In this document: piece by piece, positions 1 through 64,000 of the stretch
Position numbering within the stretch: the stretch's first letter is position 1
How the letters are laid out: each line of letters begins with the position of its first letter
Assembly: GCA_038087875.1 (NCBI GenBank)
Contig: JAXLNO010005073.1
Coordinates: 310,001 to 374,000, forward strand
Length of the DNA: 64,000 nt
Direction: 5' to 3'
Source of the DNA: Malacoraja senta
Lineage: Eukaryota
Translations under genes and position numbers: made by a program
Notes under the pieces: generated by a model
The model's database searches: none
What the model was told of the DNA's origin: nothing
The model's input: only the letters and a program-made list of their open reading frames with translations

Positions 1-2506
1 CTTCCCCTCATTCATCCTGTAGTGATCACCCATTCATCCTGCTCACCCTCCGATCCACACTGTACTGACCCCCCCATTCATTCCTACGCTGATCTCCCCC
101 CATTCATCCTGCGCTGATCTCCCCCCCCCCCCATCCATCCTGTACTGATCCTCCCATTCAAGAATGGGGGGAAGTCTGAAAGAAGGGTCTCGACCTGAAA
201 CGTTAGCCTATTTCCTTCGCTCCATAGATGCTGCCTCACCCGCTGAGTTTCTCCAGCACTTTTGTCTACCCCCATCCATCCGTACTGAACCCCTCCATTC
301 AACACCACTGACATCCCCGGTGCTCTCCCCTCACAATTTTACCACTCCAACCAACACGTACTAATTCACCTGCCTCAATCCATCCATTCTGCACCAACTG
401 CCTTCTAACCCTCCCCCCCCCACCTATCCACCCCGCACTGATTCCACACACACACCCCTCCTGACCCTATTGTGCTGGAATGTCTTCAGAGCGAACATTG
501 ACTATGTTTGATAACGGATGCAATCAAATGTGTTTTAATTCCAATGTTATTATTTGTTTTAATCCATAAAGATGGATTAATTAAATTGTGAACACGTGAA
601 CATTACAACCGCAGTGTTCGATTGTCACTGCTACTGTTACAGAATTCTTTTTAACGGCAAAATCAATGCTCTTAATATGGAGTATCAGTACTGTAGTTAT
701 TTAATGAGCAACATTCATAACTATACGTACGCATTTATGTCACCATGGTCCAGGATTTATTGACTCAGGTTGGTCATACGATGAATAATCCAACCACATT
801 TTTGTTTGGAAGTGAAAGAACTAATAGTAATTTGCATTAATTGCAATGTGTAAAAAGAGTTGAGATACTGTCTTATAATTTTGCTGCATGTCATTGTGGG
901 ATATATCATGTCTTGATTGGTGAATATGTTTAGTTTGTGACTTTATTTGAAGCAGAAATAATATGTGAATGCTTCATTGAGTATAATTCCGACTGGTAAC
1001 TACGCACTTCGTCTGAGCACATTATCGCACGCGTCATGCAAGCCATCTTAAATGACCACCTAAACTGTCTTTTGGCAACCTAAAAAGCTGCCAAGGTTGC
1101 CCGGCTGGCAACAGGAAAAAAAGTTAAGCGAGAGCCGTGCATCCTTCAGTCCCATCAGTCTATCCAACACCATTTCCTGCCTAATGTGGGATTTCCTTCA
1201 GTTCCTCCGTCACCCCAGATCCTCTGGCCACTAGTACATCAGGAAGATTGTTTGTGTCCTCCTTAGTGAAGATGGATCAAAGTACCTGTTCAACTCATCT
1301 GCCATTTCCTTGTTTCCCCATAATAAATTCACCTTTTTCAGTCTTCAAGAGTCCAACTTTGGTCTTAACTAATGTTTTCCTCTTCACATACGTAAAGAAG
1401 GAACAGCAGGATGCCGGTTTACAAAGAGAGACACAATCTCCTGGAGTAACTTGCACATCTGGAGAGCATGGACAGGCAACATTCTAGGTCAGGCCCTTCT
1501 TCAGACTGCTTGGTGTGGGGGGTGGAGAAAGTTGGAAAGGAGAGGAGGGAGTGGTCGCCTTAGATTCCCTTCCCTCTACAGATGCAGCCTGACCTACTGA
1601 GTTCCTCCACTGCTTTAGAGGGAAATGACAGACGACGTTTTGAGTCAGGACCCTTCTTCAGGCTGAGTGGAGAGGGTAGGGGGAGGAAGCTGGAAAGAGA
1701 AATGGGGGCTGGACAAAGCCTGGCAAGTGACAGGTGGACACAAAATGCTGGAGTAACTCAGCGGGACAGGCAGCATCTCTAGAGAGAAGGAATGGGTGAT
1801 GTTTCAGGTTGAGACCCTTCTTCAGAAGTGATAGGTTGATATAGGTGAGGGAGACACAAGATATTGCAGATGCTGGAATCTTGCATAGAACACAATTTAG
1901 TTAGATGCACAGAATCTCTTGGCCAGAGTGGGGGATCGAGACCAGAGACATGGATTCAAGGTGAAGGGGAAAAATATTTAAAAGGAAAACTGAGGGGTAA
2001 CATGTTCACTTGTTCACACAGAGGGTGGTGGGAGTATGGAACAAACTGTCAGAGGAGGCAGTTGAGGCTGTGACTATCCCAAGAAACAGTTAGACAGTTA
2101 CATGGATAGGACAAGTTTGGAGGGATATGGACCAAACACAGGCAGGTGGGTCTAGTGTAGCTGGGACATGTTAGTCGGTGTGGACAAGTTGGGCCGAAGG
2201 GCCTGTTTCCACACTGTATCACACTATGACTAACGCAGAGTGCTGGAGTAACTCAGCGGGTCAGGCAGCATCTGTGGAGAAAATGGATAGGTGACATTTC
2301 AGAGTGCTGGAGTAACTCAGCGGGACAGGCAGCATCTCTGGAGAACATGGATAGGTGACATTTGAGAGTGCTGGAGTAACTCAGCGGGACAGGCAGCATC
2401 TCTGGAGACAAGGAATGGGTGATGTTTCAGGTCGACACTGAAGATGGGTCTCGACCCTGAAACGTTACCCATTCCTCCCAGCATTTTGTGTCTACCTAAA
2501 CAGCCC

Positions 2507-4858
2507 CTATCTATCCACGTGGCGGTGTGCCAGCAGGCTGGAGGAGCGGGCAAAGATCTTGCTGCAGAGCAGGCAGGTGAAGGGGCGCTGGCCGGTGTGG
2601 ACTCGTCGGTGGTCAAGGCGGGTGAAACCCTTGCCACACTCAGCACACACATAAGGTCTCTCTCCGGTGTGTAACCGCTGGTGCTCCCGCAGCCCCCGTG
2701 CTCTCTTGTCGCAGTGGAGCAGCTGCTCGCCGGCGTGGGTCCGCCGGTGCTGCCGCAACCCCCGCGAGCTGTCAAACTCCTCACCGCAGTACGGGCAGTC
2801 GTAGGGCTGGCCACTGGTGTGCACGCACTGGTGAGACAGGGCGTGGGAGGCCATGGTAAAGCGCTCTCCACACACCGGGCTGGGGACGGGACGGTCGCCG
2901 GTGTGCACCCGCTGGTGGCACAGCAGTCTGCTGGAGCTGGCGAAGCCCTTGCCGCATTGGGCGCAGGTGTATGGGTGCTCGCCGGTGTGGGTGCGCTGGT
3001 GGGACCGCAGGCTGCTGGAGCGGGTGAAACCCTTGCCGCACTGGACGCAGGTGTAGGGGCGCTCGCCGGTGTGGGTGCGCTGGTGCCTCAGCAGGGCGCC
3101 GGAGAGGGCGAAACCCTTGCCGCACTGGGCGCAGGTGAAGGGGCGCTCGCCGGTGTGGGTGCGCTGGTGGGACCGCAGGTGGCTGGAGCAGATGAAGCCC
3201 TTGTCGCAGTAGCTGCAAGTGTAGGGACGCTCGCCGGTGTGGGTGCGCTGGTGCCTCAGCAGGGTCCTGGAGAAGGCGAAACCCTTGCCGCACTGGGCGC
3301 AGGTGAAGGGGCGCTCGCCAGTGTGGGTGCGCTGGTGGGACAGCAGGTGGCTGGAGCAGATGAAGCCCTTGTCGCAGTAGCTGCAGGTGTAGGGACGCTC
3401 GCCGGTGTGGGTGCGCTGGTGGGACAGCAGGGTGCCGGAGAGGGCGAAACCCTTGCCGCAGTAGCTGCAGGTGTAGGGACGCTCGCCGGTGTGGGTGCGC
3501 TGGTGGGACCGCAGGCTGCTGGAGCGGGTGAAACCCTTGCCGCACTGGACGCAGGTGTAGGGGCGCTCGCCGGTGTGGGTGCGCTGGTGCCTCAGCAGGG
3601 CGCCGGAGAGGGCGAAACCCTTGCCGCACTGGGCGCAGGTGAAGGGGCGCTCGCCGGTGTGGGTGCGCTGGTGGGACCGCAGGTGGCTGGAGCAGATGAA
3701 GCCCTTGTCGCAGTAGCTGCAAGTGTAGGGACGCTCGCCGGTGTGGGTGCGCTGGTGCCTCAGCAGGGTCCTGGAGAAGGCGAAACCCTTGCCGCACTGG
3801 GCGCAGGTGAAGGGGCGCTCGCCAGTGTGGGTGCGCTGGTGGGACAGCAGGTGGCTGGAGCAGATGAAGCCCTTGTCGCAGTAGCTGCAGGTGTAGGGAC
3901 GCTCGCCGGTGTGGGTGCGCTGGTGGGACAGCAGGGTGCCGGAGAGGGCGAAACCCTTGCCGCAGTAGCTGCAGGTGTAGGGACGCTCGCCGGTGTGGGT
4001 GCGCTGGTGGGACCGCAGGCTGCTGGAGCTGGTGAAACCCTTGCCGCACTGGACGCAGGTGTAGGGGCGCTCGCCGGTGTGGGTGCGCTGGTGCCTCAGC
4101 AGGGCGCCGGAGAGGGCGAAACCCTTGCCGCACTGGGCGCAGGTGAAGGGGCGCTCACCGGTGTGGGTGCGCTGGTGTAACAGCAGGTGACTGGTCTGGG
4201 TGAAGCCTTTGCCACACTGGACGCAGGTGTAGGGGCGCTCGCCGGTGTGGGTGCGCTGGTGCCTCAGCAGTCTGCCGGAGAGGGTGAAACCCTTGCCACA
4301 CTGGGCGCAGGTGTAGGGGCGCTCGCCAGTGTGGGTGCTCTGGTGGGACAGCAGGTAATTAGACTGGGTGAAGCCCTTGCCGCAGTAGCTGCAGGTGTAG
4401 GAGCGCTCGCCGGTGTGGGTGAGCTGGTGGGACAGCAGTTTGCCGGAGAGGGCGAAACCCTTGCCGCACTGGACGCAGGTGTAGGGCCGCTCCCCGGTGT
4501 GCACACGCCTGTGCACCTTCAGGTCCAACGACGACTTGAAGCCTTTGCCGCAGTTGGAGCAGGTGAAGGGCCGCTCACTGCTGTGCACCCGCCGGTGGTT
4601 CCTCAGCCCCGACAACTGGGCAAAGTTCTTGCCGCAGGTGCCGCAGCAATAGGGCTTCTCGCCAGTGTGAACCCGCTGGTGCATCTTCAGCTGTTTCGCC
4701 ATCTTGAAGCTCTTGTCGCACTCCGAGCCGTCGAAGGGGCGTTCTCCCATGTGCACCCGCCGGTGGATGTCCAGCCGGCTCAGGCACCGCCAGGCCTTGC
4801 CACACACGTCACACTCATAACGCTTCTCCTTGTTGTGCCCCGTCATGTGGTCCCCCAT
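2507..4858 (-). CDS. C2H2 zinc-finger array, about 28 fingers (some degenerate), main coding exon of a ZNF gene
   Basis: 783-aa ORF of repeated CxxC...HxxxH fingers with TGERP(Y/F) linkers; no KRAB/BTB/SET domain visible in this exon. Confidence 0.95.
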   Translation of the reverse strand: MGDHMTGHNKEKRYECDVCGKAWRCLSRLDIHRRVHMGERPFDGSECDKSFKMAKQLKMHQRVHTGEKPYCCGTCGKNFAQLSGLRNHRRVHSSERPFTCSNCGKGFKSSLDLKVHRRVHTGERPYTCVQCGKGFALSGKLLSHQLTHTGERSYTCSYCGKGFTQSNYLLSHQSTHTGERPYTCAQCGKGFTLSGRLLRHQRTHTGERPYTCVQCGKGFTQTSHLLLHQRTHTGERPFTCAQCGKGFALSGALLRHQRTHTGERPYTCVQCGKGFTSSSSLRSHQRTHTGERPYTCSYCGKGFALSGTLLSHQRTHTGERPYTCSYCDKGFICSSHLLSHQRTHTGERPFTCAQCGKGFAFSRTLLRHQRTHTGERPYTCSYCDKGFICSSHLRSHQRTHTGERPFTCAQCGKGFALSGALLRHQRTHTGERPYTCVQCGKGFTRSSSLRSHQRTHTGERPYTCSYCGKGFALSGTLLSHQRTHTGERPYTCSYCDKGFICSSHLLSHQRTHTGERPFTCAQCGKGFAFSRTLLRHQRTHTGERPYTCSYCDKGFICSSHLRSHQRTHTGERPFTCAQCGKGFALSGALLRHQRTHTGERPYTCVQCGKGFTRSSSLRSHQRTHTGEHPYTCAQCGKGFASSSRLLCHQRVHTGDRPVPSPVCGERFTMASHALSHQCVHTSGQPYDCPYCGEEFDSSRGLRQHRRTHAGEQLLHCDKRARGLREHQRLHTGERPYVCAECGKGFTRLDHRRVHTGQRPFTCLLCSKIFARSSSLLAHRHVDR

Positions 4859-4986
4859 CGAATCTCAGCCCCTCGAAGCTCAGCCCACACCGAGCAGATG
4901 GGGGAACGGGGCTCACAGGCACCCTGGCCGCCCTCAATGGCCGCTCACATCCCTGTCTCTCCGTCCACAGCAACGGCTCCTAAACC
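4859..4986 (-). pseudogene. Disrupted 5' coding part of ZNF exon 2 (in-frame TGA plus two small indels)
   Basis: Acceptor ttcccctcctgcag ends at 4987; phase-0 reading GLGAVAVDGETGM*AAIEGGQGACEPRSPICSV; a +2/-1 correction restores a finger CSVCGLSFEGLRSMGDHMTGH continuous with the main ORF. Confidence 0.7.
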
Positions 4987-5086
4987 CTGCAGGAGGGGAA
5001 CACAGAGGGTCAACAAGCTCGTAAACAGGACATTACTAGCACATATTGGGTGCATTTATGGCGGAGGAAACCGTTATATAATTCTG

Positions 5087-5400
5087 CGGGGCACAGGGGC
5101 GCAGCGGTACATTTGCTGCCTCACCGCCAGAGACCCGGGCTCGATCCTGACTACGGGTGCTGTCTGTGCAGAGTTTGCACATTCTCCCCTTGACCTGCGT
5201 GGGTTTTTACTCCGGGTGCTCCAGTTTCCTCCAACATTTCAAAGACGTTCAGGGTCGTAAATTAATCGGACTCCGCAAAATTGTTAAATTGTCCCTGATG
5301 TGCGTAGGATAGTGCTAGTGTACGGGGTGATCGCTGGTCGGCGCAGAATCCATGGGCCGAAAGACCTGTTTCCGCGCTGCATCTGTAAACTAAACTAAAC
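5087..5400 (+). mobile_element. tRNA-derived SINE (HE1/V-SINE-like)
   Basis: A-box-like GGCGCAGCGG, B-box-like GGGCTCGATCC, CR1-like tail and (TAAAC)n end. Confidence 0.75.
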
Positions 5401-5977
5401 CAAAGAAGGGTCTCGACCCAAAATGTCACCCATTCCTTCTCTCCACAGATGCTGCCTGACCCGCTGAGTTACTCCAGCACTTTGCGTCTATCTTCTCCAC
5501 AGATGCTGCCTGACCCGCTGAATTACTCCAGCACTTTGTCATAGATTCATAGAGTGATACAGCGCTGGAAAGAGGCCCTTCAGCCCAACTCGTACTTGCA
5601 CTCCTAGATCCCTCGGCTCCACACATTCCGCCAGTGCCCCGCCATTCACAGTGAAGACCCTGCCCTGGTTTGACTTCCTAAACTGCAACACCCTCCCCAC
5701 CCCCAAACAATGTGACCTCCTCCCTGTGGCTCCCTGCCCCTTACCCCTGCCACCTCCTGCTCCTTACCCCCCTTTGCTACCTCCCCCCTCCTCCCCACCC
5801 CCAACCAATGTGAACCCACCCCCACCTGGCTCCCTACCCCCTTTCTTCGCTCACTTGAACCCTCTATCTCCCCCCCAGTTCCCTGCCCGCCCATTCATCC
5901 CCCTCGGCACCAAACCCACTCCCCCTTGAACCCTCCCCCCTCCCTTTGCTGCCTGTTTCCCCCCGCTACACCCCCTT

Positions 5978-6112
5978 NNNNNNNNNNNNNNNNNNNNNNN
6001 NNNNNNNNNNNNNNNNNNNNNNNNNNNNNNNNNNNNNNNNNNNNNNNNNNNNNNNNNNNNNNNNNNNNNNNNNNNNNNNNNNNNNNNNNNNNNNNNNNNN
6101 NNNNNNNNNNNN
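5978..6112. other. Assembly gap (135 N) within ZNF intron
   Basis: Run of N next to C-rich low-complexity DNA. Confidence 1.
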
Positions 6113-6193
6113 CTTTTATTAATACATTTAAGTATGTACTTTTGTAGCAAACTTAACTACCAAGGCATTTACTTTTAATTTCTATTGCACTAT

Positions 6194-7070
6194 TGCGGAT
6201 GACACAAAGCTGGGTGGCAGTGTGAGCTGTGAAGAGGATGTTAGGAGGTTGCAGGGTGACCTGGACAGGTTGAGTGAGTGGGCAGATGCGTGGCAGATGG
6301 GGTTATCTCAATGGGGTTACGTTAGGTAAGGGGGAGGTACAGCGAGACCTGGGTGTCCATGTACACCGGTCACTGAAAGTTGGCTTACAGGTACAGCAGG
6401 CAGTGAAGAAAGCTAATGGAATGTTGGCTTTCATAACAAGAGGATTTCAGTATAGCAGTAAAGAGGTTCTTCTGCAGTTGTATAGGTCTCTGGTGAGACC
6501 ACATCTGGAGTATTGTGTACAGTTTTGGTCTCCTAATTTGAGGAAGGACGTCCTTGTGATTCAGGCAGTCCAGCGTAGGTTCACGAGATTGATCCCTGGG
6601 ATGGCGGGACTGTCATATGAGGAAAGATTGAAAAAACTAGGCTTGTATTCACTGGAGTTTAGAAGGATGAGGGGGAATCTTATGGAAACATATAAAATTA
6701 TAAAAGGACTGGACAAGCTAGATGCAGGAAACATGTTCCCAATGTTGGGCAAGTCCAGAACCAGGGGCCACAGTCTTAGAATAAAAGGGAGGTCATTTAA
6801 GACTGAGGTGAGAAAAAAAGTTTTCACCCAGAGAATTGTGAATTTATGGAATTCCCTGACACAGAGGGCAGTGGAGGCCAAATCACTGGATGGATGTAAG
6901 AGAGAGTTAGATAGAGCTCTAGGGGCTAGTGGAATCAAGGGATATGTGGAGAAGGCAGGCACGTGTTATTGATAGGGGACGATCAGCCATGATCACAATG
7001 AATGGCGGTGCTGGCTCGAAGGGCCGAATGGCCTCCTGCACCTATTTTCTATGGTTTCTATGCACATGAT
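6194..7070 (+). mobile_element. CR1 LINE (HER1-like) 3' fragment
   Basis: ORF 6274-6972 has [13 protein letters not shown] and the CR1 RT C-terminus; typical CR1 3' UTR/tail. Confidence 0.92.
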
Positions 7071-7429
7071 GTTTTTTTTGTCATAATTTAGCCATTTAGC
7101 TCATACCTGTGGCCTTAGTTTAATACATTTTGGAGTAATGCTTTTATAATTTTTACTTAATTCAATGGAACTTTAATTTTGTCATGGTCCTTTCTGCCAT
7201 TTAGTTTTCTTTTAGCATAATGAATTATGGTTTTTATTTCAAGAATAAACATTAAAAAAAAAACACATTAGCACAGATACAACCGTTAGACTCAAAACTT
7301 TATGGACACGGGTTTAAAAGGCAGCCTGAGGATTCATGTGGTTCTTATGAAATGCCAACTTGTGTAATGTCATCACAGCAGATTTAGAATTATTTTACCG
7401 AGGGGTCGGGGTCGGATGTTTTGGGAACG

Positions 7430-8460
7430 ACTCCACAGCCCAGTTTATTCCGCTCCCGTGTGTGTTTAGAACATTATTTACCCCAGTTTTACCCCAGACC
7501 GGGTTTAATTTGCTCCCCTGTGTGTGTTTATAACATTATTTACCTCAGTTTTACCCCAGACCGGGTTTATTCAAGATTCAAGAGAGTTTATTGTCACGTG
7601 TCCCAGATAGGACAATGAAATTCTTGCTTTGCTTCAGCACAAAAGAATATAGACGCCATGAATACAGAACAGAGCAGTGTGTCCATATACCATTGTATAA
7701 ATATATACACACATGTATAAATAAAACAGATAAAGTGCAAATAAACTGATAATGGGCTATTAATATTTAGAGTTTTGGTTGAGTTGAGTTCAATATCCTG
7801 ATGGCTGTGGGGCTATGTGTGTATTTTGTTACCCTGTGTGTTTATAACATTATTTACCCGAGTTTTACCCCAGACCGGGTTTATTCCGCTCCCCTGTGTG
7901 TTTCTAATATTATTTACTGTATTATAACATTATTTACTGTCACTGTATGGCATGTTGTTACTTGTGGGCGGAGCACCAAGGCAAATTCCTTGTATGTGAG
8001 TACTTGGCCAATAAACTTACTTACTTTACCTCAGTTTTACCCCAGACTGGGTTTATTTTGTTCCCCTGTGGGTTTATGACATTATTTACCCCAGACCGGA
8101 TTTATTTTGCTCCCCTGTGTGTTTATAACATTATTTACCCCAGTTTTACCACAGACCGCGTTAATTCTGCTCCCCTGTGGGTTTATAACATTATTTACTG
8201 TATTATACTGTATTATAACATTATTTACTGTCACTGTATGTCATGTTGTTACTTGTGGGCGGAGCACCAAGGCAAATTCCTTGTATGTTAGTACTTGGCC
8301 AATAAACGTATTTACTTTACCTCAGTTTTACCACAGACTGGGTTTACTTTGTTCCCCTGTGTGTTTTATAACATTATTAACCCCAGATTTACCGGGTTTA
8401 TTCCACTCCCCTGTGTGTTTATAACATTATTTACCCCAGATTTACCAGGTTTATTCCCCC
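7430..8460. repeat. About 50-60 bp minisatellite with interspersed repeat-tail modules
   Basis: Repeated ccccagaccgggtttattccgctcccctgtgtgtttataacattatttac; inverted copies at 48915-49885 and 55466-56145. Confidence 0.9.
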
Positions 8461-8838
8461 AGACGTGCAGTTTATGTGGTGATTTATTGATTATTTACAG
8501 AGAGGGGGGGGGTTGGGAGCCAGAGAGAGGGAGATGTTTATTTATAAGGTGTTTTATCTCAGGACGCTGCTCCAGACGGTGAGTTTATATAATTGAGCCC
8601 AGTTTGACCAGTTTGATTCCCCCAGACGTGGTTTATGTGGAGATTGCCCTCAGCTCTCTCTCTCTCTCCCCACACACATGTCCACACACGTGACTGTACC
8701 GGCCTGTACTGTACTGTACTGTACTGTACAGTACTGTATGTGGTCATTGACATCACTCACCGACTCACTTCTCCCCCACGTGACCCGATCCCGCACAATC
8801 CGCTGCAGCCGCTGATCATCAGTTAGTTATTTATTTAC

Positions 8839-8886
8839 CTCAGGTCCGTCACCGACTGACGCTTCTCCGCCAGCCGCCATTTTCAT
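8839..8886 (-). CDS. Coding exon 1 of the ZNF gene, (MK)MAAGGEASVGDGPE
   Basis: AAAATGGCGGC start context, donor GAG|GTAAAT at 8838, phase 0 matching the acceptor at 4987. Confidence 0.7.
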
Positions 8887-9060
8887 GCGGTCGACGGGGA
8901 GACTCGGCCCCGGTGGGGGGGGGGAGGGGCGGGACCGGCGGGCGGGCGGCCATCTTGGTGAGGGCAGCTGAGTTCGGCAGCCGGTGGCCATCTTGGTGAG
9001 GGCAGGTGAGGTCGGCAGCCGGAGGCCATCTTGGTGAGGTCGGCGGTTGGCGGTTGGAGC
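8872..9060 (-). promoter_or_regulatory. CpG-rich promoter/5' UTR with tandem YY1-type motifs
   Basis: Three copies of an approx. 42-bp unit each containing GCCATCTTG (CAAGATGGC on minus), plus AAAATGGCGGC at the start codon. Confidence 0.65.
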
Positions 9061-9207
9061 TTTGGGCGGGAACAAGATGAAGATGAAACCGGCGCCGAGA
9101 CCCCGGACCCTGGTGACAGAAAGATGGAGAAAGATCAAATAGAACAAGTTGTCCAACAACTTTAGGCTGTGCACGCCACACCAAAGAAGAAGAAGAGAGA
9201 GAGAGGC

Positions 9208-9880
9208 TGTAAAGGTGGTTTCGGGTGGGTGAGGGTGGTTTTGGGTGGGTGTGGGTGGTTTCGGGTGGGTGTGGTTTCGGGCGGGTGTGGGTGGTTTCGG
9301 GTGGGTGAGGGTGGTTTTGGGTGGGTGTGGTTTCGGGCGGGTGTGGGTGGTTTCGGGGGGGTGTGGGTGGTTTCGGCTGAGGGTGGTTTCGGGCGGGCGA
9401 GGGTGGTTTCAGGTGAGGGTGGTTTCAGGTGCTTTTGGGTGGGTGAGGGTGGTTTCGGGTGCGTGAGGGTGGTTTCAGGTGGGTGAGGGTGGTTTCGGGT
9501 GGGTGAGGGTGGTTTTCGGTGAGGGTGGTTTCGCTTGGGTGTGGGTGGGTGAGGGTGGTTTCAGGTGAGGGTGGTTTCAGGTGCTTTTGGGTGGGTGAGG
9601 GTGGTTTCGGGTGCGTGAGGGTGGTTTTGGGTGAGGGTGGTTTCGGGTGGGTGAGGGTGGTTTCGGATGGGTGTGGGTGGTTTCGGGTGAGGGTGGTTTT
9701 GGGTGGGTGAGGGTGGTTTTGGGAGGGTGTGGTTGGTTTAGGGTGGGTGAGGGTGGTTTCGGGTGGGTGAGGGTGGTTTCGGGTGGGTGTGCGTGGTTTC
9801 GGGTGGGTGTGGGTGGTTTCGGGTGGGTGTGGGTGGTTTCGGGTGGGTGAGGGTGGTTTCGGGTGGGTGTGGGTGGTTTC
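9208..9880 (+). repeat. G-rich approx. 20-bp minisatellite (GGGTGGGTGAGGGTGGTTTC)n
   Basis: Direct tandem repeats; short continuation at 10456-10567; inverted copy at 47685-48171. Confidence 0.95.
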
Positions 9881-10455
9881 ATAGAAACATAGACAATAGG
9901 TGCAGGAGTATGCCATTCGGCCCTTCGAGCCTGCACCGCCATTCAATATCATGGCTGATCATCGAACTCAGTATCCTGTACCTGCCTTCTCTCCATACCC
10001 CCTGATCCCTTTAGCCACAAGAGCCACATCTAACTCCCTCTTAAATATAGCCAATGAACTGGCCTCAACTACCTTCTGTGGCAGAGAATTCCACAGATTC
10101 ACCACTCTGTGTGAAAAAAAATGTTTTTCTCATCTCGGTCCTAAAAGATTTCCCCCTTATCCTTAAACTGTGTGACCCCTTGTCCTGGACTTCCCCAAAA
10201 TCGGGAACAATCTTCCTGCATCTAGCCTGTCCAACCCCTTAAGAATTTTGTAAGTTTCTATAAGATCCCTCCTCAATCTTCTAAATTCTAACGAGTACAA
10301 GCCAAGTCTATCCAGTCTTCATATGAAAGTCCTGACATCCCAGGAATCAGTGAACCATCTTTGTACTCCCTCTATGGGAAGAATGTCCTTCCGCAGATTT
10401 GGAGACCAAAACTGTACGCAATACTCCAGGTGTGGTCTCACCAAGACCCTGTACG
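9881..10455 (-). mobile_element. CR1 LINE 3' fragment inserted in the G-rich minisatellite
   Basis: Reverse-strand [13 protein letters not shown] and CR1 tail; same tail junction (ctatgtttctat|gaaacc) occurs near 47680. Confidence 0.9.
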
Positions 10456-11577
10456 GGTGGGTGAGGGTGGTTTTGGGCGGGTGAGGGTGGTTGTGAGTGG
10501 GTGAGGGTGGTTTTGGGTTGGTGTGGGTGGATGAGGGTGGTTTCGGGTGGGTGTGGGTGGGTGAGGGTAAAAAAATCACAAACCGTACGTAAGTAAGTAA
10601 ATTTTATTTATATAGCACGTTTAAATCAACTTGCGTTGAAACCAAAGTGCTTTACATAAAAGAAATAATTAAGTTTCCGTACATCCATAGAAAAAATTTT
10701 AAATAAGAAAAAATGACACAACACATTATAGAATTCAACATGAACGTCCCCCCACAACAGAATCAAAATTTTCCACTGTCCACGGCATCAAAATGTTCAG
10801 TCCTCTTCCTCTGTGATCACCCGAATTACGTTTTACTCAGATGCAAGCGAAGGAATGGCATAATTGTTAGCTGTTAATTGGACATAATCAACTTCAGCAA
10901 ATTGACAATATCCTATTGAAGGATAGTGGGTGTTTAAGCTGTCAGGACATTTTATTATTTGCCAAAATATACATCTCAATAGCATAATGATAGAAAACTT
11001 TTCTACACATCACTCGTAAGTCTGGAGATTTCTTTAATGATAAATTTAGCTTCAGAGGCGTTTTCTTTTTGCATGTACAAACCCACTTCAGAACCATGGG
11101 CGATTTTAAAATTATACAGCCAGATTTATCACTTCTGAAACTTTTTAGATACCAAAGGAATCAAGAAAAAACACAAATAATGCCTTACTGTTGATGAAAT
11201 GCAGTGAGCAAAGGCGATAATTCCCAATATTTTCAATCTCGATATCTGCACGGCCAATGTTAACAACTCTGATTTTTCATCGATGGGAAAAAGCCTCTGG
11301 TCCAGCTCAGCGGAGGGGGACTCTGAGCGAGGTGGTCAAAAATCACGGCCGTAAGTGGCGGCGTTCTTTCAGAAATCACGAAACAGAAAGTCAGAAAGTG
11401 GTCAAGATCTTAGTTTTAGTAATATAGAAGATGAATGTGATGATTTTGATAACTCGGGAAGTACATTCGTGAAAGTATGTAGAAATTATAAAGTAAAAAA
11501 TTCAATTCCAAAAATTGCAACGTTGCACTTGTCAAAGTCCAAGCCTTCACTTTCCACTCTCTTCACAGTATTCATGT

Positions 11578-11619
11578 TTATGTTTTTACTGTTTCAGCAT
11601 AGATGACAGACTCATCTTC
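11578..11619 (-). CDS. Candidate terminal cytoplasmic exon EDESVIYAETVKT*
   Basis: Acceptor ttgtttcttcaaag, phase 0, tyrosine motif VIYAET, stop TAA at 11578-11580. Confidence 0.6.
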   Translation of the reverse strand, partial: EDESVIYAETVKT

Positions 11620-11769
11620 CTTTGAAGAAACAAGGTTCTGAAAGAGAAGGAAATACCAATTGTATTTAAGACCGTTGCTGTTGTCGCTGTTTAGATCAGT
11701 AAACAGATTACAGCTTTAATTCATACTTGTACGATCTGGGATTTCATCAACAAGAATCAATATACTTAC

Positions 11770-11813
11770 AGTGCCTGATGCTTGATTGGAGGACAGTGTA
11801 TTATCGCTGCTGC
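11770..11813 (-). CDS. Candidate cytoplasmic exon (G)SSDNTLSSNQASGT
   Basis: 44 nt; acceptor tttattacag, donor gtaagt; phase 1 to 0. Confidence 0.7.
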
Positions 11814-11985
11814 CTGTAATAAATGCAAACATCACAATTAAAAATGACACTGGTGGATTATGTTGACAAAGGAAACGACAAATGGAATATAAAAGTCTAA
11901 AGCTTACTACATTTTGCTCTTCCTGACAGTAGATCAACAAGACATAGAATTCCAGAAAACCCATCTGTCATCTGTATGCTCATAC

Positions 11986-12003
11986 CTCTGCATTTACAGT
12001 GAG
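11986..12003 (-). CDS. Candidate 18-nt cytoplasmic micro-exon xHCKCR(G) with CxC motif
   Basis: Acceptor ccattcctgcag, donor gtatga; phase 1 to 1; sequence CTCACTGTAAATGCAGAG. Confidence 0.62.
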
Positions 12004-12914
12004 CTGCAGGAATGGTCAGCATGAACAAGACACCCTTATATTGCTATGGAAGGAATCGACTATGAATAAGTGAATTAACACAGCAATTGACAGAGCAGCA
12101 GCCCGGGCAGGAAATAAGCTATGAAGCTGCATCTGTGGCTGGGATAAGATATCATCAGAGAAGGGTCTCAAGATCCATCAAGGCAGGGAAAAGTGCCTGG
12201 GAGAGCTTGGTGAGGGGCCTCGCATTGACCATTACCTTCTAAGTGGTAGGCCAAATCAGTGGAGTGAAGCCCAGTGGAAGGTTAACCACCACAGTCCACA
12301 GGGTATCAGCACCCCAGGTGAAGCTCAACCAAGTACTGTCCCACCAACGGACACGAGTCCAGAGCCCAACCAGCCACAGTCAGCGGTAGAGAGGAAGATG
12401 GAAGGATAAAAGCAGAATGGAGCAGTCACTGGCTGTGGCTGAAGAGAAAAGATGCTGTCTGGGCTGCCACGTGACCATCTAGAGGCTAACCATAAGACAC
12501 ACACCCAGGGCTGATCACCCTGTGGTGGGCCTGCCTTGACTGAAGGTGTCTTGTGATAAAAGGCCGAAACACCCAGTGATGTTGAGGTACACAACTGAAG
12601 ATGTGTCTGATTGGTAGCAAAATCACCTCGTGGTCTCCCCCAAGAATATTGGGTCAGTTGTGGTGAAGAAACTTAGGGATTGTAACATCCAGTCCTACTA
12701 AACAATATCAAAAATTTGTAATTCAAGGAAGTTTGCGCTGATCACTTCTAGCTCAGTCAGGAGTTGTGTAGAAGAATGTTCTTCAGATGGACATAAATGG
12801 TGTCTTGGTTTCACTTCTCATCACCAACGACAATGCACAACAGTGTTGTAACAGCAGCCTGGATGTCACTGGTTGGATCTCTGGAGTGGCTATTGTACCC
12901 TTTCAGAGTAGGCT

Positions 12915-13049
12915 AGGGGACCAGAACCCACTTAGAGTAGGTTAGGGGACCAGAACACACTCCCTGTAGTTTAGGGGAACAGAACACACTCCCTGTAGTT
13001 TAGGGGACCAGAACACACTCCCTGTAGTTTAGGGGACCAGAACACACTC
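12915..13049. repeat. 29-bp tandem repeat, about 4.5 copies
   Basis: taggggaccagaacacactccctgtagtt units. Confidence 0.9.
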
Positions 13050-14026
13050 GGAGAAGGCTGGGGAGGTTGAACCCACCCAGAGAAGGTTGGACTCCTAACT
13101 GAGCCTCAGCTGACTCTCCCACTTCATGTCGACGGATAGAGTGAGGGACCTTATCCCAGGAATGCCTGGTGCTGTTGTAAGGTGGCCAAAGACAGCAGGG
13201 TTTCAGACTACTCAGTGCCAATAATCCTCACTGTGATAAAAGTTTAAAACATTTAAATAAAGTCATTTTACCACCAGATGCTTTTGGCTGGAAGGAGATG
13301 GATCCATAATGAATACCTTCTTCTGTATCTGTGGAAATAAGTTGGAAACAAAGAATTTATTTGTATTTGAAAAGGGATGATTTAAGTCAATGCAGGGTCA
13401 CGATACAAAACACTGATCATCGCTTTCCCTCCATAGATGCTGCTCGACCCATAGAGTACCTCCAGCAGTTTGAAAAAACCCTCCATGAAAAGTCACATCT
13501 CCTAACCTCCTTGTTTTGACTTCTTCCTGGGATGGTGGAAATTACAAAGAGAATTTGAGTTAATTTGGCTTGTGGAGTTTAGAAGAATGACAATGGTTCT
13601 CATGGAAACATAGAAAATTCCAACAGGTAGACCAGTCTGGATGGAGGAAGATGTTCCCTGTTGGGGGAGACCATGACCAGGGGTAAAGGTTTAAGCCAAG
13701 AGACAATAAGGATGAAGATGAGGAGAACAAAGAATCTGTTACATTCTCTACCACACATTTGTCTGGAGCCAAATCATTCAGTACATTTTAGTAGTTGTTG
13801 AATTTATTGACAGATACACAACAATGGCGAGGTACAGGTACAATGAAAATGTTGCCTGCAGCAGCATCAGAGGCATTTTGACTAAGGCAACACAACACAT
13901 AAATGAAGCATAAATTACAAAGACCACAGGTTAGTGGAAAAAAAGACTGCAAAACACAAACTAGAGACCAGTCATATGTGGACTATGATCAAGGAATATG
14001 GGTAGATATGATCAGCTGAGGTTCAG

Positions 14027-15145
14027 TTTAGTTTATTGTCATGTGTGCCGAGGTTCAGTGAAAAGCTTTTGTTGCATCAGCAGAAAGACAATATATGAAT
14101 ACAATCGATCCCTTTACAGTGGAACACAGTGGAATACAATTGATCCATACTGTGGAACAAGGTAAGGAATTGATATTTTTCTCATTAAAATATGAGCAAT
14201 GTCTGATTTATTGAAAGGTTCCTTCAGATGTTTCAAGAAAGATTTCACTGTTGTTCATCAGATTCATCAGAAATGTGGTCTAAATTCTGGCAAAAACAAT
14301 ACTGTCCACCATTTGACCACGGATGGCTCAAATCCCCCGACCGAGGAAGATCACAAGTGAAGGACTTGAACTTTATTTCACCTTCCATCACAGTGAGGAA
14401 TGTGTAGGAGTCACAGTGGTGGATGTTCATGTTAAAATGTGTTTTTGTGTCTGTTGCTTTTTAATTGTATGACTGACCTGGCCAGTGAAATTCCTCGTAT
14501 GTTGCAAAACATACTTGGCGAATAAAATATGATTCTGATTCTGTCTAAGGTAGAAACAAAGAACTGCAGATGCTGGTTAATACACAAAGGGACACAAAGT
14601 GCTGGAGTACCTCTGCAGGTCAGGCAGCAACTCTGGAGGACATGTATAGGTGAAGTTTCGGGTCGTGATCCTTCTTCAGACTCAAAAGAAGGGTCTCGAT
14701 CCGAAACATCACCTATCCATCATCTATTAATGATGCCCAAACCATTCTGAAATTTTGTTATTTTCACTTTAGAATAAAATCTGAACTAGTGGCAAAGTGA
14801 ATTGGAGGCATTTAATGCTAGATGATATTTTGTGAAAGGGATGGTGACTTTTGAAAGGGCAAGTGTTGTCCATTCTTTAGAGAGCCACTAACCAAGCTGA
14901 TAACCAGGATCAACAATAAATTAGGAGAGTGAATATGTTGTTCATGGTGATGTCTCAACATTCATGGGTTGACCATGATAGTCAGTGAAAATTAGTCAAT
15001 TGACCAATGCAGAGTAAGACCTGCAGTTGGATGAGGAAGATTGGGACTGAGGGGTGAATTGACACAAGAGAGACTGTTGGTTTGATCAATTAGTTTGTGT
15101 GCTTGAGGTTCCCTTCCTCACATTCTTGTTACAAAACTGTGAAAT
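14027..15145 (-). repeat. Inverted copy of the region downstream of the Ig-receptor TM exon
   Basis: Reverse complement matches 45286-46393 (e.g. gatccctttacagtgg / ccactgtaaagggatc). Confidence 0.92.
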
Positions 15146-15263
15146 TTAAAAACATTGACGTCATTTACTAAACACCTCATTTACTAAACACGTCATTTAC
15201 TAAACACTCGAAATTTAGTTGAGATAGAAAATAGGAAGCGAAACAGCCCAGAGCTTAGAATAG

Positions 15264-15407
15264 ACAAATCATTGTGGTTAAACTGCAAGATAGCTCTTCA
15301 TGCAGCCTTGACCATTGCTCTGAATGATTCAGGACCTGATGCAAAATTCAGAGCAATGGTCAAGGCTGCAGGAAGAGCTGTCTTGCAATTTAACCACAAT
15401 GATTTGT
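15264..15407. mobile_element. Palindromic MITE-like element
   Basis: Approx. 60-bp imperfect inverted arms (acaaatcattgtggttaa...ttaaccacaatgatttgt); related partial copy near 24770-24860. Confidence 0.65.
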
Positions 15408-17145
15408 TTTTTTAACCACAATGATTTGCTTCCTGTTTTTTATCTGACTAAATTTCACAATTTGTAAATAAACATCAGAAGTGTGAAGGACAAAGACAAT
15501 ATCAAACCATCCCAAAACCTATTGAAACATGCAAAAGAGAATCAGGGGTGGATTATTTGTCACTTTGAGCCTGTTCAATCATTCCAAACAATCTCATATT
15601 CCAATTCTCTCCCGATAAATTTTGATGCATTTTATGTCAAATAAATCTATCCCCTACTTAACAGGATTCAGTGACCTGCCATCTACCATTTTCTGTGGGG
15701 TGGATTTCAATGGCTCACCATATTCACAATGAAGAAATGTCTCAGCCCTAAATGTTTCACCCCTTATCTTGCGTCCAAAACCCCTTGTTCCAGATCCTAC
15801 AGTCACTGGAAATATCTTTATGTATCAAGTCTGTCTAGCTCTGCTTTGAATGTTGTTTAATTTAGAGAGGTCATGTTTAAGTCTTCCAAACTCCAGTGAC
15901 TACTGGCTCAGTCAGCTCCTCCTCTCCTTACACATTAGTCCTGCCATTCCAGGAATCAGTCTGGTCAGCCTTGGCTGCATTACATATGTGGCTGAAAAAA
16001 CCTTTCTCCGGTAAGGAGAGCACAAAGACATGTTTGGAGAGACATAGGCCAGGCACAGCCAGTTGTGATGGGGTCAGTTGGACATCTTGGTCAGCATGTG
16101 TGCGTTGGGTCGATGTGTCTATTTCCATGCTCTACAGCTCTATGACTCTCTGCTGCATCTGTGTATATTTGGCAAGTAACTCAACTGACTGACATCACCT
16201 GGAAACCTCTTTGCATCCTCTTTGCTTCTCCTACTTACTCTCATTTTCATGTCATCAAACTTAGAAACATTAAATTTGTTTCCTTGTCAATACCATTGAT
16301 GAACATTGAAAATAACGGACTCAGGAACCATCATTCATCACCAACTGCCACCCTAACGAAGTCTTCTCTCTGTTTCCTGTCTGCCAAATAATTTTCAATT
16401 CATGCCTGTTTAATATTGTCTAATCCACATATTAAAAAATTCAAAGACCTTCTAAAAATTTGACACATACTCTTGTTCTCCCTGAAACAAACAAAAACAA
16501 TCTGCTGGAGGGACTCAGTGGGTCAGGCAGCATCTGTCGAGGGAAATGTGCAGATGACCCTGTATCGTGACCCTTCTTCAGTTGTCAATGGTCATCTGTT
16601 CATTTACTTCCACAGATGATTCCTGATCCACAAATTCCCTCCAGCAGTTTGCTCTTTGCTCGTGTTTCCAGAATCTGCAAACTCTTGGGTCTCCACATCT
16701 TCTCCCTTATCTATTCTACATGGTACGTCACCATCATCTCCAATGATTTCGCTTACATAAATTCAAAAATACATTGTCTTATCGCATAAATTATTTTAAA
16801 ATATCCAAACACTGTTTTGGAACCTGGAAGCACCAAACCAGGTTGGAGATTGAAATATTTTTTAATGAATAAAGAGCAGTCATTTGTAGAGAGAAACACC
16901 ACTATTTTATTTTTTTAATCAGTGGAAAGTAGCAAAAATAATGTTAAAAATTATGCTTTTTGGTCAAGACAACAACAATGCAATAGTTAGATACTATCCT
17001 TATAATAAATACATCCTCAGCACACATGCCCCATGTTCTGTTCTCACGTATTAAAAAAATCTCATAGTAATAAAAAATTACATAAATAGAATTATACGGA
17101 ATTACTTTTAAATGTAAAGGGTAAATAGAGACGTTGTTTCTGAAG

Positions 17146-17211
17146 ATAACATCAGCGTAAAAGATGAAGGATCTGTGTTAGGCCCTGTTTACACTTCTGC
17201 TGTGAAACTCA
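17146..17211 (+). CDS. Possible orphan exon (D)NISVKDEGSVLGPVYTSAVKL
   Basis: 66 nt; acceptor gttgtttctgaag, donor gtaagt; open in phase 1-1. Confidence 0.35.
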
Positions 17212-17404
17212 GTAAGTGCCCCAATGGGGACATTTGCACCAGATAAGACAGGTGATGATCCCAGTGTTTAGAATGTGAGAGTGACGGACAGTGTGAGTTG
17301 GAGGGGGAGATGAGATGAATTACGAAGAGAAAGATTCAGGGACTGGGGGAAAATATCAAAACAGAGGGTGAGCAGCAATAAAAACGAATTGTATTTCTCT
17401 GCAG

Positions 17405-17460
17405 AATTCACACAATATGGGGGAAATGAGTTGTTAACCCGGATTAAGGAAGGAGCCTGA
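17405..17460 (+). CDS. Possible orphan terminal exon (K)FTQYGGNELLTRIKEGA*
   Basis: Acceptor gtatttctctgcag; phase 1 compatible with 17146-17211. Confidence 0.3.
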
Positions 17461-17779
17461 TTAGATTTCTTGTCACAATGAGGACGACACTAACTCCTGA
17501 GCTGATGATGAGCTGCACTTTGTGATTCCCACCAGAATTTTTGCTCATAAATCTTTGTTTTTGGATATGGGCCTTAGTGCTTAGGCTTCCATTTTTAACC
17601 CATGAGGATGTGACCATCCTTATTTCACCACTGAGGTGTTTAGTAAATTATGTAAATGATAGGAGTAGGCCCCACAAATAACGAAGGACCACCAACATCG
17701 TTCTTGATGTTGCTGTACTGAGGGACAACAAAGTCTATCTTTCTTGGCTAACAACCTAACCTTCAGCCTCCAAGATGCA

Positions 17780-18745
17780 GGTACATTTTCTAGCAATGTT
17801 ACAAAATTTTGAGATATTAAAAATCAAGTCTGCAATTTATCCCATCAGATAAAGCATAAAAAGTTTAATTTGACACCTAATTCACTTTCATATCTTCAGT
17901 ATTAATAAAGTTATGGCCATTTTCATACTCGGAAATTAGTATCTTGTTCCCTATTGCTTTTCCATTGACTTAACACAAAAGCTGTGACCGAGGACAGTCA
18001 AAAGCCCATAACTTTCTTAAAGATTAAGAGAACTGAATGACATTTTCAGTTATTATAGATTGAAGCATTCTGAAACAAATATAAAACATCTTACTTGGAT
18101 GACCTGAAATTAAAGCATATAATTAGTTAATTACCTAATTGTAGCTAATTACAAAATTGACCATTGTGACGGAAATAGCAATAAACACCCAGACAGCCTT
18201 GAAAATTCAAAAATGTGATATTCTCAAGATCAGAACTTTAATATTATTGTATTATAAGCTGTAATTCTGTAACAGATAGGTAAATAAATTGCAATTTCTA
18301 ACAATAGACTAGGTCTTTATGGAGAAGATCAGTTGCTAGCTTGTACATTGGCATATCATAATCAGTAGCATCATCATACTCCTCAGATTGTAACCAATAA
18401 GCAACTCTGTACACCTTGTTTTTCCTCAACTTTTCCATTTTGGCATTGTAAACTACAAGTTTTTGCTCTTTAAACCACGCATGACATGCCTTTCTGCCCA
18501 CTACTTTCCCTTTAAGAATCTCCTGTAGATTCCCTTTCTTAAGAAAAGGATAATTTAAAACAAATAGCCTAAGTATCCAAATAACAAACTAATCCCATTC
18601 ACACAGGAATTCACAATATAACATGATTTTTAAATCTCATTGTCATGAATTTATATGCCAGATGGAAGGAATTTAATGTTTAATTCCCATAAACTAATCT
18701 AAAAACATCCACTCAATATAATCAAAATCTCTGTAGAACCTGCAA
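17780..18745 (-). mobile_element. Probable DNA-transposon remnant with a coding C-terminal fragment
   Basis: Minus-strand ORF about 18298-18530, NLQEILKGKVVGRKACHAWFKEQKLVVYNAKMEKL...YWLQSEEYDDATDYDMPMYKLATDLLHKDLVYC*, in AT-rich repeat-like DNA; family not established. Confidence 0.4.
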
Positions 18746-19383
18746 TGTGATGTTACATATATATTGCAATCAGTGATGGAAATGGGTTTTAGGACTGGGG
18801 ATACGCTAAGGTCCGTGAGGCTGAGGTTGGGCAGGAAGGGGGGGGTAGTCGCTATAAGCCCCCCATGATTTTTTTTATCTAACACTGATATTGAAGATAG
18901 ACAAAAGCTGGAGTAGCTCAGCAGGACAGGCAGCGCAGCGACTCTGGAGAGAAGACCCTTCTTCAGACTGAACTGAACTCTTGTCGGTGAGAGTACTTGT
19001 GATTGTCTAAAGAAGGGTCTCGACCAGAAACGCAACCCTCTCCCCAGAGCCCCTGCCCGTCCCGCTGAGCCATAAACAGGGAGTTGAAGGTAGACACAGG
19101 GGGGTTCACCTTCAACTTCAGAGCCAAACAAAAAACACAGAGTGCTGGAGGAACTCAGCGGGCAAGGCAGCCTCCGCGGAGGGAACAGATCACTGATCAG
19201 GAGCCGCCACGGGCCAGGACTCCCCCCCCCGAACAGAAAGGAACCGCAGATGCAGCCGTCACTGCAAAACGTCTAAGAAGGAACTGCAGATGCTGGAAAA
19301 TCGAAGGTAGACAATAATGCTGGAGAAACTCAGCGGGTGAGGCAGCAACTATGTAGCGAAGGAAATAGCCAACGTTTCGGACC

Positions 19384-19419
19384 AGGTCTGAAGAAGGGTT
19401 TCGACCCGAAACGATGCCT
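19384..19419 (+). ncRNA. Minimal type I hammerhead-like motif of a Penelope-derived repeat (triplet mutated)
   Basis: AGGT-CTGAAGA-A-GGGT-TTCG-ACCC-GAAAC-GAT-GCCT. Confidence 0.55.
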
Positions 19420-19894
19420 ATTTCCTTTGCTCCATTGATGCTGCCTCACCCGCTGAGTTTCTCCAGCATTTTTGTCTACCACAGAACGTCAATGATTCCG
19501 GGAATGCCGAGAGAGCTGGAGAGAGACGAGATGGGGAGCGGGAGAGAGAGAGCGCGCGAGAGAGAGAGGGAGGGAGAGAGCGAAAGACAGAGAGACACAA
19601 TGTGGGTCAGTAGGTCCATGCATTGATGACACATTGTATAACTACTTGCTAACTACTGGCTGTTAACAAGTGCTACAATAATAGTTAACAAATCGTTTGT
19701 GTCCGACGGCCGTGCAGCGGTTGTTATCCATGTTCGTTTTGTAAAAAAATCCGTATGGCGAATGTTAAAAAAAAATTCTTTATTGAACAAAGCGAATATG
19801 TATTTCCGTACGAAATACGGAAAATTAACGCGGGGCTCCCCTTAGGCGCGGGCCCCAATTGGGAGAAATCGGTCCAATCGGCTTAAGGTCGGCC

Positions 19895-20400
19895 CTGCCC
19901 TGACTCTACTATCTTCAAGAGCCCTATCTAGCTCTCTCTTGAAAGCATCCAGCGAACCGACCTCCACAACCCTCTGAGGCAGAGAATTCCATATTCACAA
20001 CCCTGTGTGAAAACGTTTTTCCTCATCTCCGTTCCAAATGGCTTGCCCCTTAGTCTTAAACTGTGGTCCCTGGTTCTGGACTCTCCCAACATCAGGAACA
20101 AATGTCCTGCCTCTAGTGTGTCCAAACCCTCAATAATCTTATATGTTTCAATAAGATACCCTCTCATCCTTCTAAATTCCAGAGTATACAAGACCAGCCG
20201 CTCCATTCTCTCAGCATATGACAGTCCCGTCATCCCGGGAATTAACCTTGTAAACCTACGCTGCACTCCCTCAATAGCAATAATGTCCTTCCTCAAATTA
20301 GAGGACCAAAACTGCGCACAATACTCCAGGTGTGGTCTCACCAGGGCTCTGTACAACTGCAGAAGGACCTCTTTGCTTCTATACTCAACTCCTCTTGTTT
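19895..20400 (-). mobile_element. CR1 LINE fragment
   Basis: ORF 19928-20356 with RPHLEYCAQFWSS. Confidence 0.92.
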
Positions 20401-22459
20401 GAATCCTTTATCCTTTAAATGTAAAGGATGCCCTTTGTGTTCATATTAAACCTTATCATCTCACCTCAAACCCGTGTCCTCTGGTTCTTGATACCCCCAC
20501 ACTGGATAAAAGGCTCTGTTCATTCAGCCTATCTATTCCCCTCAATAATTCAACTATCTCAGCCTCCTGCACTCCAAGGAATAAAGTCTGAGGGAGCACA
20601 ATTTTTCAGGCCCATACAGCTGATCCAATATTGGTCTCAACACCACCTTCCCACTTTTCCCTCGTCTCCTGACTTCTGTTGAGTTTATAGTCAATCATCC
20701 TCTTCCTTGAACATAGTCAATGTCTCAGCCTCTGCAGCTCCTTTGGGAAGATGACATCAAAAACTGTTGTGCCAGTCAGAACAATATGGGATGACTTTGG
20801 TGTAATGACAAAACATTGTCCTCAATGAGTGTGCAATGGTTTTCTGCTTTCTGCCAAAGCCATGGTCAACAGATTCACCTGTAGCAGGTGGACAGGAGAG
20901 GAGGTCAAGTAGGTCAATCCCTTGTGTTGGCTCATTCTCTACCTGCTGTAGAAAGAGCCTGGCAGACACATCCTTCAGGGTTTGGCCATCTCAGTGAGTG
21001 GTCGTGTGACCAAGCCACTCCCAATGATGGATGCTGAGGTCCACACCCAGTGTACACTCTGTACTCTTGCTTCTTTTAATGTCATTCGAGATTTTGCTCA
21101 GCTGACCAATAATGGTGGGCATTCAATAGGACAGTGAAAGCTTCCGAATGGTGAAATCTGTGGAATCCTTCCCATGAAGAGGCAAGTGAGGAAAAAGTAT
21201 GTTCTTTCTCCTTTCACCAGGGCCAATCCTCTCTCCGGGAATGGTTCAGTTTATCCTAATGGGTGCAATGGAATTGCCAGCATGTTTAATGAACACAACC
21301 CTCTATGGGGGTTTTTTCATCATGATATGGCAGGACCTCCCTGGATTGCATGTACTCTCTTGTGGAACATCAGGCCCAGCAGGATGCAGCAAAGCACCTG
21401 GAGCTCTCCCATTTGAGATCCATTCGAAATGTTCAAAATCCCAAAGGTGCAAGTTCGATTCCAGATGGAATCTTTATTTGTTGTATATTTCTATATCTGA
21501 ACACATTTGTATCAACACCAGTGGTGCCGGAACCCTGAGCTGGAGGGGGAGTGTCATTTAGTTTGACAATAGACAGTGTCAGTTACTGTGCAGTGTGAGG
21601 GAACCTCCGCTTGTCCTGTGCTGGGCTCAAAGCCACATTGCTGCTTCTCCAGAATTCCACACAAGTTCCTCTGCAGAAGGTCAGTAAACTTCAGACATTA
21701 TTCTTCATTGGTAATAGTGGATTAAATGAACGGGATTAAATGATTGAAATGTAGTTTGCAAAACTGATGTACTTCTTCAAATGTTATTGTGAAATGTGTT
21801 CTCCTATTACAATGATGGTGTCTTCACTAAAAAGGGAACAAATTTCAGTGTTTTTGCTACATCCGACTGATTAAAATCCAAAATAGCGGTGTTTCTCTTG
21901 ACTATTCAAATGCACTTTATTCTTTCCCTCATTTCAAATTTCCTGTTTCCTACCTGCTGTATGAAAAGATTGCAATATATAACCTTGTTTGTTGTTTCTG
22001 TTTTCCAAAACAATGTTTTGATCTTGAAAAAAAAGAAATTGTTGGATGAATCATTTTCCTCCACAGATGCTGCCTGAGCCGCTGAGTTCCTCCAGGAACT
22101 TGTTTTGTTTTTTTGGCTTCAGGGAGAAGAAGTGGATGTGTTGAATTTTCAGAAGGTCTTTGATAAAACCATGCATAGAAGATCAACAAGGAATATTAAA
22201 ATATGTGGATTTGGCAATGTTCAACTGGGATGGATTGAAAATTCTTTAGCAGGCTAGGATCCGAGACGTCTTTTGGGTGGCACATGGTGACCAATGAGCC
22301 ATCATTGAAACCATTGCTTGAGCCTGTTATTTTCAATGTACATTAATGATTTTGACAAGTAAGTAAATTTAATATTTCTAAGTTTTATGACATGAAAGTG
22401 AGAGCAATTAGGAGAAGCAAAGAGGATGCAAAGAGATTTCCAGGTGACCTCAGTCAATG

Positions 22460-24720
22460 GACAATAGACAATAGGTGCAGGAGTAGGCCATTCGGCCTTC
22501 GAGCCAGCACCGCCATTCAATGTGATCATGGCTGATCATCCCCAATCAGTACCCCGTTCCTGTCTTCTCCCCATATCCCCTGGCTCCGCTATTTTTAAGA
22601 GCCCTATAGAAACATAGTAAATAGGTGCAGGAGTAGGCCATTCGGCCCTTCGAGCCTGCACCGCCATTCAATATGATCATGGCTGATCATCCAACTCAGT
22701 ATCCTGTACCTGCTTTCTCTCCATACCCACTAATCCCTTTAGCCACAAGGGCCACATTTAACTCCCTCTTAAATATAGCCAATGAACTGGCCTGAACTAC
22801 ATTCTGTGGCAGAGAATTCCAGAGACACTATCTAGCTCTCTCTTGAAAGCATCCAGAGAACCTGCCTCAACCGCCCTCTGAGGCAGAGAATTCCATAGAC
22901 TCACCACTCTCTGTGAGAAAAAGTGTTTCCTCATCTCCGTTCTAAATGGCTTACTTCTTATTCTTAAACTGTGGCCCCTGATTCTGGACCCCCAACATCG
23001 GGAACATGTTTCCTGCCTCTAGCGTGTCCAAACCCTTAACAATCTTATATGTTTCAATGAGATCTCCTCTCATCATTCTAAACTACCGAGTGTACAAGCC
23101 CAGCTGCTCCATTCTCTCAGCATATGACAGTCCCGCCATCCCGGGAATTAACCTTGTAAACCTACGCTGCACTCCCTCAATAGCAAGAATGTCCTTCTTC
23201 CAATTAGGGGACCAAAACTGCACACAATACTCCAGGTGTGGTCTCACTAGGGCTCTATACAAATGCAGAAGGACTTCTTTGCTCCTATATTCGATTCTTC
23301 TTGTTATAAAGGCCAACATGCCATTCGCTTTCTTCACTGCCTGCTGTACCTGCATGCTTACTTTCATAGACTGATGAACAAGGACCCCCAGATCCCGTTG
23401 TACTTCCCCTTTTCCCAACTTGACACCATTTAGATAGCAATCTGCCTTCCTGTTTTTGCTACCAAAGTGGATAACCTCACATTTATCCACATTAAACTTC
23501 ATCTGCCATGCATCTGCCCACTCCCCCAAGCTGTCCAAGTCACCCTGCATTCTCATTGCATCCTCCTCACAGTTCACACTGCCACCCACCTTTGTGTCAT
23601 CTGCAAATTTGCTAATGTTACTTTGAATCTCTTCATCCAAATCATTCATGTATATTGTAAATAGTTGCGGTCAGCACCGAGCTTTGCCGTACCCCACTAG
23701 TCACTGCCTGCCATTCTGAAAGGGACCCATTAATCCCCACTCTTTGTTTCCTGTCTGCCAATCACTTCTCTATCCATGTCAGCACTCTACCCCCAATACC
23801 ATGTGCCCTAATTTTGCCTACTAATCCCCTATGTGGGACCTTATCAAATGCTTTCTGAAAGTCCAGGTACACTACATCCACTGGCTCTCCCTTGTCCATT
23901 TTCCTAGTTACATCTTTAAAAAATTCCAGAAGTTTGGTCAAGCATGATTTCCCCTTCGTAAATCCATGCTAACTCGGACCGATCCTGTTACTGCTATCCA
24001 AATGTGCGGCTATTTCATCTTTTATAATTGACTCCAGCATCTTCCCCACCACCGATGTCAGGGTAACTGGTCTATAATTCCGTTTTCTCTCTCGCTCCTT
24101 TCTTGAAAAGTGGGCTGACATTAGCTATCCTCCAATCCACAGGAACTGATCCTGAATCTATTGAACATTGGAAAATGATCACCAATGCGTCCACTATTTC
24201 TAGACCCACCTCCATGAGGACCTTGGGATGCAGACCATCAGGCCCAGGGGATTTATCATCCTTCAGTCTCATTAGACTACCCAATACTATTTCTCGCCTG
24301 ATGAACATTTCTTTCAGTTCCTCTACCCCCTTAGCTCCTCTGTCCTCCAGTATTTCTGGGAGATTGTTTGTGTCTTCCTTAGTGAAGACAGATTGGAAGT
24401 ACCTGTTCAACTCTTCTGCCATTTCCTTGTTGCCCATAATAATTTCACCCACGTCTGCCTTCAAGGGACCACATTTGACATTGCTATTCTTTTTACCTTA
24501 ACATATCTAAAGAAGCTTTTACTGTCCTTCTTTATATTCCTGGCCAGCTTCCCTTCGTACTTCATCTTTTCAGCCCGTATTGCCCGTTTTGTTTCCTTCT
24601 GTTGTCCTATGAAAGTTTCCCAATCCTCTGGCTTCCGGCTACACTTTGCTGTGTTGTACATCTTTTCTTTTAGTTTTATTCTATCCCTAACTTCACTTGT
24701 CAGCCACGGTTGCCTCCCAC
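22460..24720 (-). mobile_element. CR1 LINE ORF2, 3' portion, fragmented
   Basis: ORFs 24461-24739, 24072-24464 (KSPGPDGLHP) and 23083-23649 ([21 protein letters not shown]); two CR1 tails near 22460-22700. Confidence 0.93.
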
Positions 24721-25307
24721 TTCCCTTAGTTGAGAACAAATCAGGAAGTAAAACAGCCCAGAGATCAAAATAGACGAATCATTGTGGTTGAATTGCATAA
24801 AAGCTCTTAATGCAACCTTAACCATTGCTCTGAATTTTGCTTCAGGTCCTGAATGTGATATGAGTTTGTATGTTGGTTGCACCAAGCTTCAGTGCGTCCC
24901 TCAACACGTTTTCCTGCAGTCTGGAGTGGGTCAGGTGGCAACATTCCCTGATGGAACACACTTTGACATATCGTTGCTTCATTCCTCAGCACAGTAACAG
25001 TATGTGGGAGATGGGGCAATGTTCCTGTCCTTATAATCCAGCCTTTGACCCACAGTGAGCAGCACCAGAACGGAAGTATTGCAATTGAAGTTTTATCTTT
25101 AGAAACAAAATAGACACTTCCTCAATCTTACATTCAATGGCCTTAGCATTGAAGGCAAGCATATCATACGCCTTCTTCACTACCCTAACTACTTGTGCTG
25201 CCACTTTCCGTGAGCTATCAACGTGGACTCCAAATGCACTGAAGATATGTGTCTCAAACTGGCTCAGTCTAAAATTCTATGTTTTTTCCCCACAGGGAAT
25301 CCACAAA

Positions 25308-25395
25308 ATGAGGCCCAGGTTTTTCTGCAGCAGTTTGCCAGCTGGTTTGATGTTCGGTGTCTTTGTTTTCCGGCTTCGACCTGTTTCCACACAGA
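25308..25395 (+). CDS. Leader (signal peptide) exon MRPRFFCSSLPAGLMFGVFVFRLRPVSTQ
   Basis: Acceptor ttttttccccacag ends at 25295, ATG 25308, donor A|gtaagt, phase 1. Confidence 0.75.
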
Positions 25396-26089
25396 GTAAG
25401 TGCTTTCTCTTCACCGGTCACAACCACGTTGCTTTACTTTATCATTGTCCGTGTAAACCCACACCCCATTGTCAATCTCACTTTCCTCTCCACGTCCCAC
25501 AAATCCACCCTATCCTTGCTGGAGCTCCATTTCTGAGCCTCTCCCATTAGCTCCCTCCCTCCCCTTCCCCTGCACCAACATGGTCCTTTTCAAAGTCAGA
25601 AATGGCCCCCGGTGAGTAGTGTAAAATGGTTGTCCACACCATCCTCCCCAGCATCTTCCCACCACAGTCCAGGTGGGTGGAACTGCCCTTGACTTATCGA
25701 TCCAGTCGCAGCCCGAGAACTACCCGCAATGTCTTCACTTCACGCTCCAGCACAGTTCCCTCGGGCACCCTCCGACAATCTACCATGGACCCCTCCTATT
25801 TCCTATCCTCAAGCTGCCCTTCGGTGATATCAGCTGAAGTTTCACCGTTGCTTCCACAAGTTGACTGTGGACACCAGCTCGACCTCGCTAGCACCTCCCT
25901 CGAACCCTCCATAGTCTCCACATTCCCAGACAACACGTGGGACATCCAGGACTGGATCAGCAGAATCCCCCCCCAACTGAACACTTTGAATCCCAAAGCC
26001 GTTGTCTTCAGTCCCACCACAACCCCTTTCTCCAGCCAGCAATTCCATTCCATTCAAATCCCAGAATATTTAGGGTCAGACTGGTGATT

Positions 26090-29000
26090 CTGTGGCAGCA
26101 AACCAGACTCCAGGATGGTGTGTTGCCTCCCTGGTGCCAGGGTCCAGGATGTCTCCCAGCAGGTGTGGGACATTCTCAAGGACGAAGGTGAACAGCCAGA
26201 AGGCGGTGGGCACTTTGGCACAAATGGGATGGGTAGGAAAAGGGATGAGGTCTGATAGTTTCCCTACCACTGACATGAGTCTCACTACATTAACAACTCT
26301 CCAACCCTTCCACGAACTCACCTGTGGCGAGAGAACACACACAGATCTTTATCAAGGCTCGCTGGGCTCGTCATCTCCAGATTCCTCCCGGTGCCATGTG
26401 TTAGTGAAGGTAGGAATAGGAAGAAAGGGCAGATGAATGTATGGCTCAGGACTTGGTGCAGGGGGCAGAGATTCAGATTCAGATCTTTCTGCCATTGGCA
26501 TCTCTTCTGGGGCAGGCGTCACCTCTACAAGATGGATAGTTTGTATCTGAAATGGAGGGGACCAATAGGTTTGCAGGGAGGTGCACTAGTGTTACCAAGA
26601 GGGCTAAACTGGAGAGGCAGGGGGGGTGATGGGAAGGTGGAGATGAAGATAAGTAAGTCTTAAAAGAAGGACAGACAGAGGGAGGTGAAGTTATATAGTG
26701 AAACTAATGGATGGAGGTATGTTCATTCCAATGCTAGGAGTATTGTGGGCAAAGTAGATGAACTTAGAGCCCAGATCGCTGTTGGGGACTATGATGTTGT
26801 GGTCATTGTGGAAATATGGTTGTGACAGGGACATGACAAGCAGCTCAATGTTCCGTGTTTCTATGGAAAAAAGATGGGGGAATTGCTCTATTAATCAGGG
26901 AAACTATCTTGTTGGCATTCAGAGTGGGGACTCTGGATGGTTTGTCCATTGAGGTGATATGGGTAGAGCCATGTGAAAATAAGAAAGGTGCAAGCAATTC
27001 AACGGAATTGTATGAGAGGTCCCCCAAGAGTGAGCAGGAAATAGAGGAACAGATGTGGACACAGATTACTGAAAGATTACACAAATGGATGTCTTGGGGG
27101 GTGACTAATGGTATATTCAATAGGATGTTTTGTAACAGTTGTGAATAGTGCAACGTGAGAAAGGAATCCAAAATGGACCTTGTGTTGGGAAATGAGTCTG
27201 GCCAAGTGACTGATGTTTTAGTGAAAGAGTATTTTGGAGACAGTGAATACAACTCCATAAGTTTTAAGATTGGTTTGAATAGGGATAAGTCTGGACTGTG
27301 CGACAAGACATTAACTTGAGTAAGGCAAATTACACCATTATTAGGCAGGAGCTTGTTAAGGTACACTCAGAGCAGTTGTTATTAAGTTACTCCAAGTCTG
27401 AGATTGAGAATTGTCTGAAGGTCAGTTTATTCAAACTCAATACCGGCAAGTTCCAGTAAGGAGGAGAGATAAGACTGGCAAAGTAAGGGAACCTGAGATG
27501 ACCAAATACATTTGTAAATTTGGTCAAAAATAGAAAGGAAACACATGCAAGGTTCAAGAATATGATAGCAGAGAGGGCCATTGAGGAATATAAAGCAAGG
27601 AGGAAAGAACTCAAGCGGGCGATTAGAAGGGAGAAAATAGGCCACAAAATAGCTGTGGCGATTTGGAGTAAAGAAAGTTCCAAGGCTTCTTATACTTACA
27701 TTAAAATCAAGACGGTAGACAAGGAGAAGGTAAACAAGGATAAATGAAGGAAACTGAAACTGGAGTTAGGGGATGTAGGTGTGGTGTCAGATAACTCCAG
27801 GGATGAGAGGAGCAAGGGCAAAAGAAAAAAAATGAAATAAAATAAAATATGTCAGTAAAAAGGTGGGGTGGATTGTTTGGGGATTTGTTGCCTGAAAGTC
27901 AGGAATTCAATGTTCATACCATTAAGTTGTCAGATACCCAAGAGAAATATGAAGTGAAATTTCTTCAGTTTGCATGTGGCCTCACTGGCAATGGAGGAGG
28001 CCAAGGACAGAAAGATCAGTTTGGGAATAGGAGTTTAAATGGTTTATTTGTTTAGAGATAGAATTCAGCGAATTAAAGAACTGTGAATCACATGACAACA
28101 GTAGGAAACAATTGGAAAGGATTCTTTGGGATAGAATTGACTCCCATTTGGAACAAAATAGATGAGGGGATTAAAGACAGTAGGCATGACTTTTACGTGG
28201 CATTGTCTACAGTGATTTTAGTAAGGCACTTGACAAAGTTCCCCATGATAGACTGATGCTGAAGATTAATAAGCATGGGATTAACATTGAATTGTTTGTC
28301 AGGATTCAGAATGGGCAGACTAGAAAACAGAGGAAAAGGCAATATTCAGGCAGGAAATCTGTGACCAGTGGAGTTCTCTATGGATCTCTGCCAGGACCAC
28401 TGTCGGTCATGATTTATACAATTAATTTAAATGTAGATGGGTTGGTTAGTACATTTGCAGATGGGAACAAAATTGCTGCACTATGAACAACGCTGTCAAA
28501 TTATCAAAGTATGTTGTAAAGTAATGAATGGGATATAGACCAGCTACAGAAATGGGTGTACAAATGACAGATCAAGTTTAATCCAAGCATCTGTGAGGTG
28601 TTGCACTTTGGGAGGTTGAATATAAGGGGAAGATATACAATTAACAGCAAGGCCCTTAACAGCATTGATGTACAGAGGGACCTTGGGATCCAAGTCCAGA
28701 ACTCTGTGAAAATGGTAATACAGGTAGATAGAGTGACAAAGAAAGCAGATGGCGTGCCTTTGGTTGGATCATTGGGTATAAGAGTCAGGAAGTCAGGATG
28801 TGATGCAGCTTTGTAGGACTCTGGTTAGGCCGGATTTCAAGCATTACATGCAGTTCTGGATGCCCCAAAAAGATGCAGAGGTTTTGGAGACAGGGCTGAG
28901 AAGGTTTACAAGAATGATGCCTGTGTTACTGGATATTAGCTACAGGGAGAGGTTGAATACTTGGATTGTTTTCTCTGGAATGTTTGACATTGAAGTGAGG

Positions 29001-29360
29001 CTTGATAGAATTCTACCAAATTATGAGCGGCAAGGTCAATGTAGACAGTCAGAATCTTTTCCCCAGGATGGAAATATCAAATACAAGAGGGCATGGGGGC
29101 TTTTAGGTGAGAGGGGAAAAGTGTGAAGGAGATGTGAAGGACAAGTATTTTACAGTGGTGAGTGACTGGAACATGCTGCTGGTGGTGATGGAGGTAGATG
29201 TGTGAATGGGATTTAAGAGACTTTTGGATAGGCACATGGACATGCAGGGAATGGAGAGATATGGATTATGTGTAGGCAGATAAGACTTGGTCGTGGCATT
29301 ATGCTCGACATAGACCTTGTGGGCCGAGGGGCTTGTTCCTGTTCTGAACTGTTCTATGTT
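26090..29360 (+). mobile_element. Old, degenerate near-full-length CR1 in intron of the Ig gene
   Basis: ORF1 esterase-like CCLPGARVQDVS near 26110; endonuclease start SNARSIVGKVDEL near 26725; decayed RT and CR1 tail. Confidence 0.8.
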
Positions 29361-29765
29361 GTAAATCACTGTGGAATGAGGAGCAGGCAGGGAGGCAGGA
29401 GCATGTTTATTCTGTTCCAGGTCTGTCCGACAAGGGCCGGGGATGCGGTGTGTACAGGATCGGCCTGATCTCCACCCACATCAGGAAACCCCGTCACAGA
29501 GAACACCGGCTGGAGACCCGACACAAACGCCCTTCCACCTCCGTCTTTCTCCCACTCACTCTTCTCATGTCATGAAGTATCGCTGGATCAGGCCAGGTTA
29601 TTCCAGCCAGCCATCTATTCACAAACTGTGTCCGTCTCACTGGAGGTTCTGTGGGAGATTACAACATTCTGGAAATAAATGAAATTCAAAATTAATAATT
29701 ACAGACATGGAGTGGAGGAAATGTGCTTAAAATGTTAATTCCTACATTTTTCCTATTTCCAACAG

Positions 29766-30107
29766 AAATCAGAAATCAGATTTATTTCTTGGATAATGGA
29801 GGCGACATTGTGTTAAAAGGACCGGACAATCCTGGGAGTAAAACTGTTGTCTGGGAATGGGAACCACACTCAGGGCCTGGAAAACAGACAGTGGTAACTC
29901 TCCGCGTCGCGGACAAGGGCACGTGGAGCAGACAGTGGGGCAATGGCTGGGGAAACATAGACAAGAACCAGGAGGTGGATGTGGATCTCCGTACTGGTAA
30001 TCTGGCAATAAAAACACCCAGATTTAAATGGTCAGGATTGTTCACTTTGACCGAAACACAGCCGAGGAACCAGATCCTGAAACAATATGAAATATATGGG
30101 ATCAAAG
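29766..30107 (+). CDS. Ig domain D1, V-like without canonical cysteines
   Basis: 342 nt, phase 1-1; IVLKGP...WEW...GNLAIK...SGLFTL. Confidence 0.85.
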
Positions 30108-31663
30108 GTGAGTGGGCAAGACACGGATCAACAATATGTTTCTCTGTAAATAATGTCACGTGTAATGATGAAATATGGCGGGAATTGTGAGACTTCTTCC
30201 ACCCGATGAATCTCCCAATGAAACAATTGGGGGAAAGATTTTTCTTCATTTATTCTGTGGGCCTGGGGTGAGATTGTCGAGTGACACTGCTGCTCAATGT
30301 TACCCAGTGAACCAGGTCCATGCCTCACTTGGTTGAGATCCCAGAGGAAGTCCTTCATCTGTGGAACTTACACTGGTGGGAGAGTTCCCACCTTGAGGGC
30401 GGTCGGGGGAGACATGACAGGGACAAATGGACAAACGTATCAATCCAGTTACATCTAAACGTTGTTTGCATTCACTGGTCAGAGTGTTGCCGGTTGCACC
30501 AGCAGTGTCACGGTGAACAGCCGGCATTTACCTGTGTGAATATGAACAGCTTCAGGCCTTCCACCCATGCGTTTCACAACGAGGAATTCCACAACTTGCT
30601 GACAGTTCTTGCGGTGAATCTGCCAGCGCTCCCCTTCACTTCTCCACGTGGAGCCCAGGACTGGAGCAGGAATATGCTGATATTCCGCGATACTGACACT
30701 GGGAAAACTGCTCCCAGATCCGGTGCCTGCAGGGGTGGAGACTCTTCAGGAATCAAAACTAATTGTTATTGTAGAATTAGACTCTTTCATGATAAAACAA
30801 ATGAAATATTCAATATTAATAAATGTGTTTACTTCTAAAAGTTGGTGCCACTCAGAACCATTCCAACAGCTTGGGAGCTTTAGCAGAGGATGAACAAGGC
30901 CTTTGCCTCCTGTAGATAATTATCCACAGGTGTAAAGGGATTGGGATTTGTTCATTGTTCTAACGTTTGCCGAGATACAGTGAATGAGGTTGGATCCAAC
31001 TACTTTGATCTTCATGTTTTCCCCAGGGAAATCTCCATTGAAGAATATTCTATGCTGCAGGAGTACGTGCTGAGGGACACACTGAAGATCAGTGCAGACA
31101 AAGCAAAGGCATTGTGGAATAGAACTACAGTCCATGGACCTTCTGCCACCAGTCCCCGCCGAGCTAAATCTAATGTACAAACCTCTGAAACACTTGAATT
31201 GGTATAATCTCAGGATGCAGCATGAGTGTCAAGAGTGTTATGTACACAACATGTGTGAACACTGCCAAAGTGAGGAACAATAACACTATGTCTGTGTAGT
31301 CTGTACAATATCAAATTCAGATTTAGATTCATATTAGTTCATTGTCATATACATTTGGGTAAAACACATTCATTGTTCAGATAAAGTAAATTATAATAAA
31401 AGGTACATTAAAAAATGCAACAAAAGCAAAACAGCAGAATGGTGCAGAGATTGCAGTGCAGTCTGAAGTAATGCAACATAAAACTAACGTTTATGAAAAT
31501 GCCCCAGGGGATGATGAGTGTTTGTGGCTCTGGGCTTGGACTAGCTCGAGTTTAGAAGAATGAGGGGCGGGTCTAGGTTTTCAGTTGAGGTGAGATTGAG
31601 GCCAGTCATTGGAATTGTACAAACCACTACTCACTCTGAATCTCATTGATCTGTTTTTCACAG

Positions 31664-31930
31664 TTGAGGCAAGTCCACAGAGGCCTCTGCTGGGCAGTGA
31701 CGTCACACTCAGCTGCACCATCTCCAGACTCTCAGATACAGTCAGTCTTCACTGGAGACCCATGGACTCATCCCAGCAGAACAGGAACAACACTGATCAG
31801 ATCCGCCTGGATAACACGGTCTATCTGATGGTTCAACACGTTACAGTGGAGGATGGGAAGTATGTGTGTGATGTGCAGGAAAACGGAAACATTGTTCACA
31901 CAAGTAATGGAGATTTTACTGTGGACAACG
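31664..31930 (+). CDS. Ig domain D2, C2-type
   Basis: 267 nt; DVTLSCTIS...LHW...DGKYVC. Confidence 0.9.
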
Positions 31931-32981
31931 GTGAGTGTAAACACCTCCCATTGGATATCAAGTAGACACTTGTATCACGGTGCTTCTTGTAATATTATGT
32001 GTGTGCCCTGTGAAGAACTGTGGCAGTGACCAACTGCTCTCCAGTATAAAATGCTGCAATGATCAGGGAGAAGTTTACAGAAAGTCTCTCTGTGGACCAG
32101 CTGCCTGCTTGTCTCTGTGTGACAGACACAAAGCACAGGAGGGGGATGTCTTTCTGTAACCATTGTTCAGTCAAGTATTTGGTCAGTTTATCTTGCCATC
32201 AATGCTCCAGTATCTGAGACTGAGATACTGATACAGGACTCACGTCAAAGTGTCAGATAGAAAGTGTAGTCACCATGACAACCACCAGCACTTGCTGCTC
32301 ACACTCACACTGGGGGTCCCGGCCCACACATTAGCACTGAACAACAATCCATCCCCTCTCCCCTCACTGACCCTTCTCTCCGAGTCTGGTGTTGCTTGAA
32401 GTGATTCCAGCTGCTGCAGACTCGGGCTTCGGATCAGCATTCAGCTGGGAGCAGGACCCGGGAACAGGGAAGGACAGGGAATCAATGGGTGTGAATGGGA
32501 GAGGGATGGCGGGAATAATGGGAATGAAGGGACGGGAAGACCCGACCCACTTGAAGTGCCAACCTGTCCGGGTCAGTCCCCGCCCAGGCATCCTCTGGGC
32601 TGCTTCTGTCCGCAGCCTGAACCTGCACCACCTCCTGCAGACAGACTGACAGAGACATTCACCTCCCAGACCGCTCTCGGGAGTCTCCGGGAGGTTTCAT
32701 TCCATCCCGGGAGATTCCCGGACAGTCCGGGTGTGGGGGCGAACCTAATGTTGAAATGTAGAGTGGAATATCCAAACTTAACTGCAATTTACTGCCGTAC
32801 AGGACATTGTATTTTATAAAGATCTGATGAGTTTAGTGCGGCATTCATGAAAGATGTTACATTTGAAACTTGATCAGCTGAACAAAACACCACGAATGTG
32901 TATAAGAATACGGTTGAGAATCTCTGTATGGCACGATAACTGTAATACTGAAAGGAGTTATCCTCTGTCTCTCTGATACAG

Positions 32982-33318
32982 ATTTATATTATGGGAGATA
33001 CACACTTTACCGCTCCAGCACAGATCACAGTGAACTTCACCTGGTTTGTTCTGTGAGTGGTAGGTATTCCCGTGCTCAGTGGACCTGGACACCTCATCGC
33101 CTTCAACAGCAGAAAGTAATAGCATCTGCAGACCGTTCTCAACCCAACAATGTCAATGGGACCGACTTCAGGAATCGACTGGTGACCTCAGGGAAACCCT
33201 TCGATGGCAAGGATTTCAGTGTGAGGATTGTCCCCGTTGTGTTTAAAGATGCCGGAATTTACACCTTTTTTTCTGGAATCAAATCGATTTCCCACCATTT
33301 ATCTCATCACAGTGAAAG
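32982..33318 (+). pseudogene. Ig domain D3, V-type, +1 frameshift
   Basis: 337 nt (3n+1); T7 run at 33266-33272 replaces the F-strand Cys (paralog D7 has DAGVYTC). Confidence 0.85.
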
Positions 33319-33396
33319 GTAGGAGACAGAATGTTGCCACTGAGTTTACTGATGAACTTATTGTTTAAAATGTAAACAACCTGCTTGTTTCCACAG

Positions 33397-33657
33397 TCAC
33401 AGCTGAACCGTCTGATGCAGTGACTGAGGGAGATACCGTTACCCTGACCTGCTCTGTGTCTCACGTCATTGAGTCAATGAGACTGGTTTGGATCAATGGC
33501 GATGGCAAAAGTGTTGGAGAAAAGACACTGACTGTGGAAGAAAAATCACTGAGTCTGGTTATTCAGAAAGCTGAGAGAGGCAGAGGGAACTGGAGATGTG
33601 GTTTGTTTCATCAAGACCTGCCCCGGCTTGTTGTCCCGTACTATCAGGAGCCCCGTA
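33397..33657 (+). CDS. Ig domain D4, C2-type with WxC
   Basis: 261 nt; VTLTCSVS...LVWIN...GNWRC. Confidence 0.9.
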
Positions 33658-34662
33658 GTAAGTGATAAGGGTTTGTTCTTCATATTTAGAGTCATGATTG
33701 AGTTTTGATGTCGCTTATTGATCCTGAAATTTGAGTGGAATATTTTCTTCCAGTTTGAGTGGTCTAACTCTGTTATGAATACCGAATTGTCAAATTTCAA
33801 ATAACACTTCCCGAACCCCACTTCTCCCCCTTCATTGTGCACGCATTTATCCCACCACCCAGTTATCCTATTCTCTTCCCTTCCTCTTTCAACTCATCTC
33901 CCACCCCTTCCAATTGCAGAGTTTTCCTTTTATGTTCTTGCTCCACTTCCACCCATATCCCTCCCTCTGTTACTGATCTGACTGTAGATCAGTCAGTATT
34001 AGTTGACCTGATCTATGTCATGTTTTACTGCATGCCGCTGTGTACTCAAACAGTCATCATATTATCTAGTCTGTTAGTCCAGCCTCTAGTTAGATTCGTT
34101 GCTGAGCTTCAACTTACAACACCTAAGTATTTGAGCTCTGTGTGTTTACTATAACAAACAGCTTCTTCTTATGTATGGATCCTGTTATTACACATGTTTA
34201 TACTGACAACCTTTTGTCTCCATTTCACCCCTCCATTTTGTCATTATCTCCATCCACCTACTCATCACCATTCCCCACCTGTATTCACCTATCACTCACC
34301 ATGCTTTGTCTCATGCCTACTTCCCTTCCCCAGTTGTCACTCTCCATTCCATCAGTCTGAGAATGCATCCTGACATGAAACGTCATCAATCCATTCCCTC
34401 CACAGATGCTGCCTGACCCATTGAGTTTCTCCAACACTTTGCGTTTGGTCAACATTCCACAATCTGCAGTTTCTTGTGTCTCCATGGAGACCCACTGGTC
34501 AGCGTGGACAGATTGCTGCAGAGGGCCTGTTTCCATGCTGTTCCATGATGATGAATTATAACGTACAACTTAGTAAAGATTAATTCTCTGCAATATTGCT
34601 AATGACAAGGTCAGTGAAAAATTATTTTCCGACATTTACACATTTGTTCTCTTTTCCTACAG

Positions 34663-35007
34663 GAAGTGGACATTATATTTACTTTTTCCATCAGGAACGC
34701 AACTTTGTATTGAAAGGACCAGACAGTCCTGGAAATGGCCCCATTGACTTGGAATGGAGGGCACACTCAGCGGGACAAACCACAAAGCGTTTGGCCACTT
34801 TCCGCAGAGAAGATCAGCAGTGGGCCGTACAATGGAGTGATGAGTACAATCGAATACCAGGCATCTCCCATAGGATGCATGCGGACTGGGGTACCCTTGA
34901 TCTGAGGATCAGGATGTCCACATTCAAACTTGCAGGACTGTTCACCTGGACTCAAACAGAGCCCGCTGGGAAAATCCTGAGACAGTGGGAACTATTTGGG
35001 ATCAAAG
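34663..35007 (+). CDS. Ig domain D5, Cys-less V-like, paralog of D1
   Basis: 345 nt; FVLKGPD...LEW...AGLFTW...FGIK. Confidence 0.85.
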
Positions 35008-35416
35008 GTAATAGAGTCATAGTGTCACACAGCACTGAATCAGGCCCTTTGGCCCAATTCATCCATACTGACCAACTACCCTTCTAAACATCCCATTTGC
35101 CCTCATTTCGCCCATATCGCTTCAACCTTTTTTCCATCTACCTGTTTAAATGCCCGTTAAATGCTGTACCTGCATCAAACACTTCCTCTGCTCGATCTTT
35201 CCATAAAGTATGTTCATGTACCACACTCTTTGTCAAAACTGCCCCTAATATTAAGGGGTATATCAAATCTGCCCCTCTCACCTTAACCATGTACTATCTA
35301 GTTTTTGATTCCCCAACCCTGGACAAAAGACCATGTGCGTTTACTATAGATATGCCTCTCATGATTTTATTCACTCCCATATAATCTCTGTTAAAGACAT
35401 CCAAGAAATATAATCA

Positions 35417-35450
35417 GTCTGAAGAAGGGTCTCAACCTGAAACGTCACCT
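35417..35450 (+). ncRNA. Minimal type I hammerhead-like motif (Penelope-derived repeat)
   Basis: CTGAAGA-A-GGGT-CTCA-ACCT-GAAAC-GTC; intact core and GUC triplet, short stem I. Confidence 0.55.
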
Positions 35451-35807
35451 ATCTATGTTCTCTAGAGTTCAAAGGTCTTTTTTGTCACGTGTACCAATTA
35501 AGGGGCAGTGATATTCATATTACCAGACCTGCTGAATTACTCCTGCACTTTATGTCCTTTTAAATATTAACCAGCATCTGCAGTTCTGTGTTTCTACAAT
35601 ACTAAAAACATCCCTACCTGGAAGTGTTGATGTGGGAGACGAGGGGGCGAGGGGGACAGGTGGTCACTACCAGGAAGTGTTGATGACATCACTGAGCACG
35701 GCAGCTCAACATTCAGCCGACTGTCTGTCTGCAGGAAAAAGACAATTCTGCCCACAGTAGTTCAGAAATCTGTTGGTGAACTGAATCACATGTGTCTGTT
35801 TCCACAG

Positions 35808-36079
35808 TTGAGGCAGACTCACCGAGGCCAGTGATGGGCAGTGACATCACCCTCAGCTGTACCATCTCAAGACTCCCAGATACCATCAGTCTTCACTGGA
35901 AACCAAGAGGCTCATCTCAGCAGAACAGGGGGAACAACACTGATCAGATCCGTCTGAATAACGCCGTCTTCTGATGATCCAACACATTGGAGCAGAAAAT
36001 CCCAATCTGTACACATGGGAAGTGTAGGAAAATGGCTCCATTGTTCTCACTGGAGACACCAATGTTGAAGTGGATCAGG
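35808..36079 (+). pseudogene. Ig domain D6, C2-type, paralog of D2, disrupted
   Basis: 272 nt (3n-1); 1-nt deletion near 35969, TAG at 36025-36027, F-strand Cys to Trp. Confidence 0.88.
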
Positions 36080-36399
36080 GTGAGTCCAAAGCTGCTTTGC
36101 TGCAGGTATTAAATAGTTCTTGATATCAAACTGTTCCACATGTTGCATAGTGAGCACTGACTCCACCCGTGGGCTTCCACACTGCAGGATGTGGACATTG
36201 CCTTTACCCTGGGACATGGTGTAAATATAAAATGGTGGCACTAAGATTGATGGAGCCACACAGGAGAACCAAGGGATTCATTTCAGTTCACCTGCATGAA
36301 TCAAAGCGAATAATATCCAGTGATGGAAATAACATCTAGTTTTCAGTGTATAACAGAACAGGAAAATATGAACTAATTCAAGTATAAATGCAGAGGAAA

Positions 36400-37070
36400 T
36401 ATCAGAATCAGAATCAGAATCACATTTTATTGGCCACGTAATCATACACAAGGAATTTGACAGTGCTTTGCTCGCATGTGGTAAAAACACGATATACAGC
36501 AGACAATTAAAAATAAAACATTATAATTTAAACATGTGAAAATAAGGTACCGGAGTAAAAAGAGGCTACAGACTTTTGGCTGTTGAGTAGAGCTACGGCT
36601 CGTGCGAAGAAGTTGTTTTTATGTCTGGCTGTGGCAGCTTTGACAGTCCGGACTCACCTGCCAGAGGGAAGTGATTCAAAGAGTTTGTGGCCAGGGTGAG
36701 AGGGGTCAGAGATGATCTTACCCGCTCGCTTCCTGGCCCTTGCAGTGTACAGTTCATCAATGGAGGGAAGGTTGCAGCCAATAACCTTCTCTGCTGATCG
36801 GACGATTCGCTGCAGCCTCCAGGTATCGTGCTTGGTGGCTGAGCCAAACCAGACCATGATGGAGAAGGTGAGGACAGACTCTATGATGGTAGTGTAAAAC
36901 TGGACCATCATTGCCTGTGGCAGGTTGTGTTTCCTCAGCTGCCGCAGGAAGTACATCCTCTTGGGACTTTTTGACTGTGGAGTCAATGGTGGCCTCCCAT
37001 TTAAGGTCGCTGGAGATGATGATTCCGAAGAAATTAAATGACTCCACAGTTGTGACTGTGGTGTTGTTGA
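36400..37070 (-). mobile_element. Rex1/Babar-like LINE 3' fragment
   Basis: ORF 36654-36986 (RMYFLRQLRK...IESVLTFSIMVW...SHPGHKLFESLPSGR) and (TCTGAT)n tail. Confidence 0.8.
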
Positions 37071-37199
37071 AGATGAGTGGGGGGAGGGGAGGGGGAACTC
37101 TACAATCAGGAGGGGAGGATTGAGTCTACAACCAATTCCACTGTCTTAAGAGCACAGAACTTCAGGTTGTTGCGATGTCAACAGGACACCAGCTTTATG

Positions 37200-37615
37200 A
37201 TTAGGGTGACTTGGACATCGTGCTGAAGTAAGCATGCAGGTACAGCAGGCAATGGAGAAAGCAAATGGCATGTTGGCCTTCATAGCGAGATGATTTGTGT
37301 ATAGGAGCAAAGAGATCCTACTGCAGTTGTACGGGGCCCTGGTGAGACCACACCTGGAGTATTGTGTGCAGTTTTGGTCTCCTAGTTTGAGAAAGGACAT
37401 TCTTTCTATCGAGGGAGTGCAGCATAGGTTCACCAGGTTAATTCCTGGAATGGCGGACTGACATATGATGAAAGAATCGATCGACTGTGTTTATATTCAC
37501 TGACATTTAGGATGAGAGGGGATCTTATAGTAACGTATAAAATTATTAAGGGATTGGGCAGGCTAGATGCAGGAACAATGTTCCCCATGTTGGGCGAGTC
37601 CAGAACCAGGAGTCC
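37200..37615 (+). mobile_element. CR1 LINE fragment
   Basis: gtgagaccacacctggagtattgtgtgcagttttggtct motif. Confidence 0.85.
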
Positions 37616-37720
37616 CAGCTGACATCCCAGAGCCGGGGGTTTGTCCCTGTGGAAACTCACAACATTGTATCTCGGCGTGTATGGAAATCTAATTCTTTGT
37701 TCCCTGTCCCTCTCTTGCAG

Positions 37721-38059
37721 GTTTACATAACAAGACGTACACAGTTTATCGCTCAGTCACAGATCACAGTGAACTCGACCTGATTTGTGAAGCTTCTCCT
37801 GAGCTCAGTGAAACCAAATGGACTTGGAGATCACCACGTTTCCCGAATCAAGAGAAGGAAATAGCTTCTTCTCACAGGTCTGAGCCGATACATGTCCACA
37901 GGAGCTACTTTGGGAATCGACTGGAAACCACAGAGGGAAATGTGAATGGCAAGAATTTCCATGTGAGGATTGTCCCCGTGCAGTTTGCAGATGCCGGAGT
38001 TTACACTTGTTCCACAGGATCAAATATATATGTGACCATTGACCTAATCACAGTTACAG
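37721..38059 (+). CDS. Ig domain D7, intact V-type
   Basis: 339 nt; LDLICEAS...KWTW...RIVPVQFADAGVYTC. Confidence 0.9.
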
Positions 38060-38863
38060 GTAGGAGACTGGATGTTACTACTTTCAAGAATTAAGTTACT
38101 GGTGTAGAGTTTCTAATCTGAGTACAGACTGCAATGTCAGCAGAAATTCCCAAGTTTGAAGAATTATTTTACCTCCAGAGCTTCCTCAACTTATTTGTAT
38201 TTTGCTGAACCCCAAATCTGCCCTAAACCAACATTATTGGAAAGCACATCAAATGTTATTTTCATTTATTTTGCTGAAAACACATTGTTTTATACATAAG
38301 AGAGGGAATATGATGAAATGTGATTCACATACGTGCAAATGAGCTTCTATCGAAAATATTTAAAAATCATTCAACTTCTCTTAACACATTCCCCAAGTTT
38401 CTTTGACCCCAAATGACCCATCCTAATTTTTGAAGGCTCACTGGAGGCTTAAAACTGAGTGTATTTTGTGGAATTTATCGATTAATATTGACCTGGATGA
38501 GTGTTGTGGCCAACACTGTGGCCAGAGACAATGATGTGGGCATTGGTTGCTCTTTGTATAATTAGTTCAAAACTGTTGTGAATGATTATGGAAAAGACAC
38601 TTGGAGAGGTACATGGATGGGAAAGGTGCAGAGGGATATGTGCCAAATGTGGGAACATATTTTAGATGGAGCATCTTGGGCGGAATGGATGAGTTGGGCT
38701 GAATGGACTAAATTGTTTCATGCTGTATGACTATGCCTCTAACTCTTGTTGTGCAATATAATTTTCCACACTTCGAACGCCAGATACTGGTGTCAAATTA
38801 CTGAGAAAAACACAACACAATCCAGACAAAATTCATTGTTTTACGATTTTCTTCTTTCCACAG

Positions 38864-39133
38864 TCACAACTGAACCATCTGGCGCAGTGACTGAGGGGGG
38901 AAACGTTACCCTGACCTGCTCTGTGTCTCATGTCACTGAGTCAATGAGACTGGTTTGGATCAATGATGAAGGCAAAGTTGTAGAGGAGAAAAATCTCATG
39001 CAAACAAAGCAGGAGAACAATTCTTTGCAGCTGATTATTGCAATAGCTGATGGAGTAAGAAGGAAATGGACATGTGGTTTGTTTCATCAAAGCACAGCCA
39101 AGGTTTCCATTCCATATAATCTGCAGGTGAACA
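38864..39133 (+). CDS. Ig domain D8, C2-type with WxC
   Basis: 270 nt; VTLTCSVS...LVWIN...RKWTC. Confidence 0.9.
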
Positions 39134-39748
39134 GTAAGTTTCTTAGCTTCTGCTCTTCGTTATATCGACACAGAGTTCTTGTCACGTTGCTATTCTTTTT
39201 GGATAACTTTTAACATTCCATGTCTTACTGCAAGTAGAGCTCAATCATAGACATTTCCATCAAACTTCTTGTCCATGCCTATAAGGTCACTTCTGTTGTA
39301 AGTAGTCCAGGTCTCTGAAGCACATGTGAGCACATGGATCACTACTGCTGGCAGACCACTGACCAAGACCTGTGTTGGCCATCTCATTGAAGGTGATCGG
39401 GAATTTCATCATCAATGTCTGTCCTTGTTGCTAAGTGTCTCCACAGGTATGAAAACTGGTCCAGTAGTATGAAAACCAGTGTGTCACTGTCAACCTTTTT
39501 GTCAGAAGTCAGTATAGTAAGGTGGGCAGCTTGGTGGAAGATCTTTGCCATAACACCGAAACTGTGCCCCTTAAAGATCACAAAAGTAGTGAAAATTATC
39601 TTGAAAATAGTTGTACAAGTTTCTTTCCCCTGTTCTGATGCTGTAAAACATTACAGCGGTTGAAGCATCCACAGTAACTTCACCAAAAGCTGCCATGTGA
39701 GAACAGAAGATGTGGGGGAGGGAATACTGATGTCTTCACATTGTCTGA

Positions 39749-40020
39749 CCATGGTGGCGCAGTGGTAGGGTTGCTGCCTTACAGCGCCAGGGACCCGGGT
39801 TCAATCCTGACTACAGGTGCTGTCTGTAGGGAGTTTGTGCCTTCATCCCGTGCCCTGTGTGGGTTTTCTCCAGGATTTCCGGTCTGTACGTTAATAGGCT
39901 TGGTTTAATTGTATGTTGTCCCTGGTGTGTGTAGGATAGTGTTAGTCTGTGGGAATCGCTGGTTGGTGTGGACTCGGCGAGCCGAAGGGCCTGTTTCCGC
40001 GCTGTATCTCTAAACTAAAA
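39749..40020 (+). mobile_element. HE1/V-SINE-like SINE
   Basis: A/B boxes (GGCGCAGTGG, GGGTTCAATCC) and TAAAC tail. Confidence 0.75.
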
Positions 40021-40779
40021 CACGCCCTTTCCTCCCAATCCCACCCATCCGTTAATCCCTGCCCTTCATGTGGTCCGAAGCCTCGGTGAAAGACATTTTG
40101 TACAATGCTGACATAAGGCAAAGCACTGATCCCTAACAGAGGAAGATCCTGTAAACACCCAGTCACAAAGAAACAATCTCCACCACACATAGATCAATGA
40201 AGAGTCAGTGAAGCACAAAGTGGAAAGTATCAATGTCCCAACAGGAACACTTTAATTCCTCACAGATAATCACATCATCCAATCATAGAATTGTGGAATG
40301 GTTGTAGCAGAGAAGGTGGCCATTTGACCCATCATATCCATGCTAACTCTCATCCAGAGCAACTCGCTAATTCTACCCCCTCTCCTTTTGCCATCACATT
40401 GCAGCTTTTTCATCACTATATATTTGTCCAATTCTCTCTGGAAAGCCATGATAGAACCCAGCTCCCCAACTGATGCAGACAGTACACTTCAGACTCCAAC
40501 TACCTGCTGCCTAAAAAGATTTTCCACAAGTCATTCTAACATGTTTCCCCTTTATTTTAAACCTATAACTTTTTGTGCTCAGCCTTTCCACTGAAGGGAG
40601 CATCCTTCCACAATCCATTCTGTTCAGACTGAATAAATGATGCATAAATGAACAATGATGCCATTGATGTGATGAAAGAGCATTATTGACTCTTGTCTTC
40701 AAACTCTCTCTTCAGTGTGCCATGGGAATAACTGGACAGAGAACAGCCATAAAAAGTATCTCAATTATACCAACCATGT

Positions 40780-41100
40780 TTACTGTTTAGTTTAGGTTAG
40801 AGATACAGCGCGGAAACAGGCCCTTCGGCCCACCAGGTCCACGCCAACCAGCGAACCCGCATATTAACACTATCCTACACCCACTAGGGACAATTTTTAC
40901 ATTTACCAAGCCAATTAACCTACAAACCTGTACGTCTTTGGAGTGTGGAAGGAAACCGAGGATCTCGGAGAAAACCCATGCACATCCCGGGGAGAAAGTA
41001 CAAACTCCGTACAGACAGCACCCGTAGTCGGGATCGAGCCCGGGTCTCCGGCGCTGCATTCACTGTAAGGCAGCAACTCTACCGCTGCGCCACCGTGCCG
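40780..41100 (-). mobile_element. HE1/V-SINE-like SINE
   Basis: Reverse complement of the same SINE family. Confidence 0.75.
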
Positions 41101-42490
41101 CTTTCATTGTGTCATCTCTTTGTGACATGTTTACAGTTTGACTTGCCGATTCAAATGCTTCAATGCACCATCTGATGTGATTATTTGACTGAACACAGCA
41201 ACCTGCTCCCTGATGGTCACTGTGTGCTATAGGTTGGTGTTATTAATCCTTACTCCTGGCGAGCAGCAGTCTCCCCCTGGGAGAAGACAACAGGGCTCTG
41301 ACTACAGTCGGCTGAGAGTCCACTGAGGAATGAAGACTTTGGTTGTCCTCTGCCTGTGCCTCAGTGCCAGTAAAACCCTGCTCCGTCAGCCGCTGCACCA
41401 AGGGAGAGGCCACCCCCACCCACACCCACTCCCACTGTGGTGTCCCCACCTCCCAGATTGGAAATCTGTGCTCCTGGCTGAGCAGAAGCCTCCCCATGTA
41501 CGCTCATCTAGCACAGTCTCGCTATGCAGCAGAACTGAAGTTGAACTTTATTTTACAAGGGTAGCGCACACCAGCCTCTCCATCCTTTGGCCTCATTGCA
41601 GACTGATGCTTTTGGGTGTTGAGCTGTCCTTAAAGGGCAGGAGATATCAATCAGTGAGTGAATAGATTAGTTGGTGTGTGGAATTAATGCATGGATCAAC
41701 CATCTCCAATTTTACACTAAAAACACATGAAGATGTGTTCATTAGGATTGCAATAATAATGTGTTCAACCTCATTGACATCAGTAGGCAATGGTTACATG
41801 CACAGTTCAGTTTTAGTACTTGAAGACCAAAATTAATTTTAGGAGTTGAAAATCCGAATGAAAAATAATAATAATAATCAGCAGGACAGATAGAAAATGT
41901 GAAAGAGGAACAAGTCCAGCCATGCTCGAGGGGCTGAATGGCCTACTCCTGCACCTATTGTCTATTGTCAATTGTCAAAGATCCTTTCTATGAATCTGAC
42001 AACGTTTTATTCATCATAAAACACTTATTTCCCTTTCCACGGATACTGCTCAAACGGCTGAGTATTTCTAACGTTTACAGTTCTTGTGCTCCTGGTTAGA
42101 GAGGATTGAAGCTGGAGGGCAATATCCACTCTGTTGTCAGCAGTGCTCATTCAACCATTGTTCCAGTCTTAGACTATGATAGACATTTGTCCACTGTACA
42201 GTGGGAAGTATCACAGCTGAATCAGCTACTTTATCAGCCAACCATCAGCTCCCATCTCCTGCCTGAGGAAGTCAGCTGATTGTAACCAAGAAATAGAAAC
42301 TTGTGAGAATGTTTACAGTCTATAACTGATGGCTACTGAGGCAAATTGTGGCTCTCTGATCTTTCTGTGTAAGGTCAATTAATCTGGAAAAAAAGACACA
42401 ATGTGCTGGAGTAGCTCAACGGGTCAGGCGGAATCTCTGGAGAACATGGGTAGGTGAGGTTTTGGGTCGGGACCCTACTTCAGACTAAAG

Positions 42491-43640
42491 GGCTGTTCTG
42501 CAATGATCTGACCACGTGGTGATTGTGTCACCATCCCCTGTGTAAACCATTATCAAACCATTATCAAATAAACATGCCAGAAGTTGAAGTATAGCTAGTG
42601 TAGTCATGTAGAAAATATGGTCTCCAATTTGCCCTTAATATGTTCCTATTTACTGAGGGATGAATATTGGCCAGGAAACCAGGAGACCAAGGTATCTACA
42701 CTGCACTTTGGTGGTTCAAACGTAAAGTGAAAACTTTGCCTTGTGTACCATCCTAATATGGTCATAATTTAGGGAACACTGTGTTTCCATGGACTCTGAT
42801 TTTATCCACATGGTCTTATCCCACCACTAAATGTCTCTGACATACATCTGAAGCCATGTTCCTGGTCATTCTGGTGGATCTCATTATTAATGGGGTACAG
42901 TTTAAACACTGGATTGCTGCTTCTTTAAAATCAAGCCGGATTAAATTCTTAATCAGAAAATAATACTTATTTTCCAGAAATAACGTGACCCCAGTACCTG
43001 AGATGAGCCGTGTTACTGAATATATGTCTGTGAGTAGGAAGACAAAGAAAGAAGGTAAATAGATGACTCAGTCAATTAATCTCTAGTTGTAGAGGTGTTG
43101 TATTTGATGAAGCAACCTATTTCACATTTCACAGTTTTGTAACAAGAATGTGAGGAAGGGAACCTCAAGCACACAAACTAATTGATCAATTCAACAGGCT
43201 CTCTTGTGTCAATTCACCCCTCAGTCCCAATCTTCCGCATCCAACTGCAGGTCTTACTCTGCATTGGTCAATTGACTAATTTTCACTGGACTATCATGGT
43301 CAACCCATGAATGTTAAACATCACCATGAACAACATGTTCACACTCCTAATTTATTGTTGATCCTGATTAACAGCTTGGTTAGTGGCTCTCTAAAGAATG
43401 GACAACACTTGCCCTTTCAAAAGTCACCATCCCTTTCACAAAATATCATCTAGCATTAAATGCCTCCAATTCACTTTGCCACTAGTTCAGATTTCATTCT
43501 AAAGTGAAAATAAGAACAACATTTCAGAATGGTTTGAGCATCATTAATAGATGGTGGATAGGTGATGTTTTAGATCGAGACCCTTCTTTTGAGTCTGAAG
43601 AAGGGTCACGACCCGAAACTTCACCTATACATGTCCTCCG
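42491..43640 (+). repeat. Direct duplicate of about 44661-45800, lying upstream of the TM exon
   Basis: Near-identical sequence starting gctgttctgcaatgatctgaccacgtgg. Confidence 0.9.
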
Positions 43641-44309
43641 GGTGGTGAATCTCTGGAACTCTCTGCCACAGAAGGTAGTTGAGGCCAGTTCATTGGCTAT
43701 ATTTAAGAGGGAGTTTGATGTGGCACTTGTGGCTAAAGGGATTGAATTGAATTGAATTAGACTTTATTAATCCCCTTATTCAGGGGAAATTCAGATGTCC
43801 TTGCAGCACACTAATAAAATACAACATAGTATTAAAAAGAAGTTCAACACCAAAACATCCCCCCACAGTGGTTCCCACTGTGGGGGAAGGCACAAAGTCC
43901 AGTCCCCATCCTCTTATCCACGAATTATCCCGAATTATCGGGATCAGGGGGTATGGAGAGAAGGCAGGTACAGGATACTGAGTTGGATGATCAGCCATGA
44001 TCATATTGAATGGCGGTGCAGGCTCGAAGGGCCGAATGGCCTACTCCTGCACCTATTTTCTATGTTTCTATGTTTCTATGACCTGAAATGTCTCCTGCCT
44101 AACCTGCTGAGTTTCTCCAACACTTTGTGTCTTTTATTGGTAAACTCTCATCTGCAGTATCTTGTGTCTCAGTGAATCTGGATCACAAGTTAAACTTAAG
44201 ACTTCTGATCTAAATTAGTCAGTGTGGTTAATGCCTGGTCTTTGGGGGAGCTTTTGAATGATGTCCATTTATTCTACAAATGTGAACTCTGTGTTAATTA
44301 TTTTGACAG

Positions 44310-44417
44310 AGAATCACCATTTTGGATACATCATTGTTGGAATTATCGGGAGTCTGGCTCTTCTCATCGTCATTATACTGGCAGTGGTGTGGTGTCAAAG
44401 AAAGCGCAAGCCTACAG
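44310..44417 (+). CDS. Transmembrane exon NHHFGYIIVGIIGSLALLIVIILAVVWCQRKRKPT
   Basis: 108 nt, phase 1-1; hydrophobic stretch followed by a Cys and a basic stop-transfer. Confidence 0.9.
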
Positions 44418-44658
44418 GTAAAGTACATGATGACATCCTTAATGCAGCACAGATTACCCAAATTATCAATGACAATGTTATCTTTGTTACAAGGAGAAAA
44501 GAACAATATGTTTTGGATAAGAAAAGTATCTGTTTGTGCTTATGTTGTTGAGAAATTGATTTCAGACATTTTGTGGTCAATTAAAGCATTATTTATGCAA
44601 TGTGGATTGTCTACCTCTCTACCTGCGTTGCCATGAGGAGTCTGCTGTATGATTTCAG

Positions 44659-44675
44659 GTGCTGTTCTGCAATGA
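44659..44675 (+). CDS. Possible short terminal exon (G)AVLQ*
   Basis: Acceptor tatgatttcag, phase 1, TGA 44673-44675, AATAAA 44725-44730; conserved in the minus-strand paralog (63643-63659). Confidence 0.35.
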
Positions 44676-46569
44676 TCTGACCACGTGGTGATTGTGTCCC
44701 CATCCCCTGTGTAAACCATTATCAAATAAACATGCCAGAAGTTGAAGTATAGCTAGTGTAGTCATGTAGAAAATATGGTCTCCAATTTGCCCTCAATATG
44801 TTCCTATTTACTGAGGGATGAATATTAGCCAGGAAACCAGGAGACCAAGGTATCTCCACTGCACTTTGGTGGTTCAAACTTAAAGTGAAAACGTTGCCTT
44901 GTGTACCATCCTAATATGGTCATAATTTAGGGAACACTGTGTTTCCATGGACTCTGATTTTATACACATGGTCTTATCCCACCATTAAATGTCTCTGACA
45001 TACATCTGAAGCCATGTTCCTGGTCATTCTGGTGGATCTCATTATTAATGGGGTACAGTTTAAACACTGGATTGCTGCTTCTTTAAAATCAAGCCGGATT
45101 AAAGTCTTAATCAGAAAATAATACTTATTTTCCAGAAATTAACGTGACCCCAGTACCTGAGATGAGCCGTGTTACTGAATATATGTCTGTGAGTAGGAAG
45201 ACAAAGCAAGAAGGTAAATAGATGACTCAGTCAATGAATCTCTAGTTGTAGAGGTGTTGTATTTGATGAAGCAACCTATTTCACATTTCACAGTTTTGTA
45301 ACAAGAATGTGAGGAAGGGAACCTCAAGCACACAAACTAATTGATCAATTCAACAGTCTCTCTTGTGTCAATTCACCCCTCAGCCCCAATCTTCCTCATC
45401 CAACTGCAGGTCTTACTCTGCATTGGTCAATTGACTAATTTTCACTGACTATCATGGTCAACCCATGAATGTTGAGACATCACCATGAACAACATATTCA
45501 CACTCCTAATTTATTGTTGATCCTGTTTAACAGCTTGGTTAGTGGCTCTCTAAAGAATGGACACTTGCCCTTTCAAAAGTCACCATCCCTTTCACAAAAT
45601 ATCCTCTAGCATTAAATGCCTCCAATTCACTTTGCCACTAGTTCAGATTTTATTCCAAAGTGAAAATAACAACAACATTTCAGAATGGTTTGAGCATCAT
45701 TAATAGATGGCGGATAGGTGATGTTTCGGATCGAGACCCTTCTTTTGAGTCTGAAGAAGGGTCACGACCCGAAACTTCACCTATACATGTCCTCCAGAGA
45801 TGCTGCCTGACCTGCAGAGGTAGTCCAGCACTTTGTGTCCCTTTGTGTATTAACCAGCATCTGCAGTTCTTTGTTTCTACCTTAGACAGAATCAGAATCA
45901 TATTTTATTCGCCAAGTATGTTTTGCAACATACGAGGAATTTCACTGGCCAGGTCAGTCATACAATTAAAAAGCAACAGACACAAAAACACATTTTAACA
46001 TGAACATCCACCACAGTGACTCCTACACATTCCTCACTGTGATGGAAGGCGAAATAAAGTTCAAGTCCTTCACTTGTGTTCTTCCTCGGTTGGGGGACTC
46101 GAGCCATCAAATGGTGGACAGTATTGTTTTTGCCAGAATTTAGACCACATTTCTGATGAATCTGATGAACAACAGAGAAATCTTTCTTGAAAAATCTGAG
46201 GGAACCTTTCAATAAATCAGACATTGCCCATGTTTTAATGAGAAAAATATCAATTCCTTACCTTGTTCCACAGTGTGGATCAATTGTATTCCACTGTGTT
46301 CCACTGTAAAGGGATCGATTGTATTCATATATTGTCTTTCTGCTGATGCAACAAAAGCTTTTCCCTGAACCTCGGCACACATGACAATAAACTGAGAGTG
46401 TGTGTGTGTCTGAGAGTGTATGTGTGTGTGTGTGTGTGTATAGGGGGGTTGCACGCAAGGTCACCGGGTCAAAGGGCATGACGCATGGAGCTGCTCTGGA
46501 GGACATCGCAGCTTCCAGTATATGTTGTTAATACACGAAACGCGTACTTTCCTACCTGTTAAAAACCTG

Positions 46570-47684
46570 CACAGTTTTGATCTCCTAATCTGAGGAAAGA
46601 CATTCTTGCCATAGAGGGAGTACAGAGAAGGTTCACCAGACTGATTCCTGGGATGTCAGGACTTTCATATGAAGAAAGACTGGATAGACTCGGCTTGTAC
46701 TCGCTGGAATTTAGAAGATTGAGGGGGGGATCTTATGGAAAGTTACAAAATTTTCAGGGGTTGGACAGGCTAGATGCAGGAAGATTGAACCCGATGTTGG
46801 GGAAGTCCAGAACAAGGGGTCACAGTTTAAGGATAAGGGGGAAGTCTTTTAGGACCGAGATGAGAAAAACATTTTTTTTTCACACAGAGAGTGGTGAATC
46901 TGTGGAATTCTCTGCCACAGAAGGTAGTTGAGGCCAGTTCATTGGCTATATTTAAGAGGGAGTTAGATGTGGCCCTTGTGGCTAAAGGGATCAGGGGGTA
47001 TGGAGAGAAGGCAGGTACAGGATACTGAGTTGGATGATCAGCCATCTTCTTCTTCTGTTGTGTGTCTTTCAGACCTGCAGCTCTGTTGAGGCGAGCCAGG
47101 CCAACGTATCATCGTCCAGGTCAATCATACCTCGTTCACCGTTCGGTGGCCGATGTGTGCTCCACTGTCTGTGTTGGGTCCCCACACTCGCAGGAGGTGC
47201 TCGCTGTCCACGAGCCCCCACCTCTTCATCACTACTCCATAGCGTCCTCAAGATGCCTGTCCTCAAGCGGTTGAGGGTTGTCCATTGCTTTCGGGTCAGG
47301 TCCTGGCCAGGGACGCCCAGGGGGTCATCGATGTAATGGTGTAGCCTAGATGGTCTCTCCATCTCGTCTTGACCATCTGGTCAAAGACAGCCTCTACGCA
47401 GCCTCCTCTACGAGTAGCTTACAGGATCATAAGCCCACAAAGCGAAACCAATGTCTTTACCACGTCTGCAGACCGCTGAAAGCCATGCCTCCCCAGGCCA
47501 TGTGGCACCGTTAAATGCCGCCAACTGTCGAGGTTTAGCGCTACTGCAGCTCAATGTTGAAGGCCTTACCACTGCCAAGCTCAACGTCATCGAACAGATG
47601 ATCAGCCATGATCACATTGAATGGCGGTGCTGGCTCGAAGGGCCGAATGGCCTACTCCTGCACCAATTGTCTATGTTTCTATGA
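46570..47684 (+). mobile_element. CR1 LINE 3' fragment interrupted by a Vingi-like insertion
   Basis: ORF 46653-46931 CR1-like; 3' tail resumes after 47596. Confidence 0.88.
47046..47596 (-). mobile_element. Ingi/Vingi-like LINE insertion with inverted 5' part
   Basis: 13-bp TSD GATGATCAGCCAT (47033-47045 and 47597-47609); minus-strand 3' end (RKQWTTLNRLRTG) with (GAA)n tail; plus-strand endonuclease start LLQLNVEGL. Confidence 0.7.
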
Positions 47685-48171
47685 AACCGCCCTCACCAGA
47701 AACCACCCACATAACCACCCTCACGCACCCAAACCCACCCTCAACCACCCACACCCACCCGAAACCACCCACACCCACCCGAAACCACCCTCAACCACCC
47801 ACACACACCCTCAACCACCCTCACCCACCCGAAACCACCCACACACACCCAAAACCACCCTCACCCACACACACCCAACCGAAACCACCATCACCCACCC
47901 AAAACCACCCTCACCCACCCGAAACCACCCTCACCCACGCACACCCGCCCGAAACCACCCACACCCACCCGAAACCACCCTCACTCACCCGAAACCACCA
48001 TCACCCACCCGAAACCACCCTCACCCACCCGAAACCACCCTCACCCACCCGAAACCACCCTCACCCACCCTCACCTACCCAAAACCACCCTCACGCACCC
48101 GAAACCACCCTCACCCACCTGAAACCACCCTCACCCACCCAAAACCACCCAAAACCATCCTCACCCACCTT
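47685..48171 (-). repeat. Inverted copy of the G-rich 20-bp minisatellite
   Basis: (CACCCACCCGAAACCACCCT)n. Confidence 0.95.
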
Positions 48172-48364
48172 TACAGCCTCTCTCTCTCTTCTTCTTTGGT
48201 GTGGCGTGCACAGCCTAAAGTTGTTGGACAACTTGTTCTATTTGATCTCTCTCCATCTCTCTCTCTCCATCTTTCTGTCACCAGGGTCCGGGGTCTCGGC
48301 GCCGGTTTCATCTTCATCTTGTTCCCGCCCAAAGCCCCAACCGCCAACCGTCGACATCACCTGC

Positions 48365-48537
48365 CCTCACCAAGATGGCCGCCGGCTGCCGACCTCACCT
48401 GCCCTCACCAAGATGGCCGCCCTCCGGTCCCGCACCCCCCCGGGCAGAGTCTGCCCGTCGACCGCATGAAAATGGCGGCGGGCGCGCGGGCGGGCGGAGA
48501 AGCGTCAGTTGGTGACGTCGCTGCCGACGGACCTGAG
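48365..48537 (+). promoter_or_regulatory. Duplicated ZNF promoter and exon 1, (MK)MAAGARAGGEASVGDVAADGPE
   Basis: CAAGATGGC repeats, AAAATGGCGGCG at 48469-48480, donor GAG|GTAAAT at 48538; no downstream ZNF exon in the window. Confidence 0.7.
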
Positions 48538-49885
48538 GTAAATAAATAACTAACTGATGATCAGCGGCTGCAGCGGATTGTGCGGGATCGGGTCACGTGG
48601 GGGAGAAGTGAGTGGGTGAGTGAGGTCAATGACCACATACAGTACAGTACAGTACAGTACAGTACAGGCCGGTACAGTCACGTGTGTGGACATGTGTGTG
48701 GGGGGGAGAGAGAGAGAGCTGAGGGCAATCTCCACATAAACCACGTCTGGGGGAATCAAACTGGTCAAACTGGGCTCAATTATATAAACTCACCGTCTGG
48801 AGCAGCGTCCTCAGATAAAACACATTATAAATAAACATCTCCCTCTCTCTGGCTCCCAACCCCCCCCCCCCCCCCCCCTCTCTGTAAATAATCAATAAAT
48901 CACCACATAAACTGCACGTCTGGGGGAATAAACCTGGTAAATCTGGGGTAAATAATGTTATAAACACACAGGGGAGCGGAATAAACCCGGTAAAACGGGT
49001 AAATAATGTTATAAACACACAGGGGAGTGGAATAAACCTGGTAAAACTGGGGTAAATAATGTTATAAACACACAGGGGAGCGGAATAAACCCTGTCTGGG
49101 GTAAATCGGGTAAATAATGTTATAAACACACAGGGGAGCGGAATAAACCCGGTAAATCTGGGGTAAATAATGTTATAAACACACAGGGGAGCGGAATAAA
49201 CCCGGTACAACTGAGGTAAAGTAAGTAAGTTTATTGGCCAAGTATTCACATACAAGGAATTTGCCTTGGTGCTCCGCCCACAAGTAACAACATGACATAC
49301 AGTTGTTCCAACGTGACATACGGGTCTTCCAGTCCCACCTCAAGACCCATCTCTTCACCTCTGCATACCCTTAGTCCCATGTTCCCCTCCCCTCTGTCTT
49401 ACTGATCTATTTTGTTTTGTTTATTCCTGTCTCTCAATTGTAAAGCGACTTTGAGTCCTGAAAAGCGCTATATAAATAAAATCTATTATTATTATTATTA
49501 TACAGTGACAGTTAATAATGTTATAATACAGTAAATAATATTTAAAACACACAGGGGAGCGGAATAAACCCGGTCTGGGGTAAAACTGGGGTAAATCATG
49601 TTATAAACACACAGGGGAACAAAATACACAAACAGCCTCACAGCCATCAGGATATTGAACTCAACTCAAACAAAACTCTGAATATTAATAGCCCATTATC
49701 AGTTTATTTGCACTTTATCTGTTTTATTTATACATGTGTGTATAGATTTATACAATGGTATATGGACACACTGATCTGTTCTGTATTCATGCCGTCTATA
49801 TTCTTTTGTGCTGAAGCAAAGCAAGAATTTCATTGTCCAATCTGGGACACACGACAATAAACTCTTGAATCTTGAATAAACCCGG

Positions 49886-50668
49886 TGAAAAAGGTTACTT
49901 ATTATACCAACTTAACAGGTTCGCTTCTTAATAAACAAACAACACACAAACGTTTGGTAGACCAGTTCAAAACTTTACTTGTTATCGGCCGATGGAAGGA
50001 AGCGAGAACTCTAGTCAAGTGAGCAATGCAGACACTTCAGAGTCCTCATCCCCTTCTACGAACAACAGAATAACATCGTAATATATAGTGTTTCTTTGTC
50101 ACCTTAGCACACTCCACAAACATTAGTCATGGTCAGAGATACAGAGATACAGAGAACAATACTTCAGGATGAGCCCGAGTGGTCTCGTCACATCAAAGCC
50201 ATCTTGTCATATGGTACAAGGACATTTCATCTGAAAGGCCTCGGACATTTGTTATTGCCCCTTAATGAATCTAGTTTCCTCTCTCATCACTTCCTCCCTC
50301 ATAAACATCGGACATTTGGTACAAGGCATGTTACATATCAAATACCTCAGCCATTTGTCAAAATCCCTTGGATCAAACTAGTTCCCTCTCTCGTCACCTC
50401 CTCCCTCATAAACATCGGACATTGGTACAAGGCATTTACGTATCAAATAGATCAAACTAGCTTCTTCTCTGCTTCCTCTCTCGTCACTTGGGAGACAAAT
50501 GTTATAGTATTCATTATCTCAATACCCTGCAACCTGAGGCAACTTAACTTGCCTTTCTGTATTATTCTACTGGAGAAAAGCCTAATTTGAGACTAAATAT
50601 AAGCTGTAAGCTAGCCCAGGAACCAATTTAATATCATCTTATATTTTTAACTTAATTCAGCCTTATCA
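49886..50668 (-). mobile_element. ERV 3' LTR
   Basis: Direct repeat of 54683-55465; purine tract AAAAGGATGGAA immediately upstream on minus. Confidence 0.92.
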
Positions 50669-50853
50669 TTCCATCCTTTTATCAACATTTTGATAACAAC
50701 TACAGTCCTTGCCGAGTACATACGAAAGACCATAAGCATCTTATCAGACAAATTAATAGTACAACTAGTAATACAATCAATCCATAGTGGACAATCGTTC
50801 CCCAAGTCCCTCCAAACATATTAAATGGCCACCAACCTCCCCCGAAGCTATAA

Positions 50854-51935
50854 TCATCGAATAAGGAATACCTTCCTTATTTTAGCTACTTCCATTCTGA
50901 TATGGGCAGCCAAGTTGGTAATGTTGGAGGAAGCATCGGGAATAAAAGTGCAACATTCTCGACCTATTATTGTACATGTCCCTCCTTTTTCTGCTAGGAT
51001 AAAATCTAAGGCCATTCTGTTTTGTAATACTACGGTCCTCATAGCTACCATCTCAGCTGTCACCCCTTCTAGCTCCCCTTGGCTTGCACTCAAGGAGACG
51101 GCAGTGGCATTAGCAAGTGTCTCTAAAGCGGAGGCCATAGTAATTAGTTCTCGTGACACTACTATACTACCATAGGACGGGAAGAGGATCATAAAAAATT
51201 GCTCAGCCTTCGTTAGGCTTCGCTTTGAAATCCCCATGTGCTGGTGCAACTGGCTCATGCTTCTCATACGTGGGACCACATATGCAATATAACAACACCC
51301 TGTCCAGTGATGGGGTCCTTTTAGTCGTTCCCAAGTTGCCCCATCTGCCGGCGGCATTCCTGGTAACCATAATTAGGCCCAGGATCCACATACAAAATAT
51401 GTGCCATTAACTGGTCGTGGTGGGCCGATAATGGTGGCTGCCTGAGTTGACATACAAGTACTGTTTCCCAAGAATACACCTGTGCCTTGGTGGTGGCAAA
51501 AACAGGTAGTATTAACTGGCCTGTGCGAATCTCTTACTATCTGTAGTTGGGGTATATCTGCTGCATTTGTCACGTTCACTTTCCAATCTCGTTTAAAGGG
51601 AGGGGTGTACCATCCTTCAAAGTTATTGTATTTCGGCCCTCCATAGGTGATGTTTATTGTTTCTTTTTGGTATTTGTTATCCGTATCATTTTTAGACAGG
51701 ACGTTTTTTTATGCCTTTTACAGAAGCACCTCATCGCTAGTCTCTCGGTAAGGTTTAATGGAATGGGGACCAAGGGAATTCCTTCCTTACTGCTAGTCGG
51801 AACACCGGTGCATACCCAACATTCAGTCCCATTTGCCCGTACGGCAAACTCATGGCTCATAGCCAGATAGGTATTAGTCCATGTTACCCTGGCCATGGTT
51901 AGGACCGTCAGTAGAGTGAGCATCACTCGTGCCAT
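50854..51935 (-). pseudogene. env: ERV env remnant, frameshifted and C-terminally truncated
   Basis: Signal peptide, CWVC, SKR|S cleavage site, fusion peptide, ISD LQNRMALDFILAEKGGTC and CX6CC; no membrane anchor. Confidence 0.9.
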
Positions 51936-52900
51936 CCTTGTATCCAATCTTTTTGCAGTCGGAGAGATGTATCCAACGTGGATGGTTTTCAACCTTCACT
52001 GCTGTTGGTGTACTCAGCAGCACCTGGTATGGTCCGTTCCAACGGGGGTCGAGTTTCTTGCGGTCCCAATTTCTGATAAGTACGTAGTCCCCTGGTTGGA
52101 CTATTTCGCGCTGGTCAGCATCAGGTAGCGGCCTCTGGGACTCCTTTACCTGTAAATGCAATGCTGACAGAATATGGGTGAGTCATTGAACATAGGTAAT
52201 TATTTCATCATTTAATGCGTGTAAATCTAAGGTTCCTTCATGAGTAATGCTTGCTCCCCAGGGAGTTTGTAGAGGTTTACCGTAGATAATTTCTTCTGGG
52301 GATAACTTTGTAACACTGTGGGGATTTACCCTCATTTCAAATAATGCTAAGGGTAATACTTTAATCCATGTCTGTCCCATTTCTCCCATCAGCTTGGTAA
52401 TTTTGTTTTTCAATGCCCCATTGGCTCTTTCCACCATACCGGATGCCTGTGGGTGGTGTACACGGTGAAATTGCTGCCGGATCTTAAAATGTGCATATAG
52501 TTCCTTATTAATAGTGGCAATAAAATGAGGACCATTGTCCGAGCTTATGACAGTAGGTAGGCCAAACCTGGGAATAACTTCTCTTAACAACAATGTTACT
52601 GTAGTCTCAGCAGTATTATTAGTGGTTGGTAGAGCTTCAATCCACCTGCTAAATAAATCTAAAATTACTAAGCAATATTTATAACACTGGGCCCTTGGCA
52701 TTTCAATAAAATCAATCTGTGTGCATTCAAACGGTAGTGATGGCATTGGCATCACCCCTGAGGGTATCTTAATTGGTTTGCCTGGATTACTTTGTTGGCA
52801 AACTTTACATTCAGAGGCCTGCTTCAGTGGCTCTTGCCGAATTTTCGGGTGCCACCACGTTTCCTTATCATTCCCTCCTTACCAGCAGAAAGTGAATATA
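51874..52900 (-). pseudogene. pol: ERV integrase remnant
   Basis: QIDFIEM...DNGPHF...HPQASGMVERAN and GPY/F region WNGPYQVLL. Confidence 0.92.
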
Positions 52901-52997
52901 TGTTAGTCAGACGGGTAAAAATGCATCGTATACACCAACTAGTCCAAGCGGGGTGAGCCGAATCAATGGCACAGCTCTCTTGTTTCCATAGTTATTT

Positions 52998-53880
52998 TTA
53001 TATATGAGAGGCGTACCTCTGTAATGTACATACCTGCCTCATGTTTGGCAGGACCGTTCTATTTGCTAGTATCTGTTTACCTGCTGTCACTAAGCATTTG
53101 GATTTACAGGCTGCTTGTTTGGATACACTATCGGCAAACTCGTTGCCTTTCGTTATAGGGTCCCCAGCACCAGTGTGTGCAGCACATTTAATAATGGCCA
53201 GCTGTTCTGGTATCATCAATGCCTTAAGCAAATAACGCACAGAAAGCCATTCCCGTGCTCCCAATCCTGGGGAGCTTTGTAAGGTCAGAACTTCAAGGTA
53301 TAGGGATATTACTGACGGAGCTGTCACAGGTAAGGATGCCATCGCTACTGGTAGGATGAAGGGAGGTGGACATCTCCCAAGATTATCTAACTCCTCATCT
53401 TCACTAACAAACAGGGTCGTCGTGCCAGACATGAAGTCTCCTCCAGAGGATTTACCAGTACTGGGTTTATTTTTACTAACCATCACCTGTTTCTCACCTC
53501 CTGCCTGTCTCTTAATTCTTTTCTCTTGTTCCTCTGCCCACTGGCATTCTAGTTGCAATACTTCCCATCCTTTCCTAGTGCCATCCTTATTTCTTAACTC
53601 TATCCCTTTCTTACATGCAACTTCGATCTCTACTCTCCTCATGCTTCTTCTCTGCTTCCGCTTTCCATGCTTTAATTCCTTTCTTCCATTTCTTTCCTGC
53701 CTTCCTTTCCCATATCAACATCTCTGCTTTTTTAATTGTCTCTACATTCCATGTGCCCCCCTCCGGCCAGGCTTCATCTCCTAACCGTTTGGTCAACTTG
53801 TAACTGAACATTCTATATTTCTTATTATACTTAGGATTCAAATAACACCTATGTTGGACTGTTATCCAGAGCATTCCCCA
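52998..53880 (-). pseudogene. ERV gag N-terminus fused to RNase H C-terminus
   Basis: MA-like WPEGGTW; then IIKCAAH...GNEFAD of RNase H; CA, NC, PR and RT absent. Confidence 0.8.
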
Positions 53881-54288
53881 TAGATAGATAGAGAGAGAGA
53901 GATAAAGAGAAAGATAGAAAGAGAAAGAGACAAAGCAGACTTCTCAATTCTTAACCGTTCCAAATATATCAACCAGGCAGACCCGCTAATCGAGACCCCA
54001 GTTTCTCAACTTGGCAGACTCCTTATCCCTTAAAAATAAATGTCCCAGGTATCTCAACTAAGCAGACCCGCTAATCGAGACCCCAGTTTCTCAACCTGGC
54101 AGACTTCTTAACTCTTATTAAAAAAACAGCGCCACATATTTCTCAACACGACAACTGTTCGGGTGTCTCAACAAGCCAGGCGCACACCTCGTCCCCTGTA
54201 TCTCAACCCGTCAAACTACGGATGTCTCTACAAGGCCGACGAGCCCTTTGTAGAGAGAGAGAAAAAAAGAGAAAACAAGGAGAGAGAT

Positions 54289-54319
<31 letters not shown>

Positions 54320-54663
54320 GAAAAAAATAGAGATAGAAAAAGGGAGAGAAACTGCTCAATTCCTTCTTAAAGATATACACAACCCCTTCTTAAAAATACA
54401 TACACCAGCCCTTCTTAAAAATACATACACAATCCCTTCTTAAAAAATACATACACAAAGCCCAATTGGTCTTACTTTTGTCTGTTTCTAAGAACCTCGG
54501 CAGGGAACCAATTCAACGTCTGATGAAGGATCACAGATGTTCCCGGGAGTTTCTAGGGGAGTCGGTCATACAAGGGGGCCGATAGAGCTCATTTATCTCC
54601 CTTCCAATCCCGGCAACCTCTGCAACCTCTTGCATAGTCAGCTGTTGATGGGGTCCCAGCGAG

Positions 54664-54681
54664 GCCTGCATAACTACCCCA
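54664..54681 (-). other. Degenerate primer-binding site, tRNA-Ser-like
   Basis: TGGGGTAGTTATGCAGG directly after the 5' LTR resembles TGGCGTAGTCGGCAGG. Confidence 0.5.
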
Positions 54682-54682
54682 A

Positions 54683-55465
54683 TGAAACAAATTACTTATT
54701 ATACAAACTAAACAGGTTCGCTTCTTAATAAACAAACAACACACAAACGTTTGGTAGACCAGTTCAAAACTTTACTTATTAGCGGCCGATGGAAGGAAGC
54801 GAGAACTCTTGTCAAGTGAGCAATGCAGACACTTCACAGTCCTCATCCCCTTCTACGAACAACAGAATTACATCGTATTATATAGTGTTTCTTTGTCACC
54901 TTAGCACATTCCACAAACATTAGTCATGGTCAGAGATACAGAGATACAGAGAACAATACTTCAGGGTGAGCCCGAGTGGTCTCGTCACATCAAAGGCGTC
55001 TAGTCATATGGTACAAGGACATTTCATCTCAACGGCCTTGGACATTTGTTATTGCCCCTTAATGAATCTAGTTTCCTCTCTCATCACTTCCTCCCTCATA
55101 AACATCGGACATTTGATACAAGGCATGTTACATATCAAATACCTCAGCCATTTGTCAAAATCCCTTGGATCAAACTAGTTCCCTCTCTCGTCACCTCCTC
55201 CCTCATAAACATCGGACATTGGTACAAGGCATTTACATATCAAATAGATCAAACTAGCTTCTTCTCTGCTTCCTCTCTCGTCACTTGGGAGACAAATGTT
55301 ATAGTATTCATTATCTCAATACCCCGCAACCTGAGGCAACTTAACTTGCCTTTCTGTATTATTCTACTGGAGAAAAGCATAATTTGAGACTAAATATAAG
55401 CTGTAAGCTAGCCCAGGAACCAATTTAATATCGTCTTATATTTTTAACTTAATTCAGCCTTATCA
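54683..55465 (-). mobile_element. ERV 5' LTR
   Basis: Direct repeat of 49886-50668, followed by the PBS on minus. Confidence 0.92.
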
Positions 55466-56859
55466 CAGGTCTGGCGTAAAACTAAGGTAAATAATGTTAT
55501 AAACACACAGGGGAGCAGAATAAACCCGGTCTGGGGGTAAAACTGGGGTAAATAATGTTATAAACCCACAGGGGAGCAAAATAAACCCGGTCTGGGGTAA
55601 AACTGAGGTAAAGTAAATAAGTTTATTGGCCAAGTATTCACATACAAGGAATTTGCCTTGGTGCTCCGCCCACAGGTAACAACATGACATACAGTGACAG
55701 TAAATAATGTTATAATACAGTATAAAACAGTAAATAATGTTAGAAACACACAGGGGAGCGGAATAAACCCGGTCTGGGGTAAAACGGGTAAATAATGTTA
55801 TAAACACACAGGGGAACAAAATACACAAACAGCCTCACAGCCATCAGGATATTGAACTCAACTCAATCAAAACTCTGAACAATAATAGCCCATTATCTGT
55901 TTATTTGCACTTTATCTGTTTTATTTATACATGTGTGTATATATTTGTACAATGGATATGGACACACTGATCTGTTCTGTATTCATGCCGTCTATATTCT
56001 TTTGTGCTGAAGCAAAGCAAGAATTTCATTGTCCTATCTGGGACACACGACAATAAATTCTCTTGAATCTTGAATAAACCCGGTCTGGGGTAAAACTGAT
56101 GTAAATAATGTTCTAAACACACAGGGGAGCGGAATAAACCCGGTCATTCGATTCTTGGTCAGGATGTGGCATTTACATCAGAAATAAGACAGGTCTCTTA
56201 CAGGTCTGTCACCCCGCCTGGTACTGCCCCAGTCCCACTATGGCCGTTACCCCCACTCTCCCCACTATGGCAGTCAGTGGGGTTCAGTAAACGGTGGAAC
56301 CCAGAGGATCTGTCCTGACCCTTTAATTAGGCAGGTTCGTGAGCCCTTAAAACCTGGGACCTCTGCTGCAGTCTCATTAAATTTCCTATTAAAGCGACTG
56401 GAAGATGCCTTGCAGGGCTGTCCCCCAGCCTGGAACTGCCCCAGTCCCACTATGACCGTGACCCCCACTCTGCACACTGGCAGTCAGTGGGGTTCAGTAA
56501 AGGGAGGAACCCACAAGAACTGCCCTCACCCATTAATTAGGCTGGTTCAGGAGCGGGACCTCTGCGACAGTGTCATTAAAAAAACACACAATTATATTCA
56601 TCATATTATTTTTTATATGATATAATTATACTTAATTATATATGATTACAGTCATATTTACAAGTCATATTTATATGGCTTACTTCCCTGATTTCATTTT
56701 CTAATTAGTTTAATTAATTAATGTGCAACCTTTGGCACTGATGAGTTATGACATCCTTCTCAATTATATTTCATCTAAATCTGTGGAAAATTTCATGTAG
56801 CTCCGTGACGTGGGTCACGAAAATGGATTTCTAGACACATTTTTGATGCTCGGTCCACA

Positions 56860-57520
56860 GCCTATGGGTGGAATTCTCAGTGATAAAGTATGCGATGAAT
56901 TACTTTGTGATACTGAACTGACACTTGCCCGAGCTGAACATGCTTGTCGTATTAATGAGATCATGACCTCTCACACCAGGTCATTGGGACCCGGACCGCA
57001 CTCCTCATACCATGTCGATGCTATCGACACTTCCTACCGTAACCAGCGCTCACAACCCCACACATCATCTTGACAATCTCAAAGATTATTGGAAAGTGTT
57101 CTAACTGTGGCGGCTCGCACCCTGCAGATCGCAAACTTTGCTTTGCTCTCGGAAAAACATGCCATTTTTGCAAAAGAAGAAATAATTTCTCAAAATGTTG
57201 CAGTACTCGTGGAATCCGATCACTCCCAAGGCAGTCCGTACACTGGTTAAAACATGAAGCTGCTGATAGCAATAACAAAGATTTAGCAGCGCTACCTCCA
57301 GCTCTACTCCCTGAGCATAAAGATAGCAGCCATAACATAAACTCCCTGGTTGCTTCCACCAACAAGCAACTCAACCCTGAAGTTTCACTTCATGTCAACA
57401 ACACCATTACTGTTGCAAAGATCGACACTGGAGCCAATTGCAACGTCATGTCATCCGAATTTAAACAGATCAGAAATGCCGAATGTATTGTAAACACTTC
57501 GACTACTTTGTTATCCTACA
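56860..57520 (+). mobile_element. Ty3/Gypsy gag-protease fragment
   Basis: LLCDTELTLARA; zinc knuckles CSNCGGSH and CHFCKRRNN; protease KIDTGANCNVM; internal stop. Confidence 0.75.
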
Positions 57521-57835
57521 ATAGACAATAGGTGCAGGAGTAGGCCATTCGGCCCTTCGATCCAGCACCGCCATTCAATGTGATCATGGCTGATCATTCC
57601 CAATCAGTACCCCGTTCCTGCCTTCTCCCCATATCCCCTGACTCCGCTATCTATAAGAGTCCTATCTAGCTCTCTCTTGAAAGCATCGAGAGAACCTGCC
57701 TCCACCGCCCTCTGAGGCAGAGAATTCCACAGACTCACAACTCTCTGAGAAAAAGTGTTTCATCGTCTCCATTCTAAATGGCTTATCCCTTATTCTTAAA
57801 CAGTGGCCCCTGGTTCTGGACTCCCCCAACATCGT

Positions 57836-58319
57836 TGTAGCGGCAGATTTTTCTTATCTTTTGAGAAACGAGTTCTCTAGCCGCTATTTAGATGAGAATG
57901 GATAAGGGGAATATCTTCGATACGCATGCAAGTTTCCACAGAGACCTTCAGAGCTTCTTCATTCATAAAACTTCAACACACAGTCTTTTGTTGAATAAAT
58001 GCTTTATTGTTGATTGTAAACAGCAAGATACATCCAAGTTTCTTCCGACTCGTTACTGCAATCTTCCTTTAATTCCAACTTGCAACTTTAAACATTACAA
58101 AACTCCTCGTGTCTCCGTAACATTGACATGGTCGAAGGATTGACCTTCTCCATCGTCTCTCCAAACTAATCTAAAAACTAGACTTCTGCGCAAGCATCTA
58201 AGCTCCAAACACGCCTAAAAACACATCATAAATCCCACCCACAATACAACGGGCAGTCTAAAATTTAAAGGCACATGCCATCATCAGTGACATGCAAAAC
58301 AGGCCAAATGGCCACTACA
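57836..58319 (-). mobile_element. 484-bp LTR, copy 1
   Basis: TGTAG...CTACA termini; direct repeat of 60967-61450. Confidence 0.88.
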
Positions 58320-58435
58320 TACCGGCTCCTAATTGTTCCGAGTATCTAACGAGGCAATTACTAATAAACATTAAAAAAAATGGCCATAAAGGCTATACAT
58401 ATATCAAAAGCAAACGGTCAGGGAATTAAACCCTG

Positions 58436-58510
58436 TGGCTCCTCGTCGGGAAATTGAACCCCGGGCTAACGCGTGGCAGGCAGGGATACTAAACACAATA
58501 CTAACGAGGA
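58436..58510 (-). tRNA. tRNA-Asp-derived pseudogene ending in CCA
   Basis: TCCTCGTTAGTATTGTGTTTAGTATCCCTGCCTGCCACGCG...CCCGACGAGGAG-CCA closely resembles eukaryotic tRNA-Asp(GTC); anticodon position reads GCC; several substitutions. Confidence 0.85.
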
Positions 58511-58538
58511 AAAAATAGCATGCACTATATATCCGCAA

Positions 58539-60737
58539 TCATGGCTCTTCATCGACTCTTCCATCTTCACCTTCGCCTTCTAGAAGCAAACACAACTTGG
58601 TTATTGGTCTTATTAAAACATAGTTTTTTGTTTTAAGACGTACCATACGCACCAAACCCCGAACGTCAGGCATGATTTCTAGTATTCTTCCCATCAACCA
58701 AGAACCTCGTGATGCTGCAGAGTCAGCCTTGATAATCCAATAGTTTTTACCAAGTTGGGATAACATATAATTTCTTCCTCCATGTCCAACTTGTTCATGA
58801 ATATGTCCTAATAATAATGTTATGTGAAAGTCCTTTGAGAGAATGATAGGACGTTTAGTTTTAACGGGCATTGCCAATTTGTTTAGGAGACCACCCATCC
58901 GCAGAAGACCTTCCTCCCAGACTGGGTCGAGCTTGTACAATTGACTGTTTCTTTTTACCCCCTGTCCTCCAGCTTCCAATGTTAATATTCCTTCTTTGTA
59001 TTTCTGTCTTTGACAGAAAGAGATGATCGCATTTTCCGCCTTGAGGACAGCATCAAGACGTAAATCCTGTACGACATATGAAGCTTCAAAAACTTGCATC
59101 TGGCCTTCAATCTCTCCTTTCCGTTCATCAGGATTCTCTCCCAGGGTACTCTCTGTAATTTGTCTCATTTCCCGAGCCGCCAGCAATATTAAGAAACCAG
59201 GCTACCGAAGTTATCAATTTATTCCATGGTGAAAAGTGGGTAATTAAATTGTTCATGTTGTCATATGAGTCTTTAGCAATCACATTCACCGAAATGTTTT
59301 GCTTAATTTCCGGATCATTTACAGAGATTTCAAATCCGAGTTCAAGCTTTGGCCATTCTTTGCTTGGTTCACAAAGAAACTTGGGCCCATTGATCCATCT
59401 CCTGTTATTTAGAAAGCAATTTGCTGTTAGTCCTCTAGAGGCTTCATCCGCAGGATTTTCTTTGGTGCTAACATATCTCCATTGAGAAACATTAGTAGCT
59501 CCCAATACAAAGGAGACTCTATTTGCTACAAATGTCATAAAGCGTTTGTTTTCATTATTGAAGTATTTAGAACCGTAGTGCTATCGGTCCAGAAGATAGA
59601 TTCTTCCAGTTGAAATTGTAGTTCCTTTTGCAGCATTATGTCAATTTTAACAGCTAAGACTGCTGCTGTTAGTTCCATTCTGGGAATCGTCATTTGTTTC
59701 AGTGGTGCCACTCTGGCTTTTTCCATTAAGAATGCAACATGCACTCTTTTGTTAACATTTTGCAGTCTTAAATATGAAACAGTCCCGTAACCACTTTCAC
59801 TGGCATCCGAAAAATGATGCAATTGTGCACTACTGATCTTACCAAAGTTTTTAGGCTTTATGCACCGATCCACCTTCAACTTTGAAATTTTATGGAGGTC
59901 CGTTAACCATTCTGGCCAACGGTGCGAGGATGTTTGAGTTATACTCTCATCCCATCCAAGTTTTTCCTTACAAAGATTTTGTAAAATTAACTTGGCTGGC
60001 AGTGTAAATGGAGCAAGAAATCCCAAAGGGTCGTATACTGAGCCAATCACAGAAAATATACCCCTTCTTGTACATGGTCGCTCCTGAATCGACAATTTAA
60101 ACTTAAACACATCTGTTTCCACGCACCAGTGCAGTCCCAGTGCCCTTTCCATTGGCAAATTGTCTTTAACTAAATCCATCTCCTTGGTTTCTTCAGCTCT
60201 GTCATCTGGTGGAATGCTTTCCAATACAACACGATTGTTGCTGATCCACTTGGAAAGTACAAATCCTCCCTTATTGCAGAGAGAGGTCAGGTGTTTTACC
60301 ATTTGAATTGCCTTCTGCCCAGTAGATATGGATTTTAGGCAATCGTCCACGTAGAAATTATTTTTCAAAGTGGAAATAACCTCCTCTGGGAAATAATCTT
60401 TATTATCCTCTGCGGTCTTCCTTAAAGCGAAGTTCGCACAACTTGGAGATGACACTGCTCCAAAGAGATGTACTTTCATCCGGTAATCAACAAGATCTTG
60501 CTGCACATCCACTTCAGGCCACAATAAGAATCGCAGGTAATCAATATGTTCACCAGCTACTTTCATTTGATGAAACATCGATCTGATGTCAGCCATTAAA
60601 GCAATCGGTTCTTGCCTAAGTTTGATGAGAACTCCAATGAGTGAGTTGGTAAGGTCTAGACCTTGCAGTAGTTCACTGTTAAGCGATGTACCTTTAAAGA
60701 CCGCAGCACAATCAAAGACCACCCTCAATGTCCCTTT
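58539..60737 (-). mobile_element. BEL/Pao pol fragment (RT, RNase H, partial IN)
   Basis: [55 protein letters not shown]; frameshifts and IN core deletion. Confidence 0.92.
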
Positions 60738-60950
60738 CTAGTATTTAACCCCCCAGCCGGAGGTTCCCTTCGATTTAATCTTCTGTCCCAATCTCTGGGA
60801 CTAGTATTTAACCCCTTGCCGGAGGTTCCCTTCGATTTAATCTTCTGTCCCACTCTCTGGGACTAGTATTTAACCCCCCTGCCGGAGGTTCCCTTCGATT
60901 TAATCTTCTGTCCCACTCTCTGGGACTAGTATTTAACCCCCCTGCCGGAG
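60738..60950. repeat. About 62-63 bp tandem repeat, about 3.5 copies
   Basis: ctagtatttaacccccc.gccggaggttcccttcgatttaatcttctgtccc units abut the truncated BEL ORF. Confidence 0.9.
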
Positions 60951-60966
60951 GTACCCTTACACTTAT

Positions 60967-61450
60967 TGTAACGGCAGATTTTTCTTATCTTTTGAGAAAC
61001 AAATTCTCTAGCCGCTATTTGAATGAGAATGGATAAGGGGAATATATTCGATACGCATGCAAGCTTCCTCAGAGACCTTCAGAGCCTCTTCACTCATAAA
61101 GCTTCAACACACAGTCTTTTGTTGAATAAATGCTTTATTGTTGATGGTAAACAGCAAGATACATCCAAGTTTCTTCCGACTCGTTACTGCAATCTTCCTT
61201 CAATTCCAACTTGCAACTTTAAACATTACAAAACTCCTCGTGTCTCCGTAACATTGACATGGTCGAAGGTTTGACCTTCTACGTCGTCTCTCCAAACTAA
61301 TCTAAAAACTAGACTTCTGCGCAAGCAACTAAGCTCCAAACACGCCCCAAAACACGTCATAAATCCCACCCACAATACAACGGGCAGTCTAAAATTTAAA
61401 GGCACATGCCATCATCAGTGACATGTAAAACAGGCCAAATGGCCACTACA
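60967..61450 (-). mobile_element. 484-bp LTR, copy 2
   Basis: TGTAA...CTACA; direct repeat of 57836-58319. Confidence 0.88.
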
Positions 61451-63897
61451 CCTGCCTTCTGCTGAATTTCTTCAAGGTTGCCTTAAAGTTGAGATTCACT
61501 TTCTGTGTTTCTTTTTGATGGTGGAGCTGTCTGTCTTTGATTGCCCAAACCTGTTTAGAGAGAGGGCACAATTTAAATTGTTTTCACCTTTTATAAAGTC
61601 ATAGAGTCATAGAGTCATACAGCACAGAACCATGTCCTTTGGCTCAACTAGTCTATACCATCCAAGTTGCCCCATCCAAGCTAGACCCATGTGCCTGCAA
61701 TTGACCCATTTTAGCGGATGCAGAAACGACGACTATGTTTTCTGAACGGTTTTTATTGAACACTCGCTCCTTAGCAAACAGGTCTCTGCATACACGTCTG
61801 ATCACAACGGTGGTCAGCAAAACAACTGTGGCGCTAAAACGAAACCGCACGAAAACAGCAGCCCCTCCCGAGTCACGTGACCGTGGCTTCCCAACGCCGG
61901 GTTCGATATCTGCGTGCGCCAGCAGTTTCCGCTACACCATGTCCTTAACGTTTCTTCTCCAAAGCTTCAAATGTATTTTATTGTCATGTGCACCAATTAA
62001 GGTACAATTAAACTCAATTTATCATAGTCATACTAGAAAAAGCAACAAGACACATAACTACAGAAAAGTTAATATAAACATCCACCACAGTGGATTCCCC
62101 ACATTCCTCACTGTGACGGAAGGCAATAAAGTCTAATCTCCTTCACTCTTTATTCGCCCGCGATCGGGGCAGTCGAACCATTCGCAGTCGGGGTGATAGA
62201 AGCTCCCACAGCTGACGATTGAAGCCCCCAGGTCAGGGCGGTCGAAGCTCCTGCGGCTTGGAGCTCCCGTAGTCGATCCCTAACCAACGTGAAAAAGCTG
62301 CCACTCAGGTTCCTCTCAACTTAAACATTTGTCTTCTAGTTTTTGATTACTCTATACTGGGTCAAAGACTCTGCACACTCACTCTATCTATTCCCCTCAT
62401 GATTTTACATACAATTTAATTTCACACATTGAACAAAACACAATAGAGATTCCATTAACTCCGTTTTCCACAAATATGATAAACACAATATGTAATTAAT
62501 TTTTCCCAACATTACCAGATTCAGAATTGGTGATGTGTTTCTCTCCAACTTACTTTCAAATGTGTTGTGCTGACTCCTGTTAATGGGTACATTATTTAGT
62601 TTGCTTATTTTGATGTACTTTTGGATTGTCATAGGTTAATTGGATATTAATCCAAGACTCTTTGAGATTAATAGTCCAGAAGCACAGGTTTAAATCCTAT
62701 TTGATAATCCGAGAATTTGGATTCAGTTCAGGAAAAATATTGTGAATAAAATGGTGGTGCAATGATGGGAATGAGTGACAGAAGTCAAATTACATGGATA
62801 GATCATGTGTTACATGGACAGGATGCCCAAGAAGATGGTGATGGAGAATATGAGGCACAGGATGAGCATGGATTTGAGTTACGGTATGGATTCCACGATA
62901 GAGCCATTGCTGGACAGAACATGGGTGGGAAGGTCACAGGAGACCATGAATGAGGTAAGGCCAACATGTGGAGGTATCTAGCAGAGTTGAAAATATCTGG
63001 AGCATGGTCAAATGCATCTTTGCACTGCAGAGTTTTCACAAGTCAAGATGACATGTAAAGGAGCAACTGAATTTATAAATGTACATACAGTTAATATATT
63101 CAATGTGTAATTTTATTTTTCTAATGATCAGTTAATGGAATGGTTTATTTTTTAATGGAAAATAATGTTGATTTATATAAATATAGGGGAAGCTTTAAGA
63201 ACTGACTATTCCATGTGTCAGTGACCTTGATGAACTGTTGTACTAGCCCGATACCCGTCTGATCAGTTTGTTCAACAACACAGAATAAACCCTCAGGCAC
63301 AACCCCAAATTTGAACACACAGTTGAGCCTAACACTCTGTTGCCATATGGGATTGCTGCAGCATTGGCCTCACCAGATTAAAGATTATTTGTTAAACTGA
63401 GGCCCCTTCTGGCCTCTTGGGACACAATAGATTTTGGAACGTGAATCACCAAAGTGCAGTGGAGATGCCTTGGTCTCCTGGTTTCCTGGCCAATATTTAT
63501 CCCCCAGTAAATAGGAACATATTGAGGGCAAATTGGAGACCATATTTTCTACATGACTACACTAGCTATACTTCAACTTCTGGCATGTTTATTTGATAAT
63601 GGTTTACACAGGGGATGGTGACACAATCACCACGTGGTCAGATCATTGCAGAACAGCACCTGAAATCATACAGCAGACTCCTCATGGCAACGCAGGTAGA
63701 CAGGACAATCCACATTGCATAAATAATGCTTTAATTGACCACAAAAAGTCTGAAATCAATTACTCAACAACATAAGCACAAACAGATACTTTTCTTATCC
63801 AAAACATATTGTTCTTTTCTCTTTGTATCAGAGATAACATTGTCATTGATAATTTGGGGAATCTGTGCTGCATTAAGGATGTCTTCATGTACTTTAC

Positions 63898-64000
63898 CTG
63901 TAGGCTTGCGCTTTCTTTGACACCACACCACTGACAGTATAATGACGATGAGAACAGCCAGACCTCCGATAATTACAACAAATCTGATTATAAAAGTATA
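63898..64000 (-). CDS. TM exon of a second, inverted paralog of the Ig receptor (runs off the window)
   Basis: YTFIIRFVVIIGGLAVLIVIILSVVWCQRKRKPT, donor G|gtaaag; flanking 63436-63897 mirrors 44418-44878. Confidence 0.9.

What the first reader, a model, noticed from the sequence alone, without database searches (positions are those of the whole stretch)
11578..12003. Hidden three-exon cytoplasmic tail with a CD4-type CxC clasp and a tyrosine motif
Seen: three small minus-strand exons of 18, 44 and 42 nt with AG/GT signals and phases 1-1, 1-0 and 0-stop. They join to xHCKCR-GSSDNTLSSNQASGT-EDESVIYAETVKT*. The entry phase matches the phase-1 end of the Ig-receptor TM exon (...CQRKRKPT-G). Established: a membrane-proximal CxC is the zinc-clasp motif by which CD4 binds the LCK N-terminus. 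Inference: this is the signalling tail of a CD4-like family member, combining a CxC motif with a tyrosine motif (VIYAET, not a canonical ITIM). None of these exons appears in the ORF track as a joined product.
Basis: partly seen in the sequence, partly recalled or inferred. Interest (0 to 1): 0.9.

Follow-up and report, generated by a model that had tools for sequence, protein, structure and literature searches.

The report
Skate Ig receptor inhibitory tail exons
Two of the three proposed mini-exons are real and form the end of an inhibitory (ITIM-type) signalling tail of a skate immune receptor family, but the CD4-like "CxC clasp" mini-exon is not used in any transcript or gene model I could find.

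Summary
All three AG/GT-bounded segments exist as described. Exon 2 (11813-11770, minus strand) is confirmed. Exon 3 is real, but its acceptor is at 11637, not 11619, which adds NLVSSK.

The 18-nt HCKCR "exon" (12003-11986) is not supported. Spliced contigs from a related skate join exon 2 directly to a 57-nt exon at 13328-13272 that encodes a canonical ITIM (IHYGSI). RefSeq proteins of four batoids (Amblyraja radiata, Leucoraja erinacea, Rhinoraja longicauda, Narcine bancroftii) have the same join with no CxC insert. That intron holds 112 equally valid frame-preserving pseudo-exons.

The real tail reads ITSM exon (TEYMSV, 45136-45213 plus strand), ITIM exon, exon 2, exon 3. It is 93.7% identical, end to end, to the C-terminus of A. 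radiata XP_032868266.1.

It does belong to the CQRKRKPT-type receptor family. The L. erinacea homologue has that TM plus this tail, and the family's best PDB profile hits are LAG-3 and then CD4.

In this assembly the last three tail exons lie inverted relative to the gene body, between 1.15-kb inverted repeats. They are collinear in the two other skates examined.

Verdict: an ordinary ITIM/ITSM inhibitory tail of a family listed in databases only as uncharacterized, with no LCK clasp.

The parts
13272..13328 (-). 57-nt cytoplasmic exon, phase 1-1, encoding (D)TEEGIHYGSISFQPKASG with a canonical ITIM, IHYGSI. This is the true upstream partner of exon 2.
   Evidence: The acceptor ag (13330-13329) and donor gt (13271-13270) were read. 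The X1 loose end at 11814 matches 13302-13272 at 30/31. The exon is 95% identical to A. radiata P0050 residues 248-267 and 90% to L. erinacea P0048 residues 485-504.
11770..11813 (-).
   Evidence: Sequence. Spliced joint 11770/11637 in X1, and an exon-2-like sequence joined at 11637 in X2. L. erinacea has an in-frame 15-nt deletion here, while intron indels are 1 and 12 nt.
11578..11637 (-). Terminal coding exon, NLVSSKEDESVIYAETVKT plus TAA. The acceptor is at 11637, not 11619. The distal tyrosine motif VIYAET is degenerate; relatives have the canonical ITIM VIYAQI.
   Evidence: (joint at 11637). L. erinacea carries an in-frame 3-nt insertion.
11986..12003 (-). 18-nt AG/GT-bounded open segment (xHCKCR), the proposed CxC exon. 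It is most likely an unused pseudo-exon.
   Evidence: It is skipped in the spliced contigs and in the RefSeq models of four batoids. It is one of 112 such segments in the intron. It is identical in L. erinacea and A. radiata, but so are 33-35-nt purely intronic runs nearby. One organism-A contig has the donor changed GT>GA and TGC>TAC.
45136..45213 (+). 78-nt cytoplasmic exon of the plus-strand eight-Ig gene, phase 1-1, encoding (E)INVTPVPEMSRVTEYMSVSRKTKQE with a canonical ITSM, TEYMSV. In relatives it is spliced directly to the ITIM exon.
   Evidence: It is 92% identical to P0050 residues 222-247 and P0048 residues 459-484.
44310..44417 (+). Probable TM exon of the plus-strand gene (..NHHFGYIIVGIIGSLALLIVIILAVVWCQRKRKPT|G). 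The helix is uncharged and the exon ends in phase 1.
14030..15178 (-). Inverted-repeat arm. It corresponds to the intron between the ITSM and ITIM exons in other skates and is 95.5% identical to 45251-46393 on the plus strand.
   Evidence: Self-BLAST. Collinear with L. erinacea L001 38035-38997 and A. radiata L002 19677-20496.
45251..46393 (+). Second copy of the arm, directly after the ITSM exon. It is followed by only 178 bp, including a (GT)n run, in place of the 3.6 kb that carries the ITIM exon, exon 2 and exon 3 in the minus-strand copy.
13094..13171 (-). Open AG-preceded segment, APGIPGIRSLTLSVDMKWESQLRLS*. It is homologous to the terminal exon used in A. radiata XP_032872606.1 (TM spliced to a short tail) and is a possible alternative short-tail terminal exon.

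Best explanation
The region holds the last three exons of the cytoplasmic tail of a batoid Ig-superfamily receptor with V-C2-V-C2 modules, here doubled to eight domains. The exons, all on the minus strand, are 13328-13272 (ITIM IHYGSI), 11813-11770, and 11637-11578 (VIYAET plus stop).

Joined to the ITSM exon (TEYMSV) of the neighbouring gene, they give EINVTPVPEMSRVTEYMSVSRKTKQE-DTEEGIHYGSISFQPKASG-GSSDNTLSSNQASGT-NLVSSKEDESVIYAETVKT*.

Inferred mechanism: after ligand engagement, Src-family kinases phosphorylate the ITSM and ITIM tyrosines. These recruit SH2 phosphatases (SHP-1/SHP-2) and damp activation, as in CEACAM1, CD33-type Siglecs and PECAM-1.

The HCKCR segment is an unused intronic pseudo-exon, so there is no CD4-type zinc clasp.

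In this assembly the three terminal exons are inverted relative to the gene body, flanked by 1.15-kb inverted repeats. Whether that is a real inversion or an orientation error is open. If real, the plus-strand gene would end after the ITSM exon (read-through gives ..KTKQEGK*) and the tail exons would be an orphan.

Shown: exon boundaries, splicing in a relative, homology, the inverted arrangement. Inferred: phosphatase recruitment and inhibitory function.
For: - Spliced contigs show the joint 11770/11637 (GT..AG) and an upstream continuation matching 13302-13272.
- The reconstructed 79-aa tail aligns without gaps to residues 222-300 of 300 of A. radiata XP_032868266.1 at 93.7% identity. It is 80% identical to L. 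erinacea LOC129701493, 75% to R. longicauda and 59% to N. bancroftii.
- The L. erinacea protein has the CQRKRKPT TM followed by this tail.
- The L. erinacea and A. radiata loci are collinear with window 15151->11430 on the minus strand, right after their ITSM exon.
- Indels are in-frame in the exons (15 nt, 3 nt) but 1 and 12 nt in the introns.
- No Cx(C/H) occurs in any of 14 family tails.
- There are 112 chance pseudo-exons in the intron.
Against: - The RNA evidence comes from assembled contigs of a relative (92-95% identical) in runs whose type is uncertain; two are flagged 'probably DNA'.
- The one true polyA RNA run laid (X16, 6% sampled, tissue unknown) had no reads on these exons.
- In the window the tail is on the opposite strand from the only nearby gene body. 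No Ig or TM exon lies upstream on the minus strand between 13.3 and 25.3 kb. Expression of this particular copy is therefore unproven.
- The distal motif VIYAET is not a canonical ITIM.
- The HCKCR segment has good splice signals and is identical in three skate genomes, so rare inclusion cannot be excluded.
Confidence: 0.85

Rival explanations
1. The 18-nt HCKCR segment is a genuine, rarely or tissue-specifically included cassette micro-exon (phase 1-1). It would insert a CxC motif between the ITIM exon and exon 2, giving an isoform that can clasp LCK.
For: The acceptor (ttcctgcag) and donor (GAG|gtatga) are strong, and the segment preserves the frame. It is 100% identical with intact AG/GT in L. 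erinacea and A. radiata.
Against: It is skipped in the spliced contigs. It is absent from RefSeq models in four species, including isoforms, and from all 14 family tails. No protein fragment containing it was found. Invariant runs of the same length occur in pure intron sequence. The intron holds 112 equivalent pseudo-exons. One organism-A contig has the donor GT>GA and the second Cys changed to Tyr. The motif would be about 50 residues from the membrane, after the ITSM and ITIM.
Confidence: 0.04
2. In this genome the three tail exons are a dead orphan. A real inverted duplication or inversion cut them off from the receptor gene, so they are not expressed. The plus-strand gene makes a truncated, ITSM-only receptor.
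For: The tail lies on the minus strand and the gene body on the plus strand. No upstream Ig or TM exon lies on the minus strand. The plus-strand copy of the downstream region lacks the 3.6 kb that carries the tail exons. X16 polyA reads gave no coverage.
Against: All three exons keep open frames and splice sites and are 93.7% identical to the A. radiata protein tail. Inverted repeats flanking a segment are a classic setting for an assembly orientation error or a polymorphic inversion. Both other skates examined are collinear.
Confidence: 0.35
3. The tail is spliced to the minus-strand gene whose TM exon lies at about 63.9 kb, across roughly 50 kb that contain the plus-strand gene.
For: It is on the same strand and has the same CQRKRKPT|G phase-1 TM exon.
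Against: That gene's next cytoplasmic exon (61551-61450) carries an in-frame TAA where relatives have Tyr. No ITSM exon lies on the minus strand between 61.4 and 15 kb. A whole convergent gene lies in between.
Confidence: 0.03

Closest known systems
Amblyraja radiata XP_032868266.1 (uncharacterized LOC116966230) and Leucoraja erinacea LOC129701493
   Same: The same four terminal tail exons (ITSM, ITIM, exon 2, exon 3) at 93.7% and 80% identity. The genomic order matches the window's minus-strand segment. L. erinacea also has the CQRKRKPT TM.
   Different: In those genomes the tail is in cis with the Ig and TM exons, whereas here it is inverted. L. erinacea has an extra LGNQ..HLYGNP (YxN) exon and a canonical distal VIYAQI. 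The A. radiata model skips the TM exon.
ITIM/ITSM inhibitory IgSF receptors (CEACAM1-L, CD33-related Siglecs, PECAM-1); recalled from knowledge
   Same: Type I IgSF receptor with an uncharged TM. The tail is built of small phase-1 exons, with an acidic-residue-preceded ITIM of the xxIHYxSIxF type (compare Siglec EELHYASLNF and CEACAM1 VTYSTLNF) plus a second tyrosine motif near the C-terminus. It should work the same way, by SHP-1/2 recruitment.
   Different: No detectable orthology. The ectodomain is V-C2-V-C2 of LAG-3/CD4 type rather than Siglec or CEACAM type. The only Pfam hit to the tail is sub-threshold, to SIT.
LAG-3 and CD4
   Same: V-C2-V-C2 domain order. The family profile's best solved-structure hits are LAG-3 (E 7.8e-13), with CD4 at 1e-7. 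Like LAG-3, the predicted signal is inhibitory.
   Different: There is no Cx(C/H) LCK-binding motif, which defines CD4 tails (PMC10768021). I did not look for the (F/Y)xxL(D/E) motif that the same paper gives as the conserved LAG-3 tail motif. The tails here carry canonical ITSM and ITIM motifs and are encoded by several micro-exons. The family is a batoid multigene expansion with doubled (8-Ig or longer) members.

Membership tests
CD4 (LCK-coupled co-receptor) | A Cx(C/H) motif in the cytoplasmic tail that forms the zinc clasp with LCK (PMC10768021). | tested here: not met
   The only CxC is in the 12003-11986 segment. That segment is skipped in the spliced contigs and absent from 14 homologous tails.
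CD4 (LCK-coupled co-receptor) | A four-domain V-C2-V-C2 ectodomain with sequence similarity to CD4/LAG-3. | tested here: inconclusive
   Pfam finds V-set and Ig domains alternating. The profile search puts LAG-3 first (7.8e-13) and CD4 at 1e-7, but NCAM, CD22 and CEA score in between. No tree or synteny test was done.
ITIM-bearing inhibitory IgSF receptors | At least one canonical ITIM, (I/V/L/S)xYxx(I/V/L), in the cytoplasmic tail. | tested here: met
   IHYGSI is encoded at 13328-13272 and conserved as I(H/Q)Y(G/A)(S/T)(I/V/L) in 14 relatives.
ITIM-bearing inhibitory IgSF receptors | An ITSM, TxYxx(V/I), accompanying the ITIM. | tested here: met
   TEYMSV at 45136-45213 on the plus strand. 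It is in cis with the ITIM only in the other skates.
ITIM-bearing inhibitory IgSF receptors | A TM helix without a charged residue, so no pairing with ITAM adaptors. | tested here: met
   YIIVGIIGSLALLIVIILAVVW has no K, R, D or E.
ITIM-bearing inhibitory IgSF receptors | Phosphotyrosine-dependent binding of SHP-1, SHP-2 or SHIP, and inhibition of activation. | not testable with these tools
   Needs biochemistry.
Batoid 'uncharacterized LOC' V-C2-V-C2 receptor family (A. radiata LOC116966230, L. erinacea LOC129701493) | The conserved multi-exon tail ..EY(M/A)SV..KxKQ(E/Q)-D..IHYGSISF..-..NQ(A/S)S(G/D)(T/A)-NLxxSKED..S(V/I)IYA... | tested here: met
   Gapless 79-aa alignment at 93.7% to XP_032868266.1. 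The genomic segments are collinear.

The most novel reading that the evidence does not exclude
The 18-nt HCKCR segment has strong splice signals and is identical in three skate genomes. It could be a rare, tissue-restricted cassette exon that adds a CxC motif to an ITSM/ITIM tail of a LAG-3/CD4-like receptor. One gene could then switch between an LCK-clasping isoform and a purely inhibitory one.
Probability: 0.04. Interest if true: 0.75.

Novelty: new member of a known kind. Interest (0 to 1): 0.3.

Why it matters
The finding corrects an attractive but unsupported claim of a CD4-type LCK clasp in a skate receptor. What is there instead is the end of an ITSM/ITIM inhibitory tail.

The family is a LAG-3/CD4-like multigene family in skates and rays. 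Databases list it only as "uncharacterized", and I found no paper describing it.

For annotation, it gives exact exon boundaries for a tail made of micro-exons that ORF-based tracks miss.

It also flags a 30-kb segment whose orientation, flanked by inverted repeats, separates the gene body from its signalling tail. That is either an assembly error worth fixing or a natural rearrangement that turns an inhibitory receptor into a truncated one.

Tried and rejected
- RNA evidence in this species. The first read-laying run over 11000-16900 was swamped by repeats. The polyA raw-read run X16 (organism F) gave only repeat-derived reads at 11605-11729 and none on the exons.
- Paralogous tail exons elsewhere in the window. 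None were found. The SDVYAET hit at 61.8 kb and the TESES hits at 45.9 and 14.5 kb are chance or SINE sequence.
- Upstream Ig or TM exons on the minus strand between 13 and 26 kb. None were found.
- Short transcript-derived protein fragments carrying the HCKCR insert. No candidate was found.
- Conservation as a test for the HCKCR exon. It is uninformative, because introns are about 93-94% identical among the three skates and contain equally long invariant runs.
- Pfam on the tail. The only hit was a sub-threshold match to SIT.
- No structure prediction was run, because it was not needed for the question.

Full report
**Observation.**
- 12003-11986 is 18 nt and reads xHCKCR.
- 11813-11770 is 44 nt and reads GSSDNTLSSNQASGT.
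- 11619-11578 reads EDESVIYAETVKT*.

A better acceptor (ctctttcag|) lies 18 nt upstream of the third segment. It starts the exon at 11637 in the same frame and adds NLVSSK.

One is on the plus strand ending at 44417. The other is on the minus strand at about 63.9 kb.

**Transcript evidence.** Only assembled contigs of relatives, plus one raw polyA run, were available.
- In run X1 a contig joins 11770 to 11637, skipping 132 nt bounded by GT..AG.
- A second X1 contig makes the same join with an in-frame variant of the first 27 nt of the exon (NLVAEDEA).
- In X2 a 248-nt contig runs from the 3' UTR through exon 3. At 11637 it continues into a diverged exon 2 (..TLFSNLASGT).
- Two X1 contigs continue upstream of exon 2 into 62 unmatched letters. 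Their reported 30-letter consensus, extended by the base matched at 11814, matches window 13302-13272 at 30/31.
- That site is a 57-nt exon at 13328-13272, with ag before and gt after, in phase 1-1. It encodes (D)TEEGIHYGSISFQPKASG.

So exon 2 is spliced to an ITIM exon 1.46 kb upstream, and the HCKCR segment is skipped.

A collinear, unspliced organism-A contig over the HCKCR segment has the donor changed from GT to GA and TGC changed to TAC.

The polyA run X16 (6% sampled, tissue unknown) had no reads on the exons. This is uninformative.

**Homologues.** A full HMMER search with the third Ig domain of the neighbouring plus-strand gene returned only 46 proteins. Many of them end in a tail that aligns to the spliced product ITIM exon, exon 2, exon 3.

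The closest ones, by name:
- Amblyraja radiata XP_032868266.1
- Leucoraja erinacea LOC129701493
- Rhinoraja longicauda LOC144591061
- Narcine bancroftii isoforms

All are annotated as "uncharacterized".

The L. erinacea protein reads as follows:

..VVFCQRKRKPT | ALGNQSQ..HLYGNPDEIQQMA | EINETPVPEMSRVAEYMSVSRKTKQE | DAEEDIHYGSISFQPKASG | GSSDNQASDT | NLVASKEDEASVIYAQITNTKT

This shows that the tail does belong to the CQRKRKPT-type receptor. The link runs through further phase-1 exons, not through HCKCR.

In the window the ITSM exon (EINVTPVPEMSRVTEYMSVSRKTKQE) is at 45136-45213 on the plus strand. Joining it to the three minus-strand exons gives a 79-aa product. That product aligns without gaps to residues 222-300 of 300 of the A. 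radiata protein at 93.7% identity.

None of the 14 family tails contains Cx(C/H).

**Chance and conservation.** The intron 13271-11814 holds 112 AG..GT segments of 9-90 nt that keep phase 1-1 and have no stop. The HCKCR segment is therefore not more than chance gives.

The segment is identical, splice sites included, in L. erinacea and A. radiata. But the introns are about 93-94% identical overall and contain purely intronic invariant runs of 33-35 nt.

The real exons show coding behaviour. Exon 2 has a 15-nt indel and exon 3 a 3-nt indel, both in frame. The intron indels are 1 and 12 nt.

**Genomic context.** Window 15151->11430 on the minus strand is collinear with L. erinacea L001 38035->40838, immediately after its ITSM exon. 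It is also collinear with A. radiata L002 19677->25645. In both of those species the tail is in cis with the Ig and TM exons.

In the window the gene body runs on the plus strand from 25.3 to 45.2 kb, while the tail is on the minus strand.
- The intron piece after the ITSM exon is present twice as inverted repeats: 45251-46393 plus and 15178-14030 minus, 95.5% identical.
- A second block is also duplicated: 46.57-49.9 kb plus and 10.4-7.5 kb minus.
- The plus-strand copy has 178 bp, including a (GT)n run, where the minus-strand copy has the 3.6 kb carrying the tail exons.
- No Ig or TM exon lies upstream on the minus strand.

Flipping the 30-kb spacer would restore the collinear gene. I could not tell a real inversion from an orientation error, because both read-laying runs were already used.

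**Mechanism (inferred).** The receptor has an uncharged TM. Its tail carries a canonical ITSM (TEYMSV), a canonical ITIM (IHYGSI) and a degenerate distal motif (VIYAET; relatives have VIYAQI). This predicts an inhibitory receptor that recruits SHP-1/SHP-2 after tyrosine phosphorylation.

The arrangement resembles CEACAM1-L, CD33-type Siglecs and PECAM-1; that comparison is from my own knowledge.

A family profile hits LAG-3 best among solved structures (7.8e-13) and CD4 at 1e-7. The "CD4/LAG-3-like ectodomain" idea therefore has some support. However, the CD4-defining Cx(C/H) motif (PMC10768021) is not met.

**Verdict.** This is a new member of a known kind, an ITIM/ITSM inhibitory IgSF receptor. 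Its gene models already exist in RefSeq for related skates, uncharacterized.

Earlier notes of this scan place the eight-Ig gene at 25296-44417 (s1-140252). They also mention an ITSM/ITIM eight-Ig receptor of the same V-C2-V-C2 build elsewhere in the genome (s1-140236). Both are consistent with this reading.

Noticed in passing
window 61450-61551 (-): The cytoplasmic exon after the minus-strand TM exon (63.9 kb) reads GLGNQRQTAPPSKRNTESESQL*GNLEEIQQKAG. It has an in-frame TAA where relatives have the Tyr of HLYGN/QLYSN. That gene copy would be truncated 22 residues after the TM, or it is a pseudogene.
   Followed up: partly
window 42492-43639 and 44661-45795 (+): A direct duplication (96% identical) flanks the TM exon. 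It places a second ITSM-exon copy (about 42976-43053) upstream of the TM exon. RefSeq models in A. radiata (XP_032868266.1) and one Narcine isoform join the last Ig exon straight to the ITSM exon, giving TM-less products.
   Followed up: partly
window 13094-13171 (-): An open segment, APGIPGIRSLTLSVDMKWESQLRLS*, sits inside the ITIM-to-exon-2 intron. It is the homologue of the terminal exon of A. radiata XP_032872606.1, where the TM is spliced to a 25-aa tail without tyrosines. The frame and stop are kept in L. erinacea and A. radiata, but at only 72-76% amino-acid identity.
   Followed up: partly
window 7497-10415 (-) vs 46571-49886 (+); also 49500-50668 vs 54683-56084: Further large duplicated blocks downstream of the receptor genes. 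They include 20-bp minisatellites (9214-9880 and 47713-48169) and LINE fragments. The cluster is built from repeated segmental duplications.
   Followed up: no
window 2888-4501: A GC-rich tandem array with an 84/168-bp period and about 19 copies. P0046 matches it on the minus strand at about 30% over 400 aa. The array probably encodes a C2H2 zinc-finger protein (28-aa repeat), judged from the repeat period alone.
   Followed up: no
window 15270-15400: A palindromic, MITE-like element (attgtggttaaa..tttaaccacaat) sits right at the upstream edge of the inverted-repeat arm. A similar element lies near 24.8-25.0 kb.
   Followed up: no
window 12040-12715: A 675-bp insertion relative to L. erinacea lies inside the ITIM-to-exon-2 intron. 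It coincides with a high-copy repeat (depth 1000-2400 in X1-X4).
   Followed up: no

Follow-up and report, generated by a model that had tools for sequence, protein, structure and literature searches.

The KIR, LILR and teleost NITR/LITR clusters are known to contain tail-truncated and decaying members. Paired-duplication inversions (dup-INV-dup) are complex structural variants described in human genomes. The cytoplasmic tail of CD4 carries an LCK-binding Cx(C/H) motif throughout jawed vertebrates, according to Takizawa et al. (2023, PMC10768021). Closest to the locus described below are two skate genes, LOC129701493 of Leucoraja erinacea (protein P0068; locus L001) and LOC144591061 of Rhinoraja longicauda (protein P0061; locus L005), which belong to a large skate and shark family of eight-Ig CD4/LAG-3/G6F-like receptors with ITIM tails. 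In these intact relatives from two other skates a leader, eight Ig exons and a TM exon are followed by the tail exons T1, T2, T3, T4' and T5, with ~9 kb from TM to T5. After the TM exon the tail reads, exon by exon, GLGNQRQ..LY.N..IQQMA, E.NETP.PE..AEYMSV.RKTKQE, D.E..IHYGSISFQPKA.G, GSSD..NQAS.T and NLV.SKEDE.S.IYAQITNTKT. Both eight-Ig ITIM receptors are annotated only as 'uncharacterized protein'.

The window, that is, the whole stretch of 64,000 nucleotides of Malacoraja senta DNA that was analysed, contains three gene pieces, here called M (minus strand), P (plus strand) and L (minus strand). With the two relatives they share a TM exon of the form ..CQRKRK(P/A)T that ends in phase 1 and the same T1, T2, T3, T4' and T5 sequences. 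The relatives' genomic DNA is collinear with the three pieces at 84-93%, L001 and L005 both following M from the TM exon to 61450, P to either side of its T1 deletion, and L from a point just downstream of T2 to beyond T5. As judged from sequence, M, P and L are members of this receptor family by descent, and none of them is intact. Whereas the relatives' tails consist of five open exons on one strand, here the exons are spread over three copies and two strands, T1 contains a stop and the ITIM of T5 is degraded. M retains only T1, with the stop, P only T2, and L only T3-T5; the tail plan of the family, a contiguous T1-T5 with tyrosine motifs on the same strand after the TM exon, is absent from every copy. 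The window appears to hold three decayed pieces from one young sub-lineage of the eight-Ig ITIM receptor family. In the preferred reading, with a probability of roughly 0.6, M stops at T1 and is either a tail-less receptor or a pseudogene, while the exons of L form an orphaned tail. The loci of Leucoraja and Amblyraja that served for comparison (L001-L004) are paralogues or belong to different species; their identity is 82-94%, and none of them overlaps the window.

The pieces are related by inverted repeats, the flanks of which are as follows.

7497-10415, minus strand: 3' flank in the L arm, with satellites and part of a LINE; repeated in inverted orientation as the R arm
46571-56145, plus strand: R arm, the 3' flank of P; inverted copy of 10415-7497
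49886-55465: ERV-like LTR element that interrupts the R arm

In self-BLAST, 44334-44876 matches 63981-63442 in inverted orientation at 95.9% over 543 bp, a match between P and M that spans the TM exon and the first 456 bp past its donor. A second inverted match joins 45251-46393 to 15178-14030 (95.5% over 1154 bp), and the left arm extends further, with 7497-10415 corresponding to 56145-46571 at 83-95%. The repeat coordinates given in the earlier note were reproduced to within ~30 bp, and its inverted plus-strand copy between the arms was confirmed by self-BLAST and domain alignment as the eight-Ig gene copy P. A second copy of the tail region at 10416-14029 was sought in the window by a sensitive search, in which only repeats matched.

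M lies at the right edge of the window and is abutted by an LTR element.

63898-64000, minus strand: TM exon of M, encoding ..VVIIGGLAVLIVIILSVVWCQRKRKPT; leaves in phase 1 at a GT donor; its 5' end lies beyond the window
61551-63897, minus strand: intron 1 of M; its first 456 bp match P 44418-44876, and the remainder matches intron 1 of the intact relatives
61452-61550, minus strand: exon T1 of M, 99 nt, phase 1 to 1, encoding GLGNQRQTAPPSKRNTESESQL, a stop, then GNLEEIQQKA; found by tblastn
57835-61450, minus strand (by its pol ORFs): LTR retroelement with LTRs at 57835-58319 and 60966-61450, 95.7% alike

The TM exon of M is 94-96% identical to that of P and 84-92% identical to those of L001, L004 and L005. 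The TM exons of M and P are both uncharged and both fit the family pattern ..C(Q/L)(R/K)K.K..T in phase 1; that of M is of the inhibitory type, whereas that of the Leucoraja neighbour P0130 bears a Lys. Collinearity with the intact genes continues through intron 1 (L005 8953-11250 = 63039-61944; L001 32046-32266 = 62287-62066) and the T1 segment (L001 32289-32527; L005 11253-11513). T1 follows the TM exon after 2.35 kb and has AG/GT borders, a pyrimidine tract and a good acceptor. An in-frame TAA at 61485-61483 occupies the Tyr position of the relatives' (H/R)LY(S/G/A)N motif. This TAA rests on a single base, where a polymorphism or an assembly error is possible. The homology of M to intact genes ends 1 nt past T1, at the LTR element; the donor GT of T1 is made of the last G of the flank and the first T of the LTR and is now weak (CAG/GTGTAG). 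A target-site duplication was sought at this element and none was found. Inside the LTR, in the sense of M, an AATAAA is present at 61139, 311 nt past T1.

P is the only piece in the window with an ectodomain; that of M would lie beyond 64000.

25299-44417, plus strand: P, with leader exon, eight Ig exons and TM exon (44310-44417), located by tblastn with P0001, P0002 and P0130 and by Pfam Ig
42492-43639, plus strand: b1, a direct 96.4% duplicate of 44661-45795, inserted in the D8-TM intron of P
44418-46393, plus strand: decayed tail region of P, with the start of intron 1, the T1-deletion junction 44876/44877, T2 and a T4-like relic
45136-45213, plus strand: exon T2 of P, EINVTPVPEMSRVTEYMSVSRKTKQE, intact with AG/GT borders; read-through ends in GK and a stop
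45312-45359, plus strand: dead T4-like relic of P

The eight Ig exons of P (29726-39129) align domain by domain to P0002 and P0130, with Pfam Ig matches, and the ectodomain fits the family plan of (V-like, C2, V-like, C2) twice in eight exons. Ig domain 6 carries a frameshift at ~35971 and an in-frame stop, and in Ig domain 3 a Cys is changed to Phe. These lesions, seen in the tblastn alignments, bear out the view that the plus-strand copy is a pseudogene. The sequence after its TM exon had been taken for a post-TM intron; it is instead the gene's own decayed cytoplasmic-tail region, and T2 lies inside it. That the two arms seem almost perfectly complementary, with a gap of 374 bp between their matches where the earlier note had marked one, results from the loss of the T1 segment in P. 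T2 sits within 44877-45250, a stretch missing from both M and L, and the true gap between the M and L matches is the stretch of intron 2 and exon T2, which measures ~2 kb on the Rhinoraja locus. The tail region of P stops where a 3.6-kb deletion took T3-T5, leaving 177 bp (46394-46570) in their place; the deletion in P is shown by the satellite, which is present at both ends of the LINE in L and at one end only in R. The b1 duplicate, which holds a damaged copy of T2 (42978-43054) with a 1-nt deletion, is missing at the same position in the intact Rhinoraja gene and in the Amblyraja fragment. The read-through tail after the TM donor (..GKVH(D/E)D..SICLCLCC and a stop, with its own CxC and an AATAAA near 44724) was considered as an alternative terminal exon and rejected because indels in L001, L004 and L005 disrupt its frame.

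L comprises the distal tail exons and abuts a repeat.

~15160-17695: repeat with TIR-like ends, abutting L
14030-15178, minus strand: part of intron 3 of L, beginning ~36-60 bp after the expected position of T2
15118-15071, minus strand: dead T4-like relic of L
13272-13328, minus strand: exon T3 of L, 57 nt, phase 1 to 1, encoding DTEEGIHYGSISFQPKASG; its ITIM (IHYGSI) is intact
11986-12003, minus strand: 'CxC' micro-exon candidate, AHCKCR, 18 nt, frame-neutral, AG/GT borders
11770-11813, minus strand: exon T4' of L, GSSDNTLSSNQASGT
11578-11637, minus strand: exon T5 of L, NLVSSKEDESVIYAETVKT, then a stop

The frames of T3, T4' and T5 are still open and their splice sites preserved, which counts against an unused tail. 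Compared with its relatives, T5 has changed at six positions in the final 21 nt; the ITIM has Thr in place of Ile at Y+3, and the frame closes 2 codons early. Three tail exons had been described here before. They do have AG/GT borders and fit the phase 1 of the TM exon, but the CxC exon among them is unknown from annotated relatives, and T3, T1 with its stop, and T2 with its damaged copy had been overlooked. A CKC was sought in the tails of 135 family proteins and found in none, CKC-like matches lying inside ectodomains only, and the micro-exon is not in the mRNAs of the two closest gene models (P0068 and P0061). Its own intron offers 103 frame-neutral AG..GT candidates, of which it is one; L001 and L005 conserve its sequence, but also that of the surrounding intron. 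We infer that the CKC 'clasp' is a chance micro-exon candidate. The block at 15174-17695 was considered as a clue to the gene whose upstream flank abuts L and was rejected because its TIR-like ends, and its presence next to other family genes in either orientation, mark it as a repeat. Four read runs (X1-X4) covering 10600-16500 yielded short contigs over intron and exon sequence without distinction, none of them with an exon-exon joint, and so behave as DNA. In one DNA run T5 differs by 3 nt in frame and T3 by a synonymous change, which also counts against an unused tail.

The layout can be accounted for by an inverted duplication of the gene region, which would have taken place ~4-5% sequence divergence ago. 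Deletions and transposon insertions would then have left M with TM and T1, P with the ectodomain, TM and T2, and L with T3-T5 and the 3' flank. Transcripts of M would be spliced from TM to T1, stop there, and be polyadenylated in the LTR or degraded, giving a receptor with a ~30-residue tail that lacks signalling motifs, or no product; the exons of L would be an orphan tail, normally unused. That the tail is the orphan of a copy lacking its ectodomain, the second of two alternatives in the earlier note, fits everything seen; two origins can be given for the pieces.

One of these, tentative and somewhat short of even odds, takes L and M as the halves of one minus-strand gene that was split by a complete inverted copy, P with its 3' flank; this would be a rearrangement of the dup-INV-dup type, blurred later by the deletions of P and by TE insertions. 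It is consistent with the layout (a partial copy, a complete inverted copy and a complementary partial copy), with the equal P-M and P-L identities (95.9% and 95.5%) and with the restriction of T2 and its surroundings to the inverted copy; M, P and L are also closer to one another than to the Leucoraja paralogue (84-92%). The junctions are unclean, however: the R arm and M are 5.3 kb apart (56146-61450), and ~10 kb separate L from the leader exon of P. The break of M at an LTR without target-site duplication fits a deletion of T2-T5 by LTR-LTR recombination equally, and two random truncations without overlap are not unlikely.

The other origin, which corresponds to that second alternative of the earlier note, starts from three separate paralogues and again has a little less than an even chance: M would have lost T2-T5, L everything upstream of intron 3, and P T1 and T3-T5. 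The loss in M could have come about through recombination of two LTR elements, the LTRs being 4.3% diverged and lacking a target-site duplication. Independent tail losses are common in the family; in Amblyraja L004, for example, the TM exon is followed after 0.7 kb by the L-type 3' flank, and all tail exons are gone. Against this origin, more independent events are needed, as is the coincidence that three copies kept complementary, non-overlapping tail exons. Simple inversion and staggered-break models were also tried and rejected; a plain two-break inversion of two tandem genes fails because it leaves the duplication of intron 3 and the 3' flank unexplained.

The first alternative in the earlier note, a functional minus-strand gene whose 52-kb last intron contains its own inverted pseudogene, is not supported, T1 being a nearer exon with a TAA. 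The upstream exon of such a gene would have no nearer in-frame partner, and the TM exon of M has one in T1, which begins after 2.35 kb, has an acceptor and contains a stop. A corrected form is unlikely: transcription would run ~52 kb from M, across the LTR elements and the antisense copy P, T1 would be skipped, and TM would be joined to T3 or T4', with or without the CKC exon, and then to T5, yielding a functional inhibitory receptor with an inverted pseudogene copy of its own gene inside the last intron. All exons are phase-compatible, and the joined ORF is open with the IHYGSI ITIM; the tail exons all run from phase 1 to 1, so that skipping T1 keeps the frame. The exons of L retain their AG/GT borders; M and L complement each other, share no overlap and differ from P to an equal degree (95.9% and 95.5% identity). 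The LTR altered the donor of T1 and could promote its skipping, and in the family member P0072 TM is joined directly to a T3-type exon. The acceptor of T1 is strong and only 2.35 kb away, however, and the first polyadenylation signal comes 311 nt past T1 in a same-sense LTR, and on the route to L lie two LTR elements together with ~48 kb of further sequence. The ITIM of T5 is degraded by six changes in 21 nt, and the CKC exon is missing from the relatives' mRNAs. No annotated protein joins a WCQRKRKPT-type TM to an L-type tail among the matches to the P0002 and P0061 tail queries (proteins of 0.55-1.75 times the query length, in a collection that may lack annotation of the genome studied here). 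The full proposal, a T1-skipping inhibitory receptor made by a ~50-kb splice through the inverted pseudogene to T3-T4'-T5 with an optional CKC exon, is very improbable; if true, the micro-exon would give an ITIM tail a CD4-like zinc-clasp motif.

Least probable is an assembly artefact in which a 48-kb block (15178 to 61450-63442) is misplaced or misoriented and the real gene runs contiguously from TM to T5: the locus is repeat-rich with 95-96% inverted copies, and contigs of two DNA runs exit L at 15145 into P-like sequence, which might come from an intact allele but is explained by P; against it, there is no N gap near the junctions (the sole gap is at 5978-6112), long reads easily separate 4-5% divergence, flipping the block restores no canonical gene and leaves T1, T2 and T3-T5 in three copies, DNA contigs of X3 and X4 span 15131-15524 at the depth of their neighbours, and comparable fragmentary copies occur in Amblyraja (L004).

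Set beside CD4, the locus shares the V-C2-V-C2 ectodomain module, and the 18-nt candidate exon can be read to encode a C-x-C. The ectodomain of CD4, however, has four Ig domains and here there are eight Ig exons; the CD4 tail has no ITIMs, whereas T3 and T5 are of the ITIM type; and, in the account of Takizawa et al., the Cx(C/H) of CD4 lies within a conserved tail context, which is missing here. Annotation of the locus should include neither a 'CD4-type CxC tail' nor a '52-kb split gene'. As in dup-INV-dup variants, an inverted complete copy stands between two partial copies that share one orientation, here at equal divergence; the class is not confidently assignable because the junctions here hold kilobases of transposon sequence and one break lies at an LTR element without target-site duplication. 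The likeness to the KIR, LILR and NITR/LITR clusters lies in the conversion of an inhibitory tail to a short tail by a stop in the first tail exon and in pseudogene fragments in both orientations; M shows no sign of the charged TM residue that an activating partner would have. The data suggest recurrent loss of the ITIM tail in this chondrichthyan family, which would be unsurprising in an immune multigene family. The locus offers a small, clear example of the turnover of inhibitory-receptor clusters, in which inverted segmental duplication, complementary exon loss, removal of a tail by a Tyr-to-stop change and an LTR at a break are seen together.

The window is vertebrate DNA with a single N gap (5978–6112). 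A protein search with a V-like exon of P, the inverted plus-strand copy of the receptor gene, returned 'uncharacterized' shark and ray proteins; the nearest were from Leucoraja erinacea, Amblyraja radiata and Rhinoraja longicauda, and none was identical to the window. The nurse-shark (Ginglymostoma cirratum) family member P0059 (UniProt V9NJF3) is deposited as 'obscurin-like protein', so at least one published family sequence carries a misleading name. In family proteins, the tail that follows the TM exon is encoded by five exons (T1, T2, T3, T4' and T5). Closest among annotated genes are Leucoraja LOC129701493 (P0068) and Rhinoraja LOC144591061 (P0061); their loci, L001 and L005 respectively, were compared with the window, and in each the stretch from TM exon to T5 covers ∼9 kb of one strand. 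The P0068 and P0061 tails were placed on the window by tblastn, and the DNA was then read directly.

Tail exons in the window, with the consensus of the two closest genes
61550–61452, minus strand: T1, 2.35 kb downstream of the 63.9-kb TM exon, with a stop inside; (A/G)LGNQ.QKAPRSKR.TEGES.LY.NPD.IQQMA
45136–45213, plus strand: T2, intact, within the supposed intron of P; E.NETP.PE.S.VAEYMSV.RKTKQE
42978–43054, plus strand: copy of T2 with a 1-nt deletion
13328–13272, minus strand: T3, intact; D.E..IHYGSISFQPKA.G
11813–11770, minus strand: T4', intact; GSSD..NQAS.T
11637–11578, minus strand: T5, with a degraded ITIM; NLV.SKEDE.S.IYAQITNTKT

Each placed tail exon is bordered by AG and GT, and the phase is 1 at both ends of T1, T2 and T3. 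Every one of the three intron-3 copies also contains a dead T4-like relic (45312–45359, 43153–43197 and 15118–15071), which has a stop and lacks an acceptor. What the earlier note had taken for intron sequence downstream of the TM exon is a cytoplasmic-tail region that has decayed. A Leucoraja model, P0120 (LOC129695013), splices an Ig exon to a terminal T2-like exon (INVTPVPEMSRVTEYMSV..GK*) without a TM exon; similarly, the direct duplicate b1 sets the T2 copy upstream of the TM exon of P. This layout may be a recurrent route to secreted or truncated forms.

The repeats noted earlier are real by self-BLAST: 63981–63442 is an inverted copy of 44334–44876 (95.9%), and 15178–14030 of 45251–46393 (95.5%), while 42492–43639 (b1) directly duplicates 44661–45795 (96.4%). 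A longer inverted arm pairs 56145–46571 with 7497–10415 at 83–95%, interrupted by an ERV-like element (49886–55465; LTRs of 783 bp, 96.9% alike; minus-strand ORFs resembling integrase and env) that only the right arm carries and that is thus younger than the inverted duplication. No second copy of the tail region 10416–14029 was found in the window.

M, the minus-strand copy with the 63.9-kb TM exon, has 5 mismatches to P over the 84 aligned positions of that exon. Across TM exon, intron 1 and T1 it is collinear with the Rhinoraja gene (L005 7480–11513); the match breaks off precisely at 61450, where an LTR retroelement has its edge.

57835–61450: LTR retroelement, pol ORFs in the sense of M (one of ∼400 aa), LTRs 95.7% alike

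Joined in phase 1 to its TM exon, T1 of M reads GLGNQRQTAPPSKRNTESESQL and then TAA (61485–61483), at the position of the Tyr in the relatives' (H/R)LY(S/G/A)N motif. The T1 acceptor has a good pyrimidine tract, and the donor GT of T1 straddles the LTR boundary, with one base from the flank and one from the LTR. An AATAAA lies in the first LTR at 61139, 311 nt past T1. Transcripts of M would join the TM exon to T1 and terminate in T1 or in the LTR, yielding a receptor without a tail or no product. No target-site duplication was found at the flanks of the element, which argues that these flanks were not originally neighbours; the element may be a recombinant of two, whose recombination deleted the distal tail of M.

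The earlier note had proposed that the 63.9-kb TM exon may splice across ∼52 kb to the tail exons of L, the minus-strand tail piece in the left arm. L is collinear with the Rhinoraja gene from L005 13550 (36–60 bp after T2) to beyond T5. TM, T3, T4' and T5 joined give an open frame with an intact T3 ITIM (IHYGSI), which keeps the split-gene idea alive. In T5, 6 of the last 21 coding nt (11578–11600, minus strand) are substituted relative to the Leucoraja gene; between the Leucoraja and Rhinoraja genes this stretch hardly varies, and the 500 bp around it match the Leucoraja paralogue at ∼93%. Through this cluster of changes the terminal ITIM has Thr for Ile at Y+3 and the stop comes two codons early. 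Upstream of intron 3 of L, no minus-strand TM or Ig exon occurs in the window before M. With its own stop-bearing T1 2.35 kb downstream, followed by the LTR, the TM exon of M is unlikely to use the L tail, and we put the probability of the 52-kb splice at roughly 0.1.

L abuts a ∼2.5-kb repeat with TIR-like ends (∼15160–17695), which carries three tandem copies of a CATTTACTAAACAC motif at 15160–15210; in Leucoraja (L002, L003) and Amblyraja (L004), copies of this repeat occur next to genes of the family in both orientations.

The description of P as an inverted pseudogene holds, since its frame is shifted at ∼35971 and Ig domain 6 contains an in-frame stop; it also has a Cys-to-Phe change in domain 3 and lacks T1 and T3–T5. 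P follows the Rhinoraja gene to L005 8282 and resumes at 13121, and hence has deleted the T1 segment (junction 44876/44877). This deletion accounts for the observation that M and L together rebuild the intron of P save 374 bp: M is unbroken at 63442 and retains what P lost, and the real gap between M and L comprises intron 2 and T2, ∼2 kb in Rhinoraja coordinates. The distal exons of P were also lost by deletion, because a LINE fragment (9951–10415) has satellite on both flanks in the left arm, whereas the right arm, the 3' flank of P, lacks the satellite's far side and has 177 bp in place of 3.6 kb. The satellite itself, a G-rich 20-mer (GGTGGTTTCGGGTGGGTGAG), is present in both arms (9214–9880, 10454–10568 and 47694–48169), with the LINE fragment embedded in it in the left arm.

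M, P and L are 95–96% identical to one another versus 84–92% to the Leucoraja paralogue, indicating a local and recent origin. Two histories are about equally compatible with the data: either a single gene was broken in two by a complete inverted duplicate of itself, in a dup-INV-dup layout, or three paralogues suffered different losses, with T2–T5 of M removed by LTR–LTR recombination, with which the missing target-site duplication and the LTR divergence of 4.3% agree. An independent tail loss is seen in another skate: in Amblyraja radiata L004 (JAAGWR010000474.1, 21922–26568), the L-type 3' flank (homologous to window 11261–9880) begins 0.7 kb after the TM exon and all tail exons are deleted. 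A gene model there, P0121, runs from the TM exon into unrelated sequence.

Misassembly is very improbable, as flipping the block between L and M does not restore a canonical gene and no N gap lies at any rearrangement junction. Among the sequencing runs on record, none listed as RNA contained either stretch. Four sequencing runs were aligned to 10600–16500; they behave as DNA, because their short contigs cover introns and exons alike with no exon–exon joints. In runs X3 and X4 all bins are covered, and 15131–15524 is as deep as the bins next to it. Contigs leaving L at 15145 continue as P-type sequence, which is explained by cross-mapping from P.

The locus belongs to a receptor cluster that is known, though unnamed, and forms a rearranged and decaying part of it. 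Adjoining it is what looks like a recently expanded KZNF-type gene.

2507–4858, minus strand: C2H2 zinc-finger ORF of 783 aa on an 84/168-bp tandem array (19 units, 81–87% alike)

The CxC motif of the tail depends on an 18-nt exon candidate (AHCKCR; 12003–11986, minus strand) that is frame-neutral: the tail stays open whether or not it is included. Neither LOC129701493 nor LOC144591061 has it in its annotated product. The corresponding DNA lies in the T3–T4' intron of both genes; it is 100% identical in Leucoraja and differs in Rhinoraja by TGC to TGT (second Cys, synonymous) and by cag to tag, and the intron around it is about equally conserved. The longest perfect run in the alignment, 66 nt around the candidate (11975–12040, minus strand, against L001 40238–40300), is a weak hint of constraint and could reflect an unannotated micro-exon or a splicing element. 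The 1,458-nt intron holds 103 stop-free, frame-neutral AG..GT candidates of 12–90 nt and the 52-kb span 2,734, 100 of which encode C-x-C. A real exon is thus unlikely, and a CD4-type clasp is probably spurious. The passages of PMC10768021 on CD4 describe a Cx(C/H) motif in its tail throughout jawed vertebrates and a CxH/CxxC zinc clasp in chondrichthyan CD4; the tail in the window, in contrast to that of CD4, is of the ITIM type.

Follow-up and report, generated by a model that had tools for sequence, protein, structure and literature searches.

The eight-Ig-domain locus of the skate Malacoraja senta is probably, with a chance of roughly three in four, a recently inactivated copy (a pseudogene or a null allele) from a multigene family that spans the elasmobranchs and encodes type I membrane receptors. 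It lies in a 64-kb stretch of DNA, hereafter the window, for which a receptor gene with eight Ig domains had originally been predicted. The gene is not intact: its frame is broken in both D3 and D6 and the message stops after 355 amino acids.

Exon structure and lesions of the locus

The locus comprises ten exons on the plus strand, encoding a leader, eight Ig domains and a transmembrane (TM) segment, each flanked by an AG acceptor and a GT donor where applicable (Table 1). As predicted, the Ig domains form two paralogous sets of four. The exons are real, and the identities within the pairs D1/D5, D2/D6, D3/D7 and D4/D8 are 78-83% at the nucleotide and 38-73% at the amino acid level. The assignment of all introns to phase 1 also held, the leader exon having 88 nt and the lengths of all intact exons being multiples of three, and the motifs reported on strand F of D2, D4 and D8 were read in the window sequence. 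D1 gave no Pfam match. The TM segment contains no charged residue, and a basic stop-transfer stretch is found at the end of its exon.

Table 1. Positions of the features identified in the window
Feature	Position	Strand	Remarks
C2H2 zinc-finger ORF	2510-4864	-	
Orphan last tail exon d	11581-11637	-	VIYAET, then stop
Orphan tail exon c	13267-13329	-	IHYGSI, ITIM
Inverted repeat, left arm	14030-15178		on minus strand, ITIM tail exons come next
Leader (signal peptide) exon	25308-25395	+	ATG at 25308; 88 nt; GT donor; phase 1
D1, V-like without canonical disulfide	29766-30107	+	342 nt
D2, C2-type, YVC on strand F	31664-31930	+	267 nt; Pfam ig/Ig_3/C1-set
D3, V domain, disabled	32982-33318	+	337 nt; Pfam V-set
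D4, C2 with WRC	33397-33657	+	261 nt; Pfam ig/Ig_3
D5, V-like, D1 paralog	34663-35007	+	345 nt
D6, C2, disabled	35808-36079	+	272 nt
D7, intact V domain (C...W...YTC)	37721-38059	+	339 nt; Pfam V-set, E 3.9e-7
D8, C2 with WTC	38864-39133	+	270 nt; Pfam ig/Ig_3
Extra copy of tail exon b	42976-43056	+	upstream of TM exon
Transmembrane exon	44310-44417	+	108 nt
Tail exon b	45136-45213	+	TEYMSV, ITSM-like; 78 nt; AG/GT
Inverted repeat, right arm	45251-46393		begins 37 bp past exon b
Paralog TM exon	63896-63973	-	

Spliced contigs of relatives reproduce the joints from leader to D1, D1 to D2, D2 to D3, D3 to D4, D4 to D5, D5 to D6 and D6 to D7. The D1-D2 joint (30105 to 31662) and the D6-D7 joint are of the GT..AG type, and the loose ends of the contigs ahead of 29766 match the end of the leader exon. 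The contigs are 92-96% identical to the locus and come from source runs that are only presumed to be RNA; they are therefore uninformative on expression or silence of the locus copy, to which none of the spliced contigs was an exact match. Since contigs join D1 through D7 with an intact D6, related eight-domain copies seem to be expressed.

Among the Ig and TM exons, only D3 and D6 have lengths that break the frame, and translation of the conceptual spliced mRNA ends at codon 356, at the start of D4. D3 has one base more than D7 and 22 nt fewer than the transcripts of relatives, in which the shortened region measures 78 nt as against 56 nt in the window. The break is located in or near a run of seven T (33266-33272). 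In addition, the F-strand Cys of D3, invariant in the N-cassettes of the family (23/23), is replaced by Phe (codon TTT at 33266-33268). In D6, one base pair is missing behind 35969 and an in-frame TAG occupies 36025-36027; all contigs of relatives have an additional A behind 35969 and the exchange T36025C, i.e. an intact D6. The Y-x-W of D6 in place of Y-x-C is conserved in the family, 22 of 23 C-cassettes having it. It is typical of pseudogenes that the frame is broken in exons which apparently expressed relatives keep intact, as is the case here; the lesions in D3 and D6 are known from one assembly of this genome. When the breaks are bridged with X, the scores of the two cassettes (542 and 508 bits) resemble those of intact members, and the decay is therefore recent.

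It appears unlikely that the gene is functional, with the lesions representing assembly errors or the null allele of one individual, or with D3 and D6 being skipped, so that an eight- or six-domain receptor would still be made. The position of the D3 break in or near the T run is in favour of this reading, but the locus shows three independent lesions that differ in kind, neither the deletion nor the C>T stop of D6 lies in a homopolymer, and D3 has lost its invariant Cys as well. Since all Ig exons are phase 1-1, skipping of D3 and D6 would preserve the frame and give a six-domain product, and the RefSeq models of relatives include many isoforms with domains dropped; the loss of a V or C2 domain would, however, disrupt the rigid V-C2 pairs. 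The AG/GT sites kept at all exons and the scores of the cassettes, which apart from the lesions resemble those of intact members, speak for a functional gene; the lack of an exactly matching contig and the state of the tail, with exon a missing and exons c and d in the wrong orientation, speak against it. From the disrupted frames of D3 and D6, the stop in D6, the loss of exon a and the reversal of the ITIM exons we infer that the locus copy has no capacity to make a receptor, in line with recent inactivation.

Tail exons, repeats and neighbours

Exon b is the sole cytoplasmic exon remaining in cis. Its extra copy is part of a 1.15-kb direct duplication (42492-43639 and 44661-45795, 96% identity). 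Searches with tblastn and with blastn at word size 7 detected neither exon a (YxN) nor the ITIM exons c and d downstream on the plus strand. Exons c and d occur in inverted orientation only; they lie upstream at a distance of about 30 kb, next to an inverted repeat of 1.15 kb whose two arms are 95.5% identical. Most simply, an inversion between these repeats would have moved the ITIM exons to the opposite strand, a reading that we take from the repeat geometry only. The paralog next to the locus has a stop in place of the Tyr codon of exon a.

A zinc-finger gene and further paralogs had been named as neighbours. The zinc-finger gene is present as an ORF, and of the paralogs a TM exon was recovered (96% identity over 543 bp between the TM exon of the locus and the inverted paralog copy at 63981-63442), but other Ig exons of paralogs were not found within the 64-kb window. 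CD4-region neighbours are likewise absent from the window, which holds only the zinc-finger gene and paralog fragments. The locus copy chiefly illustrates how the cluster is rearranged and how its genes turn over by birth and death, and intact paralogs are the better objects of study.

A receptor family of cartilaginous fishes

Dozens of proteins from sharks, rays and chimaeras, with four or eight Ig domains each, make up the family. Two homolog searches returned 64 and 82 chondrichthyan proteins annotated as 'uncharacterized', with lengths of about 450-560 or 850-1014 amino acids. With the D1/D5 profile, 38 matches were obtained in 1.84 billion representative proteins, nearly all of them chondrichthyan, plus sturgeon and eel; relatives outside Chondrichthyes were found in sturgeon, bowfin and eel. 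The members in S. canicula are LOC119965405-7, and an intact eight-domain member in Leucoraja is LOC129701496. The doubling of the four-domain cassette had been attributed to this gene. Instead, it is an old event common to sharks and rays, which occurred once, before the shark/ray split. The ectodomain contains one or two V-C2-V-C2 cassettes. According to the predictions, each of their V-C2 pairs is a rigid rod in which the G/A strand runs without a break, a trait also of CD4, LAG-3 and G6F.

The tails of relatives are encoded by several exons, with YxN (HLYSN) first, followed by ITSM-like and ITIM motifs; tails with IHYxSI and VIYxxI were found in P0019, P0085, P0016 and P0002. ITAM spacing is absent in these tails, the two distal tyrosines being about 37 residues apart and fitting the ITIM consensus. 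Three other relatives (P0009, P0079 and P0038) contain a Lys in the TM segment. Features of paired receptors, namely long tails with (I/V/L/S)xYxx(I/V/L) and short-tail sisters with a basic TM segment, are thus present in relatives and not in the locus copy. Judged by these motifs, intact members probably signal via the YxN/ITSM-like/ITIM tail, in which a membrane-proximal, Grb2-type YxN, the ITSM-like motif and two ITIMs would recruit SHP phosphatases. The minority of short-tailed members with a TM Lys may pair with an ITAM adaptor. Because ITIM/YxN tails occur together with Lys-in-TM short-tail forms, the family looks like a paired inhibitory/activating family of innate receptors.

No description of the family was found in the literature; our coverage was incomplete, so that this is weak evidence of novelty. 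We regard the odds as even that cartilaginous fishes have an undescribed paired inhibitory/activating multigene family of which remnants survive in sturgeon, paddlefish, bowfin and eel, and that its V-C2 rod is that of CD4, LAG-3 and G6F, with a single doubling to eight domains before the shark and ray lineages separated. Such a family would amount to a KIR-like expansion of a CD4-type scaffold whose ligands may be MHC class II-like or matrix molecules, with the Malacoraja senta locus as a recent casualty. Arguments on how CD4 and LAG-3 arose and how they are tied to G6F have had only a handful of molecules to draw on (PMC10768021). An old, large family sharing this rod module, characterized by WxC confined to the membrane-proximal C2 domain, by putative ITIM/YxN or Lys-in-TM signalling and by a fixed eight-domain form, would add many data points on the evolution of the CD4-type scaffold, and would also give the oldest jawed vertebrates a candidate system of innate receptors.

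Relationship to CD4, LAG-3, G6F and other receptors

The evidence for a tie of the family to CD4, LAG-3 and G6F comes from predicted structures and a single profile search. The AF2 model computed for the relative nearest to the locus shows D1 folded as an Ig V domain. The AF2 models of V-C2 units (pLDDT 89 and 85) show a continuous strand of 16 residues over the domain junction (residues 103-118 and 107-122) and match CD4, LAG-3 and G6F best. Foldseek searches in the PDB gave LAG-3 D1-2 and CD4 D1D2 as top matches with TM values up to 0.77, and superposition of two-domain CD4 on a D3-D4-type model of the family yielded TM 0.72-0.77. The VIA-wide top match was rat CD4 D3D4 (Z 15.6, rmsd 2.3 Å over 164 residues), and the top matches in the Swiss-Prot AFDB were G6F, LAG-3 and CD4. 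The family HMM ranked LAG-3 second to fourth in the PDB (E about 1e-13), with an alignment that is unbroken across the LAG-3 V-C2 junction and places WxC on WxC. Comparison of D1D2 with D3D4 by hhalign gave a probability of 98.4% (E 8.6e-15, 181 columns). Only two-domain profiles of 19 sequences were informative in the PDB profile searches; single-domain profiles of 2-3 sequences returned generic Ig matches only, and none for D1/D5. Word-indexed homolog searches gave no CD4, LAG-3 or G6F sequences, all matches lying within the family. The proposed relationship to CD4 is supported in so far as the modelled V-C2 modules are nearer to CD4 and LAG-3 than to other solved two-domain Ig units, with G6F and G6F-like proteins, by the same models, at least as close.

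A convergent or generic resemblance, with the family belonging to another IgSF group (CD2/SLAM, CTX/CAR, CEACAM, NITR or MDIR), appears quite improbable. The D1 domain lacks a disulfide, like the V domains of CD2/SLAM, and its single-domain VIA matches include NITR11, NTB-A and CD48 (Z 13.5-14.7; 13.5-14.2 for NTB-A and CD48). As two-domain units, however, only CD4, LAG-3 and G6F superpose well (rmsd 2.3-4.7 Å, TM 0.6-0.77), whereas the fits of CAR, JAML and SLAM had TM values of 0.40-0.46 at rmsd 9-12 Å, and that of NTB-A a TM of 0.44 at 9.6 Å. Good Foldseek E-values for CAR, CLMP and IgSF11, the generic matches of the small profiles and the NCBI names of some members (CEACAM5-like, VCAM1-like, CD276 homolog, obscurin-like) would be in line with such a group; the unbroken HMM alignment to LAG-3 argues against it and for the relationship to CD4, LAG-3 and G6F.

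A hallmark of the family with hardly any exceptions is the WxC of the membrane-proximal C2 domain: of 109 cassettes, 104 have the W at the D4/D8 position, and the C never varies. The D2 position has Y in 102 of 109 family cassettes. In the CD4/LAG-3 family, WxC is found on strand F of D2 also (PMC10768021), and since D2 (YxC) and D6 (YxW) never have it, the present family fails one CD4/LAG-3 hallmark. A single-exon as opposed to a split D1 was discarded as a test for CD4-type genes, since D1 is undivided by an intron both in the family and in CD4 and LAG-3 of sharks (PMC10768021).

The V-C2-V-C2 layout and the WxC of D4 and D8 would also be expected if the locus were the skate ortholog of CD4 or LAG-3, an identity to which we attach next to no credence. 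CD4 and LAG-3 are normally single-copy, the CD4 tail has the motif Cx(C/H), and the LAG-3 tail is a single exon with (F/Y)xxL(D/E). The family has dozens of copies per genome; neither motif was found in the tails of relatives, which have YxN, ITSM-like and ITIM motifs, or a Lys in the TM segment; and CD4-type neighbours are missing from the window. Moreover, the S. canicula accessions of CD4 and LAG-3 (PMC10768021) differ from the family loci of that species. The suggestion of a separate expanded family rather than a CD4 ortholog is therefore supported.

Linkage to the MHC, a YxN motif and use as a thrombocyte/platelet marker characterize G6F; the tail of teleost G6fL has an ITAM. That our family is the cartilaginous-fish counterpart of G6F or G6F-like, expanded and switched from ITAM to ITIMs, and not an offshoot of CD4/LAG-3, is possible, though we do not favour it. 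G6F ranked first in the Swiss-Prot AFDB for the D1-D2 model (TM 0.67), and clusters named 'g6f-like' were the best structure rows for a four-domain member in the ESM Atlas. Teleost G6fL has four Ig domains, as do the single-cassette forms of the family, and a conserved YxN ahead of its tyrosine motifs (PMC3528668), comparable to the membrane-proximal HLYSN of relatives. On the other hand, the tyrosine spacing and ITIM consensus of the family tails differ from an ITAM, the D3-D4-type module matches CD4 first, with G6F not listed, the family is multigene with eight-domain forms, and the locus copy lacks the YxN exon.

With CD4 and LAG-3 the family shares an ectodomain built of two homologous V-C2 units, a predicted continuous strand from V to C2, the best two-domain matches in the PDB, the alignable WxC of the membrane-proximal C2 domain and the single-exon D1; it differs in the YxC and YxW of D2 and D6, a D1 without disulfide, the tails, the copy number, the doubling of many members to eight domains and the absence of CD4-type neighbours from the window. 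Clustered and rapidly duplicating genes, ITIM-tailed members beside Lys-in-TM short-tail members and pseudogenes amid the copies are features in which it resembles KIR/LILR, SIRP, NITR, CHIR and the skate MDIR, whereas neither the CD4-like V-C2 rod nor the doubling to eight domains is that of any of these.

Exon organization and lesions of the window gene

Ten plus-strand exons, all bounded by AG acceptor and GT donor sites, were mapped in the window, which is vertebrate DNA carrying interspersed repeats. They comprise a leader exon, eight Ig exons (D1–D8) and a transmembrane (TM) exon. Pfam assigned D3 and D7 to V-set and D2, D4 and D8 to ig/Ig_3, with no assignment for D1 or D5. The two V-C2-V-C2 cassettes, D1–D4 and D5–D8, are paralogous exon for exon (78–83% nucleotide and 38–73% amino acid identity), and the WRC, WTC and YVC motifs were found where they had been predicted. 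Together these data show that the original prediction was correct in its exon map, phase-1 rule, motifs and paralogous sets. It overlooked damage in D3 and D6.

Exons of the window gene and its cytoplasmic tail
Feature	Position	Strand	Remark
Leader	25308-25395	+	88 nt
D1	29766-30107	+	342 nt
D2	31664-31930	+	267 nt
D3	32982-33318	+	337 nt
D4	33397-33657	+	261 nt
D5	34663-35007	+	345 nt
D6	35808-36079	+	272 nt
D7	37721-38059	+	339 nt
D8	38864-39133	+	270 nt
TM	44310-44417	+	108 nt
Tail exon b	45136-45213	+	sole tail exon downstream of TM exon
Tail exon b, second copy	42976-43056	+	upstream of TM exon, splice-competent
Tail exon c	13267-13329	-	found on minus strand only
Tail exon d	11581-11637	-	found on minus strand only

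Among the Ig and TM exons, only D3 and D6 have lengths indivisible by three. Compared with D7, D3 carries one extra base in or near a run of seven T (33266–33272); its F-strand Cys codon, within the T-run region, is TTT, and this Cys is kept in 23/23 N-terminal cassettes of the family, the multigene cartilaginous-fish receptors related to this gene. Relative to D2, D6 has lost one base behind 35969, and a TAG interrupts its frame at 36025–36027. Translation of the spliced message yields 355 residues and stops where D4 begins. An intact eight-domain reading frame at this locus is contradicted by this stop, by D3 (337 nt) and by D6 (272 nt with TAG). The Y-x-W of D6, on the other hand, is no sign of decay, being shared by 22 of the 23 eight-domain proteins. 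When X is placed at the breaks, the family HMM gives the window cassettes 542 and 508 bits, scores like those of intact members, which indicates that the damage is recent.

Logan contigs from four public runs, which we presume (as a guess) to be RNA, were placed on the exons. They are 92–96% identical to the window exons and contain the splice joints leader–D1, D1–D2, D2–D3, D3–D4, D4–D5, D5–D6 and D6–D7; none of the contigs of these four runs matched the window copy exactly. The contigs hold the A that D6 of the window misses, read C where its stop has T, and contain 78 nt compared with 56 nt in window D3, a shortfall of 22 nt. A true eight-domain message with intact D6 thus appears to be expressed by close relatives, and the window copy is predicted not to encode it. 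Most probably this gene is a recently inactivated member of the receptor family, either a pseudogene or a null allele.

Tail exons, repeats and neighbouring sequences

In relatives, the cytoplasmic tail is split over the small exons a (YxN), b (ExYMSV-type, ITSM-like), c (IHYxSI) and d (VIYxxI), the last two being ITIM exons. No exon a of the window gene was found. The second exon b lies in a 1.15-kb direct duplication (42492–43639 versus 44661–45795, 96%). Exons c and d are located just beyond 14030–15178, which is itself an inverted copy (1.15 kb, 95.5%) of 45251–46393, the intron sequence right after exon b. Since reversing the 30-kb segment that separates the repeat arms would yield a complete gene again, we infer that the ITIM exons were severed by an inversion, or by an inverted duplication with loss. 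Recombination between the two inverted arms could have produced the inversion and so cut off exons c and d.

The next paralog lies tail-to-tail with this gene, and its TM exon (63896–63973, minus strand) shares 96% DNA identity with that of the window gene. It may be decaying too, because the YxN Tyr codon of its exon a (61450–61551, minus strand) is a stop (QL*GN) and its exons b–d were not found within the window. The predicted ZNF neighbour corresponds to a 785-codon open frame at 2510–4864 (minus strand), in which Pfam recognizes 23 double-finger stretches and which is C2H2 zinc fingers over almost its whole length. On both sides of the gene, one family of short tandem repeats forms arrays (7443–8457, 48936–49886 and 55468–56145), and a G+C-rich, strongly skewed repeat block at 9.2–9.7 kb (9166–9720) has a copy at 47.7–49.0 kb. 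Minus-strand retroelement-like debris at 36590–37660, including a Pfam ALKBH8_N-type match, makes the D6–D7 intron longer than D2–D3.

A family of four- and eight-domain receptors

A D1+D5 profile search of 1.84 billion representative proteins gave 38 matches, nearly all 'uncharacterized' proteins of sharks, rays and chimaeras, with a few from sturgeon and eel; a sturgeon match as query yielded additional relatives in paddlefish and bowfin. Two more searches returned 64 and 82 members from chondrichthyans, either approximately 450–560 aa (four Ig domains) or 850–1014 aa (eight) long. Tails differ among members: some have ITIM/YxN, others a Lys in the TM and a short tail. The latter (P0009, P0079, P0038, P0100 and P0102) occur in shark, sturgeon, paddlefish and bowfin, and may be the activating counterparts of ITIM-bearing members in an old paired arrangement. 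Two longer gene models contain four (P0001, S. canicula LOC119965406, 1710 aa) and six (P0012, Anguilla rostrata LOC135251784, 2139 aa) cassette-like units; with up to about 16–24 Ig domains, they represent either a fusion of tandem genes or still longer module arrays. The S. canicula members (LOC119965405-7) differ from the CD4 and LAG-3 accessions that PMC10768021 names.

A tree was built from 69 cassettes, namely the full cassettes of 46 chosen proteins (partial models omitted) and the two of the window. The C-terminal cassettes of the eight-domain proteins, from sharks and rays alike, all fall into one clade (SH-aLRT 98–99), indicating that doubling occurred once, before the shark/ray split. 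Window D5–D8 adjoins Leucoraja (78% identity) and D1–D4 adjoins Leucoraja LOC129701498 (79%). The family is real and apparently undescribed, and the interest lies with it and its intact members rather than with the window copy.

Comparison with CD4, LAG-3 and G6F

AF2 models of D1–D2 (pLDDT 89) and D7–D8 (pLDDT 85) both showed a single long strand across the V/C2 junction. In Foldseek searches of the PDB, D1–D2 matched LAG-3 D1-2 best by E-value, while CD4 D1D2 gave the highest TM-scores (up to 0.69); for D7–D8, CD4 D1D2 took ranks 1–4 and most of the top 22 (TM 0.72–0.77). VIA-align, which is independent of Foldseek, placed rat CD4 D3-D4 first (Z 15.6, rmsd 2.3 Å, 164 residues), the remaining high rows spanning one domain only. 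Against AFDB Swiss-Prot, G6F, LAG-3 and CD4 were the best matches of D1–D2 and CD4 the first of D7–D8; g6f-like and CD4 clusters headed the ESM Atlas list. Searched against all PDB, a 19-sequence D3–D4 profile ranked LAG-3 second to fourth (E about 1e-13), in an alignment that crosses the junction and places the family WxC on the LAG-3 WxC in both D2 and D4, with CD4 following (1.7e-9). D1–D2 is homologous to D3–D4 (hhalign probability 98.4%).

The proposal of a separate CD4-related family is supported in part. In layout, in the predicted rod and in the WxC of D4 the family agrees with CD4/LAG-3, but D2 lacks WxC, the tail motifs are missing and the genes are multicopy. With G6F/G6fL it has the fold and, in the tails of relatives, the YxN motif in common, but not the ITAM (PMC3528668). 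On these grounds we class it as a separate branch within the CD4/LAG-3/G6F kind, a member of neither family.
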